From Actinomycetota bacterium (GTDB lineage: Bacteria > Actinomycetota > Geothermincolia > Geothermincolales > RBG-13-55-18), in NCBI GenBank assembly GCA_040757835.1, contig JBFLWJ010000006.1, forward strand, positions 66,512 through 130,511: a stretch of 64,000 nt of DNA, written 5' to 3'. The notes under the pieces were generated by a model. That model made no database searches. It had not been told where the DNA came from and worked only from the letters and a program-made list of their open reading frames with translations. Below are positions 1 to 64,000 of the stretch, piece after piece; position 1 is the first letter of the stretch, and every line of letters starts with the position of its first letter. The translations under genes were made by a program, and so were the position numbers.

Positions 1-54
1 GCGCGGGCTGGGGCGGCCAGCCCTTGAGCCGCGGGACTCCGGCGCCGATATTGC

Positions 55-63
55 TGTTATAAT
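55..63 (+). promoter_or_regulatory. Extended -10 promoter (TGnTATAAT) for the polysaccharide operon
   Basis: TGtTATAAT at 55-63, ~100 bp upstream of the ATG at 167. Confidence 0.55.
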
Positions 64-166
64 GAACCCTGTTGGTGGGGGGACCGTCCAAATGTGGGCT
101 TTATCAGCGGGACAAGGTCCTCTCGCGCGGCGCAGATGAGCGAGCGGCCATGGGAAAGGTTGGAGT

Positions 167-2485
167 ATGAAAGTTCAGGATATCATCCCGGCGATCACCA
201 AGAGGATCTGGATCGTCATCGCCATGGTGCTCTTATCGACCCTGGTGGCGGCGGTAATCGCCCAGGTGCAGTCCCCGGTGTACAAGGTGGAGACGGCCAT
301 GTCGGCCACCGCGCCCATCAACCCGACCACGAAACTGCCCGACGCCACGGTGCAGGCCGCCTATATCGCCCTGATGCCCTCCATCGCCAACTATGCCGAG
401 AGCATCGGGGTGGCGGATGCGGTCAGCGTCCGCCTGGCCAACCAGGGCATCGAGGTCTCCCCCGAGGAGCTGCTGAAGAAGGTCAGCGCCGTGCCGGAGG
501 CCAACTCCACCTCCATGAAGATCACCTTCAGCGACAGCAAGCCCGACCGGGTGGCGGACATCGCCAACGCCTGGGGGGACGTGATGGTGCTCAAGACCAA
601 CCAGACCACCGAGTTCTACGACGAGGAGTTCAAGAAGCTGCTCTTGAACGGCAACATCGTCTTCACCAACCGCGCCGTCGTCCCCGAGAAGCCCACCCAG
701 CCCAAGACCTTCGCCTATGTCGGGCTGGGCTTCTTCGTCGGGCTGGTCATCGGGCTGGTGCTGGTGCTGCTCATCGAATACTTCAACCCGCGCTTCCGCA
801 ACCCCCGCGAGGTCGAGGAGACCCTGGACCTGCCCATGCTGGGAGTGCTGCCGCGGGAGAAGGGCGCCCGCAGCACGGCCCTCCTCTCCTCCTTCGGAGA
901 GGGCTCGCGTACCTGGGAGGCCTACTCCGAGCTGCGCTCCAGCCTGATCATGCCCCCCGAGGGGTCGCCGGCGTCCGTACTGGTGGCATCGGCCATCCCC
1001 TTCGAGGCGGGGGCCGCCGTGGCCGCGAACATCGCGGCCAGCATCGCCAACACCGGGCGCAACATCCTGCTGGTGGACTGCGACCTGCGGGGGCGGGCCC
1101 TCTCCAGGCTCATGGAGGCCGCCGAGAAGACCGGCCTCTCGGACGCGCTGCAGAAGGGGGATGCCCTCGGGGGCGCTGTAGTCGCGTCCAGGATAGCCAA
1201 CCTCTCCTTCCTCCCCGCCGGCTCCAGGAGGGACAACTCCACCGACCTCCTCTCCCTGCCCGCGTTCGCCGAGGGGCTGCGCGAGCAGGAGCTGCGCTTC
1301 GACAAGGTGCTGCTGTACGGACCTCCCCTCACCGGCTCCGTGGACGCGGCGGTCGTCGCCGCGCAGGCCGAGGCGAGCCTGGTGATCATAGACGCCGACC
1401 ACTGCACGCGCAAGGCCGCCCAGGAGGCCATGTTCAGCTTTGAACGCCTGGGCATCGTGCCCACGGGGGTAACGCTGGCGAACGTGAAGGTCAAGGGCCG
1501 CGAGCGCGCACCGCGCACCAGCGAGGCAAAGCCCGCGCGGGGTGAGACGCAGGCAAAAGGCGGAGCGCCCGCCGCCCCGGTTGCCGCTCCCCCCGTGGCA
1601 GCGGCGCCGGTTGCCGAGGCGGAGCCGTCCGTACCCCGGGAAAAGAAGAGCGGGCGCGCCAGGGAACGGCAGGACAAGAAACAGGCAGCCGCAGCTACGG
1701 CGGCCGCGGCCTCAGCCGCGGTGTCCTCCGCCACGCTGGCCACCGGTGCGCAAAAGGCCGGGGAACGGCCGGAGGAGAGGCCACCCACGGAAACGGCGGC
1801 CATGGCCATGGCGAAAATATCCGACGCGGCCCTGGCCGAGGCGGTCGAGGAGGAAGTGCTCGAGGAGGTCGCGGAGGACATCGGGGAAGCGTCCAGCGCC
1901 GCACCGTCCGCCTCCACGCCCTCACCCCCGCCTTCGTGGGACCATACCCCCGCCGCCGCCCAGGACGGGCTGCAGAAGATCAAGGAGAGCGTCGCGGAGG
2001 ACTTCCGCCGCATGGGGGAGACGGGCGCCCCCATCCCCAAGAACTGGCTGCGGGCCCTCAACTCCGACAAGGCGGACGTCCGGGAATCGGCGACGGCCGC
2101 GATCACCATCTATTACCGTTCTTTCCTGCGCCGCTACAATATCGGTGACGAGAGCGTTGGGCGCATCACCGCTTCCATCATCCAGATGATGCGCCGCGAG
2201 GGAGAGTACGCGGGCATAAGCGAGGAGGAAGCGCAGCGCCGCCTGAAGCAGATGCTGGTGGACGCGGGCGCAAGGTTATCGTTCCCCACGCCCGCCGGCG
2301 CCCCTCCCGCCCCCGGGCAGTCCGGCGGTACGGGGCCGGGCGTGGCCGGGGAAGGCGAGAAGGACGTGAGGCGCCAGGAGAAGAGGCGCTTCCGCCTGGA
2401 TGGCCGGGGCGGCAGGAAGGCGGCCGGAAGGGGCGGGGGCACGGCGCCAAAGCCCGGTGAGGAAGAGGGCGGCGACTGGGAATAG
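167..2485 (+). CDS. Wzz/CpsC chain-length determinant fused to a CpsD/CapB-like (probably inactive) tyrosine kinase domain, with a long low-complexity C-terminal extension
   Basis: Two TM segments (IWIVIAMVLL.. and YVGLGFFVGLVIGLVLVLLIEY), 'FRNPREVEETLDLPMLGVLP' linker, Walker A' LLVDCDLR; Walker A region reads SAIPFEAGAA and Walker B reads VLLYGPP; RBS GGAAAGG upstream. Confidence 0.8.
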   Translation: MKVQDIIPAITKRIWIVIAMVLLSTLVAAVIAQVQSPVYKVETAMSATAPINPTTKLPDATVQAAYIALMPSIANYAESIGVADAVSVRLANQGIEVSPEELLKKVSAVPEANSTSMKITFSDSKPDRVADIANAWGDVMVLKTNQTTEFYDEEFKKLLLNGNIVFTNRAVVPEKPTQPKTFAYVGLGFFVGLVIGLVLVLLIEYFNPRFRNPREVEETLDLPMLGVLPREKGARSTALLSSFGEGSRTWEAYSELRSSLIMPPEGSPASVLVASAIPFEAGAAVAANIAASIANTGRNILLVDCDLRGRALSRLMEAAEKTGLSDALQKGDALGGAVVASRIANLSFLPAGSRRDNSTDLLSLPAFAEGLREQELRFDKVLLYGPPLTGSVDAAVVAAQAEASLVIIDADHCTRKAAQEAMFSFERLGIVPTGVTLANVKVKGRERAPRTSEAKPARGETQAKGGAPAAPVAAPPVAAAPVAEAEPSVPREKKSGRARERQDKKQAAAATAAAASAAVSSATLATGAQKAGERPEERPPTETAAMAMAKISDAALAEAVEEEVLEEVAEDIGEASSAAPSASTPSPPPSWDHTPAAAQDGLQKIKESVAEDFRRMGETGAPIPKNWLRALNSDKADVRESATAAITIYYRSFLRRYNIGDESVGRITASIIQMMRREGEYAGISEEEAQRRLKQMLVDAGARLSFPTPAGAPPAPGQSGGTGPGVAGEGEKDVRRQEKRRFRLDGRGGRKAAGRGGGTAPKPGEEEGGDWE

Positions 2486-2499
2486 GAAAGGAATGACCT

Positions 2500-2589
2500 G
2501 GGGTCAGCCCGGGATATGGGTGACTGTGGTTGGTGCGCATAGTGACCGCCCAGCGCGATTCTCGAAGTCCCATGTCCGGGGGTGACCCC
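2500..2589. repeat. Variant copy of the ~91-bp inverted-arm dispersed element
   Basis: ggggtcagcccgggatatggg ... cccatgtccgggggtgacccc, 90 bp end to end, same length as the copies at 14037, 43988 and 61612. Confidence 0.65.
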
Positions 2590-2615
2590 GCTTATATGGA
2601 GGTTGTGAGCGAGAG

Positions 2616-4331
2616 ATGGAGCGGGTAGCCCGGCTTTCGAAGAACACCGCGGCCCTGGTGGGCGCGAGGATCGTGACCTCGAGCCTCACCTTCATCCTGG
2701 CCATCATCATCAACCGCAACCTGGGCCCGGAAGCGGCCGGCATCTACACCTACGCCTTCACCCTCTACACCATCTTCCAGGTGATACCGGACTTCGGCCT
2801 CGGTAACATATCCATCCGCGACGTCTCCCAGCAGGTCTCCCGGCTGCGCCGTTACTTCGCGAACATCGTGTCGCTGCGCTTCCTCCTCGGCCTCATCGCC
2901 TTCTCCCTGCTCATGTTGACCAACTTCATCAGCCTGGCCGTGCAGGGGTCGGGGGGGCTGTCCGGGGACAAGTTCTGGGTGGTCTTCACCATCGCCTTCT
3001 GCCTCCTGGTCGAGCAGCCGTTCTCCAACTCCCTGTGCGAGAACTTCATCGCCCTGGAGAGGCTGGGGGTGGTGGCCCTGGTCTACCTGATCATGGGGAT
3101 CATGAAGGTGGCCATGTCCATCTACGTGGTCACCGCCGGCTTCGAAAACGTCCTCGTCTACCTGGTGCTCATCTACATCATCACCATCATCTACTCCATC
3201 TTCCACCTCTACCTGCTCTACCGGCGCGTCCTGCGCCGGACGGAACCTGCCGAGGCGGAGATCAGCGACATGGTGGTGGCCGAGGCGGTCACCCACGGGC
3301 CGGTGCCGTTCGGCGACGCGGCCATGGAGGCGCTGCTCGCGGATTACTCCTATGCCGGGCTGTCCGAGGAGACGGAGAAGGTGGACGCAGGCGCCGGGGA
3401 GGAAACTCAACAACCACCGGTGGCCCCCCCGCCGGAAGAGCCGGCCCTGGTCACCAGGATCGGCCCCTTCACCATGGACGGCAGGTTCTGGCGCTACCTG
3501 CTGGTTAGCGCATGGCCCCTGGCCATCGTCGCCGCGGGCGTGACCATCTACGCCGGCATGGACGTCCCTCTCATCTCCTGGATCAGGGGAGACACCGAGG
3601 TGGGCTTGTACAGCGCCGCCGGCATGTTCGCGAAGGCCCTGGTGTTCTTGACCCTCGCCCTCAACATGGCGGTGCTGCCGGCTGTCTCCAAGGTGGGCGG
3701 CAAGCATCCCGACCGGCTGGGGCAGGTGTGGGAGCGCCTCATCCACTACGCGCTGCTCCTGGTGGTGCCGCTGGTGGTGATCATCCCCGTGCTGGCCCGT
3801 CCCGTCCTGGTGCTGCAGAGATTCCAGTACATCGAGGCCTGGCCCGCCACCTGGCTGACCATGGCCGCCATGACCTTCACCTTCATGACCGCGGTCAGCT
3901 ACCCCTTCTTCATCGTCATCAACAAGCAGAAGACCATCTCCATCGTGGTCCTCTTCGGCCTCCCCCTGAAGGCCGTCCTGGGGATCGTGGCCATCTCCAT
4001 CTGGGGATATATTGGCGCCGCGGCGAGCGTGCTGCTCAGCGAGTGCGTGGTCTTCTGCCTGCTCTACTGGAAGCTGTCACGCGACCTCGAGCACCGTATA
4101 AACTTCCTCCGCTTCGCGGGGGTACCCGCGCTCATGCTGGGAACGCTCTACGGTATCGCCTTCGTCCTAAACAGCGCGCTGGCGGTGGGCAAGGACACCT
4201 TCGCGAGCGCGCTGCAGGCCGCCTTTATCATTGCGGCCGCGCTGACGATTGTTTATATAGTACTGGCCATCGTGACCAAGGCCCTGAGCAGAAAGGGCTT
4301 GCAGGAACTGAACGAGCTGCTTACGGTGTGA
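2616..4331 (+). CDS. Wzx-type flippase (PST/MATE-like polysaccharide exporter)
   Basis: 'RLSKNTAALVGARIV', 'DFGL', 'VGLYSAA' motifs; about 14 hydrophobic segments; acidic internal insertion. Confidence 0.85.
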   Translation: MERVARLSKNTAALVGARIVTSSLTFILAIIINRNLGPEAAGIYTYAFTLYTIFQVIPDFGLGNISIRDVSQQVSRLRRYFANIVSLRFLLGLIAFSLLMLTNFISLAVQGSGGLSGDKFWVVFTIAFCLLVEQPFSNSLCENFIALERLGVVALVYLIMGIMKVAMSIYVVTAGFENVLVYLVLIYIITIIYSIFHLYLLYRRVLRRTEPAEAEISDMVVAEAVTHGPVPFGDAAMEALLADYSYAGLSEETEKVDAGAGEETQQPPVAPPPEEPALVTRIGPFTMDGRFWRYLLVSAWPLAIVAAGVTIYAGMDVPLISWIRGDTEVGLYSAAGMFAKALVFLTLALNMAVLPAVSKVGGKHPDRLGQVWERLIHYALLLVVPLVVIIPVLARPVLVLQRFQYIEAWPATWLTMAAMTFTFMTAVSYPFFIVINKQKTISIVVLFGLPLKAVLGIVAISIWGYIGAAASVLLSECVVFCLLYWKLSRDLEHRINFLRFAGVPALMLGTLYGIAFVLNSALAVGKDTFASALQAAFIIAAALTIVYIVLAIVTKALSRKGLQELNELLTV

Positions 4332-4365
4332 AGGTGACCGGTCCGGTGTTCGGAATGAGAGGCAA

Positions 4366-5421
4366 GTGATGACATTCGGCCGGAGATGCAAGTTGTATCT
4401 GGCGGCGCTGGTGATCCTCGCCGCCGGCCTGCTGTCGAGCGGATGCGGCTGCGTCCTGGGCCAGATCATCGACCAGGCCGGCGTGACCGTGAGGGGACTG
4501 GCCTGCGCCAACGAGATCGCCCAGAAGGCGGGCGAGGGCTACGACGTACGCGAGGCGCGGGCCAAGTGGCTGGAGGCCCTGGACGCCTATAACCAGGGCG
4601 ACTATTCCAGGGCGGACGAGCTAATCGACGCGACCTACGACGCCATGGCCGACATGGAGAAGGTGGCGGAGCGGGTGTACTACCCGAGCTCGGGCGGTCT
4701 GACCGTCTCCGGCCTGCTCTTCCGCCCCGCCGAGGGCAGCGGCCCCTGGCCCACCATCATCGTCAGCCACGCCGGTTTCGGCACCGCCGGAGACTTCAGC
4801 GACGTGGCCCTGATCATACGGGACCAGGGCTACCTGGTCTTCAACCCCGACTTCCGGGGCAGCGGCATGTCAGAGGGCAGCCACGAGGGGGCCAAGGGGG
4901 AGGTGGACGACGTGATCGCGGCCATCGACTACCTGGAATCGGAGGGGCTCATCGCGGACGGGCGCATCGGCCTCTACGGCCAGAGCCACGGCGCCGCGGT
5001 GTCGGTGCTGGCCGCGGAGCGCGACCCGCGCATCAAGGCGGTGGTGGCCGAGGCGGGCTTCTACGACGCCGTTGACCTCTACAACAGCGGCATCAACTCC
5101 CCCGACCCCAACGTCAAGAACGTCCTCAACGAGATGCTGCCAATGGTGGGCGGCACGCCCGAGCAGGTCCCGCAGGAATACGCCGTGCGCTCGGCGCTGA
5201 ACTACGTCGATTCCATGCAGGCCGCGACCCTGCTCATCCACGGCGAAAAGGACCCCCTCTGCCCCGTGGACCAGGCGCGCCGGCTCTACGACGCGCTGCA
5301 AGCGGCCGGCAAGACGGTGGAGATCAAGCTCTACCCCGACGAAGCCCACTGCGTCGTCGATCCCGCGGGCCGGCTGGAGGTGTGGGACCTCATGTTCGCC
5401 TGGTTCGAGGAGTATGTCTAG
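4366..5421 (+). CDS. Exported S9/DAP2-like alpha/beta hydrolase, probable lipoprotein
   Basis: Signal peptide ending LLSSGC; GQSHG nucleophile, HGEKD acid, EAH His; HAG and PDFRG oxyanion region. Confidence 0.8.
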   Translation: MMTFGRRCKLYLAALVILAAGLLSSGCGCVLGQIIDQAGVTVRGLACANEIAQKAGEGYDVREARAKWLEALDAYNQGDYSRADELIDATYDAMADMEKVAERVYYPSSGGLTVSGLLFRPAEGSGPWPTIIVSHAGFGTAGDFSDVALIIRDQGYLVFNPDFRGSGMSEGSHEGAKGEVDDVIAAIDYLESEGLIADGRIGLYGQSHGAAVSVLAAERDPRIKAVVAEAGFYDAVDLYNSGINSPDPNVKNVLNEMLPMVGGTPEQVPQEYAVRSALNYVDSMQAATLLIHGEKDPLCPVDQARRLYDALQAAGKTVEIKLYPDEAHCVVDPAGRLEVWDLMFAWFEEYV

Positions 5422-5468
5422 CGGGCGCGGCGGGGCCGCACCAGCCCGGCCAATGCCCGCGTGGGGTG

Positions 5469-6908
5469 ATGAGTATGCCGAGCGATGAGCGCGACAGGCC
5501 GGCGCCGGTCTCACCGGAGCTGTACACGCGCGAGTACTTCACCACCGACTGCGAGGGGTACGACCTCTTCCTGCAGGGGGCGGAACGGCTCCCCGAGCGC
5601 ATCGAGGTGGCGCTGGACTCCGCGGGAGACCTACGCGGCAGGCGCATCCTGGACATAGGGTGCGGACGCGGCGAACTGGTGTGCGAGGCGGCGCGGCGCG
5701 GGGCGTACGCCGTGGGCATCGACTACGCCCAGGCCGCCATCGAGCTCTCGCGCGAGCGCCTGGCCAAGCTGGACACGGAGCTGCGGGAACGGGTGGAATT
5801 CCTCCTGGCCAACGCCACGGGGCTGGATTTTCCCGACGGCAGCTTCGACGCCGTCTTCCTGGTGGACGTATACGAACACCTCCACCCCCACGAGATAGAG
5901 CATACCCTGGGCGAGGTGAAGCGGGTGCTGCGTCCTGGCGGCCGCCTCGTCGTGCACACCGGGCCCAACACCTGGTTCTACCGCTTCGGGTATCCCTTGG
6001 TGCGCGAGGCGGCGCGCCGCCTGCTGCGCCGTGAGTTCCCGGAGAGCCTGCGCGGGCAGTACGACGACATCATGCACGTGAACGAGCAGGACCCCCTCTC
6101 CCTTTACCGCGGCCTGACCGCGGCGGGATTCAAGGCGGCGGTGAGGCCGCGCAGTTTCCTGGAGGGCATCGACCCTGAGAGCTGGGAGAAGGCGATGATG
6201 GGGGTGCTCTTCGCGCGGCCCCTGGGATACCTCTTCTGCACCAGCCTCATGGCCACCGCCGTCCCCCGCGAAAGCGGCGGCGAGGCGCGCCTGCGCACTG
6301 TCCGCATGCTGCGCATGCTGGACACCGTACAGGGCGACATCCTGCTGGTGGGCGAGGGCGAGGGCATGCTGGCGCGGCGTCTTGCCGGTCGGGACGGCGT
6401 CCGCGTCACCTGGCTGGAGCCGGGGAGCCCCGGGGGGGTGGCGGGTGAGTCACCCCTGGTGGCGGAGGGATACGAACGCCTGGTGGGCGGCCCCGACTCT
6501 CCGCCCTCCGCGCCCGGCGGCTTCGGCGCCGTGGCGGCGCAGTTCACCCTGGACGAGGTGGAGGACCCGGCCGCGGCGCTGCGCGCCTGGCATGGGGCGC
6601 TCAGGGACGGGGGAGCCCTGGTCCTGGCGGCCCGCAACGGCCTCTTCGGGGGCCCCGAGCAGAGGCCCTCTTCCCGGCCCCGCCGCACCTTCACCCCCGC
6701 GGCCCTGTCAGCCCTGGTGGAGGAGGCGGGCTTCGCCGTGGGCGAGGTCTCCACTCTCCTGCCCGACCTCAAGCTGCCGGCGCTCTACCGCGGCGACCTG
6801 GGTTTCGCCCTGCGCCTGGAACGCATACCATATTTTGCCATGAAGGGCAAGCTGCTCTTCCTGCGCGCCGTGAAGGGCCCCGCGCCCGGAAGGGGGAAGG
6901 CGCCGTGA
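5469..6908 (+). CDS. Tandem class I SAM-dependent methyltransferase (two MTase domains)
   Basis: Domain 1 ILDIGCGRG..GID..FPDGSFD..VYEHL; domain 2 ILLVGEGEG (degenerate motif I). Start moved from 5382 to the ATG at 5469 (or 5475) to avoid overlapping the upstream gene. Confidence 0.8.
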   Translation: MSMPSDERDRPAPVSPELYTREYFTTDCEGYDLFLQGAERLPERIEVALDSAGDLRGRRILDIGCGRGELVCEAARRGAYAVGIDYAQAAIELSRERLAKLDTELRERVEFLLANATGLDFPDGSFDAVFLVDVYEHLHPHEIEHTLGEVKRVLRPGGRLVVHTGPNTWFYRFGYPLVREAARRLLRREFPESLRGQYDDIMHVNEQDPLSLYRGLTAAGFKAAVRPRSFLEGIDPESWEKAMMGVLFARPLGYLFCTSLMATAVPRESGGEARLRTVRMLRMLDTVQGDILLVGEGEGMLARRLAGRDGVRVTWLEPGSPGGVAGESPLVAEGYERLVGGPDSPPSAPGGFGAVAAQFTLDEVEDPAAALRAWHGALRDGGALVLAARNGLFGGPEQRPSSRPRRTFTPAALSALVEEAGFAVGEVSTLLPDLKLPALYRGDLGFALRLERIPYFAMKGKLLFLRAVKGPAPGRGKAP

Positions 6909-8056
6909 GGGTGGGGATCGACGCGCGCGGCCTCTGCAACATCAACCGCACGCGCGGCATCGGACGCTACACCGCGCGCCTCACGGAGGCCCTGGTTGGT
7001 TCGGCGGGCAAGGATACCGCCTTCACCCTCTTCGGTTACGGGGAGGGCCCGGAACCGGGGCTCCTAGACGCCGGGGTGCTGGGCAGGGTGGAGTGGCGCT
7101 CCATGCGCCATGTCGAAGGCCTGTCCTACGCGGGGCTGCTGGCGGACCACCTGAGCATGGCCCGGGCCGTGAATTCATCCGGGGTGGACCTCTTCCACGC
7201 CATGGACCACAACATGACCCCCTTCCTGCGCGTCCCCAGCCTGGTCACCGTGCACGACCTCATCCTGCTGGTGCTGCGCGGTCCCTACCTCGGGCCCACG
7301 GCGTGGGCGTGGATGCTGGCACACAGGCGCGCGGCGCGGCGGGCGCGCCTGGTGGTGGCGGTGTCCGAGAACACCCGCCGCGACGTCGAGCGCATCTGGT
7401 CCATCCCCGGGGAGCGCGTCGCCGTGGTCCACGAGGGGGTGACGCCGGAATACCGTCCCGTCGAGGACGCGGAGAAGCTGCGGGAGGTGGGCGAGGGCTA
7501 CGGCATCGCCGCGCCATACTTCCTCTACCTGGGCGGTTTCGACCCCCGCAAGAACCTGCGCAACATGCTCGCCGGCTTCAAGCTCTTCCTCCTCGCCACG
7601 GGCGCTGTCCACAGCCTGGCGCTGTGCGGGGACGCCAGGGGGTTCGAGGGCTACCTGACCGATACCGTGGAAGAACTGGGGCTGGAGGAAAACGTGGTTC
7701 TCACCGGCTTCGTGCGCGAGGATGACCTGCCCGCCCTCTACAGCGGGGCGGACGCCTTCGTGTGCGTCTCCCTCTACGAGGGCTTCGGGCTGCCGCTGCT
7801 CGAGGCCATGGCCTGCGGTACGCCGGTGCTGGCATCGGGCGTATCCTCCATACCCGAGGTAGTGGGAGACGCCGGGCTGCTGGTGGACCCCCTGGAGCCG
7901 GCGGAGATAGCCGCTGGCCTCGAGCGCCTGGCCGGTGATGAGGGCCTGGCGGCGGAGCTGTCCGCGCGGGGGCGCGAGCGCGCGGCCGCCTTCACCTGGG
8001 AACGCGCGGCCGGGCGCATCCTGGAGCTCTACGGGTCCGTGAGGGGGGGTGGGTGA
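6905..8056 (+). CDS. GT4 family glycosyltransferase
   Basis: MRVGIDAR start, 'TVHDLI', 'VSENT', 'PRKN', 'EGFGLPLLEAMACG'; GTGA overlap with previous gene. Confidence 0.9.
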   Translation: MRVGIDARGLCNINRTRGIGRYTARLTEALVGSAGKDTAFTLFGYGEGPEPGLLDAGVLGRVEWRSMRHVEGLSYAGLLADHLSMARAVNSSGVDLFHAMDHNMTPFLRVPSLVTVHDLILLVLRGPYLGPTAWAWMLAHRRAARRARLVVAVSENTRRDVERIWSIPGERVAVVHEGVTPEYRPVEDAEKLREVGEGYGIAAPYFLYLGGFDPRKNLRNMLAGFKLFLLATGAVHSLALCGDARGFEGYLTDTVEELGLEENVVLTGFVREDDLPALYSGADAFVCVSLYEGFGLPLLEAMACGTPVLASGVSSIPEVVGDAGLLVDPLEPAEIAAGLERLAGDEGLAAELSARGRERAAAFTWERAAGRILELYGSVRGGG

Positions 8057-9677
8057 GCTGAAGGTACGCGAGGAGAAGAGGTCCCTGGCCGGCTCACCCG
8101 CACTGATACGGGTGATGGCGCTCCTGGCCGTCATCGGCTTTCTGGGGCTGCTGGTCGGCGCCATGTCCTCGCGCCTGCCGGTGCTCATCCTCTTCGGGGT
8201 CCTCGGGGGGGTGGCCCTGCTGGTCATCGTGTGGTTCTACCCCTTCTTCGGGGTGGTGCTGGCCTTCATCTCCAACCTCATCATCCCCCAGGCGGGGCCC
8301 AACTGGAACCTGGGCATCCAGGTGGCCATCGTCGGGGAGACGCGGGGGCTCCACTTCAACGTGCACGAGATCATCATGGCCATGGTCCTTCTCGCCGTGC
8401 TCATAAAAATCCTCATCAGCGTGTGGAAAAAGGACTGGGACGACGTGAGGGACCTGGTGAGAAGCCCCATCTCCATCGGGGTGGCCCTCTACGTGCTCAC
8501 CAGTATCCTGGCCTGCTTCATCGGGCTCATCAACGACGCCGAGGGGTTGCTGGTGCTCTTCCGCTTCGTGCGCACCACCTTCTTCTTCTACATCTTCTTC
8601 ATGATGATCTACATCGTCAGGAACCGCAGGCAGTTCCAGGTGCTGATAGTTGCCATGCTCGTCTGCTTCACCCTCATCGCCGCCTTCGGGCTGGTGCAAA
8701 AAGCCCTGGGCGAGACCTGGTCCAACCAGTTCAACGAGAAGGTGCTGAAGAGGCTCGGCTACCCGGCCGATATCAACTACGTCGCGGGCGAGAGCAGCGC
8801 CCAGGCCTACCGCATCAACTCCACCTTCGCTCACCCCAACATCCTGGGAGGGTACCTGGTCTTCGCCCTGCCCTTCTTCGTGAGCTTCCTCAGCCTTACC
8901 TGGCGCCTGCAACGCTACCGGCTGTGGCTGCTGTTGCTCGTGGCCCTGGGGATAAACCTCGCCGCCCTCTTCCTCACCGGCTCGCGTGCGGCCTGGGTGG
9001 CCGCCGGGGTCATCGCCTTCCTCTACGGCATCTTCGGCTTCTTCGACCGCCGCATGTGGCTGGTGCTGGTCACCGTGCTGCTGGTCTTCGCGCTCATCTT
9101 CGTCATGCTCAACCCGCCCGAGTTCGTGAAGAAGCGCTTCAGCGGCCTGAGCGCCAAGGAAGCCGCCGATTCACGCATGTACCAGTACAAGCTGGCCCTG
9201 GACTACTTCCTGGAGCACCCGCTCTTCGGCATCGGAATGGGCATGGAGGGGCAGCGCATCATCGAGAACAACCTGCGCTACACCTGGGCCGCGGTGGAGA
9301 ACGTCTGGCTCACCTATATGGTCTCCCATGGCGTGGTCGGGCTCAGCGCCCTGCTGCTGGTGTTCATCCTCTACTGGATGGTCCTGTTCAAGGCGCGCAG
9401 CGGGTCGAAGAACGATCCCTTCATCTACTTCAACGCCGAGGCCTTCATCCTGGGCATGGTCGGTTTCGCCGTGTCCAACATGTTCGGTGCCTGGCTGCTC
9501 TTCGCCATCCCCATGGTCACCCTGATGTGGTTCTACATGGGCATGGCGGGGAGCCTGTACAATATCTACCAGGCCGAGCAGGAGGTCACCCAGCCGGAAC
9601 TGCCATCTCCCGAGCCTTTCGTGTCCGCCCTGCCCTTCCCTAACGCCGCCTATCAGGAGCCGCGCGGTACGCCATGA
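8049..9677 (+). CDS. O-antigen ligase / Wzy polymerase family membrane protein
   Basis: Multi-TM; 'RINSTFAHPN', 'LTGSRAAW', 'HPLFGIG', 'ENVWL' (HNxYL-like) motifs. Confidence 0.85.
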   Translation: MGELKVREEKRSLAGSPALIRVMALLAVIGFLGLLVGAMSSRLPVLILFGVLGGVALLVIVWFYPFFGVVLAFISNLIIPQAGPNWNLGIQVAIVGETRGLHFNVHEIIMAMVLLAVLIKILISVWKKDWDDVRDLVRSPISIGVALYVLTSILACFIGLINDAEGLLVLFRFVRTTFFFYIFFMMIYIVRNRRQFQVLIVAMLVCFTLIAAFGLVQKALGETWSNQFNEKVLKRLGYPADINYVAGESSAQAYRINSTFAHPNILGGYLVFALPFFVSFLSLTWRLQRYRLWLLLLVALGINLAALFLTGSRAAWVAAGVIAFLYGIFGFFDRRMWLVLVTVLLVFALIFVMLNPPEFVKKRFSGLSAKEAADSRMYQYKLALDYFLEHPLFGIGMGMEGQRIIENNLRYTWAAVENVWLTYMVSHGVVGLSALLLVFILYWMVLFKARSGSKNDPFIYFNAEAFILGMVGFAVSNMFGAWLLFAIPMVTLMWFYMGMAGSLYNIYQAEQEVTQPELPSPEPFVSALPFPNAAYQEPRGTP

Positions 9678-9724
9678 GGTGACCGCCGCCGTCGAAAGAG
9701 CAGCGTCACCATACATAAAACAGT

Positions 9725-9752
9725 TTGCAATTCGAAACCATTCGGTTATAAT
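9725..9752 (+). promoter_or_regulatory. Sigma70-type promoter upstream of the riboswitch/adhesin
   Basis: TTGCAA (9725-30), 16 bp, TATAAT (9747-52) in an AT-rich intergenic stretch. Confidence 0.65.
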
Positions 9753-9781
9753 GTAGTTGCCATAGATAGCGATAGCAGCTC

Positions 9782-9862
9782 ACGATAGGGAAGCGACGAT
9801 CCGTAGCGCGTGACATGGTTACCAGTGCTGCGGGGAGCTAGTGGTGAAACCGGCCCGATCGT
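9782..9862 (+). ncRNA. c-di-GMP-II riboswitch aptamer
   Basis: P1 ACGAU-AGGG/CCC-GAUCGU; GGAAGCGACGAU; 9-bp stem CCGUAGCGC/GUGCUGCGG; loop UUACCA can pair with UGGUGA (pseudoknot); 3' GGAGCUAGUGGUGAAACCG resembles the family consensus GAGUUAGUAGUGCAACCG. Confidence 0.85.
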
Positions 9863-9882
9863 TTTAAGCGGTCGGGTTTTTT
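9854..9882 (+). terminator. Intrinsic terminator, expression platform of the riboswitch
   Basis: CCCGAUCG-7 nt loop-CGGUCGGG followed by U6; 5' arm overlaps the P1 3' strand. Confidence 0.8.
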
Positions 9883-10136
9883 CATACAAGTATAGGCAGA
9901 CAAGTAAGACGGGCAGACAAAAGGAGGACGCAAGAAGGGGTAGAAGGGCAGGGAAAAGGGAAAGCTTTCCGGTCGTGGCCAGAACTCACTCGGCGTAGAT
10001 ATCTGGAACAGACCCCGGAAGGAACCTCCCGAAACCACCCACTGGCACTCTTCGGATGTTGCGCTCGCGAAACCGGACGTTAAAGCGAGCGCCGCGTCCC
10101 GATCTTGGGAAAGGCACTATTGCGGAGGTGACGTCA

Positions 10137-13100
10137 ATGAGCAAGTCGACCAGGTGGTTGGCACTCGTCTCCATCACGGCACTGGTACTAATGTCGCTTC
10201 TGGGCGGGATCGTCTCCGCCCTGGCCGGAAACGGCGCTGCGTCAAAGGCAGGTGCCGGAAGCGTGATGGCGGAGGGTGCGGCAGTCATCACACCGGAGCA
10301 GAACCCGCCCCCGGACGGGGGGGAGACCACTGAAAAGGCGGTCCTCGAGGAGACGCAGAGCGGGATCTTGTGCGAAAAGGGCAAGATCATCGTCATCAAG
10401 TTCCTCGACGCCAACGAGAACAAGGTGATGGACAAGGGCGAGACGGGCATGGCCGGCGTGACCGTCACCATCAATGGTGGAAACCCCAAGGTGACCGGGA
10501 GCGACGGCAAGGTCGTTTTCGACGGGCTCCTGCCCGGCACATATATTGTGGCCGAGGTTGTCCCCGCAGGTTACCACCCCACCGACAAGGCCTCCTACAC
10601 TATCGATATATGCTGGGATCAGTGCAAGACCGTCTATATCGGCAACGCCCCCGACGAGGAGCTCAAGGGCTCCATATCCGGCCACAAGTACAACGACGTG
10701 GACGCGAGCGGCGGCTACAGCGCGGGCGACCTCCCCCTGGCCGGAGTGACCATCAACCTGCTCAAGGACGGGCAGGTCATCGACTCCACCACCACGGCCG
10801 CGGACGGGAGCTACTCCTTCAGCGATCTGGCGCCCGGCAACTACGAGGTAGAGGAGGTCCTCCCCGCGGGGACCGAGGCCACCTCGCCCACCAAGCTGGC
10901 GGCGCCGGTGACGGAGAACTGCCTGGACGTCACGGGCAAGGACTTCTTCAATAAGGTCATCGAAATAGAGCTGAAGGGCTCCATCTCCGGCCATAAGTAC
11001 AACGACGTGGACGCAAGCGGCGGCTACAGCGCGGGCGACCTCCCCATGGCGGGAGTGGTGATCGAGCTGTGGAAGGACGGCGCCAAGGTAGCCCAGACGA
11101 CCACGGCAGCGGACGGGAGCTATTCCTTCACGGACCTAGCCCCCGGCGATTACACGGTAAAGGAGGTCCTGCCCCTGGGGACCGAGGCTACCTCCCCCAC
11201 CAGCGTTGACGTCACGGTGTCTGAGGAAGACCTGGACATCACCTGCGTCGACTTCTTCAACAAGGAAGTCCCGCCCGAGTGCGACGACGGCATCATCGAG
11301 GGCGTGGTCAGGGTGGACGAGGACTGCGACGGCGAGTTCACCTGGGACGACCCGCTCCTCGACGGCGTCATCTTCAGGCTCTACCATATCGAGGACGGGG
11401 GCGGCCTCACGCCGGTCGTGCCACCGTCCCAGATAAGTGGACCGGGTTGGGGATACAACGTCTTCCTCCCCCTGGTCATACCGGTCTATTATCCCGGCGG
11501 GCACGTCATCTGGGAAGGCCTGCCGCGCGCATACGGCGGCAGCACGACCTCTGCCCGTTACCGGCTGGTCATGGAGGTGCCGGAGGGGTACACGCCCATC
11601 GGGCCGGTCAGCTACGACCTCGAGCTCCACAACTGCCCGTGGCCCTGTTTCTGGTTCAGCAAGAACTTCCTGCTCTCCAGGAACTCGCACCTGCGCGGGC
11701 ACAAGTACGAGGACGTGAACTGCAACGGCGTATACGACGCCGCGATGGATAAGCCGCTCGAGGGCTGGACCATCGAGCTCTACAAGGACGGTTCGCTCAT
11801 CGCCACCACCACGACCAACGCCGCGGGCGAGTACAGCTTCGAGGACCTCCCCGAGGGCGTGTACACGGTCAAGGAGGTGCTGCAGGACGGCTGGATGTAC
11901 AGCTATCCCGCGGACGGTACCTTCGTGGACGTGCCGGTTGGATGCGGGGACGTCGACGGCAAGGACTTCCTCAACAAGCGCTACCTCGGCATCAGCGGGC
12001 ACAAGTTCCAGGACGCGAACTACGACGGCGTCATCGACGCCGGGGACCCCGGCGTGCCGGGCGTGGAGGTGCAGCTGTTCAAGTGGGACGAGGGCAGCGG
12101 CGAATACGAGTACCTGGCTTCGACGGTGACCGGGGCCGGCGGTTACTACGAGTTCACGGACCTGGTGCCCGGTGACTACAAGGTGCAGGAGGTGCTCACG
12201 CCGGAGCTCCTTGAGGACTGGTACATCGTCAGCCCCGAGGGCGGCGTGTTCGTCCCCGTGGAACTGGAGTGCGAGAGCGTCGAGGACCTGGACTTCCTCA
12301 ACGCGCTATACCTCGGCATCAGTGGGCATAAGTACGAGGACGCCGACGGCGACGCCGAGATCGGCGGGGAAGACCCGGGGGTGCCGGGAGTCGAGATCCA
12401 GCTGTTCATCTGGAACGAGAACAGCGGCGAGTTCGATCTCCTGGCTTCGACAGTGACCGGAGCCGGCGGTTACTACGAGTTCACGGGGCTCAAGCCCGGT
12501 ACCTACAAGGTACAGGAGATACTCACACCAGCGCTGCTGGAGGACTGGTACATCATCAGCCCCGAGGGCGGCGTGTTCGTCCCGGTGGAGCTGACGAGCG
12601 GGGACGTCGAGGACAAGGACTTCCTCAACGCCCGCTACGGCGCCATCGAGGGATGGAAGTACTGGGACAAGGACGAGAACGGCATAATGGACGGTGATGA
12701 CGAGGGGCTGGCCGGCGTGGCCATCATCCTCGATCCTCCCCCGGACCTGGGCGCGCCCCGCGTGGCCATCACCGACGCAGAAGGACATTTCTTCTTCGGC
12801 GGCCTCAAGCCGGGCACCTACACGGTGAGCGTGGACGAGTCCACGGTGCCCGACTACTATCCCATCAGCCCGGTCACCGTCGAGGTGGACGTGGTCAACG
12901 CCGTGACGGTGCAGGTCTATTTCTCCGAGGCGCCCTACGGTTCCATCTCCGGCAAGAAGTGGCTGGACGCCAACGCGGACGGGATATGGGGCGAGGACGA
13001 GACGGTGGTCATCGCGGGCATCACCATCAACCTCTACGAGGGCAACCCGCCCGGAGAGCTCATCGCCTCCACTGTTACCGGTGAGGACGGCTACTACGAG

Positions 13101-13976
13101 TTCACCAAGCTCAAGCCCGGAATCTACACGGTGGTAGAGGAGGGCAAGGAGGGTTACTTCGCCTGCACTCCCATCGAGGTGGAAGTGGTCCTCTCGGCCG
13201 GAGAGGGAGCCGTGGTGGACTTCGGCAACTGCCCCTACGGGCGCATCGAGGGGTTGAAATACCTCGATGAAGACGGTGACGGTGCCCAGGATGCCACCGA
13301 GAGCGGTCTCGAGGGAGTGGAGATCACCCTGGTCGGGCTGGACGTCGATGTCATCGCCATCACCACCACCGGTGAAGACGGCAGCTTCGTCTTCAACGAC
13401 CTGATCCCGGGAAGGTATGTGGTCTCGGAGACCGTTCCTTCCGGTTATTACTTCACCCGTCCCATAAGGGTCGAGGTGGTCGTGGGCGCGGGAGAGAGCA
13501 TATCGGTCATCTTCGCCAACGCGCTCTACGGCAGGATCGTCGTGAACAAGTGGCTGGACGACGGAGACCAGCTGCTCGACCCGGAGAAGGACACGCCCAA
13601 GGCGGGCATGCCCATCAAGCTCACCGGCAAGACCGTCAGGGGCGAACTGGTGAGCATTGAGACGGTGACGGACGAGGACGGTAGTTATACCTTCCTCCTG
13701 CTGGAGGCTGGAGACTATACCGTGACCGAGACCTACGACCCGGAGAAGATGATGGCCATCACGCCGGACAGCGTGGATGTGGCGCTGCCCCCGGGCGGAG
13801 AGGAAGTAGTGGACTTCCTCAACGCCGAGGTCGAGGTGTCCCCCGAAGTCATCGAGGCGGATACACTGCCGCAGACCGGCATCAACCAGCTACCGCTGCT
13901 GTTCGCCGCGGGGACGCTGGTGCTCGCGGGCCTGGTCTTCCTGGCCCTGGGTCTGCGCAGGCGCTTCCAGGAATAA
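10137..13976 (+). CDS. Sortase-anchored surface adhesin with 11 SdrD-B/CnaB-like domains
   Basis: Signal peptide; repeats G-x-I-x-G-x-K-Y-x-D-x-D-x-D-G...Y-x-V-x-E...F-x-N; C-terminal LPQTG + hydrophobic helix + RRR. RBS GGAGGT favours the ATG at 10137 over 10056. Confidence 0.9.
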   Translation: MSKSTRWLALVSITALVLMSLLGGIVSALAGNGAASKAGAGSVMAEGAAVITPEQNPPPDGGETTEKAVLEETQSGILCEKGKIIVIKFLDANENKVMDKGETGMAGVTVTINGGNPKVTGSDGKVVFDGLLPGTYIVAEVVPAGYHPTDKASYTIDICWDQCKTVYIGNAPDEELKGSISGHKYNDVDASGGYSAGDLPLAGVTINLLKDGQVIDSTTTAADGSYSFSDLAPGNYEVEEVLPAGTEATSPTKLAAPVTENCLDVTGKDFFNKVIEIELKGSISGHKYNDVDASGGYSAGDLPMAGVVIELWKDGAKVAQTTTAADGSYSFTDLAPGDYTVKEVLPLGTEATSPTSVDVTVSEEDLDITCVDFFNKEVPPECDDGIIEGVVRVDEDCDGEFTWDDPLLDGVIFRLYHIEDGGGLTPVVPPSQISGPGWGYNVFLPLVIPVYYPGGHVIWEGLPRAYGGSTTSARYRLVMEVPEGYTPIGPVSYDLELHNCPWPCFWFSKNFLLSRNSHLRGHKYEDVNCNGVYDAAMDKPLEGWTIELYKDGSLIATTTTNAAGEYSFEDLPEGVYTVKEVLQDGWMYSYPADGTFVDVPVGCGDVDGKDFLNKRYLGISGHKFQDANYDGVIDAGDPGVPGVEVQLFKWDEGSGEYEYLASTVTGAGGYYEFTDLVPGDYKVQEVLTPELLEDWYIVSPEGGVFVPVELECESVEDLDFLNALYLGISGHKYEDADGDAEIGGEDPGVPGVEIQLFIWNENSGEFDLLASTVTGAGGYYEFTGLKPGTYKVQEILTPALLEDWYIISPEGGVFVPVELTSGDVEDKDFLNARYGAIEGWKYWDKDENGIMDGDDEGLAGVAIILDPPPDLGAPRVAITDAEGHFFFGGLKPGTYTVSVDESTVPDYYPISPVTVEVDVVNAVTVQVYFSEAPYGSISGKKWLDANADGIWGEDETVVIAGITINLYEGNPPGELIASTVTGEDGYYEFTKLKPGIYTVVEEGKEGYFACTPIEVEVVLSAGEGAVVDFGNCPYGRIEGLKYLDEDGDGAQDATESGLEGVEITLVGLDVDVIAITTTGEDGSFVFNDLIPGRYVVSETVPSGYYFTRPIRVEVVVGAGESISVIFANALYGRIVVNKWLDDGDQLLDPEKDTPKAGMPIKLTGKTVRGELVSIETVTDEDGSYTFLLLEAGDYTVTETYDPEKMMAITPDSVDVALPPGGEEVVDFLNAEVEVSPEVIEADTLPQTGINQLPLLFAAGTLVLAGLVFLALGLRRRFQE

Positions 13977-14005
13977 TACACGATCCGACAACGTCACACC
14001 GCTTA

Positions 14006-14033
14006 GGAAAGGGCCCCCACCGGGGCCCTTTCC
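14006..14033. terminator. Likely bidirectional terminator hairpin
   Basis: GGAAAGGGCCCC-cacc-GGGGCCCTTTCC perfect 12-bp stem between convergent genes. Confidence 0.75.
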
Positions 14034-14036
14034 GAT

Positions 14037-14128
14037 GGGGTCAGCCCCTGACATGTGACATTTACTCGATTCAGAAAGATCGAAGAAGATACCTCAAATG
14101 AAAATGACACATGTCAGGGGCTGACCCC
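14037..14128. repeat. ~91-bp REP/REPIN-like element (25-bp inverted arms, 42-bp spacer)
   Basis: ggggtcagcccctgacatgtgacat ... atgacacatgtcaggggctgacccc. Confidence 0.9.
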
Positions 14129-14136
14129 ATCGGCTA

Positions 14137-14610
14137 CTACCACTCGAACCCTATGCCCGGGTCGTCGTAGGGGATGCGCTCCTCATCGGGGGCGGAGGGG
14201 TCGTAACTCTCGGTGGTATGGTAGAAGAGGCCGGCCGGCCGGTCTCCCAGCACCTGGTAGCCGTGGGCCACGCCGGGGGGGATGACCACCAGCAGGGGCT
14301 TGTGCTCGCCCGCGTAGATGACCTGGGTCTGCCGGTAGGTGGGCGAGCCCTCCCGGAGGTCGTGGAGCACCACCCGCGCCTCGCCCATGGCCATGAACCA
14401 CAGGTCGTACTGCCTGCGGTGCCAGTGGAAGGCCTTGATGACGCCGGGGTAGGTGACGGTGAAGGTGGTCTGCCCGAAGCGCTCCAGGAGGCCGTCGTCG
14501 TCGCGCAGCACTTCCAGCAGGTATCCCCTCTCGTCGCAGAAACGCATGAGGGGCTTGACGCGCACACCTTCTATGTTGCCTGCGGGCATTCCGTCCATGT
14601 TCATCACCAT
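14137..14610 (-). CDS. rfbC: dTDP-4-dehydrorhamnose 3,5-epimerase family cupin
   Basis: 'DERGYLLE', 'GVIKAFHWH', 'IPPGVAHGY', 'YDPSAPDEERIPYDDP'. Confidence 0.85.
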   Translation of the reverse strand: MVMNMDGMPAGNIEGVRVKPLMRFCDERGYLLEVLRDDDGLLERFGQTTFTVTYPGVIKAFHWHRRQYDLWFMAMGEARVVLHDLREGSPTYRQTQVIYAGEHKPLLVVIPPGVAHGYQVLGDRPAGLFYHTTESYDPSAPDEERIPYDDPGIGFEW

Positions 14611-14688
14611 AGCTAAGGTTAGCGGAGCGGACCCCCCAAGGCAACCCGGGGCCAGTCCCTCCGCTATGGCGAAGGCCGAATAGAAAAA

Positions 14689-14713
14689 ATGTCACATGTC
14701 AGGGGCCGACCCC
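14689..14713. repeat. Solo arm of the same dispersed element
   Basis: atgtcacatgtcaggggccgacccc, one mismatch to consensus; no partner arm ~90 bp away. Confidence 0.8.
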
Positions 14714-14791
14714 CTCCGTTAGACCCCGTACGTTATTCGTGCTAAGTTTCTACTGTGGGTGCTCCGACAGTTCGCAAGGAGGAGGACGGGG

Positions 14792-15652
14792 ATGCGCGTT
14801 ATCGTCTGCGGCGCCGCCGGCCAGCTGGGCACGGACCTCGTAAGCGTCTTCGAGGCCGGGGGCGAGGAGGTGATGGGTTTCGACCTGGACCTCGACATCA
14901 CCGACCATGCCCTGGTCATGGAGAAGATACCCTACCTCCGGCCGGACCTGCTCATCAACTCCGCCGCTGACCTCGACGCCGACCAGGCGGAGCGGGACCC
15001 CGAGCCGTCTCTGAAGACCAACTTCACCGGCACCCAGAACCTGGTCCTGGCCTGCCTGGAGGCGGGCTGCCCCATGGCCTTCATCAGCTCGGACTACGTC
15101 TTCGACGGCCTCAAGGGCAGTGCCTATAACGAACTCGACGAGCCCAATCCCCAGGGGGTTTACGGCAAGGCCAAGCTGGCCTCCGAACGCTATCTCGCCT
15201 CGTCCCTCCCCCGCTGGTACGTGTTCCGCACCCAGTGGCTCTTCGGCAAGGGCGGCAAGCGCAACTTCGTCAAGAGCATCCTGCGCAACGCCAAAGAGAA
15301 GGGCAGCCTGCGAGTGGTCACCGACGAGGTGGGCACCCCCACCTGTACCGCCGACCTGGCGGAGATCATCTACAACGTATGCACCTCCGACTGGCACGGC
15401 CTCTACCACGCCACCAACGAGGGGGTGTGTTCGCGCTTCGAGTTCGCGCAGCAGATCGTCGAGATCGCCGGCATGGGGGACGTGCCGGTGGAGCCCATCG
15501 TCTATGCCGACCTCGACCTCCCCTGCCCCCGGCCTCCCTATTCGCCCCTGGACAACATGAACCTGCGCCTGCAGGGTTTTCCGCCCGCCCGCCATTACCT
15601 GGAACCCCTGCGGGAATATATCGCCTGGCTGCTGGAGAGCGACGGTTATTGA
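14792..15652 (+). CDS. rfbD: dTDP-4-dehydrorhamnose reductase
   Basis: GAAGQLG, 'ISSDYVFDG', YGKAK, 'GTPT', RPPYSPL; start moved to the ATG at 14792 (RBS GGAGGA). Confidence 0.92.
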   Translation: MRVIVCGAAGQLGTDLVSVFEAGGEEVMGFDLDLDITDHALVMEKIPYLRPDLLINSAADLDADQAERDPEPSLKTNFTGTQNLVLACLEAGCPMAFISSDYVFDGLKGSAYNELDEPNPQGVYGKAKLASERYLASSLPRWYVFRTQWLFGKGGKRNFVKSILRNAKEKGSLRVVTDEVGTPTCTADLAEIIYNVCTSDWHGLYHATNEGVCSRFEFAQQIVEIAGMGDVPVEPIVYADLDLPCPRPPYSPLDNMNLRLQGFPPARHYLEPLREYIAWLLESDGY

Positions 15653-15959
15653 GATTCAGCGGGACTCGTGTAAGCAAGCGACTCGGCGACTATTGAACTG
15701 GCTTCACGCTTCCATAGTAGATTATCATGGCCTCATATCTGCATTGATCAAGGGCAAAGGAGGGACCGTGGGATATAACAGGAACAACCTTTCCTATCTT
15801 TACCACATCAAATCCGAACCAGAGCTGCGAGACGGGAGCAGATGGAGAAGGAAGCCCGATGCATTGGGTTGCGCTTACCTGATACTTGGTGTATTTATGG
15901 GCCTCATATATGCGGCCTCTATTGAAGGAATATTCGGTTCTAGCGTGAAGGAGAGTAAT

Positions 15960-17303
15960 ATGCATGACCTCATCGTGGTGGGGGCGGGGTGTGCCGGATG
16001 CGTGGCCGCGCAGAGGACGGCAAGCCGGGGACACAAGGTGCTGGTGCTCGACCGCCAACCCCTGGTCGCACTGGGGCACACCTGGGTGAACGGCGTGGAG
16101 CGCACCATCTTCGACCGCCTGGGCATCGCCATGCCCAGCGGGGAGGAGACCATGCCGTCGCCCCTGGGCTCGCGCCTCTTCGGGCCCACGGGCAGCCGTT
16201 ACATAGAGACCACGTCCACTCCCACCATCGAGGTGCGCATGAGCGTCTTCGTTCGCCGCCTCCTCGCATCCGCCTTGGAGGCGGGCGCGGAGTTCCGCGA
16301 GTCCACGCCCGTCGCAAACCCCCTCATGGAGGGGGACCGGGTCGCCGGCGTGGTCACCGCCTCGGGGGAGGAGTTGCCGGCACGAGTCGTCATCGACGCC
16401 TCGGGGTGGGAGGCGGTGCTGCGCCACGGGCTCCCCGAGACCTCTCCCATCCCCCGCGAGATGGACGAGGGATACATGGTGACCGCCTGGAGGGAGCAGC
16501 GGCGCTTCGGCCCCGACGAGGCGGCGGAGGTGCCGCGCGTCCTGGGCATCCCCCCGGGCGTCAGCGTGAACCGCGTGGGCTGGCGCGGAGGATATTCGGT
16601 GCTCATGCTGCATTGGGACCCGCACGAGAGCGAGCTGGACATCCTGGTGGGCTTCAACCAGGCCGAGTCCAGCCAGTCGGCCGGCGAGTTCGCGCGCGAC
16701 TTCTTCCGGGAGAAGGGCCTGGGCGGCGAGCTCTTCTACGGCGGCGGCGGCCTTATCCCGGTGCGGCGTTCCCTGGACGTCCTGGTGGACCACGGCATCC
16801 TGCTGGCCGGGGACTCCGCCTGCATGGTCATCCCCGCCCACGGCTCAGGCGTGGCCTCGTCCCTCCTCGCCGGAGACCTGGCCGCGCGCACCATCTCGCG
16901 CTGCCTCGCGGAGAACGACACCAGCCGGGAGAACCTCTGGGAATACGCGGCGGCCTACCAGCGCGGACGCGGGGCCCTCATGGCCTATTTCGACGTCACG
17001 CGCGGCCTCACCGACAACTTCGACCAGGCGGACATGGACAAGCTCGTGGGTTACGTCATGACTTCCGGGGATGTCGAGGCCGGCCTCAGGGCCGAGCCGC
17101 TGGCCATAGACCTCAAGGACGCGTTGCGCCGCACGCGCAGCCTGCGCCACCCCATCTTCACCGCCCGCTTCGCCTGGCTGGCCAGCGCCGCCATCACCCT
17201 GAAGAAGGCCTACGAGGACTACCCCGAGCGCTACGAGGCGGCGCGGCTCGCGGAATGGCGCGCCAGGGTGGACAAGGCCAGGAAGCGGCTGCAGGCGGAC
17301 TGA
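15960..17303 (+). CDS. FAD-dependent oxidoreductase, geranylgeranyl-reductase-like
   Basis: 'DLIVVGAGCAG', 'VIDASG', 'LAGDSACMVIPAHGSG'; RBS AAGGAG before the ATG at 15960. Confidence 0.8.
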   Translation: MHDLIVVGAGCAGCVAAQRTASRGHKVLVLDRQPLVALGHTWVNGVERTIFDRLGIAMPSGEETMPSPLGSRLFGPTGSRYIETTSTPTIEVRMSVFVRRLLASALEAGAEFRESTPVANPLMEGDRVAGVVTASGEELPARVVIDASGWEAVLRHGLPETSPIPREMDEGYMVTAWREQRRFGPDEAAEVPRVLGIPPGVSVNRVGWRGGYSVLMLHWDPHESELDILVGFNQAESSQSAGEFARDFFREKGLGGELFYGGGGLIPVRRSLDVLVDHGILLAGDSACMVIPAHGSGVASSLLAGDLAARTISRCLAENDTSRENLWEYAAAYQRGRGALMAYFDVTRGLTDNFDQADMDKLVGYVMTSGDVEAGLRAEPLAIDLKDALRRTRSLRHPIFTARFAWLASAAITLKKAYEDYPERYEAARLAEWRARVDKARKRLQAD

Positions 17304-17316
17304 TGGGGCGGGCTTT

Positions 17317-18954
17317 CTAGCCGAAGCACTCTTCCAGCCTGAGGCAACCCACATAGGCGGTGACCGAGGCCACCAGGGCCAGCCACAGGCCCCAGCCCAC
17401 GCCCTTCATGGTGGTGGCGAAATCGGTGCCCGTCGCCTTGTCATATCCCACTCCCCCGATGATCCTGAGCACGAAGAAGAGCAGCACCGCGAAGACGCAG
17501 AGGAACGAGAGCACTTTCATCGCTTTGAGCCAGATATCGGGCCTGCCGATGTCGAGGAAGAGCAGGGCGCCGGCCGCCCACACCAGGGCGGTGAACACGG
17601 CCACCAGGATGCCCTCAGGAAAGGTGATGCCGATGAGAGCCCGCGAGGGGTTGAGTTCCGTCCCGATCCAGGGGAACACGGCGGAGACGATGAGCGCCAG
17701 GCCGCCCCCCACGGTGATAGCGCTCCAGCGCACGACCCGCCTGCGGTCGAGGACACCGGAAAGCCTCTCGGGGATGGCGGGCCTGGATGCCCGCTCGCCG
17801 CCTTGCGGGGCCGCGCTCCTCACCGCGGCGGCCGCTCCCCCGACCTTACCCGGGTAAGCCGGGGACCTGGCGGCACTGGCCTCCAGCTGCTCCCAGCGGT
17901 TGCGCCTCTCCTCCCGGCTCACCCCGGACGGCGCGGTCTGTTCCGTCTTCTCCTCGTCCCCGTGATAAATACGCGCTATGAGGTCCTTCCACTCCCTGTC
18001 CCGGCGGAAGTCATAGCCTCCGGAAGCGTCCTCAGCCCCCGCCTCACCTTCCAGGAGGCTCTTGGCGGCCTCCAGCTCGCTCTGCATCGCCTTCTCCTTG
18101 TCGAAGGCCTCGTCCTGTTCCTCCGCGGCGATGGTCATACCGAGATCGGCGCGCACCCTCATGAGGTCCTCCCGGAACTCCCGCAGGTCGGGATAGCGCT
18201 GGTCCGGGATTTTCTGCAGGGCGCGGTGGACGGCGCGCACCAGGTTCTCCGGCAGGTCTTTCCGCAATTCGTCCAGGGGCACGGGCTCCTCGGACGCGAC
18301 CTTGAAGATGATGGCGTAGTCGTTCTCGGCGTCGAAGGGGCGTTTGCCCGCCAGCATCTCGTAGAGGGTGACACCGAGGGAGAAGATGTCCACGCGGTGG
18401 TCGTAGGACATCCCCTTTATCAGTTCGGGTGCGATATAGTTGGGGGTCCCCATGATGACGTCGGTGTGGGTGCGGTCGCTGACCTTGAGCATCTTCGCGA
18501 TGCCGAAATCGGCAACCTTGATGTTGCCGTTCTCGAGCACGAAGATGTTGTCGGGCTTGATGTCGCGGTGGATGATGTCGTGGGAATGCGCATATTGCAG
18601 GGCCTCTCCGATCATGGGGGCGATGCTCATGACCTCTTCCGCGGAGAAGGTGCGCTCCGCCAGTATGTCCCGCAGGGTCTTGCCCTCAAGGTATTCCATG
18701 ACGATGAACTGGCGGGTGTCCGCGGACAGGATATCGTGCACGGTGAGGATATGGGGATGGGTGAGGCGTGCGGCGGCCTTTGCCTCCAGGCGGAACCTCT
18801 CCCTGACCTCCTCCTTCTCCTCGTCGCTGAGGTAATCCGGGACGGCCAGTTCCTTCAGGGCGACATCCCTGTCCAGGACATCGTCATGGGCCAGGTAGAC
18901 CCTCCCCATGGCCCCACGGCCGATCTCCTTCAAGATGCGATATCTAGCAGCCAT
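17317..18954 (-). CDS. Hanks-type Ser/Thr protein kinase with C-terminal membrane domain
   Basis: IGRGAMGRVY, VALK, HRDIKPDN, DFG, GTPNY..APE; acidic linker; 3-4 C-terminal TM helices. Confidence 0.92.
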   Translation of the reverse strand: MAARYRILKEIGRGAMGRVYLAHDDVLDRDVALKELAVPDYLSDEEKEEVRERFRLEAKAAARLTHPHILTVHDILSADTRQFIVMEYLEGKTLRDILAERTFSAEEVMSIAPMIGEALQYAHSHDIIHRDIKPDNIFVLENGNIKVADFGIAKMLKVSDRTHTDVIMGTPNYIAPELIKGMSYDHRVDIFSLGVTLYEMLAGKRPFDAENDYAIIFKVASEEPVPLDELRKDLPENLVRAVHRALQKIPDQRYPDLREFREDLMRVRADLGMTIAAEEQDEAFDKEKAMQSELEAAKSLLEGEAGAEDASGGYDFRRDREWKDLIARIYHGDEEKTEQTAPSGVSREERRNRWEQLEASAARSPAYPGKVGGAAAAVRSAAPQGGERASRPAIPERLSGVLDRRRVVRWSAITVGGGLALIVSAVFPWIGTELNPSRALIGITFPEGILVAVFTALVWAAGALLFLDIGRPDIWLKAMKVLSFLCVFAVLLFFVLRIIGGVGYDKATGTDFATTMKGVGWGLWLALVASVTAYVGCLRLEECFG

Positions 18955-19038
18955 TGCACATCACCGCGCGCCGAACAGCCGACAGAGTTTGCTTATCTCG
19001 GGTTATCGACCGGAAGCGTACGGAAATTGAGATAAGGT

Positions 19039-19359
19039 TCAGGCATGGAAGATGAGCTTCATGGTGCCGAGGAAGATCTCGTCCCCTTCCGTGAGCACCT
19101 TGGGCTCGAAGGCCTCGAGCTTCTCGCCGTTGACGTGGGTGAAGTTGGTGCTGGAGAGGTCCATGATGTAGTAGCGGTCCTCGCCCAGACGCGTCACCTT
19201 GGCGTGGCGCCTGGAGATGCCCATCTCCACCCCGTCAAAGGGGGTGAGGTCGACATCGGGCAGGGAATGGGTGGCCGGGTCGGTCCTTCCCAAGGTGTGC
19301 TCGGCCTTGTCGTCAAGGCCGATCTTGTGCCCACTGCCCTCGATCTCCAAATATGCCAT
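19039..19359 (-). CDS. Stand-alone FHA domain protein
   Basis: LGR, ISRRHA, DLSSTNFT, 'LTEGDEIFLG' FHA motifs. Confidence 0.9.
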   Translation of the reverse strand: MAYLEIEGSGHKIGLDDKAEHTLGRTDPATHSLPDVDLTPFDGVEMGISRRHAKVTRLGEDRYYIMDLSSTNFTHVNGEKLEAFEPKVLTEGDEIFLGTMKLIFHA

Positions 19360-19424
19360 ACTCTATTTTTACCAGTCTTTTGCCCCGCGCAAAAGCCCCC
19401 AAACGCCATACCCGGCTGCCGGGC

Positions 19425-19832
19425 TCAATAGTGTATCTCCATGGCGCGGGGCGGACAGACCTTTATACACAACTCGCAGGCCACGCATTCCTCGTCGTCG
19501 AACCCGACCTCCATGCTGTCCCGCTTGACGAAGAGCGCGTCGGTGGGACAGACCGCGATACATGCGCCGCAATGGGTGCACTTGAGCTCGTTGCGCCGGA
19601 TGTCCTGGGACAGGGGCTGGATGGTAACGCCGCAGGACTCTATGTAGGCCATGCCGCGCTCGTAGTCCTTCTCCTTGCCGGTTATCTCCAGCACCAGCAG
19701 CCCCTCCTCGCGCGGGGTGATGGAGGCCTTGAGGATGTTGAAATCCAGGTTGAAGTCCCGCACCAGTTTGCTCACGATGGGCTTGTCCACCTGCTCGTGG
19801 GGGAAATGCAGCACTATCTTGTGCCTTATCAT
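19425..19832 (-). CDS. NIL domain + 2[4Fe-4S] ferredoxin (partner of DUF39 sulfurtransferase)
   Basis: 'DFNILKA' NIL motif; CTHCGACIAVC and CVACELCIKVC. Confidence 0.88.
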   Translation of the reverse strand: MIRHKIVLHFPHEQVDKPIVSKLVRDFNLDFNILKASITPREEGLLVLEITGKEKDYERGMAYIESCGVTIQPLSQDIRRNELKCTHCGACIAVCPTDALFVKRDSMEVGFDDEECVACELCIKVCPPRAMEIHY

Positions 19833-21008
19833 CTATTCCACCCCCTCCTGCCTCGCGGCGCAGGGCAACAGCTCCACCGGCTGGGCCAGGAGGAAACGAC
19901 CCTGCGTGATCCACTCCTTGAGGGCAGTGGCGATCTCCCTCGCGCGGCTGTAACTCGAGAGGGAGGCGGTGGGTACGTCCCTGCCCTCGAGCCTGACGCT
20001 GCCGCTCTTGAGCTCGGCGTAGGTGACCTCGGCCAGCACCTTGCCTGTCCCTTGGGGGTAGTCGAAGGAATAGTCCACCACCGGCGCCACCAGGTCCTCG
20101 TCGCGCACGGCGGCCGCCTTGACCACCTCTTCGTCCAGGACGGGGATGGGGACTCCTATCCCCACCGCCAGGCTGGCGCCGTATCCCAGGATAGAGTAGC
20201 CGGTGAGGAAACGCGGGTCCATCCCCCTAAGGTCCCCGATGACCGACAGGGTGCCGGCGGGTCGGGTCGGTGCCCCGGAATCTCCACGGGGAACGTCGGT
20301 GTTGTGCTGGGTGCCGTACCAGGCCACGTAACCGACCCCCCCGCCCAGAAAGATGCGGGTGCCGATGCCGATGGTGCGCAGCAGCGGGTCCTTGAGTAGC
20401 GGCGACAGCTGGCCCGCGCTGCAGTAGTTGGCGTTGCCCAGCTCCGGCCGCAGCACCCCCATGTAGGTGTAGATCACGCGGTCGGACAGGTTCACCGCCA
20501 CGTTGTAGTTCTGGTAGGCGTTGCGAGGATTGAAGAGCCACGCCTCCTTGACGTCTGCCAGGGTCAGGTCCTTCTCCCAGTGTTTGTTGGGATAGCAGTC
20601 AGTGCCGTAGGAATCGGCCCGCAGTCGCAGCGTCTTCCCCGCCACCAGGTCCTCGATGACGTGCCCTCCCCCGTAGCGGAACTCGCCCGGGAAGACCTCG
20701 TTCAAGGGGTCGTGTTCCGCCATCTCCGTGGCCCCGATATAGATATCCACGGCCGCTATGCCGCAGTAGACGGGCACGTCGTTGAGCCAGGCACGCAAGA
20801 TCTTCATGCGCGGCTGGGCATGCCCGACGTTGATGAACGCCCCGGATGAACACATGGGGCCGAAAGTGCCGGTGGTGATAACGTCCACCTTGCGCGCCGT
20901 CTCGGCGGCGCCCTCCTGCTCCACCAGGTCGATGACCTCTTCCGCGGTGACCACTACCGCCTCGCCCTTTTTTATCCTCTCGTTTATCTCCGCTATGGTC
21001 TTTCCCAT
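19833..21008 (-). CDS. DUF39 homocysteine biosynthesis protein (L-aspartate semialdehyde sulfurtransferase-like)
   Basis: 'KTIAEINERI', 'VDVITTGTFGPMCSSG', 'FNPRNAYQNY', 'YTYMG', 'LRTIGIGTRIFLGG'; directly followed by the NIL-ferredoxin. Confidence 0.88.
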   Translation of the reverse strand: MGKTIAEINERIKKGEAVVVTAEEVIDLVEQEGAAETARKVDVITTGTFGPMCSSGAFINVGHAQPRMKILRAWLNDVPVYCGIAAVDIYIGATEMAEHDPLNEVFPGEFRYGGGHVIEDLVAGKTLRLRADSYGTDCYPNKHWEKDLTLADVKEAWLFNPRNAYQNYNVAVNLSDRVIYTYMGVLRPELGNANYCSAGQLSPLLKDPLLRTIGIGTRIFLGGGVGYVAWYGTQHNTDVPRGDSGAPTRPAGTLSVIGDLRGMDPRFLTGYSILGYGASLAVGIGVPIPVLDEEVVKAAAVRDEDLVAPVVDYSFDYPQGTGKVLAEVTYAELKSGSVRLEGRDVPTASLSSYSRAREIATALKEWITQGRFLLAQPVELLPCAARQEGVE

Positions 21009-21209
21009 CTCCATACATCCTTTCCGATCAGCCGGTCATAACATGCCATCAGAAAAGCGGGGCATGACCCATACGGAGGCCACCACCACCTTAGTGTCTA
21101 TCACGTTTCCGGTTCTTCTCATCTTCATCCGTCCAGTCCCTCGCTGTCATCGCTGACATCTCCGGCCACCCCAGGACGCCTCTTTCTCAAGTCTCCGTGC
21201 GAGCGATGT

Positions 21210-21241
21210 AAAAAGACCGCCGGCGAAGGCGCACGGCGGTC
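21210..21241 (-). terminator. Intrinsic terminator/attenuator in the leader of the homocysteine operon
   Basis: Minus strand GACCGCCG-loop-CGGCGGUC-UUUUU. Confidence 0.8.
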
Positions 21242-21444
21242 AGGTAACCGTCTTGCCCGCACCGGGTACGGCGCCGCTGCGCGATACCCTCGCCTGTGAT
21301 CACGGAGGCATCCGTCCTCGCCTACTCGCTCGCGCTTTCAGCGGGAAGCTCCGGGGCCATCTTCGGCCCGCTTCGCGCACCGGTTCTCAACTTCCGCCCG
21401 GCTCTCTGTAGCGCTACCGCGGGCTTACTCCTCCCCTTCATCGC
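21210..21444 (-). ncRNA. T-box-like riboswitch leader with AUG (Met) specifier
   Basis: Stem I with AGUA, AGAGAG and GUUGAGAA motifs, specifier GAAG-AUG-G (21358-60); stem II GCUGAAA..AGUAGG; IIA/B CCGUGAUC; downstream terminator. Canonical UGGNACC not found. Confidence 0.65.
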
Positions 21445-21502
21445 CTTTCGCGGTGGGTATTCCCTTGTCAATAATCCCCAGTAATCCATGGGGATAGAAT
21501 GA

Positions 21503-21531
21503 ATGATACTTCCGCATGCGGTTCCTGTCAA
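21503..21531 (-). promoter_or_regulatory. Sigma70 promoter for the T-box leader
   Basis: Minus strand TTGACA-17 bp-TATCAT. Confidence 0.8.
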
Positions 21532-21623
21532 TTTTAACCCCCGGCATATGCCCTGTAAGGCCGCATTGACCACGTCTCGCGAACGCGGAATAATGGCAGC
21601 AAACCCGGGGGAGGTGAGCGCCG

Positions 21624-22454
21624 GTGATAAGGTCATTGGGGGAGGGGGACCGCGAGGTCGCCCTGCGTTTCCTCGACCGCGACCACGAGTGCAACCTGAT
21701 CATGATCTACGACCTGGACCATTTCGGCCTGGAAAACCGGGGCCATCCCTTCCAGGGAGACTATTACGGCTCCTTCGGCCCGGAGGGGCTCAACGGCGTC
21801 GCGGTCCTCTTCAATTTCGGCTCCCTGTTCATCTACGCCCCCGATGCGGAAGCGGCGCCACGGCTCGTGGAGCACATGGCCTCCCTGGAGAGGAAACCAT
21901 CCTACGTCATCGGCCGCGCGGAGTGGGCGGGTCCGGTCATAGACCGGCTGGAGGAGCAGGGGCTGCACCCCACCGGGGCCGAGGATCAGGATTACCTGGT
22001 CCTGACCCGCGGCTCTTTCCGCCCGCGCTCCGGGCACGAGACCCGTTTCGCGGAACCATCCGACCTCGAGCGCCTCATCGAGCTGAACCGAGCCTTCCAG
22101 ATCGAGTACTTCGGCGGCCTCACCGATGCGGAAGAGGAGCTGGGCAGGATGGCCGAGGTGCGCATGGAGCGGGCGGGGATCGCCGTCGCCGTGGCTGACG
22201 GCGAGATCGTCTCCAAGGCCGAGAGCATGGTGCGCACCGAGCGTGCGGCCCTCATCGGCGGCGTCTATACCGTGCCAGCGTATAGGGGCAGGGGCCTGTC
22301 TGCCGCTTGCATGTCGCGGTTGTGCGGGGAGATCCTGGGCAGCATCGGCAAGGCCTGCCTCAACGTCTCCACGCGCAACACGCCCGCACGGAGGGTCTAC
22401 CGCGGCCTGGGTTTCGAGAGGTCCTGCGACTACCGCATGGCCCACTACGCATGA
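21624..22454 (+). CDS. GNAT family acetyltransferase (FR47-like C-terminal domain)
   Basis: 'GGVYTVPAYRGRGLS', 'NTPARRVYRGLGF'. Confidence 0.85.
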   Translation: MIRSLGEGDREVALRFLDRDHECNLIMIYDLDHFGLENRGHPFQGDYYGSFGPEGLNGVAVLFNFGSLFIYAPDAEAAPRLVEHMASLERKPSYVIGRAEWAGPVIDRLEEQGLHPTGAEDQDYLVLTRGSFRPRSGHETRFAEPSDLERLIELNRAFQIEYFGGLTDAEEELGRMAEVRMERAGIAVAVADGEIVSKAESMVRTERAALIGGVYTVPAYRGRGLSAACMSRLCGEILGSIGKACLNVSTRNTPARRVYRGLGFERSCDYRMAHYA

Positions 22455-22464
22455 ACTGCGTACG

Positions 22465-25113
22465 TCAGGGGTTCACCTCGTAGAGGAAGGCGTCGTCGAA
22501 CCATACGCTCCCCTTTGCCGCGGCCCCCACCGCGCCCACGGTCTGCAGGCTGACCACCGCATAGGCCGCCCCCGCCGGAGCGAAGGCCTCGCAGGACAGA
22601 GGGGTCCAGCCGTGGGTCGAATAACCCTGGGTAGTCTCCAGGGGCGAGGGACTCGTTCCCACCTGGTTACCAGAGGCATCGTACCAGTATATGGCCGCGC
22701 CGATGGAAGCACCCTTGAACATCCTGGTGCGGCAGGAAACATGCAACCTGTATCCTTTCCCCGGCTCTATGCCGCTGGCCATCGCGCTGTTCCACGCGCA
22801 GATATAGGGGGGTGTCGAGAAGGCCGGGTCCTTGATGCGCAGTGACCTCTCACCGCTGTGGGACTGCATGCGGTTGGCCTCGTAGCTCACGCTCCCGCCG
22901 GGAAGCGCGAGCGGGCTCCATCCCGGCAAGGTGCCGTCGGCATTGACGTCCTCGAAGCTCGCGTTGGAGAGCAGGTTCGGCGGCAGCGACGCAGGCATGG
23001 TCACGGTCACTGTCCGCTGCCGGTCGAGGGCGATGGAGGGGATGGAGAGCGACGCGCCCTGCAGCGTATATCCGGACCCCTCGACCAGCTGCGCCCCGTC
23101 CAGCCTGACCTCGAGCCCCGATACCGGCGGCCAGGCGTGCAGCAGTTCCAGGTCGGTCCTGCCCAGAACGTCCGTCACGGGGATTGCGCTGGGGTCGGTG
23201 TTCGAGTCCAGGCGCAGGGTCACCGTTTCGCCGGCGCCGATGTCTGCCCCGGCGGCCGCGAGGTCCAGGGTCAGCCTCTCCACGTTCCTCGTGTGTGTGT
23301 CCAGCGCGTTTGCCGCGTTGTCGACCTCCGCACGGGCCAGGGCCGCCTCCTCCCCCGCCGCCGCGAACCTCTTCATCTTCAGCCAGTAGGCCTCGCTGAC
23401 CTCGTCGTCGTAGCTCTTGTAGGCCACCTGGGTCGGGTGGCGCTTTCTGGCCTGGGCCGCGAAGAAGGCGGCGGTGACCTCGTAGGGTTCCATGAAGCCG
23501 TGGCCGCCGTAGGGGCTGGTGACGTACTCTGAATAGTACGGTCCCTGCGCGGACCAGGTGGTGAGCAGGTCGTGGATGTCGCCGCCGTTCTCGAAGGTCG
23601 CCGTGGCGGGGGAATACGGGGCTGGGGCCTCAACGTGCCACCAGAAGTGGGACGCGGGGTCGCTCCTCCTCCACCACATGACCGTGAGGTTCTCGCGCAT
23701 ATTGGGGAAGTTGCTGTCGTTCAGGCCCTGGACGATGCGTACGGGCATGTTGGCCATGTTCTCCAGCACGTAGCGGGCGCTGAAGTCCTTCATCAGCGGC
23801 GTGTCCAGGGGCTGGTCGGGTTGGTGCTCCATGCCCGCGATGAGCCTCCAGGTGCTGCACACGAGGTGGTCGCTGTACCTGGCGAAGGGCTCGCCCGGAT
23901 CGACGGGGAAGTGGTCCCGCAGGAATTCGTAGTCATAGACGAAATCCGAGGCCCCGGCGTTGGGGGAGACCGCGGCTACGAGCCCGGGGGCATGGATACC
24001 GAGGATATAAGCCCCGCATGCGCCCATGGACAGCCCGGACGCGTAGATGCGGTCCTCGTCGATGTTGAACTTCTCCATGGCCTGGTTGATGCAGTCCAGC
24101 GTGTCCTGCTGCCCGTACGCGAAGTCGTTCTGCACCCGCAGCTCGCCGAACTCGTGCACGCCCCCCAGGCTGCATACCGACACCTCGCCGCTGACGGGCG
24201 GTTCCGGCACCAGCCACCCCGTACCGTACGGGGAATCGTCCCCCGGTACCTGCAGGTTCACCGGCTTGTCGTTCACCGCCACCCGGATATAGCCGTCGTA
24301 CGAGGTCACCTTGAGGCGGATCCAGGTGTCTCCCGCCGTCAGCGGCTTCCACTCCAGGGCGGTCTGTCCGATGAGGGTCCAGGCGCCGCCGCCATAGCGG
24401 AAGAGGCGCACGTACTTGACGGTGCCGGCGCTGGTGGTCTCGGTCAACAGGTCGGCGTGGTAGCAGTCACCGGTGACGGGGTCCCGGCGCAGGTTGATCC
24501 CCATGGCGCTGACGCTGCCGGCGCGGCTAAGCTCCCGCATGCTTACGCGCACGGCGTAGTCCTGGCCGCTGGAGCCCGACCGCACCAGTTCCTTCCATGC
24601 GCTCGAGCCGTCCGACTGGCGCAGGGCACCGCCAACCGCGGACCAGCTACCTCCCGCCACCGCCCACCCGTCCAGGCTGGACATGTCGTCGATGATATCG
24701 GGCTCGCGATTGGCCCCGGAGTCCTTCCTCACCCCGTCGATATAGTAGCTGCCCAGGTTGCGGCACCAGGGCGAGAGCACGATCCAGCCACGGGTATCGG
24801 CCACGCTCTTGATGCTGTTGGAGAACATGTCCCAGGGATTGTTGGAGATGATGGCGGTGCCCTCCAGGGCGTGCAGCTCCACCCACAAGGGATAGGAGCG
24901 GGAGGGATCGTAACCCTTGGGCAGGTAGATGCTGCAGGGGAGGTTAAGACCATCGGCGGTGGACACGAAATCGTAACGCACGGCCTGGCCGCCCACGGTC
25001 GGCTCTCCATAGGGGAGGTATTCGCACCCGGAGAGAAACGTGAAAGGGGCGCAGATAAGGGCCAGCGACAATGCCAACGCGATTGCTCTGTATATCCGGC
25101 GTGTCCATCGCAT
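22465..25113 (-). CDS. Large lipoprotein: alpha/beta hydrolase with an inserted ConA/LamG-like domain and a C-terminal CBM4/9-like domain
   Basis: Lipobox FLSGC; 'IYLPKGYDPSRSYPLWVELH'; GLSMG nucleophile; QGLND; GGHG; C-terminal 'NLLSNASFE...GW...HSG..SLRI'. Start moved to the ATG at 25113. Confidence 0.7.
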   Translation of the reverse strand: MRWTRRIYRAIALALSLALICAPFTFLSGCEYLPYGEPTVGGQAVRYDFVSTADGLNLPCSIYLPKGYDPSRSYPLWVELHALEGTAIISNNPWDMFSNSIKSVADTRGWIVLSPWCRNLGSYYIDGVRKDSGANREPDIIDDMSSLDGWAVAGGSWSAVGGALRQSDGSSAWKELVRSGSSGQDYAVRVSMRELSRAGSVSAMGINLRRDPVTGDCYHADLLTETTSAGTVKYVRLFRYGGGAWTLIGQTALEWKPLTAGDTWIRLKVTSYDGYIRVAVNDKPVNLQVPGDDSPYGTGWLVPEPPVSGEVSVCSLGGVHEFGELRVQNDFAYGQQDTLDCINQAMEKFNIDEDRIYASGLSMGACGAYILGIHAPGLVAAVSPNAGASDFVYDYEFLRDHFPVDPGEPFARYSDHLVCSTWRLIAGMEHQPDQPLDTPLMKDFSARYVLENMANMPVRIVQGLNDSNFPNMRENLTVMWWRRSDPASHFWWHVEAPAPYSPATATFENGGDIHDLLTTWSAQGPYYSEYVTSPYGGHGFMEPYEVTAAFFAAQARKRHPTQVAYKSYDDEVSEAYWLKMKRFAAAGEEAALARAEVDNAANALDTHTRNVERLTLDLAAAGADIGAGETVTLRLDSNTDPSAIPVTDVLGRTDLELLHAWPPVSGLEVRLDGAQLVEGSGYTLQGASLSIPSIALDRQRTVTVTMPASLPPNLLSNASFEDVNADGTLPGWSPLALPGGSVSYEANRMQSHSGERSLRIKDPAFSTPPYICAWNSAMASGIEPGKGYRLHVSCRTRMFKGASIGAAIYWYDASGNQVGTSPSPLETTQGYSTHGWTPLSCEAFAPAGAAYAVVSLQTVGAVGAAAKGSVWFDDAFLYEVNP

Positions 25114-25298
25114 ATTCCTACTCCTTCCTCGCGGACAGCGACAACGCAGCGCGCACGCAGGCAAGCGATTGTGAGCAGGACCACATCGTCAGGGAGCGTA
25201 TATGAAATAACCCACAGATATTCTACCCGTTTATGCCCGGCGATCAACCCCGGTCTTGCCGTACGGTAATGTTCAATAGCTCCTTCGAGCTGCCCGCC

Positions 25299-25754
25299 CT
25301 ACTGGCGTACGATGAGCACGGGGCACTTGGCGTGGTGGGTGACGCGGTTGCTCACCGAGCCCATGAGGAAACCGCCCAGGGCGCCGCGGCCGTGGCTGCC
25401 CATTACGATCATGTCGTAGCCGCCCTCCTCTTCCTCCTGCAGCACCTCCGCCGCCGGGTTGCCGAAGCGTATCCTGGGCATAACCTCGAGGCCCGCGTCG
25501 CGCAGGGGCCGGGCGCTCTCGGCGAGCATCTCCTCGGCACGCTTGTCCAGCTCCTCGCGCAGTTCCTCCGGCGGCGGCATGAGCACCTCGGGCGCGATGA
25601 GGCCGTCGGACCAGAAGGCGGAATAGACCGGTTCCTCCACCACGGAGAGCAGGGTGATCTTGCACGGCGTGTTCGCGAAGAGCTTCGCGGCGAAGGCGAT
25701 GGCCTTCTCGGCCGTATCGGAGCCGTCGGTGGGAAGCAGCACCTTGTCGATCAT
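25299..25754 (-). CDS. Universal stress protein (UspA family)
   Basis: 'KVLLPTDGS', 'GNPAAEVL', 'DMIVMGSHGRG', 'GSVSNRVTHHAKCPVLIV'. Confidence 0.93.
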   Translation of the reverse strand: MIDKVLLPTDGSDTAEKAIAFAAKLFANTPCKITLLSVVEEPVYSAFWSDGLIAPEVLMPPPEELREELDKRAEEMLAESARPLRDAGLEVMPRIRFGNPAAEVLQEEEEGGYDMIVMGSHGRGALGGFLMGSVSNRVTHHAKCPVLIVRQ

Positions 25755-25909
25755 CTGTCTCTCCTCCCGGTTATTGGGCTCGGCATCAAGTATCACGACG
25801 GAGCGGGTCGTGGCAGTATCCCGAAGACACGCGAGCGAGCCATCCACCTCTCCCAATGATAGTAATAAGATACTACGCCGCGCGGCGTGCTACCAGCCGA
25901 GGGATTGCG

Positions 25910-27451
25910 TCATCCCCTTCTTCTCCTCCAGCCCGCCGTGCCCGCCAGGGAGAGCAGTCCCAGGGTCAGGCCCAGCATGAGCAGGGCGGCTCCGCTGCCC
26001 GCGCCGCACAGGGAGGACACGGTGAAAGCTCCGGGAAGGCGGGCCTCATCACCGTCGGGGTTCGCAACCACGACATCATAGGTCCCAGGTTCGGCCCCAA
26101 AGAGGCTGATCCCGCAGGTTATCTCCTCCGTGGAGACCACGCTGGTGCTGACTGCCCCGATGACCACTTCGCCCTTCTCCAGTCTTACGTTGGCGCCGGG
26201 CTTGAAGTTGGTACCGGTCACGGTGAGGTTCAAGGCCACTGTATGCTGTATCCCGCTCTCGGGGGTTACGGAGGCGACCGAGAGCGGTATGGGTTCCCCT
26301 CCGTTCTCGGTCTTAAGGACCAAGGGCGCCCCGGACGCGTCTTTACCCCCTGCCCAGGCGGTAGAGGCATCCACGGCACAGACACAGGAGAGACATCCCC
26401 CCGAGGATTCGTACTGCGTGGTCCAGGTCGTTCCCCCATCGCTGGTCTTGAGGATCACGCTCCTATCGGCGGTCGTATATGGCAAGTTCAGCTCGCCGAC
26501 GGCCCATGCGGTGGAAGGGTCTACCGCGGAGATGCTGGAAAGGATAAGGCCGCTCTCGCTAAATTGTGTGTCCCAGGTCGCCCCGCCATCACCGGTCCTC
26601 AGGATGACGCCCGCTCCCGTTCCAGGATGGCTGGTCGTCGCGTTACCGATGGCCCAGGCATCGCTGGAGTCAAAGGCATGGATATCGAAGATATACAGAT
26701 CTTCCAGCTCGTTCGTATCCCAGGTAGTTCCTCCATCCGTTGATCTCGTTACTACGGGTGGGATGCTGCAGAGCGATATCCAGAGGGTAAGATCGTCGGC
26801 GATTTCCAGGCTCGACACGCCTTTATAAAAATCGATAGCGCCAGGAAAATCGAACGCACTTGTGTAATCCCAGCTGGAGCCCGCGCTGGATGTCCCGAGC
26901 AGGCTCCACCAGCAATACACATCCGGGAGGTAGAAGAGATTGTAGTAAAAGGCCAGCAACCATGCGGTGCTACCGTTCAGGGCACACAGGTCCTGGCACC
27001 ATACACCGCCGTGAGCGGAGGTGGAGCCGTACCGAGCGGTTTCGTTCCAGGTAACTCCCCCGTCGCACGTCCTATAGACCCCACCCCACTTATTGGTCCA
27101 TACGGTATTCTCGTCCACCGCGCATACGTCCGGGGTGCTTCCCCCATAAACGGGCGTCCCGAGGTTCTGGACAGACCAGTCAGAGCCACCGTTTGTTGTC
27201 TTGAGGATACCCATATCCGGCCATGAGGTGACATCTACCGCGGCCCACGCGGTCGCCGCGTTTACCGCCGAGATGCCCGTGATCTCCCCTTCCGTATAAG
27301 GGATATCCTGCTCCTCCCAGCCCGAGCCGGGTTCGGCCAAGGCGATACCACTGCCGCTTCCCGTTGCCGGCAGGCCTAAGGTCAGCAAGAACAGTAAGAA
27401 AACCAGAATGATGGCGCGGACATACCTTGCAGACCTAGAACAGCTTCGCAT
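25910..27451 (-). CDS. Exported BNR/YCF48-repeat beta-propeller protein with IPT/TIG-like domain and C-terminal anchor
   Basis: Signal peptide; repeated 'ILKTxDGGxTW'; C-terminus CGAGSGAALLMLGLTLGLLSLAGTAGWRRRRG. Confidence 0.8.
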   Translation of the reverse strand: MRSCSRSARYVRAIILVFLLFLLTLGLPATGSGSGIALAEPGSGWEEQDIPYTEGEITGISAVNAATAWAAVDVTSWPDMGILKTTNGGSDWSVQNLGTPVYGGSTPDVCAVDENTVWTNKWGGVYRTCDGGVTWNETARYGSTSAHGGVWCQDLCALNGSTAWLLAFYYNLFYLPDVYCWWSLLGTSSAGSSWDYTSAFDFPGAIDFYKGVSSLEIADDLTLWISLCSIPPVVTRSTDGGTTWDTNELEDLYIFDIHAFDSSDAWAIGNATTSHPGTGAGVILRTGDGGATWDTQFSESGLILSSISAVDPSTAWAVGELNLPYTTADRSVILKTSDGGTTWTTQYESSGGCLSCVCAVDASTAWAGGKDASGAPLVLKTENGGEPIPLSVASVTPESGIQHTVALNLTVTGTNFKPGANVRLEKGEVVIGAVSTSVVSTEEITCGISLFGAEPGTYDVVVANPDGDEARLPGAFTVSSLCGAGSGAALLMLGLTLGLLSLAGTAGWRRRRG

Positions 27452-27561
27452 CTCGCAACCCCCGATCGTCTCAAGTATGGGTTCAAGCCGGGTGCTGGCT
27501 TCCCGTCAATCCCTCAATGCGCCCTTCGCCAATTCTATCATGACTGTGTGGTCGCCTGACC

Positions 27562-30276
27562 TCACCGGCGGGTCCTGGCGGCCTTCCTGCTCCAGCCTGC
27601 CGTGCCCGCCAGGGATAGTAGTCCCAGGGTCAGGCCCAGCATGAGCAGGGCGGCGCCGCTGCCCGCCCCGCAGGGTGAGGTCACGGTGAAGGCACCGGGC
27701 AGACGGGCCTCCTGGCCGTCGGGGTTCACCACCACCACGTCGTACGCACCCGGCTCGGCCCCGAAGGCGCCCACGGTGCAGGTGATCTGGTTCTCCGAGA
27801 TCACATTTACGTTGTAGGCGTTCAGCACCGCCGCGCCCTTCTCCAGGCGTACGCCGGCTCCGGGCTGGAACCCACTGCCTGCGATCTGCAGATCCAATGC
27901 CCATGCGAATTGAGAGCCGGTGTTGGGGGCGACGGAGGTGACCGTGGGTGCGGGATTAACGTAGGGACCCGTAAAAGCGACTTCGTTCGAGTTACCGGAA
28001 GCCGTGGCCACCCTGACCTTGATGTTCCCGTTGGCGCCCGGCGGCACCTTGACCACGATCTCACTGTTCGACCAGGACAGGTATGCGGTTGCCCGAACAG
28101 CTCCGAAGAAGACCCCCGAGGAATCTATCGCTGCCCCGAAGTCGCAGCCGGTGATGGTAACGACGCTTCCGATATCGCCGGTGGCGGGGACCAGTGCCAC
28201 GATATCGGGCCTGGCGTCTCCACCATTGCTGGTCTTGAGGATAGTACCGCCTGTGCCGACGGCCCAGGCGGTGGATGAATCGACGGCCGAGATATCATTG
28301 AGGTTGAGACCGGTGCTGGACTGCTGCGATACCCAAGTGGCGGCGCCGTCACCGGTCTTGAATATGGTGCCGGCGCCCCCCACCACCCACGCCGTTCCCG
28401 TATCCACTGCGCATACATCGTTGAGGGTGACCGCCAGGTTCGAGGCCTGCGGAGCCCAGTAACCACCTCCATCATGGGTAACCAGGCCTCCGTACTGTGC
28501 CAGCACCACAAGACACAGGTAGTATTGGGGCGGGAAAGTAAAGGGGTCCTTCACTGCGAGTCCCGGCAGGGGGCTGTAGGAGATGTCCCTGCCAACGGCA
28601 ATGACATGATCGGCATCCGCTGCATCTATGCCGTTGAAGCCCTCGTTGTACGTTCCCAACTGGCTCGCCGACCAGTTCGCCCCCCCATCAGACGTCTTGA
28701 GGATTATCGGATAATAGGGGGCGTTCTCGAACGGAGGCGGCGTGTTGTAGAAGTTGCTGTAGGATTGGCTCAATGCTGCAGCCCAGGCCGTGTTGATATC
28801 GACCGCGCTCACGGAGGTCAAGGTGAGTTGCGTGGGCGATGCCTGGACGGTCCAAGAAGCTCCACCATTGACGGTCTTTACGATCGTTCCTTTCGATCCC
28901 ACCGCCCAGGCGGCGGAGGAATCCAGCGCAGATATACCGTTTATCTGGCCCCCTGATAAGAAATATTGCGGGGTCCAGCTCGACCCACCGTCTGTCGTCC
29001 TGTAGATAAAGCCTGTCCCGCTTGTCGCATCTCCCTCTCTTCCCACTACCCACAAGTCATTCGCATCGATCGCGCAGATGTCCAGGATGTGGGTGGTCGA
29101 TGATTCGTAAATAGTATCCCATGTAATCCCTCCGTCAATGGTCCTGAGGAGTATGCCCTCTCCTCCCGCCCATGCGACCTGCGGGCTGATCGCGGAGACG
29201 CAGTTCAGGTCCCTTGTCATCCCCATAGAGGTGTCGATCATCTCGAGCCAGCTGGCGCCGCCGTTCGAGGTCTTCAGGATAGTGCCGTTCGCGCCGACCG
29301 CCCAGGCCGTGGCCGCGCTCGCCGCATATACCGAATTGAGGTCGACCGCGACTGAACCTTGCTGCGACCATGTCATGCCACCGTCCGTGGTCCCCAGGAT
29401 CGTGCCACCATATCCCACGGCCCATGCCACTTGATCGTTCCAGGCACTCACCGAGAGCAGGGATTCGGTTCCCGTTCTCACCAGCTCCCAGGTCTCACCA
29501 CCGTCTTCGGTCTTGATCACCGCGCCGGAGTCCCCGATCGCCCAAGCCACGTTCAAATCTACCGCACAAACCTCTCGCAAGCCCGGAAGGTCCGTCGCCT
29601 GCATGACCCAGCTGTCTCCCCCATCCGCGGTCTTGAAGAGAGCCCCCGCCGAGCTGAAGAGTTCCCTCTGGGGGGTGACCGCCCATGCGGTGTTGGCATC
29701 CACCGCTGAGATGCTCGTTAAACCCATCCCGCTCGGGGTATCCTTGCGAACCCATGTATTCCCGCCGTCCGTGGTCTTCCAGATCATCCGGTTCATCAGG
29801 GTCCCGTACTCCGATCCCGCCACCCATGCAGTCATGCCGTCGACAGCGGAAACGGCCTCCGGCACTCCGGCACCGGTCTTCTGGACAACCCAGTCGACTC
29901 CACCGTTTGAGGTCTTGAGGAAGTCTCCACTACTGCTCACCGCCCAGACGTTATCGGAGTCCGCCGCCGCTATGCCACAGAGGTTATTCGCTGTTCCCGT
30001 TCCCTGCAGGTCCCAGGTCGCGCCCCCATCCACGGTTTTCAGGATGCTCCCGGATGCACCCGCTACCCAGGCGGTCGACTCGCTGACCGCACAGACCGCA
30101 TTCCTGCTGAGCCCGAAGTAATTCTCGCTCTGGTTGGTCCACCCCGAGCCGGGGTCGGCCAGGGCGCGGCCTCCGCCTGGGTCCGCTGATAGAAGGGCCG
30201 CAAATGACAGCAGGAAGAGCAGTATGGCCGAAGCGATAGTAACGGGCATGCTGATCGCTTTAGGGCGGGTTAGCAT
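27562..30276 (-). CDS. Larger exported BNR/YCF48-repeat protein with two IPT/TIG-like domains and the same C-terminal anchor
   Basis: More than 10 'AWAVG..G.ILKT.DGG..W' repeats; 'SWSNSEIVVKVP' IPT motif; same CGAGSGAALL tail; RBS AAAGGGGA before the ATG at 30276. Confidence 0.8.
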   Translation of the reverse strand: MLTRPKAISMPVTIASAILLFLLSFAALLSADPGGGRALADPGSGWTNQSENYFGLSRNAVCAVSESTAWVAGASGSILKTVDGGATWDLQGTGTANNLCGIAAADSDNVWAVSSSGDFLKTSNGGVDWVVQKTGAGVPEAVSAVDGMTAWVAGSEYGTLMNRMIWKTTDGGNTWVRKDTPSGMGLTSISAVDANTAWAVTPQRELFSSAGALFKTADGGDSWVMQATDLPGLREVCAVDLNVAWAIGDSGAVIKTEDGGETWELVRTGTESLLSVSAWNDQVAWAVGYGGTILGTTDGGMTWSQQGSVAVDLNSVYAASAATAWAVGANGTILKTSNGGASWLEMIDTSMGMTRDLNCVSAISPQVAWAGGEGILLRTIDGGITWDTIYESSTTHILDICAIDANDLWVVGREGDATSGTGFIYRTTDGGSSWTPQYFLSGGQINGISALDSSAAWAVGSKGTIVKTVNGGASWTVQASPTQLTLTSVSAVDINTAWAAALSQSYSNFYNTPPPFENAPYYPIILKTSDGGANWSASQLGTYNEGFNGIDAADADHVIAVGRDISYSPLPGLAVKDPFTFPPQYYLCLVVLAQYGGLVTHDGGGYWAPQASNLAVTLNDVCAVDTGTAWVVGGAGTIFKTGDGAATWVSQQSSTGLNLNDISAVDSSTAWAVGTGGTILKTSNGGDARPDIVALVPATGDIGSVVTITGCDFGAAIDSSGVFFGAVRATAYLSWSNSEIVVKVPPGANGNIKVRVATASGNSNEVAFTGPYVNPAPTVTSVAPNTGSQFAWALDLQIAGSGFQPGAGVRLEKGAAVLNAYNVNVISENQITCTVGAFGAEPGAYDVVVVNPDGQEARLPGAFTVTSPCGAGSGAALLMLGLTLGLLSLAGTAGWSRKAARTRR

Positions 30277-30583
30277 AGTGATCCCCCTTTCTTCGTCGGG
30301 CGAGCGCCTCATCGCTCTCCGGGGCAAAGCACCGGCAAGGCTTCGCCACATGAGCTAAGATTTCAACCCCACAATGCGCCCCATTACGCATTGGTAACAT
30401 ATATTTTAATTCGATGAGTTCGACCCGGCAACCTTACCGACAACTTATCGGGTTACCCCCTGCCCACGTGAACGGAAGCATGATGACGCGGGCGCCTGCC
30501 TGGACTGTTCGCTACCCTTGCGCGAACAAATAGCCTGTATTAATATGTTTAAAAGCGACATGGAGTCGGAAAAGGAGGTAGCC

Positions 30584-31156
30584 ATGAGTTGCGGGGAGGA
30601 ACACGAGGAAATGGGGAGGTATGCGGCGGAGAACCATTGTGCCGCCTGCTGCGATGAGCCGGGCGGACCGAGGCCCAACCCCCTAATCATGGCCTTGCGC
30701 TTCGCGGTCTTCGGGGTGGGTTGCCTGGTCGCGCTGGTGGGGATGATCAAAGAGAAGAAGTTCAAACACCTGGCTTTCTGGCTGGGCTCCTGGGGCCTCT
30801 TCCTGACCTGGCCCCGCTACCTCATCTGTGCCCGCTGCGAGGGCTACGGCAATATGTGTTACTCCTATTACCTGGGCAAGTACACCTCGCTGCTTTTCCC
30901 CAAGGTGGAGGGAAAGGAAGTGGGCCCGCTGGGCTTCGGCATGGAAATCTTCTGTCTCGCCTCCATGTCCTGGACGCCCGCGCTGGCGCTGCGCAACGAC
31001 CGCAAACTGATGCTGCGCTACATGGCGATCATGCAGCTGGTCCTGCTCGGCCAGTTCTTCCACGCCTGCCGCTACTGCGCCGCACACTCCACCCAGGAGT
31101 GGAAGGACTCCTGCCCGAATCACCGTATCTGGAAGAAGCTGCTGAAGATCTCGTAG
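30584..31156 (+). CDS. Uncharacterised small membrane protein with Cys motifs
   Basis: RBS GGAGGT; about 4 TM segments; CARC, HACRYC, CPNH. Confidence 0.65.
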   Translation: MSCGEEHEEMGRYAAENHCAACCDEPGGPRPNPLIMALRFAVFGVGCLVALVGMIKEKKFKHLAFWLGSWGLFLTWPRYLICARCEGYGNMCYSYYLGKYTSLLFPKVEGKEVGPLGFGMEIFCLASMSWTPALALRNDRKLMLRYMAIMQLVLLGQFFHACRYCAAHSTQEWKDSCPNHRIWKKLLKIS

Positions 31157-31197
31157 GCGCGACCCCGCCCACGCGGACATTGATCCCGGCGTCCGCC

Positions 31198-31237
31198 ATA
31201 TGATGATATCATTTAGCTGATTATGATATCATCATAT
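31198..31237. promoter_or_regulatory. vapBC operator: perfect 15-bp inverted repeat
   Basis: ATATGATGATATCAT-10 bp-ATGATATCATCATAT immediately upstream of the antitoxin RBS. Confidence 0.75.
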
Positions 31238-31246
31238 CTGGAGGTG

Positions 31247-31504
31247 ATGTCGGTGGTCAGGACTGTCATCCAGTTGGACGAGAATCAGTATCGCGAGCTG
31301 AAGAGGATAGCGGGCGAGAGGAACAGATCGATGTCGGCATTGATAAGGGAAGGTGTTAACAAGATCATCCAGGGATCGTTAAGCCCCGAGGACATGAAGA
31401 GGCGTGCCCTGGAAGTAGCCGGCAGGCACCGTTCCGGCATCGCGGACCTGGCGGAAAAACACGACTCATACCTCGCTGAAGATTACGGGGAGAGAAAAGG
31501 GTGA
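31247..31504 (+). CDS. vapB: RHH/CopG antitoxin (VapB-like)
   Basis: 'RTVIQLDENQYRELKRIA..RSMSALIREGV', 'DLAEKHDSYL'; overlaps the PIN toxin by GTGA. Confidence 0.8.
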   Translation: MSVVRTVIQLDENQYRELKRIAGERNRSMSALIREGVNKIIQGSLSPEDMKRRALEVAGRHRSGIADLAEKHDSYLAEDYGERKG

Positions 31505-31899
31505 GGTGTTTCGCCGATACCTCAGCGCTCATAGCGCTTCTGAATGCCGACGATGAGCATCATGCCAGGGCAAGAGCAAGGTGGCAACGGCTGCTCACCA
31601 CGGACGCTTCCATGATCACCAGCAACTATGTCATCCTGGAGACCTTCATCCTCGCCCAGCACCGTCTCGGCATGCAGGCGGCCAGGGACTTCAACGACGC
31701 CGTTGTCCCGGTGCTCAACACGGCATGGATAACGGAGGAGGTTCACAACACGGCGGCGGCCTCGCTCATCATCTCCGGCAAGCGCAACCTCAGCCTCGTT
31801 GACTGCACCAGCTTCGAGATCTGCCGACGTCTGGGCATCGAGAACGCCTTCGCATACGACCGCCATTTCCGCGACCAGGGTTTCAAGCTCATAAACTGA
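31501..31899 (+). CDS. vapC: PIN-domain toxin (VapC)
   Basis: 'FADTSALIA', 'ILET', 'SLVDCTSF', 'AYDRHF'. Confidence 0.9.
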   Translation: MRCFADTSALIALLNADDEHHARARARWQRLLTTDASMITSNYVILETFILAQHRLGMQAARDFNDAVVPVLNTAWITEEVHNTAAASLIISGKRNLSLVDCTSFEICRRLGIENAFAYDRHFRDQGFKLIN

Positions 31900-31926
31900 G
31901 AGCCAAAAGGAGGCTCGCCCCCCGGC

Positions 31927-31978
31927 TTGCCATCTCCCGTGGAAGTGCTATGATGACTATAGTCATTGACTATAGTCA
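31927..31978 (+). promoter_or_regulatory. Promoter with tandem TetR operator palindromes
   Basis: TTGCCA-16 bp-TGcTATGAT; TGACTATAGTCA at 31954-65 and 31967-78. Confidence 0.75.
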
Positions 31979-32009
31979 TTGAAAGTCCTGGAGCGCCTCG
32001 AGGGGGACC

Positions 32010-32759
32010 ATGGGAGCGAGACCCAGCCAGCAGACGGCCCGGCAACCCGGCAAGAAAACGGCCCTCAAACAGGTGGGCGGCGAGACGGCCCGTCAGGGCA
32101 TGCCGGGAGAGAGGATATCGCGCAAGCAGCAGGCGGAGAACACCAGGCGCAAGGTGGCCGAGACGGCGCTGCGCCTCTACGCCAGCAGGGGCTTCGACCA
32201 AGTGGCCGTGGACGATATATGCCGCGAGGCGGGCGTCTCCAAGGGCACCTTTTACGTGCATTTCTCCTCGAAGGACCAGGTGCTGGTGGAGGAGTTTCTC
32301 GGGCTGGACCGCCACTATCTCGACTTCCTCCCCGAGACCGCAAGGACCGGCACGGCGACCGGCCGGCTGCTGGCCTTCGGAAGATACTCGTTGAGGCACA
32401 TCTCCAGCCTGGGCAAGGACTATATCAAGGCAGCCTATTCCAGCCAGGCCGCCCCCGGCCGCGGGCCGTCCCCCCTGGCATCGAGAGAGCGTGCCTCCTA
32501 CCTTATCGCGCTGCGGCTGGTCATGGAGGCGCAGGAAAGCGGGGAGTTGCGCCGCGACCTTTCCGCCGAGGAGATCACCCTGGCCCTGGTGCGCGCCATC
32601 CGCGGGGTGGTCATCGAGTGGTGCCTCCTGGACGGCGGTTTCGACCTGGAGCAGGCGGGCGGGCCGCTGCTGGAAATCATGCTGAACGGCCTGAAACCGC
32701 GGGAGGGAACGGCCACCAAGGGCAGGCCGGCATCTCCCGGGCGCAAAGGGAGGGGATGA
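32010..32759 (+). CDS. TetR/AcrR family regulator
   Basis: 'GFDQVAVDDICREAGVSKGTFYVHFSSKDQV' HTH. Confidence 0.92.
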   Translation: MGARPSQQTARQPGKKTALKQVGGETARQGMPGERISRKQQAENTRRKVAETALRLYASRGFDQVAVDDICREAGVSKGTFYVHFSSKDQVLVEEFLGLDRHYLDFLPETARTGTATGRLLAFGRYSLRHISSLGKDYIKAAYSSQAAPGRGPSPLASRERASYLIALRLVMEAQESGELRRDLSAEEITLALVRAIRGVVIEWCLLDGGFDLEQAGGPLLEIMLNGLKPREGTATKGRPASPGRKGRG

Positions 32760-33967
32760 ACGTGTCCTATAAGCTCACCGTACCGGGACAGGAGAAGGAG
32801 CTGCGGCGGTCCTTCGTGCGGGAGATCGCCCCCGACGTGTGGATGCTGGAGGGTTACATCAGCGACTACTTCCTGCTCAAGCCCGCCTCCTCCAACATCT
32901 TTATGCTCAGGGACGGCGACTCGATGCTGCTCCTGGACACCGGCACCTACCCGTTCTACCGCGAGCGCATGCTCGATCTCATGCGCCGTTATAAGGGAGA
33001 CGGAGTCAAGCGGGTGGACCTCATGCTCACCCAGGGCCACTTCGACCACGCCTCAAACAACGACGTCATACTCGAGAGCGGCCTGGAGTGGCGTTTCCTG
33101 CTGCAGGAGCCGGAGGTCAAGGTGCTCGATTATGCGAGCGACTGGATGGCGGACTTCCGCGACCTGGAGCAGCTCTACAACATCTATTCGCTCTTCGACG
33201 CTCGGGGCATAACCGCCCCGGTGAACCTGGCTTCGCGGGTCTCGGTGGGCCTGGCGCGCGCGGTGCTGCGGGCCAACTTCAAGCTCATGTTCATGGGCAT
33301 CGACTCCCTCTCCGGCCGGGCGACCATCCTGCCCAGCGCCGCCAAGGTGAAGCGCAGCTTCGGAACGGTGGAGCTGGAGGGATGGGAGGTGGGGCGTTTC
33401 TTCGCCATCCACGACGCCTCCCATACCGCGGGGCACATATCCCTCTACGACCCCGAGAACAGGCTGCTGCTGGCGGGAGACGTGACGGTGGAGATCAACC
33501 CCGCCTTCTACTACTCGTCCTTCGAGAGGTGCATCTCCACCTGCGGCCAGTTCCGCCGCATGGCCGAGGAGGGGTTCATAGAGCTGGCGACGGATTCACA
33601 CCGCAGCACCACCTTCTTCCCCGACGTCATGGACAGCCTGGGCCTCGCGCCCTTCGACGACATGGAGCTGGTGGACGTGGCGCGCGGGCAAGAGGAATGC
33701 GTGCGTTTCTTCGGGGCCTTCGAGGCTTTCTACTCGAACCTGCGGGACGATGTACTGGCTGCCCACGCGCGGGCGGGCGAAGCGACCATACCGGAGATCA
33801 CGGAAGAGCTGCGCTCCATCGACGAACCCGCCGTCAACCAGAGGAAGAAGATGAAGTTCCAGCGCATACCCGGCCGCCTGGACGTGCTGGTCGCGGTGGT
33901 GATCAAGGAGGCCGGCGCCGCAAGCCGCAGGGAGGGGGAGCGCGTGCTCTTCTCTCCCGCCGGATAA
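32756..33967 (+). CDS. Metallo-beta-lactamase-fold hydrolase
   Basis: 'LLDTG', QGHFDH (HxHxDH variant), HTAGH, AGD; real start is the ATG at 32756 (ATGA overlap with tetR), not 31979. Confidence 0.8.
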   Translation: MNVSYKLTVPGQEKELRRSFVREIAPDVWMLEGYISDYFLLKPASSNIFMLRDGDSMLLLDTGTYPFYRERMLDLMRRYKGDGVKRVDLMLTQGHFDHASNNDVILESGLEWRFLLQEPEVKVLDYASDWMADFRDLEQLYNIYSLFDARGITAPVNLASRVSVGLARAVLRANFKLMFMGIDSLSGRATILPSAAKVKRSFGTVELEGWEVGRFFAIHDASHTAGHISLYDPENRLLLAGDVTVEINPAFYYSSFERCISTCGQFRRMAEEGFIELATDSHRSTTFFPDVMDSLGLAPFDDMELVDVARGQEECVRFFGAFEAFYSNLRDDVLAAHARAGEATIPEITEELRSIDEPAVNQRKKMKFQRIPGRLDVLVAVVIKEAGAASRREGERVLFSPAG

Positions 33968-33980
33968 CAGGGAGGTAGGG

Positions 33981-34823
33981 ATGGGTCTGTTCAAGAAGCT
34001 GAGGGTCTGGGAACTCTTCGGCAGGATGATGAACTCCCCCGTGGGCACCAGGTTCATAGACACGTTCCGCAAGCTGGTGGAAAAGGCCATGAGGCTGATA
34101 GCGGCGGGCAAGAGAGAAGAACCGCCCGCTTTCACGCCATGGCGGAAGCCGCTGGCGGAGGCCCGGGTCAGCCTCATCACCACCGCCGGCGTGCACCTGG
34201 CCGAGCAGGAGCCCTTCGACACCGGCGCCGCCCTGGGTGATTCCAGCTACCGTCCCGTCCCGTCCGGTTGCGACGTGCGTTCCCTGTGCATCTCCCACAC
34301 CCATTTCCCGCTGGAGCGCGCGCAGGCGGACATCAACGTCATCCTGCCCATCGAGCGGCTGCGGGAGCTGGCCGGGGAGGGCGTCATCGCTTCCGTGGGC
34401 GAGCACCACTACTGTTTCGGTTTCGACCTCCACGTGAAGGAACTGGTGGACCCCGCCACGGGGACCGCCCACGAGATCGCGCGCGCGCTCAGGGATGACG
34501 GCGTGGACGTGGTGCTGCTCACCCCCGGCTGACCCATGTGCAACCGGGCCGTGAGCCTTATCGCGCGCGTGGTGGAATCCTACGGCATCTGCACCGTGTC
34601 TCTCTCCCTCAACCGCGAGTTGTCGGAGATGATCGGCGCCCCGCGCACCCTCTACCTGCGCTATCCTTACGGCGCTCCCCTGGGGGAGCCGGGCAACGTC
34701 AACCAGCAGAGGGCCATCCTCAAGGACATGTTCGCGGCGCTGGAGACCATCAGGGAGCCGGGGACCATCATCGACCTGCCCTACCGCTGGCGCCGCGACA
34801 CCTTCGCGCCGGTGAGCTTCTAG
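33981..34823 (+). CDS. Glycine/sarcosine/betaine/D-proline reductase selenoprotein B (GrdB/PrdB)-like protein with in-frame UGA (Sec)
   Basis: ORFs 33981-34532 and 34536-34823 are in the same frame and read LLTPG-U-PMC-NRAVSLIAR; GrdB/PrdB-like motifs 'LITTAGVH', 'DINVILP', 'APRTL', 'YGAPLG'; SECIS-like hairpin after the UGA. Confidence 0.85.
34534..34572 (+). promoter_or_regulatory. Candidate bacterial SECIS element
   Basis: CCAUGUGC/GCGCGUGG lower stem, GGGC/GCCU upper stem, G-containing loop CGUGA starting 18 nt after the UGA. Confidence 0.5.
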
Positions 34824-34880
34824 CTGCTATGCTTGTGGTGGACGGACGTACCGGGTGCATTACGGGTAATATAGCGGGGG

Positions 34881-35546
34881 GTGAAGTTGAAGAACAACGG
34901 ATTAAACGCTTTCTCGTCCTGGAGCGGGGGCAAGGATTCCTGCCTCGCCCTGCACCGCTCGCTGGCCGGCGGCAACGCCGTCACCGTTCTCCTCACCATA
35001 CTGCACGAGAGCGGCGGGTTCCTGCGCACCCACGGCACGCCCAGGGCGCTTATCCAGCGCCAGGCGGAATCCCTGGGCCTCTCCATCCGTTTCGGGAATT
35101 CCACCTGGGAAGGCTACGAATCGGCGTTCAAAGAGGAGATCGCCGGACTCAAGGCGGGCGGAGTCGGAGCCGGCGTCTTCGGGGATATCGACCTGGCCGA
35201 GCACCGCGAGTGGATAGAGAGGGTATGCGCGGAGGTGGAGATCGAGCCCCTGCTCCCGCTGTGGGGCGAGAAGAGGGGTGATCTGGTAGCGGAGTTCATC
35301 GACCTCGGCTACCGGGCGATGATCATCTCGGTGCGCAAGGGCACCTTGTCGGGCGACTGGCTGGGAAAGACCCTTGACCGGCCGGCCTTGTCCGCCCTGG
35401 AGGAGCAAGGGGTGGACGCCGCCGGAGAGGGAGGCGAGTACCACACCTTCGTGTACGCGGGTCCGCTGTTCCGCCACGCGGTTGATCTCCGGCCGGGCGG
35501 GATAGAGGAAAGAGACGGCATGTTGCGGCTGCAGCTGGAGACGTAA
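34881..35546 (+). CDS. Diphthine-ammonia ligase (Dph6/DUF71)-like PP-loop ATPase
   Basis: SWSGGKDS, 'FGDI', 'PLW', 'GEGGEYHTFV..GPLF'. Confidence 0.88.
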   Translation: MKLKNNGLNAFSSWSGGKDSCLALHRSLAGGNAVTVLLTILHESGGFLRTHGTPRALIQRQAESLGLSIRFGNSTWEGYESAFKEEIAGLKAGGVGAGVFGDIDLAEHREWIERVCAEVEIEPLLPLWGEKRGDLVAEFIDLGYRAMIISVRKGTLSGDWLGKTLDRPALSALEEQGVDAAGEGGEYHTFVYAGPLFRHAVDLRPGGIEERDGMLRLQLET

Positions 35547-35547
35547 T

Positions 35548-35652
35548 CCCAGCCTTGTGGGCTGCACCAGTTTCGAGATATTACGACGCCTGGGTATCGA
35601 GAGGGTTTTCGCCTTCGAAAGGCATTTTCACAATCAGGGATTTAAACCTTAG
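35548..35652 (+). pseudogene. C-terminal vapC fragment
   Basis: Reads PSLVGCTSFEILRRLGIERVFAFERHFHNQGFKP*, homologous to the end of the intact VapC at 31501; no start codon; catalytic Asp positions changed. Confidence 0.8.
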
Positions 35653-35785
35653 ACTGATTTCAACGCTAGCCTTGATTTCCATGTTAGTCTTCTTAATCAG
35701 CTGCAATGCTATATTTATCACTATCCACCAGTATAATTATATTAGTTGTCTTTGGGGCATTCGACACGTGAGAGGGAAACGGGCT

Positions 35786-36009
35786 ATGCAGTATCTAGCG
35801 CATTCTGAGAACGAGTTACATGAGGTGCATGAGAAAGATCTGGATATACCCCATCTCGGCAAAGCGGCAGCTACAAGATATACAAGTCCTCCACGGGCAA
35901 GCGAGTGACAGTTCCTTTTCACTCGGGAAAAATCCTCCACCCCAAAATATTGAGGAATATACTTCGAGATATGGGTTTGACGGTCGAGGAATTCAAAAAA
36001 CTTCTCTAG
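35786..36009 (+). pseudogene. hicA: Frameshifted hicA toxin
   Basis: Frame 35833-36009 reads ERSGYTPSRQSGSYKIYKSSTGKRVTVPFHSGKILHPKILRNILRDMGLTVEEFKKLL*, preceded by an in-frame TGA; GSH His replaced by Tyr; no hicB seen. Confidence 0.75.
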
Positions 36010-36025
36010 CTAGGAAAGCTATCCA

Positions 36026-36880
36026 TCAGGGGATCTTCTCCACGCGGAAGGTGGTGCGCCATGGCGGGGTGCCGTGGCGCATGTAGACCACGCCGCTGCC
36101 GCGCAGCCCCAGGCTCTTGGCCTCACGGTAGACGTAGATGACCGCGTCGTGGGCGCGCGCCCCCAGCTCGGCCCCAGCGTTGTGCACGTGCATCTCCAGG
36201 TGGCGAGAGTCCAGGCCGGCCAGCCTCCCCACCTTGCGGGCGTCCACGTAACAGCGCTTCGACTTGAGCATGAGCCAGTCGCCGGCCTCGCGCGTCTGCA
36301 GCCTCAGGTCCTCTCCCTCCTCGCCCAGGCACTTTCCCGCCATGTCCACCTCCACGCAGCAGGAGTGGGCGCGCCGGAAACAGTAGTCGCCCACCGTCTC
36401 CGCGGTGATGTCCAGGTACCTCGACTTGAGGCCCGCGAAGTTGCCGATGCGCCTCGCCCTGATGGCCAGGCGGCGGTCCGGCGTCCCCTCGGCCTGCATG
36501 CCCACGTAGTCCAGGCCATCCGGTATGTCCAGCACCCCGCCGCCACGGCGGGAATACGACTCCACCCCCAGGCTGGTGAGATAGCCCACCGCTTCGCGCT
36601 GCCACTGCATGCGTAGCTGCAGGTAGTCGGAGGAGGCCTCGTTCATCAGGCGCAGCGCCAGGTCGACCACCTCCGCGTCGTCTCGCGCAGGCAGCGCGCG
36701 CCGCACGCGGGCCTTGGTGAGCTTGTCGCGGGAGCGCAGGTTGAGGAAGAAATCGGCCAGGGCGAACTCGCGGAAGCGCGCCTTGCGCGCCTCCTCCTCG
36801 CGGCGGTTGGCCTCCAGGATGTCCTCCAGGGACTCCCCGCTGCCCGAGAAGATCGGTTTGGGTAACTTCATATGCATCAC
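36026..36880 (-). CDS. Uncharacterised protein with six 18-residue Gly-anchored repeats (GXGXG/FwdC-like beta-helix)
   Basis: GNFAGLKSRYLDITAETV/GDYCFRRAHSCCVEVDMA/GKCLGEEGEDLRLQTREA/GDWLMLKSKRCYVDARKV/GRLAGLDSRHLEMHVHNA/GAELGARAHDAVIYVYRE. Confidence 0.65.
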   Translation of the reverse strand: MMHMKLPKPIFSGSGESLEDILEANRREEEARKARFREFALADFFLNLRSRDKLTKARVRRALPARDDAEVVDLALRLMNEASSDYLQLRMQWQREAVGYLTSLGVESYSRRGGGVLDIPDGLDYVGMQAEGTPDRRLAIRARRIGNFAGLKSRYLDITAETVGDYCFRRAHSCCVEVDMAGKCLGEEGEDLRLQTREAGDWLMLKSKRCYVDARKVGRLAGLDSRHLEMHVHNAGAELGARAHDAVIYVYREAKSLGLRGSGVVYMRHGTPPWRTTFRVEKIP

Positions 36881-36947
36881 CCGCAGGCAACAGGCTCCGG
36901 GTCGCAGCGTCTCGAGCGCAGGCGACTCGTGGCGGAGCGGGCGTGTC

Positions 36948-36981
36948 GAGATTGCTTCGTCACTTTGTTCCTCGCAATGAC
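36948..36981. repeat. GTCATTGCGAGG...GCAATCTC-type palindromic repeat (second REP-like family)
   Basis: GAGATTGCTTCGTCACTTTGTTCCTCGCAATGAC resembles a widespread intergenic repeat class; single copy in this window. Confidence 0.6.
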
Positions 36982-36988
36982 ACTATCT

Positions 36989-38578
36989 TCAAGCGTACAG
37001 GTCGTGGGCCTTGCCGGCCACTACGCGCACCAGGTCCTGTCCCCGCGACACCGGGAATATATCGTAGCCCGCTTGGCGGATGGACTCCGCCTTCTCCGTC
37101 CACGCCTGGTCGATGAGGAAGACCGAGCCGGAGTTCTCCGGGTGCATCAGCAGCGCCTCGCCCAGGTGATAGGAGGCCTCGGAGATATTGGTGATCTCGG
37201 TGTCGGATATGAGGCAGAAATGCTTGGGGCGGTGGGTCTCCAGGGACGCCAGGTGGCGGAACTCCTGCACCGGGAAGACGGTCCCTCCGCCGTAATAGGT
37301 GACCAGCCCCTCCTCCACCCGGCGCAGGTCCCATACCGGCTTGACCACCAGGGAGCGCTGCTGGTCGGAATAGACCACCAGGCCGACCTTTGCCCCGAGG
37401 TTGCCGGCGCTGCGCGCCATCACGAAGCCGGCTAGCACGGCGTTGGCCACCTCGGAGGTGGGGTTGGTCATGGATCCGGAGGCGTCCAGGATGATGATGA
37501 CGTCCGGGGGCGTTTTGCGCCGCGACACCACCTCCATCTGTACCTTCTCCCACTGCTTGGTGGTGAGGGTGGGCACCGCCTTGCCGCAGGTGTACAGGGT
37601 ATAGGGGAGGTCGAGGCGCTCGAAGGGGTCTGCCATCCCCCAGGCCAGGGGAGCGTGGGGGACTTCTTCCCCCGCCTCGCTGCGCACCGGCTGGAAGCGC
37701 ACCTCGTAGCGGCGGGAGAGGTCGCGGTAGTACCAGACCAGGGCCTGGGTCTCCGAACCGGCCCCTATCCCCCCCACCAGCTCCTTGAAGTCCTGCATGC
37801 CCATCTCCATGGCCATGGAGCGCAGCGCCTCCTCGGCGGAGCGCGCGCGCAGGTCGTCTATGCCGTGGTCCATGAGGCGGCTGTCGTCCATGTCCGCGGG
37901 GTCCTCGTAATAGCGGTGGAGGTAGCCCACGAGGAAGCGCACCTTCTCCTCCCACCCCGCCGCGGCGAAGGGCCGGTCCAGCACGCGCGCGGCCAGGCGG
38001 CGGGCGTCATCGCGCATCTCCTTGGGCACCCTGCCCACCAGGGTATCGGGGGCCTCCCACATCTCCTCGAAACAGCAGAGAAGGAACTTCCATATCTTGG
38101 TCTGCTTCTGCCCCTTTGACTTGTCCAGGGCATGGTAGAGGCCGATCATCTGTTCGCGCATGCCGCTGCGGGCAGCATAGGTGACGTTTACCATGTCGCA
38201 GAAGAGGCGCTGGATGGATATGGCCTCCTGGAAGGTGACCGTGCGCCCGCGGTCCTTCACCTCCTCCAGGGCCAGCTTAGCCGAGGCGGTGAGGCGCAGC
38301 GAGGTGCGCATGTCGAAGGGGGCCAGGGCGTAATGGAGCAGCTGGTAGACCACCACGGCTTCCATGTTGCGCATACCCAGCTTCTCCATGACCTCGGGGA
38401 CGTTGATGTACACGCGGTTCTCCGAGGGTTCCCAGATGCCGAACTCTTCGTTGAGCTTGGCGGCGAAGGCGTGCCCGGCGGGATCGATCACGAACTCGGG
38501 GTCCATGATGCGGGGGTAACTGCAGAAAGCCCGCGCCCGCCCCAGTATCTCGTCTAAGTCGACGCCCTGAATGCGCAA
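36989..38578 (-). CDS. vWA-domain protein with a degenerate N-terminal zincin-like domain
   Basis: MIDAS DASGS..GGT..ISD; N-terminal 'VYQLLHYALAP' in the HExxH position plus 'FCDMVN'; TTG start with RBS GGAGGT. Confidence 0.78.
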   Translation of the reverse strand: MRIQGVDLDEILGRARAFCSYPRIMDPEFVIDPAGHAFAAKLNEEFGIWEPSENRVYINVPEVMEKLGMRNMEAVVVYQLLHYALAPFDMRTSLRLTASAKLALEEVKDRGRTVTFQEAISIQRLFCDMVNVTYAARSGMREQMIGLYHALDKSKGQKQTKIWKFLLCCFEEMWEAPDTLVGRVPKEMRDDARRLAARVLDRPFAAAGWEEKVRFLVGYLHRYYEDPADMDDSRLMDHGIDDLRARSAEEALRSMAMEMGMQDFKELVGGIGAGSETQALVWYYRDLSRRYEVRFQPVRSEAGEEVPHAPLAWGMADPFERLDLPYTLYTCGKAVPTLTTKQWEKVQMEVVSRRKTPPDVIIILDASGSMTNPTSEVANAVLAGFVMARSAGNLGAKVGLVVYSDQQRSLVVKPVWDLRRVEEGLVTYYGGGTVFPVQEFRHLASLETHRPKHFCLISDTEITNISEASYHLGEALLMHPENSGSVFLIDQAWTEKAESIRQAGYDIFPVSRGQDLVRVVAGKAHDLYA

Positions 38579-38585
38579 ACCGGCC

Positions 38586-40070
38586 TCACCTCCGGGTCTC
38601 GCGCGCTATCTCCCGGTAGACCTGGCGCAACATGGTGGCGATGGGGTACTTCGCCGGAGAATCGTAGCTCTTGAGCGAGTCCAGGGCCTCGAGGACCAGG
38701 CCGGCATCGACGGACTGGTTCCTAACCGCCTGCTCGTACAGCTCGAGCACGCCGTCCAGGGTCTTGATCATGCGCCGGCTCTTGAGGTAATGGTTGCGCG
38801 AGGTGGCGAAGAGGTCCTGCACCAGGGCGATGCGGTCGTTCATGAACTCGGGCCGCTCCGACCAGGCACGGTCGGTGGGGATCAGCTTGAACCACAGCAC
38901 GTAGGGTACCACCGCTTCCACTTCCTCCAGGCCCGCCCGCTCGCGCCCGCGGAACCAGGCCAGCGCCTTGGCATAGCGCTCGATTGTCTTGCCCGCACGC
39001 ACGCTGACCTCGTTCTCTGTCTTGTAACAGATGTTCTCGGTATTGTGGTAATGGCAGCCGCCCAGGTGTCCGCCGCCGCCTGCTCCCCCGTCGTCCACCT
39101 GTGAGCAGAGTATGGGGGGCTTCACGAACCAGGCGAAGCCCTTGCTCTTCCGCTCGATGTCCGGGGAGGCCAGGGTACAGCCGTTGAGCTCGGAGATGAA
39201 ATTGTAGAGGATGTAGAGGGCGTCGGGCTCGATCTCTATCGCGGCAATCTCTTCCCTCATGGTCTCGATGTCGGCTGTGGATATCTCCACCCCTATCTCG
39301 TCACGGAGGTGGGACACGTACGACTCCTCGTTGCCGGTGAGCTTGCGGTCCTCCCCACCCTGCGCCATCTCCAGGAAATAGGGGTTGAGCGTGGGCGCGA
39401 AGACCCCCACGTCGATACGGTCGAGGAAGGGCGGCGTGAGATCGGACGACGCCACGTCGCGGAAGTTGGCGGTGAGGAAGGTCGCGCCCTCCGCAGCGTA
39501 GATCTTGGAGTCGCCGTAGACCGAGAAACCACGGTCCATCATCTCTAAGAGGTTGTTGGTGCGGCCGGGAGTGAGGCGGTTGACCTCGTCCACCATGCGG
39601 AAAGGGGAGAGCATGAACTTTCGCGGGATGATGTCTTCCTCGCCGTCGCGCATGAGCTTGCCCAGGTGCGGGCGGCCGATCATCTTCTCCTCGGTCAGTT
39701 CGTGGTGGCCGTGGATGGTCGCTTCGTGTATGGCCTCCATGACCTTGAAGTCGGCCTCGCCGTCCCCGAAGGCCTCCTTGAGCATGGTGCCGTGCACGAA
39801 GGCGCCCACGAACTCGGCCGAGGTGGTCTTGCCGGATCCGGGTGAGCCATAGAGGATCATGGTGCCGTTGCGCAGCACCGAGGTGAGCAGGGCCATGAGC
39901 AGGGGAGAGTTGTAACTCTCCTCGGCGATGACGATGCTCTCGGTCTCGTTCAGGTTGAGCGGCACTTCCTTCTGCTCGTGGAAACGCACATCGTGGTTGA
40001 GGTTGATATAAAGCCCGCTGTCCTCGATGGCCTTGTAGATACGTTGCAGCTTAAGGTTCAAATCGCTCAT
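38586..40070 (-). CDS. MoxR-like AAA+ ATPase
   Basis: Walker A GSPGSGKT, Walker B MVDEVNR, 'LTAN', 'FLDRI', 'SVRAGKT'. Confidence 0.85.
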   Translation of the reverse strand: MSDLNLKLQRIYKAIEDSGLYINLNHDVRFHEQKEVPLNLNETESIVIAEESYNSPLLMALLTSVLRNGTMILYGSPGSGKTTSAEFVGAFVHGTMLKEAFGDGEADFKVMEAIHEATIHGHHELTEEKMIGRPHLGKLMRDGEEDIIPRKFMLSPFRMVDEVNRLTPGRTNNLLEMMDRGFSVYGDSKIYAAEGATFLTANFRDVASSDLTPPFLDRIDVGVFAPTLNPYFLEMAQGGEDRKLTGNEESYVSHLRDEIGVEISTADIETMREEIAAIEIEPDALYILYNFISELNGCTLASPDIERKSKGFAWFVKPPILCSQVDDGGAGGGGHLGGCHYHNTENICYKTENEVSVRAGKTIERYAKALAWFRGRERAGLEEVEAVVPYVLWFKLIPTDRAWSERPEFMNDRIALVQDLFATSRNHYLKSRRMIKTLDGVLELYEQAVRNQSVDAGLVLEALDSLKSYDSPAKYPIATMLRQVYREIARETRR

Positions 40071-40290
40071 ATCCAGGCTCTCTCCTCTTCTTCTGCTCTA
40101 CCCCCGCCCGCCATGCTCTCCCGCCCGGCGGGGCCTCTGATATAATGATTCTACCTTATCTCGATGGCGGTAAGGATAATGTTCGTCAAAGTGGGGTCTC
40201 GGGTTTTCACTCTCGAATCTGAAGACGTGTAAGCCGCTACCGGCGGGTGGAGGCCCCGTCCTCGCGGGGGAGATGGCAAGGGAGGTAGCC

Positions 40291-40497
40291 GTGGAGACCG
40301 AGAAACTCGTAAAGATCGGCAAGCAGCTCGCGATCATGCACTTCTTCGAGGCCTTGCTCGCCAGGCGCGCGGCCAGGAAGCGTGGACTGAAGCCGAACAG
40401 GTATTTCTGCCTCACCCTGATGTTCGGGGTCTTCGTGCTGGTCCCGCTGCTGCGCAAGCCCAAGCTGGAGAAGAAGGCCGCCGCGGTAGACATCTAG
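40291..40497 (+). CDS. Small membrane protein (TMEM254/DUF4499-like)
   Basis: RBS GGAGGT + GTG; 'HFFEA...AARKRG...TLMFG..LVPLLRKPK'. Confidence 0.6.
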   Translation: METEKLVKIGKQLAIMHFFEALLARRAARKRGLKPNRYFCLTLMFGVFVLVPLLRKPKLEKKAAAVDI

Positions 40498-40499
40498 CG

Positions 40500-40736
40500 G
40501 TGGAGCCACGGGTGGATATGGAACCGGGCTGGCCGATAAGGGCCTTGAAGCTCTGGATCTTTGCCGCGGTGGTCGGCCATACCCTGCAGGCCCCCTTCGC
40601 CTACTTCGCCGCCAGGAAGAGGGGAGAGGACCCGTGGAGATGCGTCTACGACACCTTGGCCCTGGGGGCCATCGCCCTCATCCCCCTGCTGCGCAAACCC
40701 AAGCTGGCCGATGAGGCCGGACGAGTGAACGCCTGA
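40500..40736 (+). CDS. Small membrane protein, paralog of the preceding gene
   Basis: 'HTLQA...AARKRG...TLALG..LIPLLRKPK'; alternative start at 40518. Confidence 0.6.
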   Translation: MEPRVDMEPGWPIRALKLWIFAAVVGHTLQAPFAYFAARKRGEDPWRCVYDTLALGAIALIPLLRKPKLADEAGRVNA

Positions 40737-40820
40737 ACTTCTCCGGCATCTTTGGGATCGCTGGTCCGGTTCGGGTCAGCCCGCTTACTGAACAATCAGG
40801 GACAAATAATATGCAGGCTG

Positions 40821-40868
40821 TTGACTGGGAGCCATTGCCGTGCTATAAGTTAGTTAATATTCACTAAC
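40821..40868 (+). promoter_or_regulatory. Promoter and TetR operator
   Basis: TTGACT-17 bp-(TGc)TATAAG; near-perfect palindrome GTTAGTTAATATTCACTAAC at 40849-68. Confidence 0.75.
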
Positions 40869-40885
40869 CTAAATGCGAGGCGACG

Positions 40886-41518
40886 ATGGCCGGCAGGAAC
40901 GAGCGCATGAGCGGGGCGGAGCGCAAGCAGCAGATCATCCAGGCGGCTATCACCATAATGGCCGAGCACGGCCTTCCGGGCACCACCACGCGGCGCATCG
41001 CCGAGGAGGTTGGGGTATCCGAGCCCGCCCTGTACAAGTACTTCCCGGGGAAGAAGGAGCTGCTGCTGGAGGCCCTGGCCGAGGTGGGCAACCGCTTCTT
41101 CTCCACCCTCGCCACGGCCGCGAGCGTCGGCGATACCGTGCCCGAGCGCATCTACAACATGAGCGCCTCCTTCTACGAGTTCGTCATGGACCACCCCGAT
41201 GAGTCCATGCTCCTCTTCGAGACGGTCACCGGGGCGCGCGACCCGGAGATAAGGGCGGCGCTCAGCGACAAGATGCTGCAGTACACCAACGCCCTCGCCG
41301 GGATGTTCGAGGCCGGAAAGAGGCAGGGCTCGGTGAGAAAAGACCTTGATACCACGGTGGCGGCCTGGCAGATCCTCTCCCTGGGTATCACCCTGGTCTT
41401 CGCGGCCCTAACCGGGCTTGAGGACGTGCTCACCCGCGACAAGGCCCTGCTGGCGGTGACGGAGGTGTTGGAGAACATCGTGAGCAATGCTTCGGCAAGA
41501 AATACTCAGCAAGCGTGA
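40886..41518 (+). CDS. TetR/AcrR family regulator
   Basis: 'GTTTRRIAEEVGVSEPALYKYFPGKKELL'. Confidence 0.92.
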   Translation: MAGRNERMSGAERKQQIIQAAITIMAEHGLPGTTTRRIAEEVGVSEPALYKYFPGKKELLLEALAEVGNRFFSTLATAASVGDTVPERIYNMSASFYEFVMDHPDESMLLFETVTGARDPEIRAALSDKMLQYTNALAGMFEAGKRQGSVRKDLDTTVAAWQILSLGITLVFAALTGLEDVLTRDKALLAVTEVLENIVSNASARNTQQA

Positions 41519-41556
41519 AAAGGAACGCTACGCAGTAAGAGAAAGGAGAGGGAGAG

Positions 41557-43047
41557 ATGAAAGCACTGGTCTTGGGCGGAGGCATGGCCGGGCTGGCCAC
41601 GGCCATCAACCTGCTGGACCTGGGGATCGAGGTGGAGCTGGTAGAGGCCGACGAGATCTTCGGCGGGCGCGCCAGTTCCTGGCTGGACGAAGACGGGGAC
41701 ATGATCGACAACGCCCTGCACGTCTTCTTCCCCTATTACGCCAACCTGCTCAACTTCTTCAACAAGATGGGCATCGAGAAGAACATCCAGTGGAAACAGA
41801 CCGAGTTCTACTATATGCAGGAGGGCGGTAAGGAGGCGGTGCTGAAGTTCGCCAACCTGCCCGCGCCATTCCATGCCGCGGTGGCCTTCGCCAGCCTGCT
41901 CAAGTCCTACACCGCCGTGCCCAGGTGGAAGCTGCTCTTCACCGCCGCGGGCATGGGCGGGGCGGTCATGTACTCCAACCACAAGATCGACAAGCTGGAC
42001 GAGGTGACCTTCGGCCAGTGGCTGGTGCGGCGCGCGCCCAGGGACGCTTTCCTGCCCCTGGAGCCGGGCATCAACGGCCTCACCTTCACCCCCTCGTGGA
42101 TGATCTCCGCCAAGGTCATGCTCAACTGGTTCCGCAAGGTGGCGGCGGACCCGGACAGCGCCCGCGTGGGCTTCGCCAACGGCGGCCTGGGCGATATCTG
42201 GGTGGATACCTGCCTCGATTACATCCATTCCAAGGGCGGTAAGACGGAACTGAAGCAGGCGGTCACCGCCATCAACCTCCAGGACGGCAAGGTCAAAAGC
42301 GTCACCGTGGGCGGCAAGGAGAGGACCGCGGACATCTACGTCTCCGCCATCAGCCCCTACGCGCTGCGGCGGGTGCTCCCCAAGGAGGCCTTCTTCTACG
42401 AGTACTTCAGGGACCTGTGGCACTTCCAGTACGCACCCTCGCTGTCGCTGCAGGTATGGTTCGACCGCAAGCTCACCGACGTGGACGTGACCTTCTTCTC
42501 CAACAACTGCATCTTCAACACCTACGCCGACCTCTCCAACGTGCTCCCCCACATCTTCAAGGGGGGCTCCATGTTCGAGATGGTGCTCTCCCCGGCCGAC
42601 CACATCGAAGGACTGCCGGACGAGGTCATCTTCGACATCGCCATCAAGCAGATCAAGGCACTCTTCCCCACGGCGCGCGAGGCCGAGGTGCGCAAGTACA
42701 AGGTGGTCAGGGAGCGCCAGGGCGTCTACCGCGCCCTGCCGGGGATGGAAAAGCACCGCCCCTACCAGCGTTCGCCCCTGGACAACCTCTACCTCACCGG
42801 CGACTTCACCAAGACCCACGTCTCCTCGGGAGGCATGGAGGCGGCCATCTGGAACGCAAACCACGTGGCGGAGGTCATCGCCCTGGACAAGCTGGGGCGC
42901 ACCATCTCCCTCAACGTGGAGTTCAAGCCCAAGAAGGGGTTCACCCCCCTGCTCAAGCCGGCGACGCAGATCGGTATGGCCCTCGGCGGGCTGGCATTGG
43001 CCAGGGGAGCCTTGAAACTGCTCAAGGCATCGCGCAGCGAGGCTTGA
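41557..43047 (+). CDS. Flavin amine-oxidase-family oxidoreductase (carotenoid desaturase/HpnE-like)
   Basis: GGGMAGL, 'GGRASS', 'DNALHVFF', 'NLYLTGDFT', 'MEAAI'. Confidence 0.8.
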   Translation: MKALVLGGGMAGLATAINLLDLGIEVELVEADEIFGGRASSWLDEDGDMIDNALHVFFPYYANLLNFFNKMGIEKNIQWKQTEFYYMQEGGKEAVLKFANLPAPFHAAVAFASLLKSYTAVPRWKLLFTAAGMGGAVMYSNHKIDKLDEVTFGQWLVRRAPRDAFLPLEPGINGLTFTPSWMISAKVMLNWFRKVAADPDSARVGFANGGLGDIWVDTCLDYIHSKGGKTELKQAVTAINLQDGKVKSVTVGGKERTADIYVSAISPYALRRVLPKEAFFYEYFRDLWHFQYAPSLSLQVWFDRKLTDVDVTFFSNNCIFNTYADLSNVLPHIFKGGSMFEMVLSPADHIEGLPDEVIFDIAIKQIKALFPTAREAEVRKYKVVRERQGVYRALPGMEKHRPYQRSPLDNLYLTGDFTKTHVSSGGMEAAIWNANHVAEVIALDKLGRTISLNVEFKPKKGFTPLLKPATQIGMALGGLALARGALKLLKASRSEA

Positions 43048-43280
43048 TCTAAGATTCAGGGTTCAGGCCCTGTATGTTTTCACCCCCGGGTGTCAGCAGG
43101 GAACCGATCCGACCATCCCCCCGTAGGTCGGAACAGCAGGGGCGCGGCTGACCGCCGCGCCCCCTCCCTTGGGGCAGGTTTGGTTGAAGGATGGTGGGTT
43201 TCCGCCAGCCTTCAAGATCCTCAGGTCCTCCGAGTCCACGATCCTCTTCAGCGGTCCTTTCAGAATTGAAGGTTGAGATG

Positions 43281-43356
43281 TGGTCCCCCGGGCGGGATTT
43301 GAGCCCGCGACCTGCCCTTTGTGAGGGAGCTGCTCTGTCCGCTGAGCTACCGAGGG
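43281..43356 (-). tRNA. tRNA-Val(CAC), atypical
   Basis: 76-nt cloverleaf with encoded CCA; anticodon loop CU-CAC-AA; C54 in the T-loop, C31:A39 mismatch, C1:G72. Confidence 0.75.
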
Positions 43357-43634
43357 CCCACCATCCTTACTCCGACAATCTACAAACAAGATGATTTTAC
43401 CAATCCAAGGTGACAATCAGGCTTTCCTACTCAAGCGATGAGCATGACGTTTGTATGTGATAAAATAAAGGTACTTCGTGAGGGGGCTGCTCTCAGTGTA
43501 GAGCTGCCGGAGAGAGACGGGAAACCGCCTCTCTTTCTTTTTCCAACCCATCGATCAATATAATTAAGATGCGGTGTCTCGGGCAACAATAATCATGACA
43601 TCAAGATAACGCCCGTAAGGATTGCGAGGTAACC

Positions 43635-44009
43635 ATGCCGTTCAAGGATTTCAACGACAAGCACAGGGAGGTGCTGGACAGCATGCTCCTGGACATCCCG
43701 GGGGTGAAGGCAGGGAAGATGTTCGGCCTGCCCGGGTACTACGCGGACGGCAAGCTCTTCGCCTGCGTCTGGGAGGACGGCGTATCCATCAAACTGCCGG
43801 AAGATTTGCGCACAAAGATGCTGAAGCGCAAGGGAGTGGAGCCCTTCGTGCCCATGGAGGGGCGCCCCATGAAGGAGTGGGTGCTCATCAACCGCGAGAA
43901 CTCCCGGGACTACCTCAAGCTCGAGGACGTCTTCGTCTCGTCGGTGGAATACGTCCTCTCCCTGCCGAAGAAGAGCCCGCGCAAGAGGGGGTCAGCCCCT
44001 GACATATGA
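43635..44009 (+). CDS. TfoX/Sxy N-terminal-like small protein
   Basis: 'KMFGLPGYYADGKLFAC', 'GRPMKEWV'; stop codon lies inside the repeat arm. Confidence 0.75.
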   Translation: MPFKDFNDKHREVLDSMLLDIPGVKAGKMFGLPGYYADGKLFACVWEDGVSIKLPEDLRTKMLKRKGVEPFVPMEGRPMKEWVLINRENSRDYLKLEDVFVSSVEYVLSLPKKSPRKRGSAPDI

Positions 44010-44077
44010 CATTATTAATAGAGACCTTTATCTGGACCTGCGAGATCAAGAAATGTCATATGTCAGGGGCTGACCCC
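43988..44077. repeat. ~91-bp REP/REPIN-like element (40-bp spacer)
   Basis: ggggtcagcccctgacatatgacat ... atgtcatatgtcaggggctgacccc. Confidence 0.9.
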
Positions 44078-44078
44078 A

Positions 44079-44480
44079 TCACTTTACGTTGTAGATGTAG
44101 AAGGTGCCGAGGGCCTTGGCCACCATTTCACTCCCGTTCACGACCTCCGATTCCAGGATGGCGATGCGCGATCGCCTCTCCAGTACCTTCGTATCGCATA
44201 CGAGGTTTCCGCTCTTGACCGCCGACATGTACGCTATCTTGATCTCTACGGTGGTGCACAGCTCGTTTTCCTCGAGGACCGAATAGAGCGCCCCACCCAT
44301 GCCCGTGTCCGCCATGGCATAGACGGCGCCGCCGTGCAGGACGCCGTGCGGGTTGAGCAGCTCGTCCTTGACCTGCAGCTCGCAACGGCTCTTGCCTTCG
44401 CCGAAAGCCGTGAACTCCAGGCCGATGAGTTCGCCAAAGGGATTGAACCCCTTGGATGCGGTCGGGAACTCCTTTGGCAT
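44079..44480 (-). CDS. PaaI family hotdog thioesterase
   Basis: 'LNPHGVLHGGAVYAMADTG', 'TVEIKIAY'; start at the ATG at 44480. Confidence 0.9.
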   Translation of the reverse strand: MPKEFPTASKGFNPFGELIGLEFTAFGEGKSRCELQVKDELLNPHGVLHGGAVYAMADTGMGGALYSVLEENELCTTVEIKIAYMSAVKSGNLVCDTKVLERRSRIAILESEVVNGSEMVAKALGTFYIYNVK

Positions 44481-44668
44481 CTCAACCCTTTCCCGCGATG
44501 AGCTGCTACGAAACCGTCGTACCACGAGGAGCACCGACGTGGCAGGCCGCCGCCGTGCCCGACACCACCATGATAGCACCGGGGCGGTCAGTGTAAAGGA
44601 AGCCTGTCCGGGACGCATGGGGTATACTTCTTAAAGTCCTCTCGCGGAACGGGAAAGGAGTGGGTCTT

Positions 44669-45433
44669 ATGGCCGGTGATTTCCTGCGGGGAATAGAGCG
44701 GGCGCATGCCAGTATCGACGGGCTCGATTTCGAGTTGCCGGTGGTCATCAGGGAGGCGCGCATCTTTTCCAGCGTCTTCCCAGCCTCGGCGAAAAAACTC
44801 CGAGACCTCATCCAAGAGCGGGAGTTAGTCCCCGCGCAGCTGCTCCCGGGCATGGGGCTGGTCCAGCTCACCGCCTACGAATACACGGACACGGACATCG
44901 GCCCCTTCAACGAGTTCTCCGTGGTCGTCCCCCTTTACGCGCCGGGCTTCCCCAAACTGCCCTTCCTGAACCTGAACAGGGCCAGGGTCACCCGGGAGGT
45001 GCACAACTTCCTGCTCCATCGGGGGGCGACGTCGCAGACGGCGGTACGCATCCTCGGGGGTTATCACCGCTGGCCGGAGTTTTTCTCCTCCATAGACATC
45101 AGCGAGGACGCGGACTGGGTCACATGCGAGTGGAGGGAGGGGGACGACCTCATCTGCCGCATGCGCGGCCGCAAGCTCCAGGCGCGGCACATGGGCCGGG
45201 TCAAGGTATTCGTCTATACCTCCGCACACCCCCGTCCTCAGCTCGCCGACATCAACCCCGACCAGAGCACGACCACCCGCGGCCCCGCCAACGCCGAGCT
45301 GGTCCTGGGGACCTCCCACCCCATCGCGACGGAGCTTTCCCGGGTGCTGGCGTCCACCAGGCCGCGCATGTACACCTACGGGCCGCGCTGGCAGCTCATC
45401 GCCTACGGCCCGGAGCAGCCGCCCACATCCTGA
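44669..45433 (+). CDS. Acetoacetate decarboxylase-like family protein
   Basis: 'YEYTDTDIGPFNEFSVVVP' motif typical of the ADC-like fold. Confidence 0.7.
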   Translation: MAGDFLRGIERAHASIDGLDFELPVVIREARIFSSVFPASAKKLRDLIQERELVPAQLLPGMGLVQLTAYEYTDTDIGPFNEFSVVVPLYAPGFPKLPFLNLNRARVTREVHNFLLHRGATSQTAVRILGGYHRWPEFFSSIDISEDADWVTCEWREGDDLICRMRGRKLQARHMGRVKVFVYTSAHPRPQLADINPDQSTTTRGPANAELVLGTSHPIATELSRVLASTRPRMYTYGPRWQLIAYGPEQPPTS

Positions 45434-45647
45434 AAAAACACACCGCGCGCAAGTCGGTCGTGGTGGAGGAGACGAACAGCTCCTCGCCCCTTTACGACCA
45501 ACTTTCTCGGTCGCCAAACACCCGTTCCCCCCCGGCTGCCCTCAAGCTCGCCCGGTGAGCAGGCGAGACTAAAGAGAGACATGCCTTTATGAGGCGATGC
45601 GTCTAAACGGCTTCGGCCAATGATGAAAAGGACCGCGGTTTGTCGAG

Positions 45648-46742
45648 ATGAAGGCGGCGGAAAGCACCAGGGTCACACGTTCCAGGGTCATCATCTGGCT
45701 GCCGTGCCTGCTCTCCTTCTGCCTCGCCATCGCGCTCATCATCTACGCGGTAATGGGGTGGGGAGGAGCAGCGAGCAGCAAGAGCAGCCCAGGGGCCCCT
45801 GACTATGCCGACCCCGGCAGTTTCACCGAACAGGAGGTGACGGTAGGGAACGGCGAGTGGTCCCTGCCGGGCACCCTGACCATGCCCGGGGGTGACGGGC
45901 CCTTCCCGGCCGTGGTGCTGGTGCACGGCTCGGGTCCCAACAACCGGGACGAGGGGGGCGACCTTATCGCTCCCTTCAGGGACCTGGCCTGGGGGCTCGC
46001 TTCGCGGGGGATAGCCGTCCTCCGTTACGACAAGCGGACCCTGGTCTACCAGGACGAGCTGGCCGCGCAGGGCGGGAAGATCACCGTCTGGGAGGAGACG
46101 GTGGATGACGCCGCGGCCGCCGTCGAGCTGCTCCTGCGGACGGAAGGCATTGACGCGGGCAACGTCTTCGTGCTCGGCCACAGCCTGGGCGGCATGCTCA
46201 TCCCGCGCATCGCCGGCGCCTCGCCGCGGGCCCGTGGGTTCGTCATCCTGGCGGGGGTCGCTCGCCCCTTCGAGGACCTGATCCTGGAACAGACCGAATA
46301 TATATTCTTCCTGGACGGGGAAATCACCCCGAACGAGCAGGCCTCTTTGGACCAGTTGCGTACCGCAGTGGACCTGGTGAAAAGCCCGGGGCTGTCGCCA
46401 TCCACCCCGGCGTCCGAGCTGCCCTTCAATACCTGGGGCGGCTACTGGCTGGACCTGCGCGGTTACGACCCGGCAGGGTCCGCCCGGAGCATCGACCGCC
46501 CAATCCTGGTGCTGCAGGGGGAGCGCGACTACCAGGTGACCATGGATGATTTCAGCCGCTGGGAGCAAGCCCTTTCCGGCATGCCCAACGTCGCGCTCAG
46601 GACCTACCCCGACCTCAACCACCTCTTCATCACGGGGACGGGCAAGAGCGTGCCCGCGGAGTACAACCAGCCGGGGCACGTCTCGCAAGAGGTCGTCGAC
46701 GACATCGCCTCCTTCGTAAAAGCCAACCTGGCGGGAGAATAG
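45648..46742 (+). CDS. Exported alpha/beta hydrolase (esterase)
   Basis: 'VHGSGPNNRD', GHSLG, QGERD, LNH. Confidence 0.88.
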   Translation: MKAAESTRVTRSRVIIWLPCLLSFCLAIALIIYAVMGWGGAASSKSSPGAPDYADPGSFTEQEVTVGNGEWSLPGTLTMPGGDGPFPAVVLVHGSGPNNRDEGGDLIAPFRDLAWGLASRGIAVLRYDKRTLVYQDELAAQGGKITVWEETVDDAAAAVELLLRTEGIDAGNVFVLGHSLGGMLIPRIAGASPRARGFVILAGVARPFEDLILEQTEYIFFLDGEITPNEQASLDQLRTAVDLVKSPGLSPSTPASELPFNTWGGYWLDLRGYDPAGSARSIDRPILVLQGERDYQVTMDDFSRWEQALSGMPNVALRTYPDLNHLFITGTGKSVPAEYNQPGHVSQEVVDDIASFVKANLAGE

Positions 46743-46844
46743 GCTTTCAGCTCACGCCGCGGGTGGACCCCCGGGCATCTTGTGCATGCAAGTTAATGGC
46801 GCGGCCTGCCGAGAATAACATGTAGTTATGGTTTCATCTCCAGG

Positions 46845-49800
46845 TTGCCCGTAGCGGCCCGGGAACAAGAGAGGAGCCCGATACCCTTGGCATCAAGACA
46901 CATCTTCAGCGTCGCCCTCACACGCGCCGCAATCGTGGCCGTTCTCCTGGCCGCAACCGTCCTGTCGCTGTTGGCGGTCCCCCGGCCAGAGCGTGCCGCA
47001 GCGGCAGTGCCCATCGACCGCAACCGCATCAAGCAGGTCATCTATCCCACCTTCGGGTACCCCCAGATATCCCGGTGCGGCGACCAGTTCACGCTGGAAT
47101 TCGACCCCCGCGACCAGGACTGGAGCCAGCCCCTCACAATCCTTGACGGATTCACCGTCTTCGCCAACGCCTCCAACACCCCTTATGCGGTGCACCGGCA
47201 GCTGCGCGTGGACTCCTTCAGCGTGGGCTACAGCGCCCGCTGGCCGGAGTACTCCCAGCAGGCGCAGCCCAAAGCGCTCCTGTACCTGGTGAGAGTGACC
47301 GTGCCCGGCAACGTGCCCTACGACCTCTACGACCTCACCGTCAACGGCCACAGGCCCGACGGGGGCTGGATCTCGGACTCCCAGCCCCACGCCCTGCAGG
47401 TTATCGAGGCGTTCAAGGACGATTTCAACCTCTGCCAGCTCACGGACATCCACGTATGGGGACCGGAGGCCCACTCCCCCGGCTCCAACGCCACCCACCA
47501 GAGGAACTACCGCCACGCCGACTATCGTGAGGAGGACGGTTACGGCGCGGAATACTACCACAAGGCCATCCAGCAGGTGAACCTGCAGAAGCCGGACGTA
47601 TGCATCTTCACCGGAGATTTCGATTTCTCCCAGAAGTGGCTCTATGAGCATGACTACGCCGCCATCGCCGCCTACGCGAACACCCCCTGGAACGGCTACT
47701 ACTACGAGCCGTGGTTCGAGATGGACTGGTTCTACGAGGAGACCTTGAAGCTGGACGTGCCGGTGTTCATCCTCCCCGGCAACCACGATGGTTACGCCCG
47801 CTACAACCTCGACAACTCCCGGCTGGAGGAGGACTACCTGACCTCGTGGAGAGACCTCTTCGGGCCGCAGTACTTCTCCTTCAACTACGGCCCCGACTAT
47901 CATTTCACGGCGCTCAATACCATGGACTGGACCTCCAGCCAGCGCAACCTGCACTGGTTGATACCCGACGAGATGCTGCGGCCGGGGAAGTGGCAGGGGC
48001 AACTGCGGGGCGGGGGGGACGCGTTCCAGGCCGGCTGGTCCCAGGCACGCGAGGACGCCATCGACTTGAGCAAGCTCACCGGGCAGCTGGCCTGGGCCCG
48101 GGACGACCTCGCCGCCCACACCGGCGCCAAGATGCGCACCATCGCCCAGCACCACGACCCCTGGAAAACGGCCGGCTCCGGCTCCATGTTCGACGACGCC
48201 GACATGTTCGGCATCAGGCTGGGGGGCCGCGGGGAGGGGCGGCTGGCGGCGATCAAGCTGGCCCGTACCTACGACGTGAGCCTGGTCATCAGCGGCCACG
48301 ACCACTCCGACTCTTATGGCAGCATACCCTGGGCCGCGGGCGGGGGCGAGGTGAAATACGTCAACACCACCTGCACCATGTTCCAGGACGCCCCGAATAT
48401 CCTGGACCCCAAGTGGGACAAGATGTGGGTCTACCCCGGCTACCGCACCATCCATGTGAGCAACGGCAACGTGGTCAACTTCTATTACAAGCTGGCAGGC
48501 GACCAGAACGGCAACCCCCTGCAGTACTCCTGGCCCTTTTACGCCGGGACCAACGTGGGGGGGGAGAGCAACTTCAACAACATGATCGATGCTGAGGTCA
48601 GCCACGTATGGGACCCGGTCCCCGGGGAAGCCGAGGACGTCACCTGCACCATCACCAACCACCTCTGCGGCTACGAGGTGGTGCCGGGCGGGGAATGGAG
48701 CGGCGACCTGCGCGGCGCCTTCCTGGAGTTCCCCATGCCCTACCTCAGCGGCGGTTATTACTACACCGTGACGGGCGGCGGCTTCGGCGAGGTCTACGAC
48801 AGCGACAGCCCCGGCTCCCACCGCATCTGCCAGGTCTACACCGACGTGGGCCATGCTCCCGACGAGAGCACCCCCACGGTCAAAGACGTCTCCGTGGAAA
48901 AGAGCGCCGCGCCGGACACCCAGGCGCCCGCCTGCACCACGTTCCAGATCGACGGCGGGGCCGCCAGCACCGATGTCGCCCAGGTCACCCTCGGCAACGA
49001 CGCGGTGGACCCCGGCGGCGCGGGGCTCATGGACATGATGGTCTCCAACGACGACCCCACCTTCACCGGCTGCGTCTGGCAGCGCTACGAGGCCTCCGTG
49101 TCCTGGACGCTGCAGCGCCTGGGCGGCCTGCGCACCGTATATATCAAGTTCCGCGACGCCGCCATGCCCGGCAACGTCTCCCCCACCTACGCGGCGAGCA
49201 TCACCCTGGTGGGCTCCGCACCGCAGATAACCTCGGTGGACCCTTCGCCCGCCCACACGGGGGATACGGTGACCGTGAGCGGCTCTGATTTCGGCGCCCC
49301 CCGGACCCTCCACGATAACGTCTTTTTCAACGGCGTGGCGGCGGAGGTGACGTCGTGGACAGATACCGCCATCGCGTGCGCGGTGCCCCACAGCGCGGTC
49401 ACCGGGAACATCAGCGTGGCCAACGACGCGGGCAGCGCTTCGTCCGCTTTCCACGTGCTCCCCAGGATAGATTCCGTAACGCCCGATTGGGGCTACAATA
49501 ACGGCTTCGTGGACATCGGCGACCTGGAGGGGAGCGGGTTCTACGCCAGCGGGGCTCACCCCGTGGTTACCCTGACCAACGGCACGGACGTGATCTCGGC
49601 TACCGGCGTGAGCGTGGACTCGTTCCACACGATCAGTTGCCGCTTCGACCTGCGCGGCGCCGACGCCGGCTTCTACTCGCTTACGGTCCAGAACGCGGAT
49701 GGCGGCAGCGACACCCTGCACGGCGGCTTCACCGTCGACTTCCCGCCTCCCACCGTCACCGGCATCACGCCCAACTGGTGCACCAACACCGGTCCCATCA

Positions 49801-51320
49801 CCATCGAAGATATCGCGGGAGCGCATTTCCGGAGCGGGGCTGCGGTGGAGCTGAGGCGGGAGGGTGCGGTCATCGACGCCACCGGAGTGGACGTCGTCTC
49901 GCCGCAGAAGATCACTTGCGACGTCGACCTCAGCGGCGCGGCCCTGGGAGCATGGGACGTGGTGGTTATCAATCCCGATCTCGAGGAAGGTGTCCTTACC
50001 GGCGGCTTCACCGTCTCCAATCCCACCTTCTATTTCGCGGAGGGGACCTGCCGGCCCGATTTCGAGCCTTACCTGTGCATCCAGAACCCGGGGGAATCCG
50101 AGGCCGAGGTGGAGATCACCTACATGAAGGGTAATGGCACCACCGTGGTGCAGAATATCAATGTGAGCGCGCGCACCCGCACCACCGTGGTGCCCCGCAG
50201 CGAGCTGGGGACGGGTGACGATGCCGCGCACGACTTCTCCATGAAGGTGGAGTGCACCAACGGCCGGTCCATCGTGGCCGAACGCCCCATGTACTTCAAC
50301 TACGGCGGGGTATGGACGGGCGGGCACGACGTCATGGGCATCCCCGCGCCCCGGACCGCCTTCTATTTCGCCGAGGGGACCTGCCGCCCCGACTTCGCGC
50401 CTTACCTCTGCATCCAGAACCCAGGGGACGCACAGGCCGCGGTGAAGATAACCTATTTGAAGGGGGACGGCACCCAGGACACCCAGGAGGTGAGCGTAGC
50501 CGCCAACTCCCGCCTCACCGTCGACCCCCGCAGCGAGCTGGGGACGGGTGACGATGCCGCGCACGACTTCTCCATGAAGGTGGAGTGCACCAACGGCCGG
50601 TCCATCGTGGCCGAACGCCCCATGTACTTCAACTACGGCGGGGTATGGACGGGCGGGCACGACGTCATGGGCATCCCCGCTCCCCGGACCGCCTTCTATT
50701 TCGCCGAGGGATATACCGGACAAGGCTTCGATGAGTACCTCTGCCTGGCTAACCCGGGGCAGCAGGCGGCCAATGCCCATATAGCCTATATGTTCAACGA
50801 CGGCGGCACGCAGGAGCAGGACGTGGCCATCGCTCCCGCCTCCCGCACCACCGTGTCCGTCAACACCGTGGTAGGTCCCGACCGCGAGGTGTCTGTCGAG
50901 GTCACATCAGATGCGCCCATCGTGGCCGAACGTCCCATGTACTTCGACTACCGCGGTATGTGGACAGGAGGGCACTGCGTGGTCGGCGCGGCCGCTCCCG
51001 CAGGGGAATGGCTCTTCGCGGAGGGTTACACCGGCACGGGTTTCGAGGAGTGGCTGTGCCTGTATAACCCCGGCGACGCGCCGTCCAACGTCACGGTGAC
51101 CTACATGCCCCAGGGCGGGGAGGCCTTCACCCGCGACCACATGGTGCCGGCACGCAGCCGCTACACCATCGCGGTCAACCAGGACGCCGGCAGTGACCTG
51201 CAGCTGTCCTGCGGGGTAAGGGTGAGCAGCGGCCCGCCCATCATCGCCGAGCGCCCCATGTACTTCGACTACAACGGTGCCTGGACGGGAGGGCACGACG
51301 TCGTGGGCTTCCGGCCCTGA
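46845..51320 (+). CDS. Secreted calcineurin-like metallophosphoesterase with IPT/TIG and four DUF5719-like repeats
   Basis: DIH, GDFD, GNHD, GHDH motifs; IPT motif 'SWTDTAIACAVP'; four 'FAEG..CIQNPG..IVAERPMYF..WTGGH' units; exact start uncertain. Confidence 0.82.
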   Translation: MPVAAREQERSPIPLASRHIFSVALTRAAIVAVLLAATVLSLLAVPRPERAAAAVPIDRNRIKQVIYPTFGYPQISRCGDQFTLEFDPRDQDWSQPLTILDGFTVFANASNTPYAVHRQLRVDSFSVGYSARWPEYSQQAQPKALLYLVRVTVPGNVPYDLYDLTVNGHRPDGGWISDSQPHALQVIEAFKDDFNLCQLTDIHVWGPEAHSPGSNATHQRNYRHADYREEDGYGAEYYHKAIQQVNLQKPDVCIFTGDFDFSQKWLYEHDYAAIAAYANTPWNGYYYEPWFEMDWFYEETLKLDVPVFILPGNHDGYARYNLDNSRLEEDYLTSWRDLFGPQYFSFNYGPDYHFTALNTMDWTSSQRNLHWLIPDEMLRPGKWQGQLRGGGDAFQAGWSQAREDAIDLSKLTGQLAWARDDLAAHTGAKMRTIAQHHDPWKTAGSGSMFDDADMFGIRLGGRGEGRLAAIKLARTYDVSLVISGHDHSDSYGSIPWAAGGGEVKYVNTTCTMFQDAPNILDPKWDKMWVYPGYRTIHVSNGNVVNFYYKLAGDQNGNPLQYSWPFYAGTNVGGESNFNNMIDAEVSHVWDPVPGEAEDVTCTITNHLCGYEVVPGGEWSGDLRGAFLEFPMPYLSGGYYYTVTGGGFGEVYDSDSPGSHRICQVYTDVGHAPDESTPTVKDVSVEKSAAPDTQAPACTTFQIDGGAASTDVAQVTLGNDAVDPGGAGLMDMMVSNDDPTFTGCVWQRYEASVSWTLQRLGGLRTVYIKFRDAAMPGNVSPTYAASITLVGSAPQITSVDPSPAHTGDTVTVSGSDFGAPRTLHDNVFFNGVAAEVTSWTDTAIACAVPHSAVTGNISVANDAGSASSAFHVLPRIDSVTPDWGYNNGFVDIGDLEGSGFYASGAHPVVTLTNGTDVISATGVSVDSFHTISCRFDLRGADAGFYSLTVQNADGGSDTLHGGFTVDFPPPTVTGITPNWCTNTGPITIEDIAGAHFRSGAAVELRREGAVIDATGVDVVSPQKITCDVDLSGAALGAWDVVVINPDLEEGVLTGGFTVSNPTFYFAEGTCRPDFEPYLCIQNPGESEAEVEITYMKGNGTTVVQNINVSARTRTTVVPRSELGTGDDAAHDFSMKVECTNGRSIVAERPMYFNYGGVWTGGHDVMGIPAPRTAFYFAEGTCRPDFAPYLCIQNPGDAQAAVKITYLKGDGTQDTQEVSVAANSRLTVDPRSELGTGDDAAHDFSMKVECTNGRSIVAERPMYFNYGGVWTGGHDVMGIPAPRTAFYFAEGYTGQGFDEYLCLANPGQQAANAHIAYMFNDGGTQEQDVAIAPASRTTVSVNTVVGPDREVSVEVTSDAPIVAERPMYFDYRGMWTGGHCVVGAAAPAGEWLFAEGYTGTGFEEWLCLYNPGDAPSNVTVTYMPQGGEAFTRDHMVPARSRYTIAVNQDAGSDLQLSCGVRVSSGPPIIAERPMYFDYNGAWTGGHDVVGFRP
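50193..50680 (+). repeat. Intragenic direct repeat: 155 bp identical at a 333-bp offset
   Basis: 50193-50347 is identical to 50526-50680. Confidence 0.85.
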
Positions 51321-51391
51321 GCGGTCAAGGCATGCATCGGGGAATTCCTATAGAATATACTGCGTTGCGCAACAACGTCAGGGAGGTGAAT

Positions 51392-52483
51392 ATGTCCGAG
51401 AAGGTCTGGATGAAAGCGGCCACGGCCATGAACAATGCCGGGCCGGTGCCCATGCCCATAACCGACACCCTGCTCGAGCTGCTGCGGACCATCATGGACG
51501 AGGAGGAGGCCTCCTTTATCACCATCTTCGACAAGCCCTCGTTGAACATGGAGGAGATAAAGGAGCGCCGCGGCCTGGATGGCGCGTCCCTCGACGCCAT
51601 GCTGGACGGGCTGTTGCACAAGGGGGTCCTCATGGTCACCACCAGCCGCAGCACGGGGATCGACGTCTATACCCTCATGCCGCCCTTCCCCGGCCTCTTC
51701 GAGCTGACCATGGTGCGGGGGGGGACGGGCGAGAAAGAAAAGAAGCTCGCGGTCCTCTTCGAGAAGCTGTTCGAGGAACTCTCGCGGATGATCCAGGCCA
51801 ATTACGACAGCGTCATGGAAGTGATGAAGGTCGTGCCCCCGTTGACGCGCGTGGTCCCCGTCGAGTGCGAGGTAGACGTGAAGCAGGACAGCGTCCTGCC
51901 CTACGAGGACGCCATGAAGATCGTTGACCAGTTCGACACCTTCGCCGTCAGCTACTGCTACTGCCGCCACCACAAGGACCTCCTCGGCAAGCCGTGCGAG
52001 GTGACGGACGAAAAGGTCAACTGCCTCACCTTCGGTCGCTCGGCCCGGTTCATGATCGACTACGATTTCGGGAAGGAGATCACGAGGGAGGAGACCAAGA
52101 GGATCCTCAGGGAGTGTGAGGAGGCGGGCCTGGTGCACAAGTTCTTCCACGAGAAGAACGACCTGGAGCGCAAAGAGTTCGCCATCTGCAACTGCTGCAA
52201 GTGCTGTTGCGGCACCTTCGAGCTTTTCTACCGGGGCGCCATCCCCATGCAGACCTACACTTCGTACAGGGCCACGGTGGACGGTGAGGTGTGCAACGCC
52301 TGCGAGGTGTGCGTGGACATGTGCCCCATGGAGGCCATCGAGTTGACCGGCGACGTCGCGAGCGTGGACGACGCCAGGTGCATCGGGTGCGGCGTCTGCG
52401 CCTATCACTGCGCCAGCACGGCCATCACCCTGGAGCGGACCGGCATGCGGGACGTCTTCGTGCCCCCGCCGCGCTTGGTATAG
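51392..52483 (+). CDS. 4Fe-4S binding protein (wHTH-like N-terminus, Cys-rich centre, C-terminal ferredoxin)
   Basis: YCYCRH, ICNCCKCCC, CNACEVCVDMC, CIGCGVCAYHC; RBS GGAGGT. Confidence 0.82.
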   Translation: MSEKVWMKAATAMNNAGPVPMPITDTLLELLRTIMDEEEASFITIFDKPSLNMEEIKERRGLDGASLDAMLDGLLHKGVLMVTTSRSTGIDVYTLMPPFPGLFELTMVRGGTGEKEKKLAVLFEKLFEELSRMIQANYDSVMEVMKVVPPLTRVVPVECEVDVKQDSVLPYEDAMKIVDQFDTFAVSYCYCRHHKDLLGKPCEVTDEKVNCLTFGRSARFMIDYDFGKEITREETKRILRECEEAGLVHKFFHEKNDLERKEFAICNCCKCCCGTFELFYRGAIPMQTYTSYRATVDGEVCNACEVCVDMCPMEAIELTGDVASVDDARCIGCGVCAYHCASTAITLERTGMRDVFVPPPRLV

Positions 52484-52644
52484 GATTTCATGTCCTTAGC
52501 CGCTGGGTCCAGACGCGCTATCGCTTTTTCCGAGGGATACCGGCCAGTCTGAAACGTGGGGGCGCAATTGACGCGTCGAGGCCCACGATCCCGGGGTGAA
52601 GCGGCGCCTTGAACACCCGGTGGCGGAAGAGCGCGGCAGGCCCG

Positions 52645-53724
52645 CTACTCATACTTCTTCAGATCTTTTTTAGCCCGCTTGATGAACCTGCCGAAATCGC
52701 GGTCCTTCCTCCTCTTCTCCAGGCTGGTCATCTCGTAGTACTCCGCTTCCCTGGACAGTTTGAGGTAGTTCTCATACATGTCCCCGTCGAGCTCACCCCG
52801 GGTGATGGCCTCCCTCACCGCGCACCCCGGCTCGTGGACATGGGTACAGTCGGCGAACCTGCAATCTCTCCCCCGCATAGTTATCTCCGAGAACGCACCC
52901 TCGATGCCAGCCTGCGCGTCCGTCATCCCTATCTCCCGCACTCCCGGGTTGTCGATGAGGATGCCCCCGCCCGCGAGGAAATACATCTGCCTCACCGTGG
53001 TGGTATGTTTGCCTTTGCCTGTCCTCGCACTGACGGCGTCGGTCCTTATGGCGTCTTCCCCCAGCAGCCGGTTGATGAGCGTGGACTTACCCACCCCGGA
53101 CGGCCCCAGCAGGCAGCACGTAGTCCCCCTGCTGACGAGCGCCGCCATCTCGCCCGGGCCGTTTTCCAGAACGGCGCTGGTCTTGATGATGTCCGTGCCC
53201 CTGAACCTCTCCCGCAGCCTGGATACCATCGCTTCCACTTCCGCTTCCGCTATAAGATCGACCTTGTTGAGGACGACGACCGGCCTGATGCCCCCGTCGC
53301 GGGCCAGGGCCAGGTACCTCTCGGCGCGGTTCATGCTGAAGCCGCCGCCCGTGGCTTCGACGACGAAGGCGATGTCGATATTGGCGGCGATCACCTGGGT
53401 TTCCTGCCGGCCGCTGTACTTCCGCTCGAGCACGGTCTTCCTGGGCAGCACGCCGTGGATGACGGCCCTGCCACCGCCGGTGTCGGTCAACGCGACCCAG
53501 TCTCCCACCGCCGGGTAGTCCTCCCTCGCGCGCGCCTCGTGCATCCACCTCCCGGTCACGGTGGCAAGGTACTCCCCGTGCGTGTCCCTCACGCCGTACG
53601 CGCCCTTGTGCTCGGCGGTGACCCGCGCCAGTGCGTAGCCGTCCAGCCCCTGCTCTTCGCGGCCGGACTCGAAGAAGGCATTATAACCCAGGTCCTCGAG
53701 GTCGATCTCTCCCGCACCTTTCAC
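52645..53724 (-). CDS. rsgA: Ribosome small subunit-dependent GTPase A
   Basis: NKVD, GPSGVGKST, HTT, DNPG, CRFADCTHVHEPGC. Confidence 0.93.
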   Translation of the reverse strand: MKGAGEIDLEDLGYNAFFESGREEQGLDGYALARVTAEHKGAYGVRDTHGEYLATVTGRWMHEARAREDYPAVGDWVALTDTGGGRAVIHGVLPRKTVLERKYSGRQETQVIAANIDIAFVVEATGGGFSMNRAERYLALARDGGIRPVVVLNKVDLIAEAEVEAMVSRLRERFRGTDIIKTSAVLENGPGEMAALVSRGTTCCLLGPSGVGKSTLINRLLGEDAIRTDAVSARTGKGKHTTTVRQMYFLAGGGILIDNPGVREIGMTDAQAGIEGAFSEITMRGRDCRFADCTHVHEPGCAVREAITRGELDGDMYENYLKLSREAEYYEMTSLEKRRKDRDFGRFIKRAKKDLKKYE

Positions 53725-53906
53725 TAGCGATCTCCAGATAGTCGTTATTATCCCAATTCTAGGTATTTACTAGCGAAGAGGTCTAGAGACCTGCCTCGAA
53801 GGGAGCGCCACGAGAGAACCTTTCGAGCATACTGCTCCCAGCTGAATTGCGGCATCCATATAAGGTTTACCGGACCCTTATCGCTAAATCCGGCCTGATG
53901 GCAGGT

Positions 53907-56903
53907 TCAGGACATCATGAAGCGCATGATGCGCGGCATCATGTCGGGCATGATCCTGTCCATAACCTTGGGCAGGATATCCGGCATGAGTTCACGCATG
54001 GACCCGCTCATGGTGGGCATCTTCGCCTCCATCAACGGCATCATGCGCGGCAGCATCCAGGGCATCATCACCGGGAGCATCTTCGGCATCACCAGGGGCA
54101 GGAGCCGGTCGGTGACGGCGAACATCCCCGTCTTCAGCGGCGCCGGTATCTTCTTGCCCAGGCGCATGGTCCTGCCCAGGAGCGGCGATATCGAGTCCAT
54201 GAACTCCCACATGAAATCGGCCATGCCCTGCGGGGTCATCAGCTGGATCATGGTGTCGAAGACGGCCCAGGACGCCTCCACCTGGGGATCGGGGTTTTCC
54301 AGCTTCTCGCCCAGGGCTTCCGCGACCACCGCGGCGAAGTCCAGGACCTTGAGGCCGTTGCCCTCGGCCGCGTTCCAAACCCGCAGCTGGAACTCGCAGC
54401 AGGGGCAGGTGGTGACGATGGCGTCGGCCTCGACATCGTGCGCTTCCTGCAGGCGGGCGTGGGCGATGCGCCCGGAGGTGGGGCGGGTGTCGCCGATGAG
54501 GGTGAGCACGCTGCCGCAGCACAGTCCCTCGTCGCGGTTGTGTTCCATCTCCGCGAATTCCAGGCCGGGGATGGCCTCGAGCACCTCGCGGGGCTCCTCG
54601 TAGATCCCGCCGTGCCTCCCGATGTGGCAGGGGTCGTGCCAGGTGACCTTCATGGGCACTTCGTGCTTGAATTCGAGTTTGCCCTCGCGCACCAGTTCCG
54701 CCGCCAGCTCGGTGATATGCACGACCTCCATGTCCCACTCCAGGCCCAGCTTCTCTGCCCACTCCCTGTAATGGCCGCTCAGGGTGACCCAGCACCCGGG
54801 GCACGAGGTGTATATCTTCTTCACTCCCCTCTCCTTGAGGGCCTTCACGTTGCGGCGCACCGCCTCCTCGAAGACGTCCCACTTGCCGCTCATGAGGAAG
54901 GGGACGCCGCAGCAGGTCTCGTCGTTGCCGAGGTAGACGAAATCCACACCCCCCTCCTTGAGGATGCGCACGGCCCCGCGGGCGATGTCCTGCTCCACGT
55001 AAGAGGCGGTGCAGCCGGCCCAGTAGGCCACCGGGCCGCTCTCCTGGGGCTTGACGTCATCGGGGAGCCAAGCGCTGCGCTCCGCCGCGAAGCCCGCCCA
55101 GATGTTGTTCTCCATGTCGTAGGAAGCGCCCATCATCTCGAAGGGGGCGAAGGTCTTGAACTTGCCCGAGGCCACCAGTTCTCCTCGCATCTCCTCCCAT
55201 ACCGATTCGATGGGCAGGTCGGTCTGGCAGGTGAGGTCGCACTTCTTACACGTGGTGCAGAGGAGGAACTTATCCGACATCTCCTGGGTGAGGGGCACCT
55301 CGCCCTTGGCGTAACCCCTCAGGTACTGCATCTTGCCGCGCGGAGAGGCGCTCTCCCACCCTTTTCCGCAGTAGAGGGTGCACCCCTCCTTGCAGTAACC
55401 GCACTGGGCGCAGGTGAACGCGGCCTCCTCCACCTTCCCGGGAAGCTTGCGGCGCGTGATGCGCACGTGGGGAGCCAGCTTGCGGGTGGGCACGGCCAGG
55501 GGCAGAGAGAGCTTTGCCGCGGCCATCATGCCGCGCAGGGCCTGAAGGCGCGGGGCATGTGCGCAGGTGTCCACCATCTTGCCGGGGTTGAGGAGGCATG
55601 CGGGGTCCGCCTCCCGTTTCGCCTGCTGCAGCCGTTTCCTCGCGGCCATTCCCAGCCGCTTGTCCGCCCTGTCCACGAAGTACAGGCCGATGCCGTAGGG
55701 CGCCCCGCCGTATTTCTCGGCCAGGCGCAGGAACTCCAGCGACGCGGTGAAGCTGACGGTGAAATCGGCGCTGCGCGAGTCGCTGGGGATGAAGCCCAGG
55801 AAGACCGACTGCCCCCTGCTGCCCACGATGACCTCCAGGGCCAGCTCGGGGAGGCGTTTCGCGGTCTCCGCCAGCAGGGCCCCGACCTTGACGGTGGGCA
55901 CTTCCGCTTCGGCGGGGATCACCGACGGCCCGGCCTTCTTGATGCGCAGGGGATAGAGCCTCTCGTCCCATTCGTGCGCGGCGGCGGTCCCGTCCACCTC
56001 CCTGCCCATGGCGCTCGCGGCCAGGCGGACAAGCTCGCCGCCGGGCCCGTCCTCGCCGCCCTCCAGCACCGCCAGCACCAGGTAAGAGCCCTCGGGAAGG
56101 TAAGGGCTGTCCGACACCTTGTTCTTGAGGGCGGCCAGCTGGGGGGTGATCACCTGGAGGTGGAAGAGGGGGAGGTCTCCGCCCTTGAGGGAATTGATGA
56201 GGCGCTGCGCTCCCTCCGGGCCGTCGAAAGAGAAGAGGAAGGGTGCCTCCACCGCCGCCTCGCGCACCGCGAGCCTGACCTCGGAGATGAAACCCAGCGT
56301 CCCCTCGGAACCCACGAAGAGTTCCATGCCATCGCCGTCCACCGTCTTCTCCCCGTCCGGCCCCACGACCTTCAGTCCCAGCAGGCTGTCCGAGACCTCG
56401 CCGTAGGCGTAGGCCCCGATGCCCGAGCCGCCCTCGGCCACCCATCCTCCCACGGTGGAGGAGGGGGCGCTCGAGGGGTAGGAGCGCAGGGCGAGCCCGC
56501 GCGAGCGCAGCTCCTTCTCCAGCTCCCACCAGACCACCCCCGGCTCCACCGTCGCCGTCTTCGCCTCCGTGTCGATGGCGATGATGTGGTTCATGCGGGT
56601 GAGGTCGACGACGATGCCGCCTTTAACGGGGATGGCGCCTCCGTAGCCGCTGGTGGCGGCGGCGCGCGGGGTGAGGGGAAGCCCGCGCCGGCGCGCGAAG
56701 GACGCGATCCAGCCCAGCTCCTCCGCGCTCTCCACCTGTACCACCGCCTGGGCGAGACCGCCCACTATCTTGCCCACGATGCCGGGGAACTCTCCCATGT
56801 CACGGGAATAGATGTATCTCTCGACGGGGTCCGCGCTCATGCGCTCTCCGAAACGTTCTTCAAGTTCAGAGAGGGCTCCGGGGATCAGATCGGTCTTGGC
56901 CAT
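53907..56903 (-). CDS. FAD-binding (GlcD/Ldh-like) + ferredoxin + CCG-domain (GlpC/HdrD-like) oxidoreductase with Met/Pro-rich tail
   Basis: 'YPSSAPSSTVGGW', 'GSEGTLG', 'LLNPGK', CAQCGYCKEGC, CTTCKKCDLTC, CCG x2, WHDPCH. Confidence 0.88.
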   Translation of the reverse strand: MAKTDLIPGALSELEERFGERMSADPVERYIYSRDMGEFPGIVGKIVGGLAQAVVQVESAEELGWIASFARRRGLPLTPRAAATSGYGGAIPVKGGIVVDLTRMNHIIAIDTEAKTATVEPGVVWWELEKELRSRGLALRSYPSSAPSSTVGGWVAEGGSGIGAYAYGEVSDSLLGLKVVGPDGEKTVDGDGMELFVGSEGTLGFISEVRLAVREAAVEAPFLFSFDGPEGAQRLINSLKGGDLPLFHLQVITPQLAALKNKVSDSPYLPEGSYLVLAVLEGGEDGPGGELVRLAASAMGREVDGTAAAHEWDERLYPLRIKKAGPSVIPAEAEVPTVKVGALLAETAKRLPELALEVIVGSRGQSVFLGFIPSDSRSADFTVSFTASLEFLRLAEKYGGAPYGIGLYFVDRADKRLGMAARKRLQQAKREADPACLLNPGKMVDTCAHAPRLQALRGMMAAAKLSLPLAVPTRKLAPHVRITRRKLPGKVEEAAFTCAQCGYCKEGCTLYCGKGWESASPRGKMQYLRGYAKGEVPLTQEMSDKFLLCTTCKKCDLTCQTDLPIESVWEEMRGELVASGKFKTFAPFEMMGASYDMENNIWAGFAAERSAWLPDDVKPQESGPVAYWAGCTASYVEQDIARGAVRILKEGGVDFVYLGNDETCCGVPFLMSGKWDVFEEAVRRNVKALKERGVKKIYTSCPGCWVTLSGHYREWAEKLGLEWDMEVVHITELAAELVREGKLEFKHEVPMKVTWHDPCHIGRHGGIYEEPREVLEAIPGLEFAEMEHNRDEGLCCGSVLTLIGDTRPTSGRIAHARLQEAHDVEADAIVTTCPCCEFQLRVWNAAEGNGLKVLDFAAVVAEALGEKLENPDPQVEASWAVFDTMIQLMTPQGMADFMWEFMDSISPLLGRTMRLGKKIPAPLKTGMFAVTDRLLPLVMPKMLPVMMPWMLPRMMPLMEAKMPTMSGSMRELMPDILPKVMDRIMPDMMPRIMRFMMS

Positions 56904-56949
56904 GACCTACCTCCAGGAAAGAGAAATCCAGTAATCCATGGAGGGATGA

Positions 56950-56967
56950 TATACCCTTGGGGGTATA
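56950..56967. promoter_or_regulatory. CsoR/CstR-type operator
   Basis: TATACCC-TTGG-GGGTATA, a C/G-tract palindrome upstream of the oxidoreductase. Confidence 0.65.
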
Positions 56968-57034
56968 GGCGATACGATCTAGATCATACGGCTCAGACCG
57001 CCGGGAACGGGCCGGGAGATCGCCGGATACCGCC

Positions 57035-57328
57035 CTATTCGGGGGTTACCGGGCCTATGCGAGAGCTGAAACGCAGGAAGGTGTCGATGGCCTCGGCGAT
57101 GGCTTCGTCGGGCGACAGCTCGCGGTTCTCCTGCAGGCATTCCCTCATGCGGTGGGTGATGATGTGGATGCCGATGCGGTCCATGGCCGAGCGCGCCGCG
57201 GCCACCTGGGTAAGCACTTCCTCGCAGTCCTTCTCCTCCTCCACCATGCGGATGATGCCGCGCACCTGGCCCTCGACTCGCCTCAGCCTGCGCAGAACGG
57301 CTTCTCTCTCGTCGCTGTTTCCGGCCAT
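57035..57328 (-). CDS. CsoR/RcnR/CstR family repressor
   Basis: 'RLRRVEGQVRGI..MVEEEKDCEEVLTQVAAARSA', 'HRMREC'. Confidence 0.9.
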   Translation of the reverse strand: MAGNSDEREAVLRRLRRVEGQVRGIIRMVEEEKDCEEVLTQVAAARSAMDRIGIHIITHRMRECLQENRELSPDEAIAEAIDTFLRFSSRIGPVTPE

Positions 57329-57634
57329 AATACCTCCTCGTCTCGGACCATTGCCATTATATATCCGCCATGCGGGCACCACCATCAGCTGCGTCATGTC
57401 TCCGCGCGTTACGGAGGCCGGACGAGGACCCCATGTACCGCGCAGGATTCGAAGGCCGCTTCCCCGAAAAAAGGCTTAGGGTGAGCCGCAGGCTGCGGGT
57501 GCATATGGGCCCGCGAACCTGGTCCCCGCGTGCGGGAACCGGTGCGCGACGCGGGGGCTCGAATAAGGTTGATGGCTTGAACGTCCCCGTCCAGCGAGGG
57601 TCATTCAGGACTCAACCCGGGAAGGAGGTGCAAG

Positions 57635-57889
57635 ATGGAGAAGCAGGTGGGACGGATCACTCATTACTTCGCCAAGATCGGCGTAGCGGCCATCGAGCTC
57701 GAGGACGAGCTGCGGGTGGGAGACACCATCCACATCAAAGGCCACACCTCGGATTGGACCCAGGGGATCACCTCCATGCAGATCGAACACGACCAGGTGG
57801 AGAAGGCGGGACCGGGGGACGTCATCGGCATCAAGGTGGAAGGCCATGCCCGGGAACACGACATCGTGTACAAGGTCACCGGCGACTGA
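57635..57889 (+). CDS. Small beta-barrel protein (EF-Tu domain II / U32 peptidase C-terminal-like)
   Basis: 'VGRITHYFAKIGVAAI', 'VGDTIHIKG', 'SMQIEH', 'HDIVYKV'. Confidence 0.8.
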   Translation: MEKQVGRITHYFAKIGVAAIELEDELRVGDTIHIKGHTSDWTQGITSMQIEHDQVEKAGPGDVIGIKVEGHAREHDIVYKVTGD

Positions 57890-57988
57890 CCACCACACGC
57901 GGGGCCATATGTCCGTGAAGGCCTCCTCCCATGGGTTATAATGGCTGCGAAAGGACCTTTGGGTACGAAACCTCGATCGGGAGGAAGG

Positions 57989-58561
57989 ATGGCGGAGGCG
58001 GCCGTAAGCGGCTCCGAGCGCTTTGAGTTCGAGATAAGAGGGGGGTTGTGGGAGAGCGTCCACGTGGTGGTCTTCTACGCGTCGGTGGTCTCGGCGGTGC
58101 TGGCCACCGCCGGCGTGCTGCGCCTGGAGTTGGGGATCAGCTGCATCGTCATCCTCTTCTACAGCATGTTCACCATCTTCTCCTCGCCCACCTATGCGAT
58201 CTGTGACGCCGGGACGCGCCAGCTCATCCTGGAGCGATACCATTACTTCATACCCAGCCGCAAGGCCATGGAGCGCGAGGAGCTGGAGGGCCTGGAGGTC
58301 GTCGAATCCCAGCGCGTCCCCGACGAGGGCGGGGAGCGTGCCACCAGGCATGACCTGGCGTATTTCGTCCGTGTATACCTGTTGCGCAAGGGCGGCCGCA
58401 GGCTGAAGCTGTACGGTTCCGGCATGACCGGCGCCCCCGCCGACAACCGCGCCAAGGCCTTCCTCATCGCGCAGCACCTGGCCGGCGAACTGGATATCCC
58501 CGTCAAGTACGCGCGGCGCGGCCGCGGTGAAGACCACGCCGCGGGGCGACCTGGAGAATGA
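57989..58561 (+). CDS. Uncharacterised two-TM membrane protein
   Basis: RBS GGAGGAAGG; two hydrophobic helices followed by a soluble domain. Confidence 0.6.
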   Translation: MAEAAVSGSERFEFEIRGGLWESVHVVVFYASVVSAVLATAGVLRLELGISCIVILFYSMFTIFSSPTYAICDAGTRQLILERYHYFIPSRKAMEREELEGLEVVESQRVPDEGGERATRHDLAYFVRVYLLRKGGRRLKLYGSGMTGAPADNRAKAFLIAQHLAGELDIPVKYARRGRGEDHAAGRPGE

Positions 58562-58567
58562 TCGAAG

Positions 58568-59665
58568 GTGAAGGAGAACCGCCCCAAGACGGCAGTTTCC
58601 ATCGCGCTCTGCGCGGCGCTGTTGCTGACCGCCGCGGTCGTCTCCTCTTGTGGCGGCGAAGAGGCCGTGCGGGGTTGGGACAGCGACCCCATCGTGCCGG
58701 GATATTCCATGGCGGAGGTGTCCATCGGCGATCCCTTCTCGGCGGTGCAGGAGGTCCACGGCGACCCCGCCGAGAAGCTGAAGGACGGCGGCTACCTCTA
58801 TGCCTACTACGAGAGGACCAGGGAGGACGGCAAGATCGACGACCCCGCCTCGTGGCGCCTGGTGGTCACCCTTTACGACAACGGCAACGGCTACCTCGAC
58901 GGCGCGGACGAGGTGGGTTCCATCGAGGTCTCGGCGCCCTACTCCGGGCTCACCTCGGGGGGGGTCGGCATCGGGAGTTCCCCGGGGGACATCGAGAGGG
59001 AGTTCGGTCCTTGTGAGAACATAAGCGAGATACAGCGACCCGACGGCAACAGGATGAAGCTCTATTCCTACGTGGAGAGGGGAGTCGATTTCCTGGTGCT
59101 GCCGCCGCAGGGAGCCATCACCGTGGTGGTCTACGCTTACGGCGGACTACGCCCCGTAGAGGAAGAAGGCGACGACGATGACGCCCAGGGGGGACTCTTC
59201 GGCATTTACGGCAATGCCCCCATAGTCGCCGGCCAGACGGCGGCGGGGATCATCATGGGGGATGAGTTCCGGGCGGTGAAAGAGAAATACGGTGCTCCGG
59301 ATAGCACGGGTTTTACCACCGAGGGACTGGTCTACGCCACCTATACCGGGGGTTACGGCCCATGGAAACTCAACTTGTATCTTGAGGACACGGACGGCAA
59401 CAATACACTTGGGGACTTCGACGTCGTGGTGTCCATAAGCGTTCGCTACCCGTATATGGGCCTGACGCCCAAGGGCGTGGGCATATCCTCGTCGACGGCC
59501 GGGGCCGTCGCCGAATTCGGCCCGCCGGAAAAGCAGAGCGAAGTGGAGCAACAGGGCGAAAGACTGACTATCCTGGAATATAATTCCAAAGGTATCGTCT
59601 TTGCCGCCAGGGCCGGCACGGGCGAGATCGTGGAGATAGATGTCAACCGCCCTCTCGCCCCGTGA
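58568..59665 (+). CDS. Lipoprotein with an internally duplicated domain
   Basis: Lipobox VSSC; paired motifs 'IGDPFSAVQEVHGDP'/'MGDEFRAVKEKYGAP' and 'GVGIGSS'/'GVGISSS'. Confidence 0.72.
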   Translation: MKENRPKTAVSIALCAALLLTAAVVSSCGGEEAVRGWDSDPIVPGYSMAEVSIGDPFSAVQEVHGDPAEKLKDGGYLYAYYERTREDGKIDDPASWRLVVTLYDNGNGYLDGADEVGSIEVSAPYSGLTSGGVGIGSSPGDIEREFGPCENISEIQRPDGNRMKLYSYVERGVDFLVLPPQGAITVVVYAYGGLRPVEEEGDDDDAQGGLFGIYGNAPIVAGQTAAGIIMGDEFRAVKEKYGAPDSTGFTTEGLVYATYTGGYGPWKLNLYLEDTDGNNTLGDFDVVVSISVRYPYMGLTPKGVGISSSTAGAVAEFGPPEKQSEVEQQGERLTILEYNSKGIVFAARAGTGEIVEIDVNRPLAP

Positions 59666-59723
59666 CAAGGGGCAGGGGAGGCTGATATAAAACGTCCCGG
59701 GAGGGGGCCGTAAGAGAAAGCGG

Positions 59724-60485
59724 GTGAGCGTTATGTTGAAAAGAGTCAAGCGTCTGGCCCTGCTCTCGGCCGTTGGGTACGGCCTGGCGGTGAAGTCACT
59801 CAACCCCAGCCTGCGCGACCTGACCGATCCCGCGTGGCACCTCGAAGTCCCAATGCGCGTGACCATGCGCGGCCTTACCAGGTTGCTGCCGGCCCTCTAC
59901 GACCGCTTCGGGGAGAAAGGGGTGCGGGCGCTGCAGTACGTCTTCTACCGCATCGGGGAGGACCGCGCGCCCATCCTCCGCGAATACCTGCAGATCGACC
60001 CCTATGACGCGCGCAGCCTGGGCCGCGTCCTCGACTACGAGGACGGGCTGGCGGGGGTACGCGGCACCTGGACGGAAGAGACCAAGGGCAGGGCGGTGAA
60101 GGAGGAGCGGTACTGCCCGGCGGCACGGGATCTGGAATGCTGCCCCGAGGTATGCACCAAGCTGATGATGGCCCTGGAGGCGGGGACCTTCTCGGTGCTC
60201 AACCCCGACCTCATGGTCCCGGAGCTCTCCAAGCTGCTCTCCACCGGAGACGACTGCTGCCTCGCCACCATCGAGCTCCCCCTTGCGAAGAAGGAGGCCG
60301 GCAAGGATTCGCCCCAGGCGACACCGGGCGCCTTCCCCCCCGTGCTCAAGGTGCCAGGCCTCGAGGCCAAACTGGCGTCGCAGGGGATCAAGAGCGTCCT
60401 GGCCGCGCTCTGGACCATCCTAACCAAGGGGCCCGAGCAGCCCATGCACTGGTACGAACATATCCGTTACGGCCCCGGGGCGTGA
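59724..60485 (+). CDS. ATC-hydrolase/V4R-like domain protein
   Basis: 'ERYCP', 'EVC', 'KLLSTGDDCC' pattern typical of this fold. Confidence 0.55.
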   Translation: MSVMLKRVKRLALLSAVGYGLAVKSLNPSLRDLTDPAWHLEVPMRVTMRGLTRLLPALYDRFGEKGVRALQYVFYRIGEDRAPILREYLQIDPYDARSLGRVLDYEDGLAGVRGTWTEETKGRAVKEERYCPAARDLECCPEVCTKLMMALEAGTFSVLNPDLMVPELSKLLSTGDDCCLATIELPLAKKEAGKDSPQATPGAFPPVLKVPGLEAKLASQGIKSVLAALWTILTKGPEQPMHWYEHIRYGPGA

Positions 60486-60488
60486 TAG

Positions 60489-61595
60489 TTGTACTACGAC
60501 GTCCTGGTGGTGGGAGCTGGTCCCGGCGGCTGTATGGCGGCACGTTCCCTCGCGAGTTCCGGGTTCAAGGTCGGTCTGATCGAAAAAGAGAAGTTGCCGC
60601 GGGACAAGCCCTGCGGGGGCTTCATACCCCCGGGGGCGGCGAAGCTGCTGGAGGAGGCTTTCGGGGCCTTGCCCCCGGACGTCATGGATGTGCAACCGAC
60701 GGTCCGCGGCGCCCGCCTCCTCTGCGAGGGCGGGGGCTCCTACGCGCTGCCCTATCCCGCGCCCGGCCTTTCCGTGATGCGCTCCCGCCTCGACGCCCAT
60801 ATGGCCGCGCGATGCGGCGCGCAGGTCATGGACGGATGCGAGCTGGTCGACTTCGACCTGGAGCGTTTCCACGTAACGGCGAGCATCTCCTGCGGCGAGC
60901 GGGAAGAGGTGGTGGAGGCGACCTACCTGGTGGCAGCTGACGGGGCGGACTCCATGGTCCTGCGCCGGCTTCGGCCGGAGTTCCACCGCCTCTACGCCGC
61001 GCCCCGCCTGGAGAGGGCCATGCTGGTCATGGGCGAGGGCTCCATGGACTGGGACCCGGAATGGATGGGTCTCGCCCTCCTGCGCAACGGTATAGGCATC
61101 GACCGCTTCTTCGCCAAAGGCGGCCTCATCGGGATGGCGGTCAACCTGGGCACCGACCGCGGCTGGCGCGAGGAGCTGGACGCCCTCACCTCCGTATTGA
61201 GGCAGAGGGCGGGGCTGCAGCTGCAGGGAGAGCCCATGCGCCGCATCTCCGCCTCCAACCGCATGGCGGCGGGTGGCCATTACAGCCTGGGGGCGGGCTG
61301 CGCCCTGCTGGTGGGCGAAGCGGCGGGGCTCCTCGACCCCTGGGGTTTCGGGATCGGGCTGGCGCTGGAGAGCGGGCAAGTGGCCGCGGAGTCCATCGCC
61401 GAGAGCGCCGGGGAGAGGATCACGCCGCATATCCGTTATCGCTACCGTATGCAGGAGATAGTTGAGCGCGAGCAGAGGCAGCGGCGGCATCTCGACGCCG
61501 GCGTGGGTGAGCTGGATACCTCTTCCCTGGCCTCGGACCGCGGCCGTGCCGCACGCGGCGACCGGCGCGCCCTGCGCCGCCGCTTCTCCAAGTAA
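60489..61595 (+). CDS. Geranylgeranyl-reductase-like FAD oxidoreductase
   Basis: 'DVLVVGAGPGG', 'RDKPCGG', 'VAADGADS', 'VGEAAG..DP..GFGI'. Confidence 0.85.
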   Translation: MYYDVLVVGAGPGGCMAARSLASSGFKVGLIEKEKLPRDKPCGGFIPPGAAKLLEEAFGALPPDVMDVQPTVRGARLLCEGGGSYALPYPAPGLSVMRSRLDAHMAARCGAQVMDGCELVDFDLERFHVTASISCGEREEVVEATYLVAADGADSMVLRRLRPEFHRLYAAPRLERAMLVMGEGSMDWDPEWMGLALLRNGIGIDRFFAKGGLIGMAVNLGTDRGWREELDALTSVLRQRAGLQLQGEPMRRISASNRMAAGGHYSLGAGCALLVGEAAGLLDPWGFGIGLALESGQVAAESIAESAGERITPHIRYRYRMQEIVEREQRQRRHLDAGVGELDTSSLASDRGRAARGDRRALRRRFSK

Positions 61596-61611
61596 CGGGG
61601 TCAGCCCGGAG

Positions 61612-61702
61612 GGGGTCAGCCCCTGACATGTGACATCGTGCTGCGCAACGGCAACCAGGGCTTCGGGTGTGCCCGGCATGTCACATGTCAGGGGGTGACC
61701 CC
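61612..61702. repeat. ~91-bp REP/REPIN-like element (41-bp spacer), preceded by a partial arm at 61597-61610
   Basis: ggggtcagcccctgacatgtgacat ... atgtcacatgtcagggggtgacccc. Confidence 0.9.
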
Positions 61703-62743
61703 GATCATGCGGTGGTGGTGCATCTCCATGGCCCGCTGATAGAGCTCCGCGTAACCGGCGGCCATCACCGCGGGGCTGAAGCGCTCCTCCGCGGCCCGGC
61801 GGCAGTCCAGGGGGTCGATCTCGTCGATGCGCCCGATGTACGACAACAGCTCCCGGGGGGAGTCGGCGAGCCAGCCGGTGACGCCGTGCTGGACGATCTC
61901 GGGCACGGCACCCCAGCGCGTGGCTATCACCGGTGTCCCGCAGGCCAGGGATTCCGCCATTACCAGCCCAAAGGGCTCCTCCCACCGGATGGGAAAGAGG
62001 AACGCGCGTGCCCGCGACAGCAGGCGGACCTTCTCCTCCTGGGTCACCTCCCCGGCATAGACCACCGTCTCTCCGTCAACGTGTGGCCGCACGTGCCGCT
62101 CGAAGTACTCGCGGTCGCGCCCCTCGTCTATCTTGCCCGCGAGGATGATGCGCCAGCCGGCCTTGCGGGCCAGGGCCACCGCCTGGTCCGTGCCCTTGTC
62201 CTCGCAGATGCGGCTCAGGCAGATGAGATAATCGTCCTTTTCGCCCAGCCAGCGGTGGGTCTCGATGTCGACGGCGTTGTGGACGACGCCGAGATAGTTG
62301 AGGTCAGGGCCACACTCCATCTGCCGCTCGCTGATGGCCACGTAGTAGCAATCGTCCCTGAAGGCCTGGTAGAACCGGCTGGTCTCGCGGGTGAAGGGCC
62401 CGTGCAGGGTGTGCACCACGGGTTGGGGGAGCAGGCTGGCGAAGGCCGTCCCGAGGAAGCCCGAATGGTCGTGGACAATGTCGTGATCCCCCCTGGCGAT
62501 CTCCCGGTAAGCCTGTCCAACGTGATACGCATCGAACAGCGTCTTTCCCATGTGGCGCGTGGGTGCTTCCTCCAGGTAGGTCACCTGCCTGGCCGCGGTG
62601 CCGCCCGGGCCGGCGGCGAAGAGGGTCACCCGGTGCCCTTGCTCCACCAGTCCGTCGACCAGCAGCGCCAGGACCCTCTCTATCCCGCCGTATCCGTCGG
62701 GTGGGACGGGTATCCACACTGGTGCCAGCATGGCGATGTGCAC
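61688..62743 (-). CDS. GT4 family glycosyltransferase
   Basis: 'PVWIPVPPDGYGGIE', 'HTLHG', 'EDKG', 'EEPFGLVMAESLACGTPV'; stop codon inside the repeat arm. Confidence 0.92.
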   Translation of the reverse strand: MHIAMLAPVWIPVPPDGYGGIERVLALLVDGLVEQGHRVTLFAAGPGGTAARQVTYLEEAPTRHMGKTLFDAYHVGQAYREIARGDHDIVHDHSGFLGTAFASLLPQPVVHTLHGPFTRETSRFYQAFRDDCYYVAISERQMECGPDLNYLGVVHNAVDIETHRWLGEKDDYLICLSRICEDKGTDQAVALARKAGWRIILAGKIDEGRDREYFERHVRPHVDGETVVYAGEVTQEEKVRLLSRARAFLFPIRWEEPFGLVMAESLACGTPVIATRWGAVPEIVQHGVTGWLADSPRELLSYIGRIDEIDPLDCRRAAEERFSPAVMAAGYAELYQRAMEMHHHRMIGVTP

Positions 62744-63068
62744 GAGGTCTCCTCCTCAACCATGTTTATCATACCGCTCCGGGGCGAACCCCATCGAGAC
62801 CAGGGAAAGGTCGATATAACCGGCATACCCATGACGTACACTATCCCTATTTCCCGATCCCTGCGTTTTCAAACTACTGCGGCCGCCGCGTTATTACCCG
62901 CACGCCCGCCCCGCCAAGTGGGGGCACGATGGTCACGCGGACCGCATGCGGGGCATAATAAAAGGAGTACATGTGGCAGGTCAAACGCTCCAGAGGTCCG
63001 GCCCATGGGCCGGAACAGCCGCAGGGCAGTATTACATCACAGCATCAGGGAGGAACGGAACCGGGGAC

Positions 63069-64000
63069 ATGCGCCGTAAGGCATACCGCATAATCGTCTT
63101 CGATTGGGACGGCACCGCGGTCAGGGACCGCGCCGCCGACGCGAGGCCGGTGGCCCTTGCCCTCCGGGACCTGCTGCAACTGGACGTCTATGTGGTGGTG
63201 GTCACCGGCACCAACTACGACAACATCGAACGCCAGTTCGCCTGCCATATCTCCGGTCCCGGCAAGCGCAACCTCTACATCTGCACCAACCGCGGCTCCG
63301 AGGTCTACGGCTTCGACGCCCACTCCGAGCTGTTTCTCCTCTACCACCGGGAGGCGACACACGAGGAGAACCAGGCCCTCGACCGCGTGGCGGAGGCGTT
63401 GAAGGCCGAGGTGGAAACGGGCTCGGGTCTGACCATAGACATCGTCTATAACCGCCTGAACCGGCGGAAGATAGACCTCATACCGGAATGGCCCGACCCC
63501 CCCAAGTCCAGAATAGGCAAGCTGCTCCGGCAGACGGAGAGGCGCCTGCGCGAGGGGGGCTACGCGCCGGGGATCAAGGGGGTCTACGAGGCGGCGGAGC
63601 GCTACTCCCGGCAGATGGGCCTGGCCGACGCCCGCATCACCAGCGACGTCAAGCACGTGGAGGTGGGGCTCACGGACAAGTCCGATTCCCTGCGCTGGAT
63701 CCTCAGGGAGGTGGCGGAGCGGCGCAACATATCCTACGGCGACGTCCTCGTGCTGGGCGACGAATTCGGCCCCATCGCCGGTTTCGAGGGGTCCGATTTT
63801 CGCATGGTGCTGCCCGGGGTCGAGGGGATCACTTATGTATCCGTGGGCAAGGAGCCCAACGGGGTCCCCGCGGGGGTAGAGCCACGGGGGGGAGGCCCGG
63901 CGGAGTTCCTGCGCATTATAAAGGACCAGGCATACCTGCGGCGGCTCTTTCTCCCCAGCAGCGACCCCACCTTCCTCGTCGTGGAGGAGGGCTACGACCC
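63069..64000 (+). CDS. HAD-phosphatase-like domain fused to a probable GH65 (kojibiose/trehalose phosphorylase-like) domain; partial, runs off the window
   Basis: Open frame not in the ORF track: MRRKAYRIIVFDWDGT, VVTG, TDKS, LGDEFG, ending 'FLVVEEGYD', like GH65 N-termini. Confidence 0.7.
   Translation, partial: MRRKAYRIIVFDWDGTAVRDRAADARPVALALRDLLQLDVYVVVVTGTNYDNIERQFACHISGPGKRNLYICTNRGSEVYGFDAHSELFLLYHREATHEENQALDRVAEALKAEVETGSGLTIDIVYNRLNRRKIDLIPEWPDPPKSRIGKLLRQTERRLREGGYAPGIKGVYEAAERYSRQMGLADARITSDVKHVEVGLTDKSDSLRWILREVAERRNISYGDVLVLGDEFGPIAGFEGSDFRMVLPGVEGITYVSVGKEPNGVPAGVEPRGGGPAEFLRIIKDQAYLRRLFLPSSDPTFLVVEEGYD

Follow-up and report, generated by a model that had tools for sequence, protein, structure and literature searches.

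Dispersed paired repeats in an uncultured actinobacterial genome that probably derive from the ends of TIRtron-type Y1 transposase loci

The short elements with inverted arms that are scattered along the 64,000 nucleotide stretch of Actinomycetota DNA analysed here (the window) are likely head-to-head dimers of a TIRtron terminal inverted repeat (TIR), i.e. non-autonomous, REPIN-like units of two 25-nt arms and a passenger loop. In a TIRtron, long inverted repeats beginning GGGGWSAS flank one gene, present in single copy, that encodes a RAYT-like Y1 (HUH) tyrosine transposase (TIRYT); TIRs are dispersed as singles, dimers or clusters, and some overlap the 3' end of that gene (PMC3733652). The same study makes no mention of Actinobacteria and terms TIR families only moderately abundant. 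An end-repeat of the TIRtron type is of a kind already described in other bacteria, while the lineage is new, and the little-studied TIRtron/TIRYT class would be extended to Actinomycetota. A conspicuous repeat, which with ~100 arms fills many gene-end gaps in an uncultured actinobacterial lineage, would accordingly be a selfish or domesticated transposase-end repeat.

Seven matches to the arm, GGGGTCAGCCCCTGACAT(G/A)TGACAT, were detected in the window at up to three mismatches, compared with 0 expected from shuffles. They include three intact elements of 90–92 bp, all of which form strong DNA hairpins (dG -32 to -37 kcal/mol, z -8 to -11) and lie between convergent genes, as stated in the preliminary description. 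The first (14037–14128, 92 bp; arms 14037–14061 and 14104–14128, one mismatch) has a class C spacer of 42 nt with 33% GC and folds with a dG of -35.5 (z -11.1); it is placed between a conserved terminator-like hairpin (~14007–14030) and the rfbC stop at 14137. The second (43988–44077, 90 bp) has perfect arms of the ATATGACAT variant and a singleton spacer of 40 nt with 38% GC (hairpin z -9.8). It wholly occupies the gap between two convergent ORFs, of which ORF 43635–44009 runs 22 nt into the left arm before it ends, and ORF 44079–44618 (minus strand) has its stop 1 nt away from the right arm. The third (61612–61702, 91 bp) carries G8C in its right arm and has a class A spacer of 41 nt with 73% GC (hairpin z -7.9), so that two AT-rich spacers and one GC-rich spacer were correctly recognised at the outset. 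The stop of ORF 61688–62743 (minus strand) falls inside its right arm, and no such element was found at this junction in four relatives (G001, G002, G003 and G007).

Two partial copies that had also been reported were recovered. A truncated head copy of 15 nt (GGGGTCAGCCCGGAG; 61597–61611, plus strand) lies directly outside the third element in the same orientation, and a solo arm (GGGGTCGGCCCCTGACATGTGACAT; 14689–14713, minus strand) lies between rfbC and rfbD, which are divergent. The solo arm is what is left of a full element; at the orthologous place, the sister species (G001) has an 87-bp element of this family that is still complete. The supposed fourth full copy (2500–2589, 90 bp) proved to be a decayed element with a sister arm variant (GGGGTCAGCCCGGGATATGGG... 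/ GGGGTCACCCCCGGACATGGGAC..., of the GGGGTCAGCCCCGGACATGGGACAT type), whose right arm alone passes, at 4 mismatches. It is present at the same site in the sister species, where 21/21 bases of each arm are identical and spacer identity is 0.60, compared with 0.55 for the shuffled null. An Rfam 15 scan of the window (gathering score) gave no match to the elements; the only matches were a c-di-GMP-II riboswitch and a tRNA, both away from them.

The genome assembly of this organism (G000, 3.4 Mb) contains 107 arms in 51 clusters, of which 42 are simple dimers (+/- pairs) and the remainder are solos and +--, ++- and ++-- clusters. Arm spacing is regular genome-wide, with a pair length of 90–93 bp in 39 of the 42 clean pairs. 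The symmetry usually runs past the 25-nt arm, with AT(C) outside and TTTC/GAAA inside. Truncated head copies lie outside 15 of 84 element ends, compared with 6 in the control orientation. Every arm is headed by GGGGTCAG and lacks the GTAG tag, in agreement with the earlier remark that this is not a GTAG-type REP. The arm tail is a tandem hexamer, both copies of which have been altered in parallel (GGACAT x2 to TGACAT x2). The spread of the exact arm is patchy: among the species representatives scanned, it is confined to G000 and G001. Of 41 genomes sampled across the class, 30 contain inverted GGGGTCAG...CTGACCCC pairs of 76–106 bp. It was also observed that a multi-copy IS110-family element at the contig ends of G000 lands in arm heads, and that many assembly breaks coincide with the arm repeats and this element.

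Genes matching PF01797 are present in 32 of 41 relatives. Inverted GGGGTCAG arms stand on both sides of the gene at most of the 25 such loci examined, and each paralogue has a single arm type. Each arm combines the invariant head with a tail that differs from one enzyme clade to the next. The bracketed genes are of the RAYT-like Y1/HUH type (Y1_Tnp); each arm type goes with a single gene copy, and synteny is kept across genera. Their products (277–343 aa, with a DnaA_C-like HTH tail) score above the cut-off of Pfam Y1_Tnp, and an alignment of 23 enzymes shows no variation at the HUH histidines H60 and H62 or at Y118. With NCBIfam REP_Tyr_transpos (NF047646, cut-off 80 bits), the enzyme type that goes with the second family of arms (fam2) scored 81.9 bits and the one that goes with the arm family of the window (fam1) 53.6 bits. 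The variant nearest to the window arm, GGGGTCAGCCCCGGACATGGGACAT, flanks enzymes of 327–343 aa in G008, G013 and four metagenomic homologues. The last six codons and the stop of that enzyme are read from the right arm (ATG TCC CAT GTC CGG GGC TGA, giving (L/M)SHVRG). Read likewise, the T..T arm of the window (ATG TCA CAT GTC AGG GGC TGA) gives the same peptide, so both arm differences are synonymous. None of the enzymes recovered is flanked by the exact T..T arm. Arms that bracket RAYT-like genes with GGGGWSAS-type repeats represent the TIRtron/TIRYT arrangement, which suggests that the window elements are REPIN-like dimers of the end-repeat.

The likeness to TIRtrons further includes the fit of GGGGTCAG to GGGGWSAS, the overlap of the repeat with the 3' end of the enzyme gene, the dispersal as singles, dimers and clusters, and the possibility of several enzyme/TIR pairs in one genome. 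Unlike in TIRtrons, 107 arms of one family are found here in 3.4 Mb, almost all in fixed-length dimers, G000 appears to have lost the Y1 genes, and the arm tail is a tandem hexamer changed in parallel. The resemblance to REPINs mobilised by HUH/RAYT enzymes, which had been pointed out from the window alone, is supported by the Y1_Tnp genes bracketed in relatives. As in REPIN-RAYT systems (Bertels & Rainey 2011, PMC3116915; PMC5581495), two inverted repeats and a spacer make one long hairpin with arms better conserved than the spacer, the elements are extragenic and biased to gene 3' ends, and there is one copy of the cognate Y1 gene, which has its own repeats on either side and keeps its synteny across genera. 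In contrast to those systems, there is no GTAG tetranucleotide, the arm itself is no small REP palindrome in most GGGGTCAG-type families, and the enzymes are about twice as long and carry the HTH tail. According to Bertels et al. (2017, PMC5581495), the RAYTs with a clear link to REPs belong to Groups 2 and 3 alone; Actinobacteria are never mentioned there.

An arm-flanked Y1 gene, which the preliminary description proposed to look for, thus exists in relatives, but none was found in G000 itself. A PF01797 profile search of this genome gave no match, and tblastn with the enzyme ORFs of 25 relatives gave no Y1-domain match, the sole hit being restricted to the non-Y1 N-terminal extension of one ORF. 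The elements of G000 are not linked to any gene of RAYT, integrase or Cas-like type either. Two ancestral TIRtron loci were traced, and each now holds one short element and no gene. A 92-bp element (C3:311478) occupies the exact place of the arm-gene-arm unit of relatives. The transposase genes appear to have been lost from G000, and its ~100 arms are therefore probably recently orphaned copies. The alternative to gene loss is that an enzyme gene is present but was not assembled.

MITEs such as Correia/NEMIS, RUP and Nezha are derivatives of DDE insertion sequences and are flanked by direct target duplications. All three are listed as bacterial MITEs in the background of PMC3733652, and the present elements are likewise short, non-coding, TIR-bounded, multi-copy and often located beside genes. 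The small fixed size, and the element at C3:311478 standing where relatives have arm-gene-arm, are what would be expected of an internally deleted DDE element with 25-bp TIRs that moves by cut-and-paste. This origin is nevertheless highly improbable. A direct target duplication of at least 3 nt was found in 0 of 42 pairs, extending to the genome what had been noticed in the window. No DDE parent and no multi-copy transposase were found in the assembled G000 contigs, and the IS110-family element targets the arms and is not flanked by them. Moreover, the gene bracketed in relatives encodes a syntenic Y1/HUH enzyme, single-copy per arm type, and is not a DDE insertion sequence.

The spacers of the few copies in the window are indeed unrelated to one another, as first described, but 32 of the 42 spacers in the genome group by homology into three classes: A has 14 members (61612 among them), B has 10 and C has 8 (14037 among them). 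The other 10, including that of 43988, are singletons. Within classes, identity is 0.72–0.79 for spacers and 0.95–0.98 for arms, showing that spacers are copied as a unit together with the arms. Classes A and C are confined to G000 among 25 genomes and are private amplifications, although the enzyme genes appear gone.

These data bear on the idea, raised in the preliminary description, that ~41-nt pieces of foreign DNA are captured or exchanged between fixed inverted arms. The length range is narrow even though the spacer classes are mutually unrelated and singletons occur. In a sister family of G033 the loops are at shuffled-null identity, yet 26 of 30 copies measure 76–77 bp. At sites shared by G000 and G001, arms are 21/21 to 24/25 identical while spacers are at or just above the shuffled-sequence level, and at one site spacer lengths differ (33 vs 42 nt). 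Since the flanking genes are only ~80% identical, this decay fits neutral drift of an unconstrained loop rather than exchange. Searches of phages and plasmids gave no matches to the spacers, nor did the genome itself outside other elements, and no adaptation-type gene was found. At the single G033 junction where the congener G036 has no element, the loop is missing too, and so is not local DNA. Element length also varies by lineage (mode 88 bp in G001 and 91–92 bp in G000; 54–116 bp around fam1-type genes). As the middles belong to few copied classes, nothing suggests captured foreign DNA or any acquisition of DNA by the elements, and capture or exchange has only a minute probability. A CRISPR-like or other spacer-capturing array is likewise not supported, the spacers forming classes with no foreign or self source and no linked acquisition enzyme gene.

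Whatever their origin, the elements may now be mainly immobile hairpins selected by the host at gene ends, where they would terminate transcription in both directions or stabilise mRNA 3' ends and would donate stop codons; this is possible although rather doubtful as the main account. At least one gene precedes 36 of the 37 classifiable copies (18 convergent, 18 tandem, 1 divergent). The T..T arm offers TGA codons in two frames, and at these ~11 neighbouring ORFs end within an arm; ~10 further ORFs stop 1 nt from an arm. The hairpins are very stable, no Y1 transposase gene is left in G000, and at sites shared with G001 arms were kept while spacers fell to the shuffled level, even for the copy that is degenerate relative to the consensus. 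This conservation at orthologous sites points to selection at the locus and not to recent copying alone. A terminator, however, requires complementary arms rather than one fixed 25-nt sequence common to ~100 arms, and the stem is not followed by a T-run, the flanks reading AT(C). In congeners the same junctions hold unrelated families or nothing, indicating that no single element is indispensable, and classes A and C expanded recently, in G000 only. A role as gene-end hairpins is compatible, as a secondary one, with the derivation from TIRtron ends.

In the mechanism proposed for such TIRtron-end dimers, a TIRYT enzyme would bind the folded or duplex arm pair, with the invariant head serving catalysis and the tandem hexamers (TGACAT x2) serving sequence-specific binding, possibly by the DnaA_C-like HTH tail. 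The enzyme would nick at or next to the head, and the hairpin unit could be copied to new sites via a single-stranded DNA intermediate, in line with proposals for REP/REPIN-RAYT. Indirect evidence for such binding and mobilisation comes from the covariation of arm tail and enzyme clade and from the amplification specific to this lineage. Comparison with congeners, which are only ~75–88% identical in flanking genes, revealed neither a clean empty site nor a polymorphic insertion. The dimer model does not explain why element length varies so little, why the flanks are inverted rather than direct, or why truncated head copies occur.

A broader interpretation, which seems unlikely at present, is that the GGGGTCAG-headed TIRs and their TIRYTs are a mechanistically distinct, class-wide Y1 system of uncultured Actinomycetota, whose arms, once the gene is lost, would persist under selection as gene-end hairpins and stop-codon donors and would also be landing pads for an IS110-family element. 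Recognition would be modular, the head being the catalytic site and the clade-specific tandem hexamers being read by the HTH tail. New specificities could arise when both hexamers change in parallel, constrained by the C-terminal codons of the enzyme within the arm. The narrow length and the randomised loops, strongest in G033, might reflect a spacing requirement of an enzyme dimer, or arms that are renewed without their loops.

Assays of TIRYT binding, cutting and mobilisation were proposed as future work, with none reported, by Di Nocera et al. (2013, BMC Genomics 14:522, PMC3733652). Cognate enzyme/arm pairs, a natural two-base specificity variant and an arm encoding the enzyme C-terminus provide handles for the first TIRYT biochemistry. 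For genome annotation, it is relevant that the arm repeats supply the stop codons of many neighbouring genes.

At no more than three mismatches, the window held seven matches to the arm GGGGTCAGCCCCTGACAT(G/A)TGACAT, compared with none in shuffled sequences. Four copies of the element (an inverted arm pair enclosing a spacer) had been claimed in the preliminary description; three of these are clean inverted pairs, at 14037-14128 (92 bp), 43988-44077 (90 bp) and 61612-61702 (91 bp), while the copy at 2500-2589 proved to be degenerate and of a sister arm variant. The reported solo arm (14689-14713) and partial head of 15 nt (61597-61611) were both found. As DNA hairpins the three intact copies fold with z of -8 to -11, and no Rfam family matched the window elements. 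The window also carries a tRNA gene on the minus strand at 43284-43356 (RF00005, 53.5 bits), about 630 bp upstream of the 43988 element, and a c-di-GMP-II riboswitch on the plus strand at 9780-9864 (RF01786, 61.3 bits), upstream of a 1306-aa ORF (10056-13976).

In the source genome (3.44 Mb, 63% GC, 35 contigs; the window is C6:66512-130511), 107 arms at four or fewer mismatches form 51 clusters, with 42 simple +/- pairs, and tabulation of the pair spacing bore out the fixed length, 39 of the 42 measuring 90-93 bp. Element length is narrow within each genome and depends on the lineage, with a mode of 91-92 bp here and of 88 bp in the sister species (G001, an uncultured Actinomycetota MAG of the same genus). 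The outer flanks of the pairs read AT(C) outward, a truncated copy of the head lies just outside 15 of 84 element ends, and inverted flank runs of at least 5 nt occur in 21% of pairs versus 0.9% in the null. Direct duplications at the pair flanks were not found. A Tn3-type reading of the arms, whose GGGGTC starts resemble Tn3 ends, was ruled out, there being neither a 5-bp direct duplication nor a Tn3-like transposase. At one element end (C3:45334-45444) a 43-bp unit, made of 12 nt of spacer, the arm and a 6-nt flank, is present three times in tandem, and the orthologous site of the sister species has its own tandem duplication, of a different family.

Among the species representatives scanned, the exact window arm was confined to the source genome and its sister species. 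Across the class, 30 of 41 relatives had inverted GGGGTCAG...CTGACCCC pairs of 76-106 bp, with at most one match in the reversed-pattern control. A second arm family of the source genome (GGGGTCAGGTCTTGGATTTTGGATACC; arm form GGGGTCAGGTCTTG(G/T)(A/T)TTTTGGATACC) has elements of about 125 bp; dimers of these terminal inverted repeats (TIRs), e.g. C11:37475-39279 and C28:12687-14189, number about 30 copies of 123-127 or 106-107 bp, with diverged interiors. In several other arm types, the head is followed by a hexamer that recurs every 7 nt. The arm sequences suggest an invariant head joined to a putative specificity module.

A sister family in the relative G033 has 26 of 30 copies at 76-77 bp, yet the identity of its loops (spacers) is at the shuffled-null level. 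The reading of these loops as local DNA was not supported, and the loop was also absent at the sole element-free junction in the congener G036 (n = 1). In this 76-77 bp family (e.g. L092-L111) the outer flanks are part of the repeat, with gcgcaacatc before GGGG...CCCC and gatgttgcgc after it, and are able to pair with the inner TGTTGC; GGGGTCAG would then lie in the loop of a hairpin.

Y1_Tnp (PF01797) genes are present in 32 of the 41 relatives. The RAYT-type gene flanked by arms that had been envisaged was found in the relatives, where most of 25 PF01797 loci are bracketed by inverted GGGGTCAG arms, and was not found in the source genome, whose assembly gave no PF01797 match. The PF01797 paralogues each have their own arm tail: an enzyme clade of 327-343 aa (G008, G013 and four metagenomic homologues) has GGGGTCAGCCCCGGACATGGGACAT as its flanking arm, two bases off the window arm, and a clade of 277-297 aa (G001, G004 and G006) is flanked by whole elements of the second family. 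The enzymes score above the Pfam cut-off for Y1_Tnp; with NCBIfam REP_Tyr_transpos (cut-off 80 bits) the second-family type reached 81.9 bits and the window-family type 53.6. The HUH histidines and one tyrosine are invariant in the aligned sequences, and many homologues have a precomputed Pfam match to a weak DnaA_C-like HTH at the C-terminus. Solved structures gave no match at E <= 0.01 with either a single-sequence or a profile query. Judged by sequence, the arm-flanked enzymes are RAYT-like.

All six genes of the window-family type encode the protein terminus (L/M)SHVRG, and it is the right arm that encodes this terminus and the stop (ATG TCC CAT GTC CGG GGC TGA, followed by CCCC). The window variant reads ATG TCA CAT GTC AGG GGC TGA in the same frame; its peptide is identical to that of the nearest variant, so that the two bases by which the arms differ change no amino acid. 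They occupy one and the same position in each of two tandem hexamers (GGACAT-G-GGACAT to TGACAT-G-TGACAT). A Y1 gene ending ...ATGTCACATGTCAGGGGCTGA within the TGACAT arm would, if it exists, be the mark of a live system. The protein search for an enzyme cognate to the exact window arm returned only homologues with GGACAT arms, and a metagenome scan by protein gave one distant match only.

The arrangement of arms and gene in the relatives is exactly that of the TIRtrons of Di Nocera et al. 2013 (PMC3733652), RAYT-like genes with long TIRs, not GTAG REPs, whose enzyme is termed TIRYT. In that paper, some TIRs have the common motif GGGGWSAS, TIRs sometimes overlap the gene 3' end, and copies of the TIRs are scattered singly, as dimers or in clusters; no mobilisation of a TIR by TIRYT was reported. 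Since this arrangement is matched, and Actinobacteria are mentioned neither there nor in a survey of RAYTs (PMC5581495), the system is of the known TIRtron kind, in a new lineage.

When the enzyme ORFs of 25 relatives were searched against the source genome by tblastn, no Y1-domain match was obtained, the sole match being to the non-Y1 N-terminal extension of one ORF. No transposase was found among the multi-copy genes of the assembled contigs. Element-bracketed genes were rejected as mobilising enzymes on contig C28 (thiolase- and acyl-CoA-synthetase-like) and at C3:303-318 kb (ordinary-looking), both by eye from translations, as was a transposase between the 14037 element and the solo arm at 14689, where the ORF has rfbC hallmarks and the next one is rfbD-like (both named by eye).

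The window-family locus of G008, also seen on two JGI contigs, has the order HK-RR-TIRYT-GT4-NAD synthase-UDPG dehydrogenase and maps onto a contiguous stretch of contig C3, on which the GT4 and RR genes are separated by nothing but the 92-bp element C3:311478-311569. The G013 locus maps to the next gap (C3:313876-314485), which holds an 83-bp element and a Rieske-type ORF. The second-family locus, syntenic in four genomes of three genera, corresponds to the starts of contigs C19 and C30, with a single second-family element interrupted by an IS110-family element. Of both traceable TIRYT loci in the source genome, only one element each is thus left; loss of REPtrons has been noted (PMC3733652). 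An enzyme gene may lie in an unassembled piece of the genome. Around the ancestral TIRYT site (C3:306669-316025) almost every gene gap has a window-family element, six within 10 kb in all, and the sister species lacks, in its orthologous region, two genes that have an element on each side (306837-307940; GT4, 310339-311499), which suggests that genes lying between elements are lost or gained through them.

The spacers had been described as unrelated to one another. Clustering of the 42 spacers in either orientation instead gave three classes genome-wide, A (n = 14), B (n = 10) and C (n = 8), and 10 singletons. The 61612 element belongs to the GC-rich class A, the 14037 element to class C and the 43988 element to the singletons; the window samples one member from each of several classes. 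Within classes, identity is 0.72-0.79 for spacers and 0.95-0.98 for arms, and between classes spacer identity is about 0.53, the shuffled level. The spacers had no match in the source genome beyond other elements, and none in phage and plasmid collections. Among 25 relatives, class A and C core sequences were restricted to the source genome, the sister species having neither. Since these cores are private, arms and spacer were copied as a unit within this lineage, after the split from the sister species.

Four junctions carry the same family in both species, one as a solo arm in the source genome opposite a full element in its sister. At the three measurable ones the arms are 21/21 to 24/25 identical, except for one arm with a 5-nt deletion, and the spacers 0.55-0.60 identical versus shuffled nulls of 0.46-0.55; at one shared junction one spacer is 33 nt long and the other 42 nt. 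The same boundary carries another GGGGTCAG family at about five junctions, and about five more have no element. Clean empty sites were not found in congeners, whose junctions hold other families or unalignable sequence, because these genomes are too diverged. A GC-rich terminator-like hairpin at 14007-14030 (aaagggcccccaccggggcccttt), after the ORF 10056-13976, is kept in six congeners and is the left boundary for the GGGGTCAG-type element that each of these six has of its own. At its junction with rfbC, most of eight congeners have another element whose head is of the GGGGTCAG type, in several cases with an unchanged left boundary, and G008 has none. Arm identity, loop decay and family replacement thus point to arms under constraint, free loops and families that turn over at preferred gene-end slots.

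With crude, GC3-based ORF calling, 37 classifiable copies lie between convergent (18), tandem (18) or divergent (1) genes; about 11 adjoining ORFs stop inside an arm and about 10 more stop 1 nt off. The window arm supplies TGA in two frames. The elements may plausibly have a secondary host role as hairpins at gene ends.

A multi-copy IS110-family element (DEDD_Tnp_IS110 and Transposase_20; N-terminus MSRVYIGID) was seen at 14 or more contig ends of the source genome, at C6:137014-137130 (outside the window), C9:3-119, C30:1-116 and C19:1-130 among others, with a full copy at L091:1003-2058. Its left junction, wherever visible, is CAAGACCTG^ACCCC, within the head of the second-family arm, and an insertion in the relative G002 reads GGGTTG^ACCCC; judging from these junctions, the TIR head seems to be the target of the element, and many breaks in the assembly of the source genome are due to it.

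Follow-up and report, generated by a model that had tools for sequence, protein, structure and literature searches.

A c-di-GMP-II riboswitch predicted to switch on a sortase-anchored adhesin gene in a Geothermincolia-like actinomycete, with a conserved leader that may be the target of an antisense small RNA

In C. difficile, class II c-di-GMP riboswitches are ON switches located before the genes of the sortase substrates CD2831 and CD3246 (PMC11477304). The ligand contacts of the class were described for 3Q3Z and comprise the A14-U60 pair, A61 as the ceiling, A69, A70, G73 and an A.G pair atop P1 (PMC13715770). Here, a 64,000-nucleotide stretch of DNA from an Actinomycetota bacterium (GCA_040757835.1; hereafter the window) is compared with these systems. 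As in the C. difficile loci, a c-di-GMP-II aptamer with a predicted terminator-type ON platform lies directly upstream of a gene for a sortase-anchored repeat adhesin. Unlike those loci, the host is a Geothermincolia-like Actinomycetota MAG and not a member of the Clostridia, the first pseudoknot pair is U-A and not G-C, no protease partner of the PPEP-1 type was seen here, and a conserved leader of ~250 nt with a putative small RNA (sRNA) target intervenes between terminator and gene. The aptamer resembles RF01786/3Q3Z (Clostridium acetobutylicum) in its three-helix junction, its pseudoknot, all of its pocket residues and a score above the gathering threshold, and differs by a lineage-specific compensatory pseudoknot pair. 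A c-di-GMP-II ON riboswitch governing the adhesin is, with good confidence, the best explanation of the locus; its proposed extension by an sRNA is graded apart below.

The sequence-only reading had proposed a promoter, an aptamer, a pseudoknot and a terminator upstream of the adhesin gene, and all four were recovered where it had placed them (Table 1). The promoter has 10 of 12 matches, for which shuffled sequences would lead one to expect 0.4 such sites; in nine orthologous loci, its -10 box is invariant and its -35 box reads TTTnCA. The adhesin mRNA is predicted to start near 9759. Against RF01786, the aptamer scored 61.3 bits (E 3.3e-11), the best match of its clan and above the gathering score of 53.5 bits, so the proposed c-di-GMP-II identity passed the covariance-model check. 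The pseudoknot joins the P3 loop to the 3' tail, pairing UUACCA (9819-9824) with UGGUGA (9842-9847) and GG (9817-9818) with CC (9850-9851), and is split by the ligand-contacting AA. When the pocket residues were transferred via the Rfam (cmscan) alignment onto the 3Q3Z description (PMC13715770), A13-U60 (9792/9839), A61 (9840), A69 (9848), A70 (9849) and G73 (9852) were found to be kept, and A12.G74 (9791/9853) forms the non-canonical A.G topping P1. By family membership, the window aptamer is a canonical class II c-di-GMP aptamer that would be expected to bind its ligand.

Table 1. Features of the adhesin locus and its surroundings, numbered within the window unless another contig is named
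Feature	Position	Strand	Details
Polysacc_synt flippase	2616-4331	+	
S9-family hydrolase	4366-5421	+	
Methyltransferase	5382-6908	+	
GT4 glycosyltransferase	6905-8056	+	
Wzy_C polymerase/ligase	8049-9677	+	
Sigma-70-type promoter	9724-9752	+	-35 TTTGCA (9724-9729), 17-nt spacer, -10 TATAAT (9747-9752)
c-di-GMP-II aptamer	9780-9864	+	Rfam RF01786, model 1-84 (full length)
Aptamer helix P1	9782-9790/9854-9862	+	
Aptamer helix P2	9792-9794/9837-9839	+	
Aptamer helix P3	9801-9808/9826-9833	+	
Aptamer pseudoknot	9817-9824 with 9842-9847 and 9850-9851	+	
Intrinsic terminator	9852-9882	+	stem 9852-9863/9867-9878, loop 9864-9866, U run 9877-9882
Conserved stretch	9883-9925	+	CATACAAG (9883-9890), GGCAGACAA twice (9895-9903, 9912-9920)
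Leader block (model R2)	9912-10011	+	~100 nt: purine-rich tract, H1 9947-9974, H2 9979-10006
CCUCCC tract	10025-10030	+	candidate anti-Shine-Dalgarno; would pair with GGAGG 10124-10128
Shine-Dalgarno and start	GGAGG 10124-10128, ATG 10137-10139	+	
Surface protein gene	10137-13976	+	1,279 aa: signal peptide, ten SdrD_B/SpaA-type repeats, LPQTG, membrane span, basic tail
rmlC-like gene	14137-14610	-	dTDP_sugar_isom 75.5 bits
rmlD	14759-15652	+	RmlD_sub_bind 252.9 bits
Predicted sRNA gene	G000 C1, about 266415-266491	-	~75 nt; outside the window

The relatives are MAGs that carry the label Actinomycetota, among them Candidatus Solincola of the class Ca. Geothermincolia, and the deep-branching actinomycete first suspected as the host was therefore the right guess. 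Eight related MAGs of Geothermincolia-like Actinomycetota share the complete cassette, and the gene order Wzy_C, riboswitch, adhesin is preserved in 8 of 11 related loci. Forty aptamers of the lineage also support the claim that the pseudoknot has covaried: 88% of its cells are paired, one pair alternates between C-G (31) and U-A (8), and the first pair is U-A in 39 of the 40, as opposed to G-C in the Rfam consensus. Over the whole aptamer, 80% of cells are paired versus 69% in shuffles, and 20 of 30 pairs are altered on both sides, with such changes in 8/8 pairs of P3, 2/3 of P2 and 9/11 of P1. The covariation score is 0.341, compared with 0.149 after shuffling and at most 0.119 with the partners slid.

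The terminator shares its 5' arm with the 3' strand of P1, as had been read from the sequence: the arm 9852-9863 takes in 9854-9862, and the two folds are mutually exclusive. The terminator hairpin is predicted at -16.6 kcal/mol versus -6.4 kcal/mol for P1 alone, which includes one A.G mismatch, and the ligand-free minimum free energy fold of the full-length RNA forms the terminator. A weak P1 is common in class II aptamers. Among the orthologues, the terminator stem is conserved and its loop variable; a hairpin of this kind comes after each of the 40 lineage aptamers, and in 32 cases a stretch of four or more U comes next. Since the folds exclude each other and the terminator wins without ligand, the element reads naturally as an ON switch, and because of the shared strand, c-di-GMP binding should permit read-through; the earlier proposal that the ligand blocks the terminator is thus consistent with the modelled folds. 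Both the ligand, c-di-GMP, and the direction of switching are what we infer. The mRNA from the sigma-70-type promoter would present the class II aptamer within its first ~105 nt. Without ligand, the 3' strand of P1 would pair downstream into the terminator, and transcription would end at ~9882; once c-di-GMP is bound, the shared strand would be retained by P1 and the pseudoknot, the terminator would be blocked, and the polymerase would continue through the ~250-nt leader into the gene for the sortase-anchored ten-repeat SdrD_B protein. High c-di-GMP would thereby turn on an adhesin encoded next to surface-polysaccharide genes.

The adhesin begins with MSKSTRWLALVSITALVLMSLLGG...ALAG, a signal peptide, contains ten SdrD_B stretches (E 3.9e-120), and ends in LPQTG (13866-13880), 25 hydrophobic residues and RRRFQE. 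The Gram_pos_anchor profile gave 19.7 bits, just below the Pfam cut-off of 20, with the motif clearly legible. By its signal peptide, its LPXTG tail and the sortases of the genome, the product is a sortase-anchored LPXTG protein, and it lies where an LPxTG adhesin beside EPS and rml genes had been described, between the cluster ending in Wzy_C and the rmlC-like and rmlD genes. The suggested genome search for sortases and GGDEF proteins returned 3 and 10 matches, respectively. GCGGAGGTGA and the ATG are kept in nine orthologues. An open reading frame start at 10056 was set aside in favor of the likely ATG at 10137, which has GGAGG at 10124-10128.

The conserved leader of ~250 nt that separates the terminator from the start codon had been absent from the sequence-only reading; it probably holds a second control element. 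The repeated GGCAGACAA at its beginning also follows the terminators of c-di-GMP-I leaders in relatives. Farther downstream, the leader block scored 97.1 bits against model R2, which found 59 copies in 22 of 41 relatives. In 36 of the copies, a class II aptamer precedes the start of the block by 32-51 nt (by 152 nt in one case). Its two hairpins are paired in 90% (H1) and 74% (H2) of cells, a moderate level of support for H2; RNAalifold returned no consensus structure for the block, and an Rfam search with it returned no family. Pairing between the CCUCCC tract and GGAGG appears in folds in which the upstream block is absent or blocked, and orthologues have a pyrimidine-rich tract at this position. 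Blocking the leader block raised the predicted Shine-Dalgarno pairing in 10 of 17 leaders (0.58 to 0.99 in the window), and the sRNA-bound mimic left it unchanged in 7 of the 17.

The riboswitch itself is ordinary; what is new is this conserved block together with a probable antisense sRNA, hinting at a second control layer. One copy of the block per genome lies in the opposite sense, in the window's own genome (G000) within the C1 intergenic region spanning sortase, c-di-GMP-I and CAP-protein. Among the R2 copies, 23 have no class II aptamer; on the opposite strand, T(A/C)AA-N16-nnCGAnnn occurs in 20 of these and in the one from family f3 (L065). The boxes T(A/C)AA-N16-GCCGATAA, correctly placed and oriented and separated by a variable spacer, were present in 21/21 examined copies without a class II aptamer and in 0/22 copies in class II leaders. 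In the sRNA-type copies, these boxes are followed by two hairpins and a U-rich tail, and conservation extends from the -35 box to the U run. The terminator, GACCGGRAAG-N8-CUUUCCGGUC followed by the U-rich tail, is conserved in alignment A6 and is called on the minus strand of locus L070 by a terminator scan; the tail is weaker in G000 (UCUUUCCUUUGU). Leader positions 9916-10007 are complementary to the predicted sRNA over ~90 nt, with a duplex energy of -102.8 kcal/mol versus -47.5 +/- 4.7 for shuffled sRNA and -53.5 +/- 6.2 (minimum -71.4) for random genomic windows. For the sole sRNA-like gene outside the family (G029), no long targets were found. These features suggest that the opposite-sense copy is probably a so far undescribed small RNA of ~75 nt, the 5' end of which is expected 5-9 nt behind GCCGATAC. 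Its pairing with the leader would free CCUCCC to occlude the Shine-Dalgarno sequence or would give RNase III a duplex to cleave; either route would silence leak transcripts.

A simpler account retains the riboswitch as described but takes the leader block as a two-hairpin element that acts in cis on the mRNA, for example as a stabilizer, a processing site or an antitermination element of the put/EAR type, with no sRNA gene in the opposite-sense copy. We consider this account rather unlikely. In its favor, both hairpins pair well on the mRNA strand, G.U pairs included, the block keeps its fixed distance of 32-51 nt behind the aptamer, and one adhesin leader (G000 C18) has the block without any riboswitch. 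However, the opposite-sense copies carry a pair of conserved boxes set exactly N16 apart by a variable spacer, the signature of a promoter and not of a hairpin, and a U-rich tail directly follows H1 on the opposite strand at 21/21 loci versus 0/22 leaders. Moreover, the wobble pairs change strand: the sRNA genes have them on the minus strand, the leaders on the plus strand. A cis role and a role as antisense target are also mutually compatible.

The sRNA promoter boxes agree with the WhiG2 (WhiG/sigma-28) consensus TAAA-N16-GCCGATAA (PMC8325347). The genome encodes a WhiG-family sigma factor (TIGR02479, 295 bits versus a cut-off of 189.6) and a small, single-motif RsiG-like anti-sigma factor (PF22802, 64.6 bits versus a cut-off of 27). 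The signature of the latter, ESKVSYQRRVLHGKID, reads E..S..R..H..D, with H in place of Q, as permitted by the published E(X)3S(X)2R(X)3[Q/H](X)3D. As in Rubrobacter, where TAAA-N16-GCCGATAA boxes precede genes of the DGC/PDE type, WhiG-type boxes here also precede GAF-GGDEF and GAF-HD_5 genes; the 11 WhiG-like boxes genome-wide are only ~2x a rough chance expectation. The pair of WhiG-family sigma and RsiG-like protein is shared with Rubrobacter and Streptomyces, by analogy with which the RsiG-like protein may bind c-di-GMP. The arguments are evenly balanced on whether the leader block at 9916-10007 is targeted by a trans-encoded ~75-nt antisense RNA from such a WhiG/sigma-28-type promoter. 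Because the genome encodes both WhiG and an RsiG-like anti-sigma factor, c-di-GMP may control the adhesin twice: if the RsiG-like protein holds WhiG at high c-di-GMP, as happens in Rubrobacter and Streptomyces, sRNA synthesis would be confined to low c-di-GMP, and the riboswitch and sRNA arms would reinforce each other.

Unlike in the known WhiG-RsiG system, the WhiG-type promoter would here drive a non-coding sRNA aimed at riboswitch-controlled adhesin leaders; the searched text of a 2026 preprint on the WhiG regulon has no mention of an sRNA. Sigma-28-dependent sRNAs have been reported from E. coli (UhpU, MotR, FliX and FlgO; PMC10578931) and a FliA-dependent one from Campylobacter jejuni (PMC11187230). 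The proposed arrangement is similar in that a flagellar-type sigma factor would transcribe a post-transcriptional regulator within a lifestyle regulon. Whereas those sRNAs derive from UTRs and act on flagellar genes as Hfq-type regulators with short seeds, the predicted sRNA would be free-standing, with ~70-90 nt of complementarity to adhesin leaders, and closer to plasmid antisense RNAs.

It is improbable that the main adhesin promoter lies inside the leader, for example near CATACAAG, leaving the riboswitch merely additive or yielding a short terminated RNA. CATACAAG is conserved right behind the U run in orthologues and paralogues, and in relatives it recurs ~45-60 nt upstream of c-di-GMP-I aptamers, where a promoter is expected. 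Yet a scan of 9500-10300 found no sigma-70-like site besides 9724-9752, there is no conserved -35 box, the position of which falls in the variable terminator loop, and conservation of the class II cassette would have no purpose. That the aptamer senses another cyclic dinucleotide, or none, is hardly credible: the lineage-wide U-A for G-C in the pseudoknot, the orthologous aptamer (L009) that scores best with Rfam c-di-GMP-II-GAG, and the 13 of 40 lineage aptamers whose first P2 position lacks a standard pair, the pair that tunes ligand selectivity (PMC13715770), are outweighed by a window aptamer that scores best with the canonical model and retains the full set of pocket residues, by the compensatory nature of the pseudoknot change, which lies outside the listed ligand contacts, and by a genome that makes c-di-GMP (the ten GGDEF matches).

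Matches to c-di-GMP-II were found in 121 of 401 sampled Actinomycetota genomes (30%; 86 exceed the Rfam cut-off), which does not bear out the view that the class is unusual in actinomycetes; class II aptamers are not rare there, so the taxonomic surprise is small, and the window riboswitch is an ordinary member of its class. The aptamers are present in 24/24 family genomes, with 3-4 in the window's genome. Downstream of the lineage aptamers, SdrD_B/SpaA proteins account for 18 of 36 genes, with signal peptides in nearly all.

The riboswitch at this locus belongs to a familiar type of circuit, with c-di-GMP turning on a sortase-anchored adhesin. The new part is the leader behind it, a family-specific module outside Rfam that occurs in two forms, as a predicted sRNA gene with a WhiG-type promoter and, within adhesin leaders under riboswitch control, as its putative antisense target. 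The class II (c-di-GMP-II) aptamer proposed in the sequence-only reading was recovered when all of Rfam was scanned against the whole 64-kb window: RF01786 matched over its full model at 61.3 bits (gathering score 53.5; E 3.3e-11) and was the sole riboswitch match in the window, with nothing further of note beside it between 9600 and 10300 at relaxed thresholds. Pairs of the Rfam structure and the pseudoknot were then counted in 40 distinct aptamers from the window's own genome (G000) and 40 relatives. Standard pairs filled 80% of the cells, vs 69% after shuffling and at most 44% with the partners slid; changes on both sides were found in 20 of 30 pairs, all eight pairs of P3 covaried, and the pseudoknot was paired at 88%. 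The unusual pseudoknot proved to be a lineage trait, as the Rfam-consensus G-C pair is U-A in 39 of the 40 aptamers and the adjoining pair is C-G in 31 and U-A in 8. In 3Q3Z (class II), c-di-GMP is contacted by the A14-U60 pair, the ceiling adenine, A69, A70 and G73, together with the non-canonical A.G pair topping P1 (PMC13715770, 2026). The window equivalents in the cmscan alignment (A13-U60, A61, A69, A70, G73 and A12.G74) are all kept; the predicted ligand is c-di-GMP.

The promoter that had been proposed upstream, TTTGCA-17-TATAAT, has 10 of 12 consensus matches, with 0.4 such sites expected in shuffles. The proposed terminator was likewise found, as a terminator-like hairpin of 12 pairs followed by six T. 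Its 5' arm contains the 3' strand of P1; therefore, the two folds are mutually exclusive. Taken alone, the terminator hairpin has an energy of -16.6 kcal/mol and P1 one of -6.4 kcal/mol, and the minimum-energy fold of 9759-9886 contains the terminator and not P1. Since the terminator is favored without ligand, a ligand-stabilized P1 and pseudoknot should block termination. An ON-switch, the usual direction for class II riboswitches (PMC11477304), is thus the best reading of the modeled folds, in agreement with the earlier claim. The same layout recurs elsewhere: a hairpin stands behind all 40 lineage aptamers, and at least four U follow in 32 of them.

The gene behind the leader encodes an LPxTG adhesin, as had been anticipated. 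The 1,279-aa product has a signal-peptide-like N-terminus, contains ten SdrD_B/SpaA-type repeats (E 3.9e-120) and ends in LPQTG, a hydrophobic span and RRRFQE. The start of the gene is placed at an ATG 8 nt after GGAGG, preferable to 10056. The EPS neighborhood described earlier is borne out by the same-strand upstream genes for a Polysacc_synt flippase, an S9 hydrolase, a methyltransferase, a GT4 glycosyltransferase and a Wzy_C protein, and the rml genes do lie 3' of the adhesin gene. The suggested search for GGDEF proteins and a sortase returned 10 GGDEF matches and three sortases in G000.

Coordinates of features (bare positions refer to the window; C1, C4 and C15 are contigs of its genome, G000; L-numbers are fetched loci with their own coordinates)
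Feature	Position	Strand	Equivalent
Promoter	9724-9752
Class II aptamer	9780-9864	+
Terminator hairpin	9852-9878
Terminator 5' arm	9852-9863
P1 3' strand	9854-9862
T run	9877-9882
CATACAAG and GGCAGACAA segment	9883-9921
Leader block (model R2)	9912-10011
Leader segment pairing with sRNA (predicted)	9916-10007
Hairpin H1	9947-9974
Hairpin H2	9979-10006
CCUCCC tract	10025-10030
GC-rich hairpin	10061-10092
Adhesin start codon	10137
rmlC-like gene	14137-14610	-
rmlD	14759-15652	+
Predicted sRNA gene	C1 ~266415-266491 (boxes included, to ~266521)	-	L066 ~1500-1632
Class I riboswitch	C1:266717-266806	+	L066 1828-1917
CAP gene codons 3-7	L066 ~1990-2010
RsiG-like protein	C1 ~439414-439719	-
WhiG-type box	C1:446546-446573	-
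WhiG-type box	C15:23158-23185	+
WhiG-type box	C4:146290-146316	+
WhiG-type box	C15:51407-51434	+
Further class II aptamers	C1 ~29990-30583		L002 993-1179 (-) and 1501-1585 (+)
'GAG' type aptamer	L009 8033-8116

A search with the neighboring Wzy_C protein returned 11 related loci, all in MAGs labeled Actinomycetota and including two Candidatus Solincola species (class Ca. Geothermincolia). RF01786 occupies the same position in seven of the 11, and a 'GAG' variant does so in an eighth. Across a nine-locus alignment, the -10 box is invariant, and the aptamer, terminator stem and ribosome-binding site are kept, with a variable terminator loop. The aptamer is present in all 24 genomes of the Geothermincolia-like family; in G000 (3.44 Mb, 35 contigs), three copies exceed the cut-off and a weak fourth lies in tandem. 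Genes behind the lineage aptamers encode SdrD_B/SpaA repeat proteins in 18 of 36 cases, with a signal peptide in nearly all. A class II riboswitch in an actinomycete had been presented as unexpected; of 401 Actinomycetota genomes sampled, 121 (30%) have an RF01786 match, 86 of these above the cut-off, and the taxonomic surprise is therefore small. RF01786 is far commoner in Actinomycetota than the searchable literature suggests, and one family (f19) carries up to 10 copies per genome of just 1.3-2.4 Mb.

Elsewhere in G000, a tandem class II pair (57.1 and 26.4 bits), each member with its own hairpin, lies upstream of an SdrD_B protein gene, and a third aptamer (60.3 bits), pointing away from the pair, heads another secreted repeat protein. 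At the orthologous position in one relative (L009), the 'GAG' type (RF03169) scores 53.6 bits; it also occurs in L010, L025, L041 and L042. In this type, the position pairing with A13 is G, not U, and this position lacks a standard pair in 13 of the 40 lineage aptamers. The pair at the A13-equivalent position tunes cyclic-dinucleotide selectivity (PMC13715770).

From the U run to the start codon, the leader spans ~250 nt, the first ~130 nt of which are conserved; this conserved leader is a feature absent from the sequence-only reading. Its block was searched for first with an HMM and then with a covariance model (R2), which found 59 copies, spread over 22 of the 41 relatives; 21 of the 24 family genomes have two to five each, with almost none beyond the family. 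Thirty-six copies begin 32-51 nt (one: 152 nt) after a class II aptamer. Over 34 distinct copies, hairpins H1 and H2 are paired at 90% and 74%, with some compensatory changes. Both surfaced only through manual and CM-based alignment; RNAalifold alone gave no consensus structure for 19 copies (-2.4 kcal/mol). Within 9600-10300, the block matches no family of Rfam 15 at E <= 10.

Several other readings of the block were considered. The copies in opposite sense speak against a second aptamer, and no conserved expression platform stands at a fixed distance from the block. A promoter on the + strand is disfavored, with no sigma-70, ECF, sigma-54 or sigma-28 boxes seen by eye and no sigma-70-like site in a scan. 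The G tracts do not point to a G-quadruplex, as the four-tract pattern is not kept in orthologues. Elsewhere in the leader, CATACAAG abuts the U run and is followed by GGCAGACAA twice, both conserved; in relatives, the terminators of class I riboswitches are also followed by the GGCAGACAA pair, and CATACAAG is found again ~45-60 nt 5' of class I aptamers. The variable part holds a perfect 8-bp GC-rich hairpin, GCGCTCGC...GCGAGCGC, without a U run behind it and not kept in orthologues.

All of the first 11 block copies outside class II leaders are flanked on one side by a sortase gene and on the other by a c-di-GMP-I (class I) riboswitch (71-77 bits), itself upstream of the gene for a secreted CAP/DUF5719 protein. 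On both strands of these 11 loci at E <= 0.1, c-di-GMP-I was the single Rfam match; the block copies of this type had none. Read on the strand opposite the sortase and CAP genes, the block copies share one layout: CTAAAG(T), 14 variable bases (TAAA-N16) and GCCGATA(A/T), followed 5-8 nt past the -10 box by a GCCAAAA...UUUUGGC hairpin, a GACCGGRAAG-N8-CUUUCCGGUC hairpin that a terminator scan called as a terminator on this strand, and a U-rich tail. The layout is identical in nine more copies from other genomes, and a copy from a neighboring family shares it, the first stem showing compensatory changes. Conservation in the alignment runs from the -35 box to the U run, with a variable spacer separating the boxes. 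The published WhiG2/FliA consensus is T(A/C)AA at -35, N16 and GCCGATAA at -10 (bioRxiv 10.64898/2026.01.14.699351; PMC8325347). The boxes of these copies (in G000, TAAAGT-N14-GCCGATAC, WhiG/sigma-28 type) agree with it, and such boxes occur in 0 of 22 class II leader copies. Because of these promoter boxes, the hairpins, the U-rich tail and the bounds of conservation, the copies are read as encoding a small RNA of ~75 nt under a sigma-28-type factor, and this predicted sRNA probably exists.

Copies of the sRNA type number one per genome in 20 related genomes, and the arrangement of one predicted sRNA gene with one to four putative target leaders per genome is conserved across the Geothermincolia-like family. 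In the neighboring family, where co-evolution was to be assessed, an sRNA-like gene was found in one genome (G029) only, and long targets were not detected. When co-occurrence with the sRNA was examined, the WhiG family was present in 41 of 41 relatives, leaving no contrast. The class I riboswitch near the G000 sRNA gene is the genome's only one (76.4 bits) and precedes a secreted CAP and DUF5719 protein, adjoining the sortase gene; in at least 11 relatives, the sRNA gene likewise stands between the sortase gene and the class I riboswitch, with the CAP gene next.

As the leader block is the sRNA sequence in opposite sense, leader and predicted sRNA are complementary. With RNAduplex, 72 nt of the sRNA pair with the leader at a predicted -102.8 kcal/mol, against -47.5 +/- 4.7 kcal/mol for shuffled RNA and -53.5 +/- 6.2 kcal/mol (minimum -71.4) for 400 random 258-nt G000 windows; the two other block-bearing leaders of G000 give -90 and -98 kcal/mol. 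Such duplex energies, like the promoter matches, are predictions. The H2 loop sequence is identical in both versions, so the loops of the two RNAs are complementary throughout, in the manner of kissing antisense pairs. The strand assignment is supported by wobble pairs, which number 6 on the minus and 0 on the plus strand in sRNA-gene copies and 49 on the plus and 23 on the minus strand in leader copies. Between leaders and sRNA genes, differences on the mRNA strand that keep pairing (A>G and C>U) number 139 vs 87 for G>A and U>C, counted over sequences, not independent events.

A possible effect of pairing concerns translation. The leader carries a CCUCCC tract, with pyrimidine-rich equivalents in orthologues, that pairs with the Shine-Dalgarno GGAGG when the 3' half is folded alone; folding of the full leader brings in competition from the block's purine-rich part. 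With the block constrained unpaired to mimic the sRNA-bound state, predicted Shine-Dalgarno pairing rises for 10 of the 17 leaders of the orthologous set (mean 0.59 to 0.83); for the window leader, the rise is from 0.58 to 0.99. In these equilibrium folds, sRNA pairing fits translation repression; alternatively, the sRNA might act through cleavage of the long duplex. Overall, the chances that the sRNA acts on the window leader at all appear about even. CTCACTCGG, identical to the leader-block H2 loop and hence complementary to the predicted sRNA loop, also occurs within codons 3-7 (GGGCTCACTCGGTGG) of the CAP gene, here and in 10 relatives. The CAP mRNA start was rejected as a target: its 9-nt exact complement (CUCACUCGG; at most ~12 bp with flanks) gives -47.9, within the random range.

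On contig C2, at 144851-145528, G000 encodes a FliA/WhiG-family sigma factor (295 bits; cut-off 189.6) and has no Flagellin_N match. A ~100-aa RsiG-like protein matches Pfam RsiG (PF22802, 64.6 bits) and carries ESKVSYQRRVLHGKID, which fits E(X)3S(X)2R(X)3[Q/H](X)3D, the c-di-GMP-binding signature of single-motif RsiG proteins. The signature occurs once, with H for Q, and the protein would extend single-motif RsiG to the Geothermincolia-like lineage. At high c-di-GMP, the riboswitch would read through and the RsiG-like anti-sigma would hold WhiG, leaving the sRNA absent. If RsiG acts here in this way, the sRNA would be made at low c-di-GMP: the riboswitch would terminate, and WhiG released from the RsiG-like protein would transcribe the antisense RNA, which would pair with ~90 nt of the leader and silence leak transcripts. 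The two arms would reinforce each other; one adhesin, on another G000 contig (C18), would answer to the sRNA arm only. This full model of two c-di-GMP sensors converging on one mRNA leader is plausible, and we put it forward tentatively, as somewhat doubtful in its entirety. If true, it would be without precedent on two counts: in having a WhiG-dependent small RNA, and in backing a riboswitch with an antisense RNA that the same second messenger controls inversely. Confirmation would link the protein-based RsiG-WhiG switch to RNA-based c-di-GMP sensing on the same targets and offer a testable model for the sharpening of a leaky transcriptional riboswitch.

In G000, TAAA-N16-(G/C)CCGAT boxes also stand just upstream of GAF-GGDEF, GAF-HD_5 (HD-GYP-like), STAS and DivIVA genes, recalling the Rubrobacter regulon (PMC8325347). 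These four genes possibly form a WhiG regulon tied to c-di-GMP turnover.

Follow-up and report, generated by a model that had tools for sequence, protein, structure and literature searches.

Gene organization of the locus

Three co-oriented minus-strand open reading frames (ORFs) occupy positions 36026–40070 of the analysed 64,000-nt stretch of DNA (the window), as read from the ORFs. They encode a MoxR-type AAA+ ATPase of 494 aa (38586..40070), a vWA partner protein of 529 aa (36989..38578), and a third protein of 281 aa (36026..36871). Direct reading of the sequence showed that only 7 bp lie between the ATPase stop codon and the TTG start of the partner gene, and that a GGAGG overlapping this stop codon precedes the TTG, forming a translational-coupling junction (minus strand, 38579..38597). 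The co-orientation and the 7-bp spacing given in the original prediction were both recovered. A gap of 108 bp separates the partner gene from the third gene. The start of the latter is most likely ATG 36871 (281 aa) and not GTG 36880 (284 aa), as homologues mostly have 281 aa and begin with MK/RxP, and GGGTGA is located 5 nt upstream of the ATG. A consensus scan detected no promoter-like site on the operon strand and no terminator-like site whatsoever. The spacer that separates the partner gene from the third gene contains a 30-nt motif, which was rejected as a repeat element because it occurs only once in the genome. The AT-rich spacer immediately downstream of the trio (35547–36025) contains a C-terminal VapC fragment and a HicA-like pseudogene. 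The earlier description of the trio as lying beside decayed toxin–antitoxin (TA) genes holds for these remnants, but not for the nearby VapBC pair (31223–31899), which is intact.

A MoxR-type ATPase with a four-cysteine insertion

The ATPase contains a Walker A P-loop GSPGSGKT (residues 75–82, minus strand, 39825..39848), Walker B VDEVNR, sensor-1 N202, Arg finger R218, and a sensor-2 candidate, R358. Its catalytic residues are invariant in the ATPase family alignment (A4); within Walker A, T82 is invariant, and G75, G78, G80, and K81 show conservation of 90% or more. AAA_lid_2 was detected with 28.7 bits (Pfam cut-off 22.7 bits), and the family profile matched MoxR 2r44 best among PDB entries (6e-20), followed by BchI and midasin. 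By these motifs, the lid, and the vWA neighbour, the protein is assigned to the MoxR clade of AAA+ ATPases, as had been proposed. None of the subfamily models (AAA_3, CbbQ_C, RavA domains, and NCBIfam NorQ/GvpN/BchI) came near its cut-off; the best NCBIfam scores were 10–14 bits versus cut-offs of 180–510, and chelatase, NorQ, and CbbQ models gave no above-cut-off match. The pair accordingly matches none of the characterised MoxR subfamilies modelled in Pfam and NCBIfam, in agreement with the original prediction.

A Cys/His-rich insertion, predicted as C..C..GGCHYH..C, was found between the AAA core and the lid at residues 297–350 (minus strand, 39021..39182) and comprises C297, C324, C341-H-Y-H, and C350. 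Its four Cys are conserved across the ATPase family in alignment A4, with losses in a subset of homologues. Archaeal relatives have C...LCxxCH[YF]...C in the same alignment, and this clade carries a Gly-rich expansion of ~14 residues within the ancestral CxxC. The insertion is an ancient, metal-knuckle-like four-Cys element of the family.

A vWA partner with a degenerate zincin domain

The partner consists of a putative pseudo-zincin N-domain, a helical middle part, a disordered linker (~residues 300–351), and a C-terminal vWA domain (residues about 355–529, minus strand, 36989..37516). Foldseek searches with the AF2 model of the whole protein (pLDDT 82.3) were dominated by the vWA domain and not by the N-domain; vWA matches had E-values of about 1e-4 to 1e-5, with a probability of 1.0 to integrin I-domains, ANTXR2, and TFIIH p44. 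The Pfam VWA match (E = 1.2e-4) remained narrowly below cut-off. Of the MIDAS motif DASGS (minus strand, 37472..37486), residues D365, S367, and S369 are invariant in the partner alignment (A3), and T433 and D459 reach a conservation of 90% or more. Model and alignment thus show a vWA fold with an intact MIDAS. The vWA domain forms the C-terminal end of the partner, with no variable effector following it, and the AF2 model contains no beta-propeller.

The active-zincin motif HExxH with its catalytic Glu is absent from the partner, which has YQLLH instead (residues 78–82, minus strand, 38333..38347). In A3, which is dominated by the present clade, H82 is invariant and conservation of Y78 and Q79 is 90% or higher. 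Outside the clade, the archaeal and other actinobacterial relatives show HEVGH, HEIGH, or HELGH opposite YQLLH; HExxH is retained in every one of them, and YQLLH is fixed within the clade. A profile of the N-domain also aligned a strand, 'YIN', and a helix with the minigluzincin MJ1213 (PDB 4qhf) and placed YQLLH on its HELLH, at an E-value of only 0.12. Both comparisons agree with the peptidase-like domain originally proposed, in which YQLLH replaces HExxH. Since YQLLH lies exactly opposite the HExxH of all out-of-clade relatives, the alignments suggest a lineage-specific pseudo-zincin. It differs from MJ1213 in the replacement of the catalytic His and Glu and in being embedded in a 529-aa protein.

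DUF2201_N/DUF2201 proteins begin with a metallopeptidase-like HExxH domain, also carry a vWA-like domain, and are encoded beside a MoxR ATPase. The partner follows the same two-domain logic of zincin plus vWA paired with a MoxR ATPase. PF13203 (DUF2201_N) was not detected at E ≤ 0.01 in the source genome or 20 relatives, while Thermotoga and Deinococcus controls were positive; the partner thus represents a family that is separate or much diverged from DUF2201_N and has lost the peptidase motif in this clade.

A third protein with a predicted beta-helix of 18-residue rungs

The AF2 model of the third protein (pLDDT 92.6) shows a helical N-terminal domain (residues 18–111 in the 284-aa numbering, minus strand, 36548..36829; helices H18–38 to H92–111) followed by a right-handed beta-helix of seven rungs (residues 137–267, minus strand, 36080..36472). 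Modelled strands recur every 18 residues, and sequence autocorrelation peaked at lags of 18, 36, and 54 (z = 7.0, 6.6, and 5.6; 500 shuffles). The 18-residue unit originally reported is confirmed; its count of six is not, and the 'exact' repeats are exact in length and not in sequence. A family signature, GYLTSxGAE...VPDGLDYVG..AEG, closes the N-domain and is also kept in remote homologues.

Among PDB folds, FwdC 5t5i_C ranked first in TM-score, rmsd, and probability (probability 0.91, rmsd 2.9 Å, 168 columns), with a Foldseek E-value of 1.4, which is not significant. Fold match, model, and periodicity together agree with the proposed FwdC/GXGXG-like beta-helix behind a helical N-terminus. Like the C-terminal GXGXG domain (PF01493) of FwdC/GltB, the protein has a right-handed beta-helix in which each rung bears a Gly-rich turn motif; its period is exactly 18, versus ~19 in the genome's own GXGXG protein (counted from sequence), and a helical domain with a signature of its own is added at the N-terminus. 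Pfam gave no match at E ≤ 1, PF01493 included, and hhalign of the third-protein profile with the genome's own GXGXG protein reached a probability of 0.14; one remote homologue matched PF01493 weakly (E = 1.3e-3). Searches of Pfam, NCBIfam, PADLOC, PHROG, and PDB sequences returned nothing for the third protein and no more than generic matches for the ATPase and the partner, and Foldseek matches to viral structures were restricted to generic tailspike beta-helices (E > 0.7).

Linkage, distribution, and conservation

The three genes are linked in nearly every genome that possesses them, and their order (AAA, vWA, third gene) and orientation are constant wherever they share one contig. The expected linkage of the third gene to the AAA–vWA pair was therefore observed in the gene neighbourhoods of related genomes. 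All 24 genomes (24/24) of one uncultured actinobacterial family encode the trio as a single copy with invariant architecture and conserved synteny, with sm74, TetR, and FAD oxidoreductase genes upstream. The gene sm74, which encodes a small membrane protein, invariably diverges from the AAA gene within the family; it was rejected as a system member, as it is absent from the G027, G033, G015, and G019 loci. Within-family identity of the AAA protein is 78–92%, as compared to 82–94% for RpoB. The dN/dS ratios are 0.07–0.13 for AAA, 0.12–0.21 for the partner, and 0.12–0.30 for the third gene, the fastest-evolving of the trio, versus 0.16–0.21 for a neighbouring enzyme; all three genes are under purifying selection. 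The operon is chromosomal, fixed, and strongly conserved in this uncultured, anaerobic actinobacterial family.

Outside this family the distribution is patchy, with at least one lateral acquisition. The trio is located in two unrelated contexts in genomes of other families (G027 and G033), which share no other flanking gene with the present family, and metabolic genes flank it in three independent contexts. In one genome (G036), the third gene is found beside a stand-alone vWA ORF without the ATPase. Alpha-amylase genes occur near the trio in G027 and G033, and none was present among the window genes examined.

Putative function of the operon

As in NorQ–NorD, CbbQ–CbbO, CoxD–CoxE, and RavA–ViaA, a MoxR-clade ATPase adjoins a partner whose helical N-terminal part is connected by a linker to a MIDAS vWA domain at the C-terminus. 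The general mechanism of MoxR–vWA pairs is established (PMC3893208; PMC7159879 section 8), and capture by the MIDAS followed by ATP-driven remodelling would also be expected here. Unlike in these chaperone pairs, the 494-aa ATPase carries a four-Cys insertion and is extended by helices at its C-terminus, the N-domain of the partner is a putative zincin derivative, and the Rubisco, NOR, CODH, or Nuo clients are not linked to the locus. We see about an even chance that the trio forms one dedicated MoxR–vWA remodelling (chaperone-like) module with a housekeeping-like role, in which the beta-helix protein is the client or adaptor. The ATPase would assemble into a hexameric ring, with its four-Cys/His insertion most likely holding a structural or regulatory metal, and the partner would dock on this ring via its helical and pseudo-zincin portion. 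With YQxxH in place of HExxH, the pseudo-zincin domain presumably can no longer cleave, but it may still grip a stretch of peptide. An acidic residue of the client would be captured by the intact MIDAS, and ATP hydrolysis would then pull on or reshape the client. As client or client-adaptor, the beta-helix protein is the likeliest choice, e.g., as a scaffold with a controlled assembly state, and no other candidate client was identified. Counting against a single module are the separability of the third gene from the pair, seen in G015 and G036 and in one remote homologue, and the patchy occurrence of the trio outside the family. We infer that such a module descended from a much wider family of AAA/zincin-vWA dyads whose additional partners vary and which, in archaea and in a few other Actinomycetota, are active-peptidase versions, and that in the actinobacterial family its role is physiological and not part of an arms race.

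The best-characterised MoxR–vWA pairs mature metalloenzymes (PMC3893208, PMC7159879), and the trio might accordingly be a machine for metal-centre or cofactor insertion of the CoxD/E, NorQ/D, or chelatase type, with its target encoded elsewhere and the beta-helix protein as a scaffold subunit, a part played by FwdC and by the C-terminal domain of GltB in their respective complexes. The Cys/His cluster on the ATPase, the best match of the beta-helix to FwdC, which serves a metalloenzyme complex as scaffold subunit, and the housekeeping-like conservation would all fit. We nevertheless regard this as unlikely, given that no metalloenzyme gene is consistently linked across the three genomic contexts, that the chelatase, NorQ, and CbbQ models all stayed below cut-off, and that the third protein scored so low against the GXGXG protein. 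It is very unlikely that the AAA–vWA pair alone is the functional unit and the beta-helix gene a lineage-specific neighbour with an independent function: the third gene accompanies the pair into the two unrelated contexts of G027 and G033, where other flanks are not shared with the present family, and order and orientation are constant wherever the three stand together. Independence is suggested by a 12.7-kb metabolic cluster between third gene and pair in G015, by the 108-bp gap ahead of the third gene in the window, by partial paralogues of the third gene that stand alone in three genomes, by one remote homologue that, on its 3.7-kb contig, has neither a MoxR nor a vWA gene as a neighbour, and by distant AAA/vWA dyads, beside which no third-like gene was found.

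The original prediction placed the trio in an accessory or defence island, and its composition recalls ternary conflict systems, in which a MoxR–vWA core is joined by a third conserved protein, namely VMAP, iSTAND, FtsH, or a beta-propeller (Kaur et al. 2020, PMC7159879). Under an anti-phage or conflict role of this type, the third protein would act in sensing or as effector, and the dead peptidase would serve as decoy or trap for a protein of the invader. Distant AAA/zincin-vWA dyads are indeed encoded in multi-NTPase operons, where their partners vary (a classical AAA, a further P-loop protein, a transglutaminase, or a MORC-like HATPase), and have TA or reverse-transcriptase neighbours. Those archaeal relatives that possess a classical AAA in addition are similar to the 'simple' FtsH type, whose vWA carries a fused alpha-helical N-domain. 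Inactive peptidases are frequent in described ternary systems (PMC7159879); the fast evolution of the third gene, the patchy distribution with lateral transfer outside the family, and the TA remnants downstream point the same way. Against this, the third protein is a beta-helix and not VMAP-C, iSTAND (inactive STAND), or a double FtsH AAA, and neither a beta-propeller nor an effector domain C-terminal to vWA is present. Unlike ternary systems, the trio is single-copy, core, and syntenic, without paralogous diversification, and it combines RpoB-like conservation with purifying selection on all three genes. PADLOC matches were confined to P-loop-length segments (IetA, DolB; about 25–60 residues; E about 1e-3), and no PHROG, plasmid, or phage homologues of the trio proteins were found. 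This lack of any PADLOC, phage, or plasmid link, together with the metabolic neighbours in three independent contexts, leaves the island claim unsupported, and we consider a present conflict role improbable, by a shade more so than metal insertion. More doubtful still is that the trio is, in this actinobacterial family, the domesticated descendant of an archaeal or bacterial multi-ATPase conflict system and that its dead peptidase and MIDAS would grip a polymer-forming beta-helix protein while the ATPase controls its assembly; if true, the operon would encode a new ATP-regulated scaffold or cytoskeleton-like element.

MoxR–vWA pairs are widespread, yet clients are known for only a handful. A single operon here joins an apparently inactivated zincin (H to Y, E to Q) and an intact MIDAS with a private beta-helix partner, and may thus offer a compact three-protein system for studying how a pseudo-peptidase and a MIDAS cooperate in client capture. 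The composition of a MoxR–vWA trio alone is insufficient ground for calling it a defence system. The operon defines a large, unnamed, and uncharacterised AAA/zincin-vWA family that is present in archaea as well as a few Actinomycetota, and the active-peptidase members of this family are encoded in operons resembling conflict systems.

Domain composition of the ATPase and its partner

The trio spans window positions 36026–40070 on the minus strand and consists of the genes for an ATPase (AAA; 38586–40070, 494 aa), a partner protein (36989–38578, 529 aa), and a third protein. The Walker A (GSPGSGKT) and Walker B (VDEVNR) motifs, sensor-1 (N202), and Arg finger (R218) of the ATPase are invariant in the 34 homologues of alignment A4. 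AAA_lid_2 was the sole Pfam match above cut-off, and none of the models of characterised MoxR subfamilies (AAA_3, CbbQ/NorQ, RavA, GvpN, chelatase) came near cut-off; seven such subfamilies have been described (PMC3893208). Because the family profile matched the MoxR structure 2r44 best (6e-20), followed by BchI/ChlI and midasin, the ATPase is assigned by sequence to the MoxR clade. An insertion that separates the AAA core from the lid contains C297, C324, C341-H-Y-H, and C350 and is a putative structural or regulatory metal site. Archaeal relatives carry C...LCxxCH[YF]...C at this place, and the four Cys are therefore ancient. As seen in A4, the CxxC was expanded by a Gly-rich loop in the clade of the window genome, and all Cys of the insertion were lost in one sub-branch.

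The partner gene starts with TTG, 7 bp past the AAA stop codon, and is preceded by a GGAGG that overlaps this stop codon. In the AF2 model of the protein (pLDDT 82.3), a small beta-sheet leads into a long N-terminal part made of helices, after which come a disordered linker (residues ~300–351) and a C-terminal alpha/beta domain that was recognised as vWA by Foldseek (probability 1.0; integrin I-domains, ANTXR2, TFIIH p44). The MIDAS motif DxSxS (D365, S367, S369) is invariant in the partner alignment A3. Residues 78–82 read YQLLH. The same columns of A3 contain HExxH in the distant match P0222 and two archaeal operon partners (HEVGH or HEIGH), and three distant actinobacterial relatives have HEIGH or HELGH at this position. 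The homologues from G154 and G251 are among the relatives that bear HExxH. The family profile aligned YQLLH with HELLH of the minigluzincin MJ1213 at an E-value of only 0.12, but the strand before it and 'YIN' also align in register. Given the motif in relatives and the placement on MJ1213, both the catalytic Glu and the first zinc ligand have been replaced in this clade, and this change is fixed, in agreement with the original prediction of a catalytically dead zincin, here a natural pseudo-zincin.

The third gene and its predicted beta-helix

The start of the third gene is most likely ATG 36871, with GGGTGA 5 nt upstream; the resulting 281 aa equal the length of most homologues. No recognised match to the third protein was found in the Pfam, NCBIfam, PADLOC, PHROG, and PDB sequence libraries. 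Its AF2 model (45 sequences, pLDDT 92.6) shows a helical domain (residues 18–111) and then a beta-helix, with seven rungs from residue 137 without indels and a period of exactly 18 residues (autocorrelation z = 7.0, 6.6, and 5.6 at lags 18, 36, and 54). The top PDB fold match was FwdC (5t5i_C; probability 0.91, rmsd 2.9 Å over 168 columns) with a non-significant Foldseek E-value of 1.4, and hhalign of the third-protein profile against the GXGXG protein of the same genome was negative. We therefore regard the likeness of the modelled protein to FwdC/GXGXG as a probable similarity of fold type rather than as evidence of homology.

The 108-bp spacer ahead of the third gene contains a 33-nt motif (TCATTGCGAGGAACAAAGTGACGAAGCAATCTC, 36948–36980) that is present once in the window. 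Its 30-nt core (one N, ≤2 mismatches) had a single occurrence in the genome and so represents no repeat family here. Three genomes also have a solitary partial paralogue of the third gene apart from the trio (G005:C73:5698-6228, G007:C32:6447-6977, G008:C46:19870-20400). These paralogues cover residues 4–180 at 62–63% identity; in the public annotation they are 229 aa long, with an Arg/Pro-rich tail resembling an out-of-frame continuation.

Distribution, genomic context, and selection

The trio was present in 24/24 genomes of the uncultured actinobacterial family to which the window genome belongs (one close homologue is labelled 'Candidatus Solincola' in one source), and the order AAA, partner, third gene was kept in every genome with all three on one contig. 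Upstream, genomes of this family share a divergently oriented gene for a small membrane protein and, beyond it, genes for a TetR regulator and then an FAD oxidoreductase. The window has two tandem paralogues of the small membrane protein divergent from AAA (40273–40736, 74 and 78 aa), one of which matches TMEM254 (E = 4.5e-5), and a copy holds the same position in most family genomes examined; genomes G027, G033, G015, and G019 have none beside the trio. Other families of the class have a patchy distribution of the trio (f3, 1/5 genomes; f4, 3/19), with variation within genera. Carriers include G041, G027, and G033; in G027 and G033 the trio occupies other, metabolic contexts. Both have a GH13 alpha-amylase-family gene with DUF3459 near the trio (L018 11930–13741 and L017 14061–15695), which may be coincidence or residual synteny; no alpha-amylase was among the window genes examined.

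Two loci depart from the compact arrangement. In G015, a co-oriented 12.7-kb acyl-CoA metabolism cluster (TetR regulator, two acyl-CoA ligases, thiolase, two acyl-CoA dehydrogenases, nitroreductase, two SDRs; L022 4860–17600) separates the partner from the third gene, while the trio of its congener G019 is contiguous. G036 (L028 8327–9808) lacks the ATPase and the pseudo-zincin part, and its intact third gene follows a vWA-only ORF of 182 aa with its own ATG and 78% identity; the locus either is in decay or represents a minimal vWA/beta-helix pair.

Distant pairs of AAA and zincin-vWA (dyads) were carried by only three of ~350 other Actinomycetota sampled. The third-protein family is essentially limited to the clade of the window genome. 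Searching 1.8 billion representatives with a profile recovered remote homologues that have the helical signature (GYLTSxGAE...VPDGLDYVG..AEG) as well as the beta-helix; one gave a weak PF01493 score, and its 3.7-kb contig contains no MoxR/vWA genes. Archaeal metagenome contigs L011, L015, and L031 share a conserved six-gene operon, adjoined by a TrmB regulator, for a coiled-coil protein (~350 aa), a classical AAA (462–520 aa), a MoxR-like AAA, an HExxH zincin-vWA, a P-loop protein (443–498 aa), and lastly a coiled-coil protein (475–491 aa) or a transglutaminase-core protein (705 aa).

Within the family, AAA is 78–92% and RpoB 82–94% identical to the window copy. In G033, from another family, AAA identity (81.7%) exceeds that of RpoB (only 74%), which argues for lateral acquisition. 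Purifying selection acts on each gene of the trio, with dN/dS (Nei-Gojobori) of 0.07–0.13 for AAA, 0.12–0.21 for the partner, and 0.12–0.30 for the third gene, the fastest-evolving of the trio; the neighbouring FAD oxidoreductase and TetR genes have values of 0.16–0.21 and 0.21–0.33, respectively.

Downstream of the trio, an AT-rich spacer (35547–36025; GC 0.39–0.49 vs ~0.63 in the surrounding window) separates the third gene from a Dph6-like gene. It contains a C-terminal VapC fragment (SLVGCTSFEILRRLGIERVFAFERHFHNQGFKP, 35548–35652), paralogous to the intact VapC at 31501–31899, and a HicA-like reading frame (35833–36009) with an upstream part that stop codons interrupt. In the congener G007 there is no space for such a stretch: the third gene abuts a selenoprotein gene. 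The VapB (RHH)/VapC (PIN) pair at 31223–31899, with overlapping start and stop codons, looks intact rather than decayed. Two in-frame ORFs with a single stop codon between them lie at 33981–34823.

Putative mode of action

A mechanism can be proposed by analogy with what is established for MoxR-vWA pairs. The ATPase would form a hexameric ring onto which the N-terminal part of the partner would dock, and the MIDAS site of the partner would capture an acidic residue of the client. A peptide segment may be held in the dead zincin groove; exchanging the Glu of HExxH for Gln is the classic means of making a substrate trap. ATP hydrolysis would then remodel the client. Among candidates for the client or an adaptor, the beta-helix protein ranks first, as it alone accompanies the pair into new genomic contexts. 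Its acidic residues E107, D124, D165, D201, D224, and E238 are invariant and are candidates for contact with the MIDAS face. Caveats to this predicted role are the 12.7-kb separation in G015, the locus without ATPase in G036, and the partial paralogues.

Relation to MoxR-vWA conflict systems

The trio was originally noticed as a MoxR/vWA/beta-helix system whose position would fit an accessory or defence island. That observation was borne out and the structural inferences were largely right, but the island framing is not supported by the results on PADLOC, phages and plasmids, neighbours, core status, and composition. An anti-phage or conflict system of the MoxR-vWA ternary type would be in keeping with the TA debris immediately downstream and with the wider dyad family, which is found in archaea among others and whose partners vary. 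Its layout with a classical AAA, which also has a coiled-coil protein, a transglutaminase, and a further P-loop protein, is akin to the 'simple' FtsH-type ternary system, which the six-gene archaeal operon resembles (Kaur et al. 2020); other dyads are accompanied by a MORC-like HATPase or strings of small ORFs, and one has reverse-transcriptase and TA genes next to it. However, such a role is not supported for the trio itself. PADLOC returned P-loop-only matches, no PHROG, phage, or plasmid homologues were found, metabolic or regulatory genes surround the trio in 3/3 contexts, and within its family the trio is core, single-copy, and of invariant architecture. Described MoxR-vWA ternary conflict systems are defined by VMAP-C, iSTAND, double FtsH, or beta-propeller third components and have variable effector tails (PMC7159879), all of which the trio lacks.

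We regard the trio as a variant of the MoxR-vWA kind. In our reading it descends from an ancestral dyad, possibly of conflict type, that became fixed in this lineage and there gave up peptidase activity and gained a beta-helix partner.
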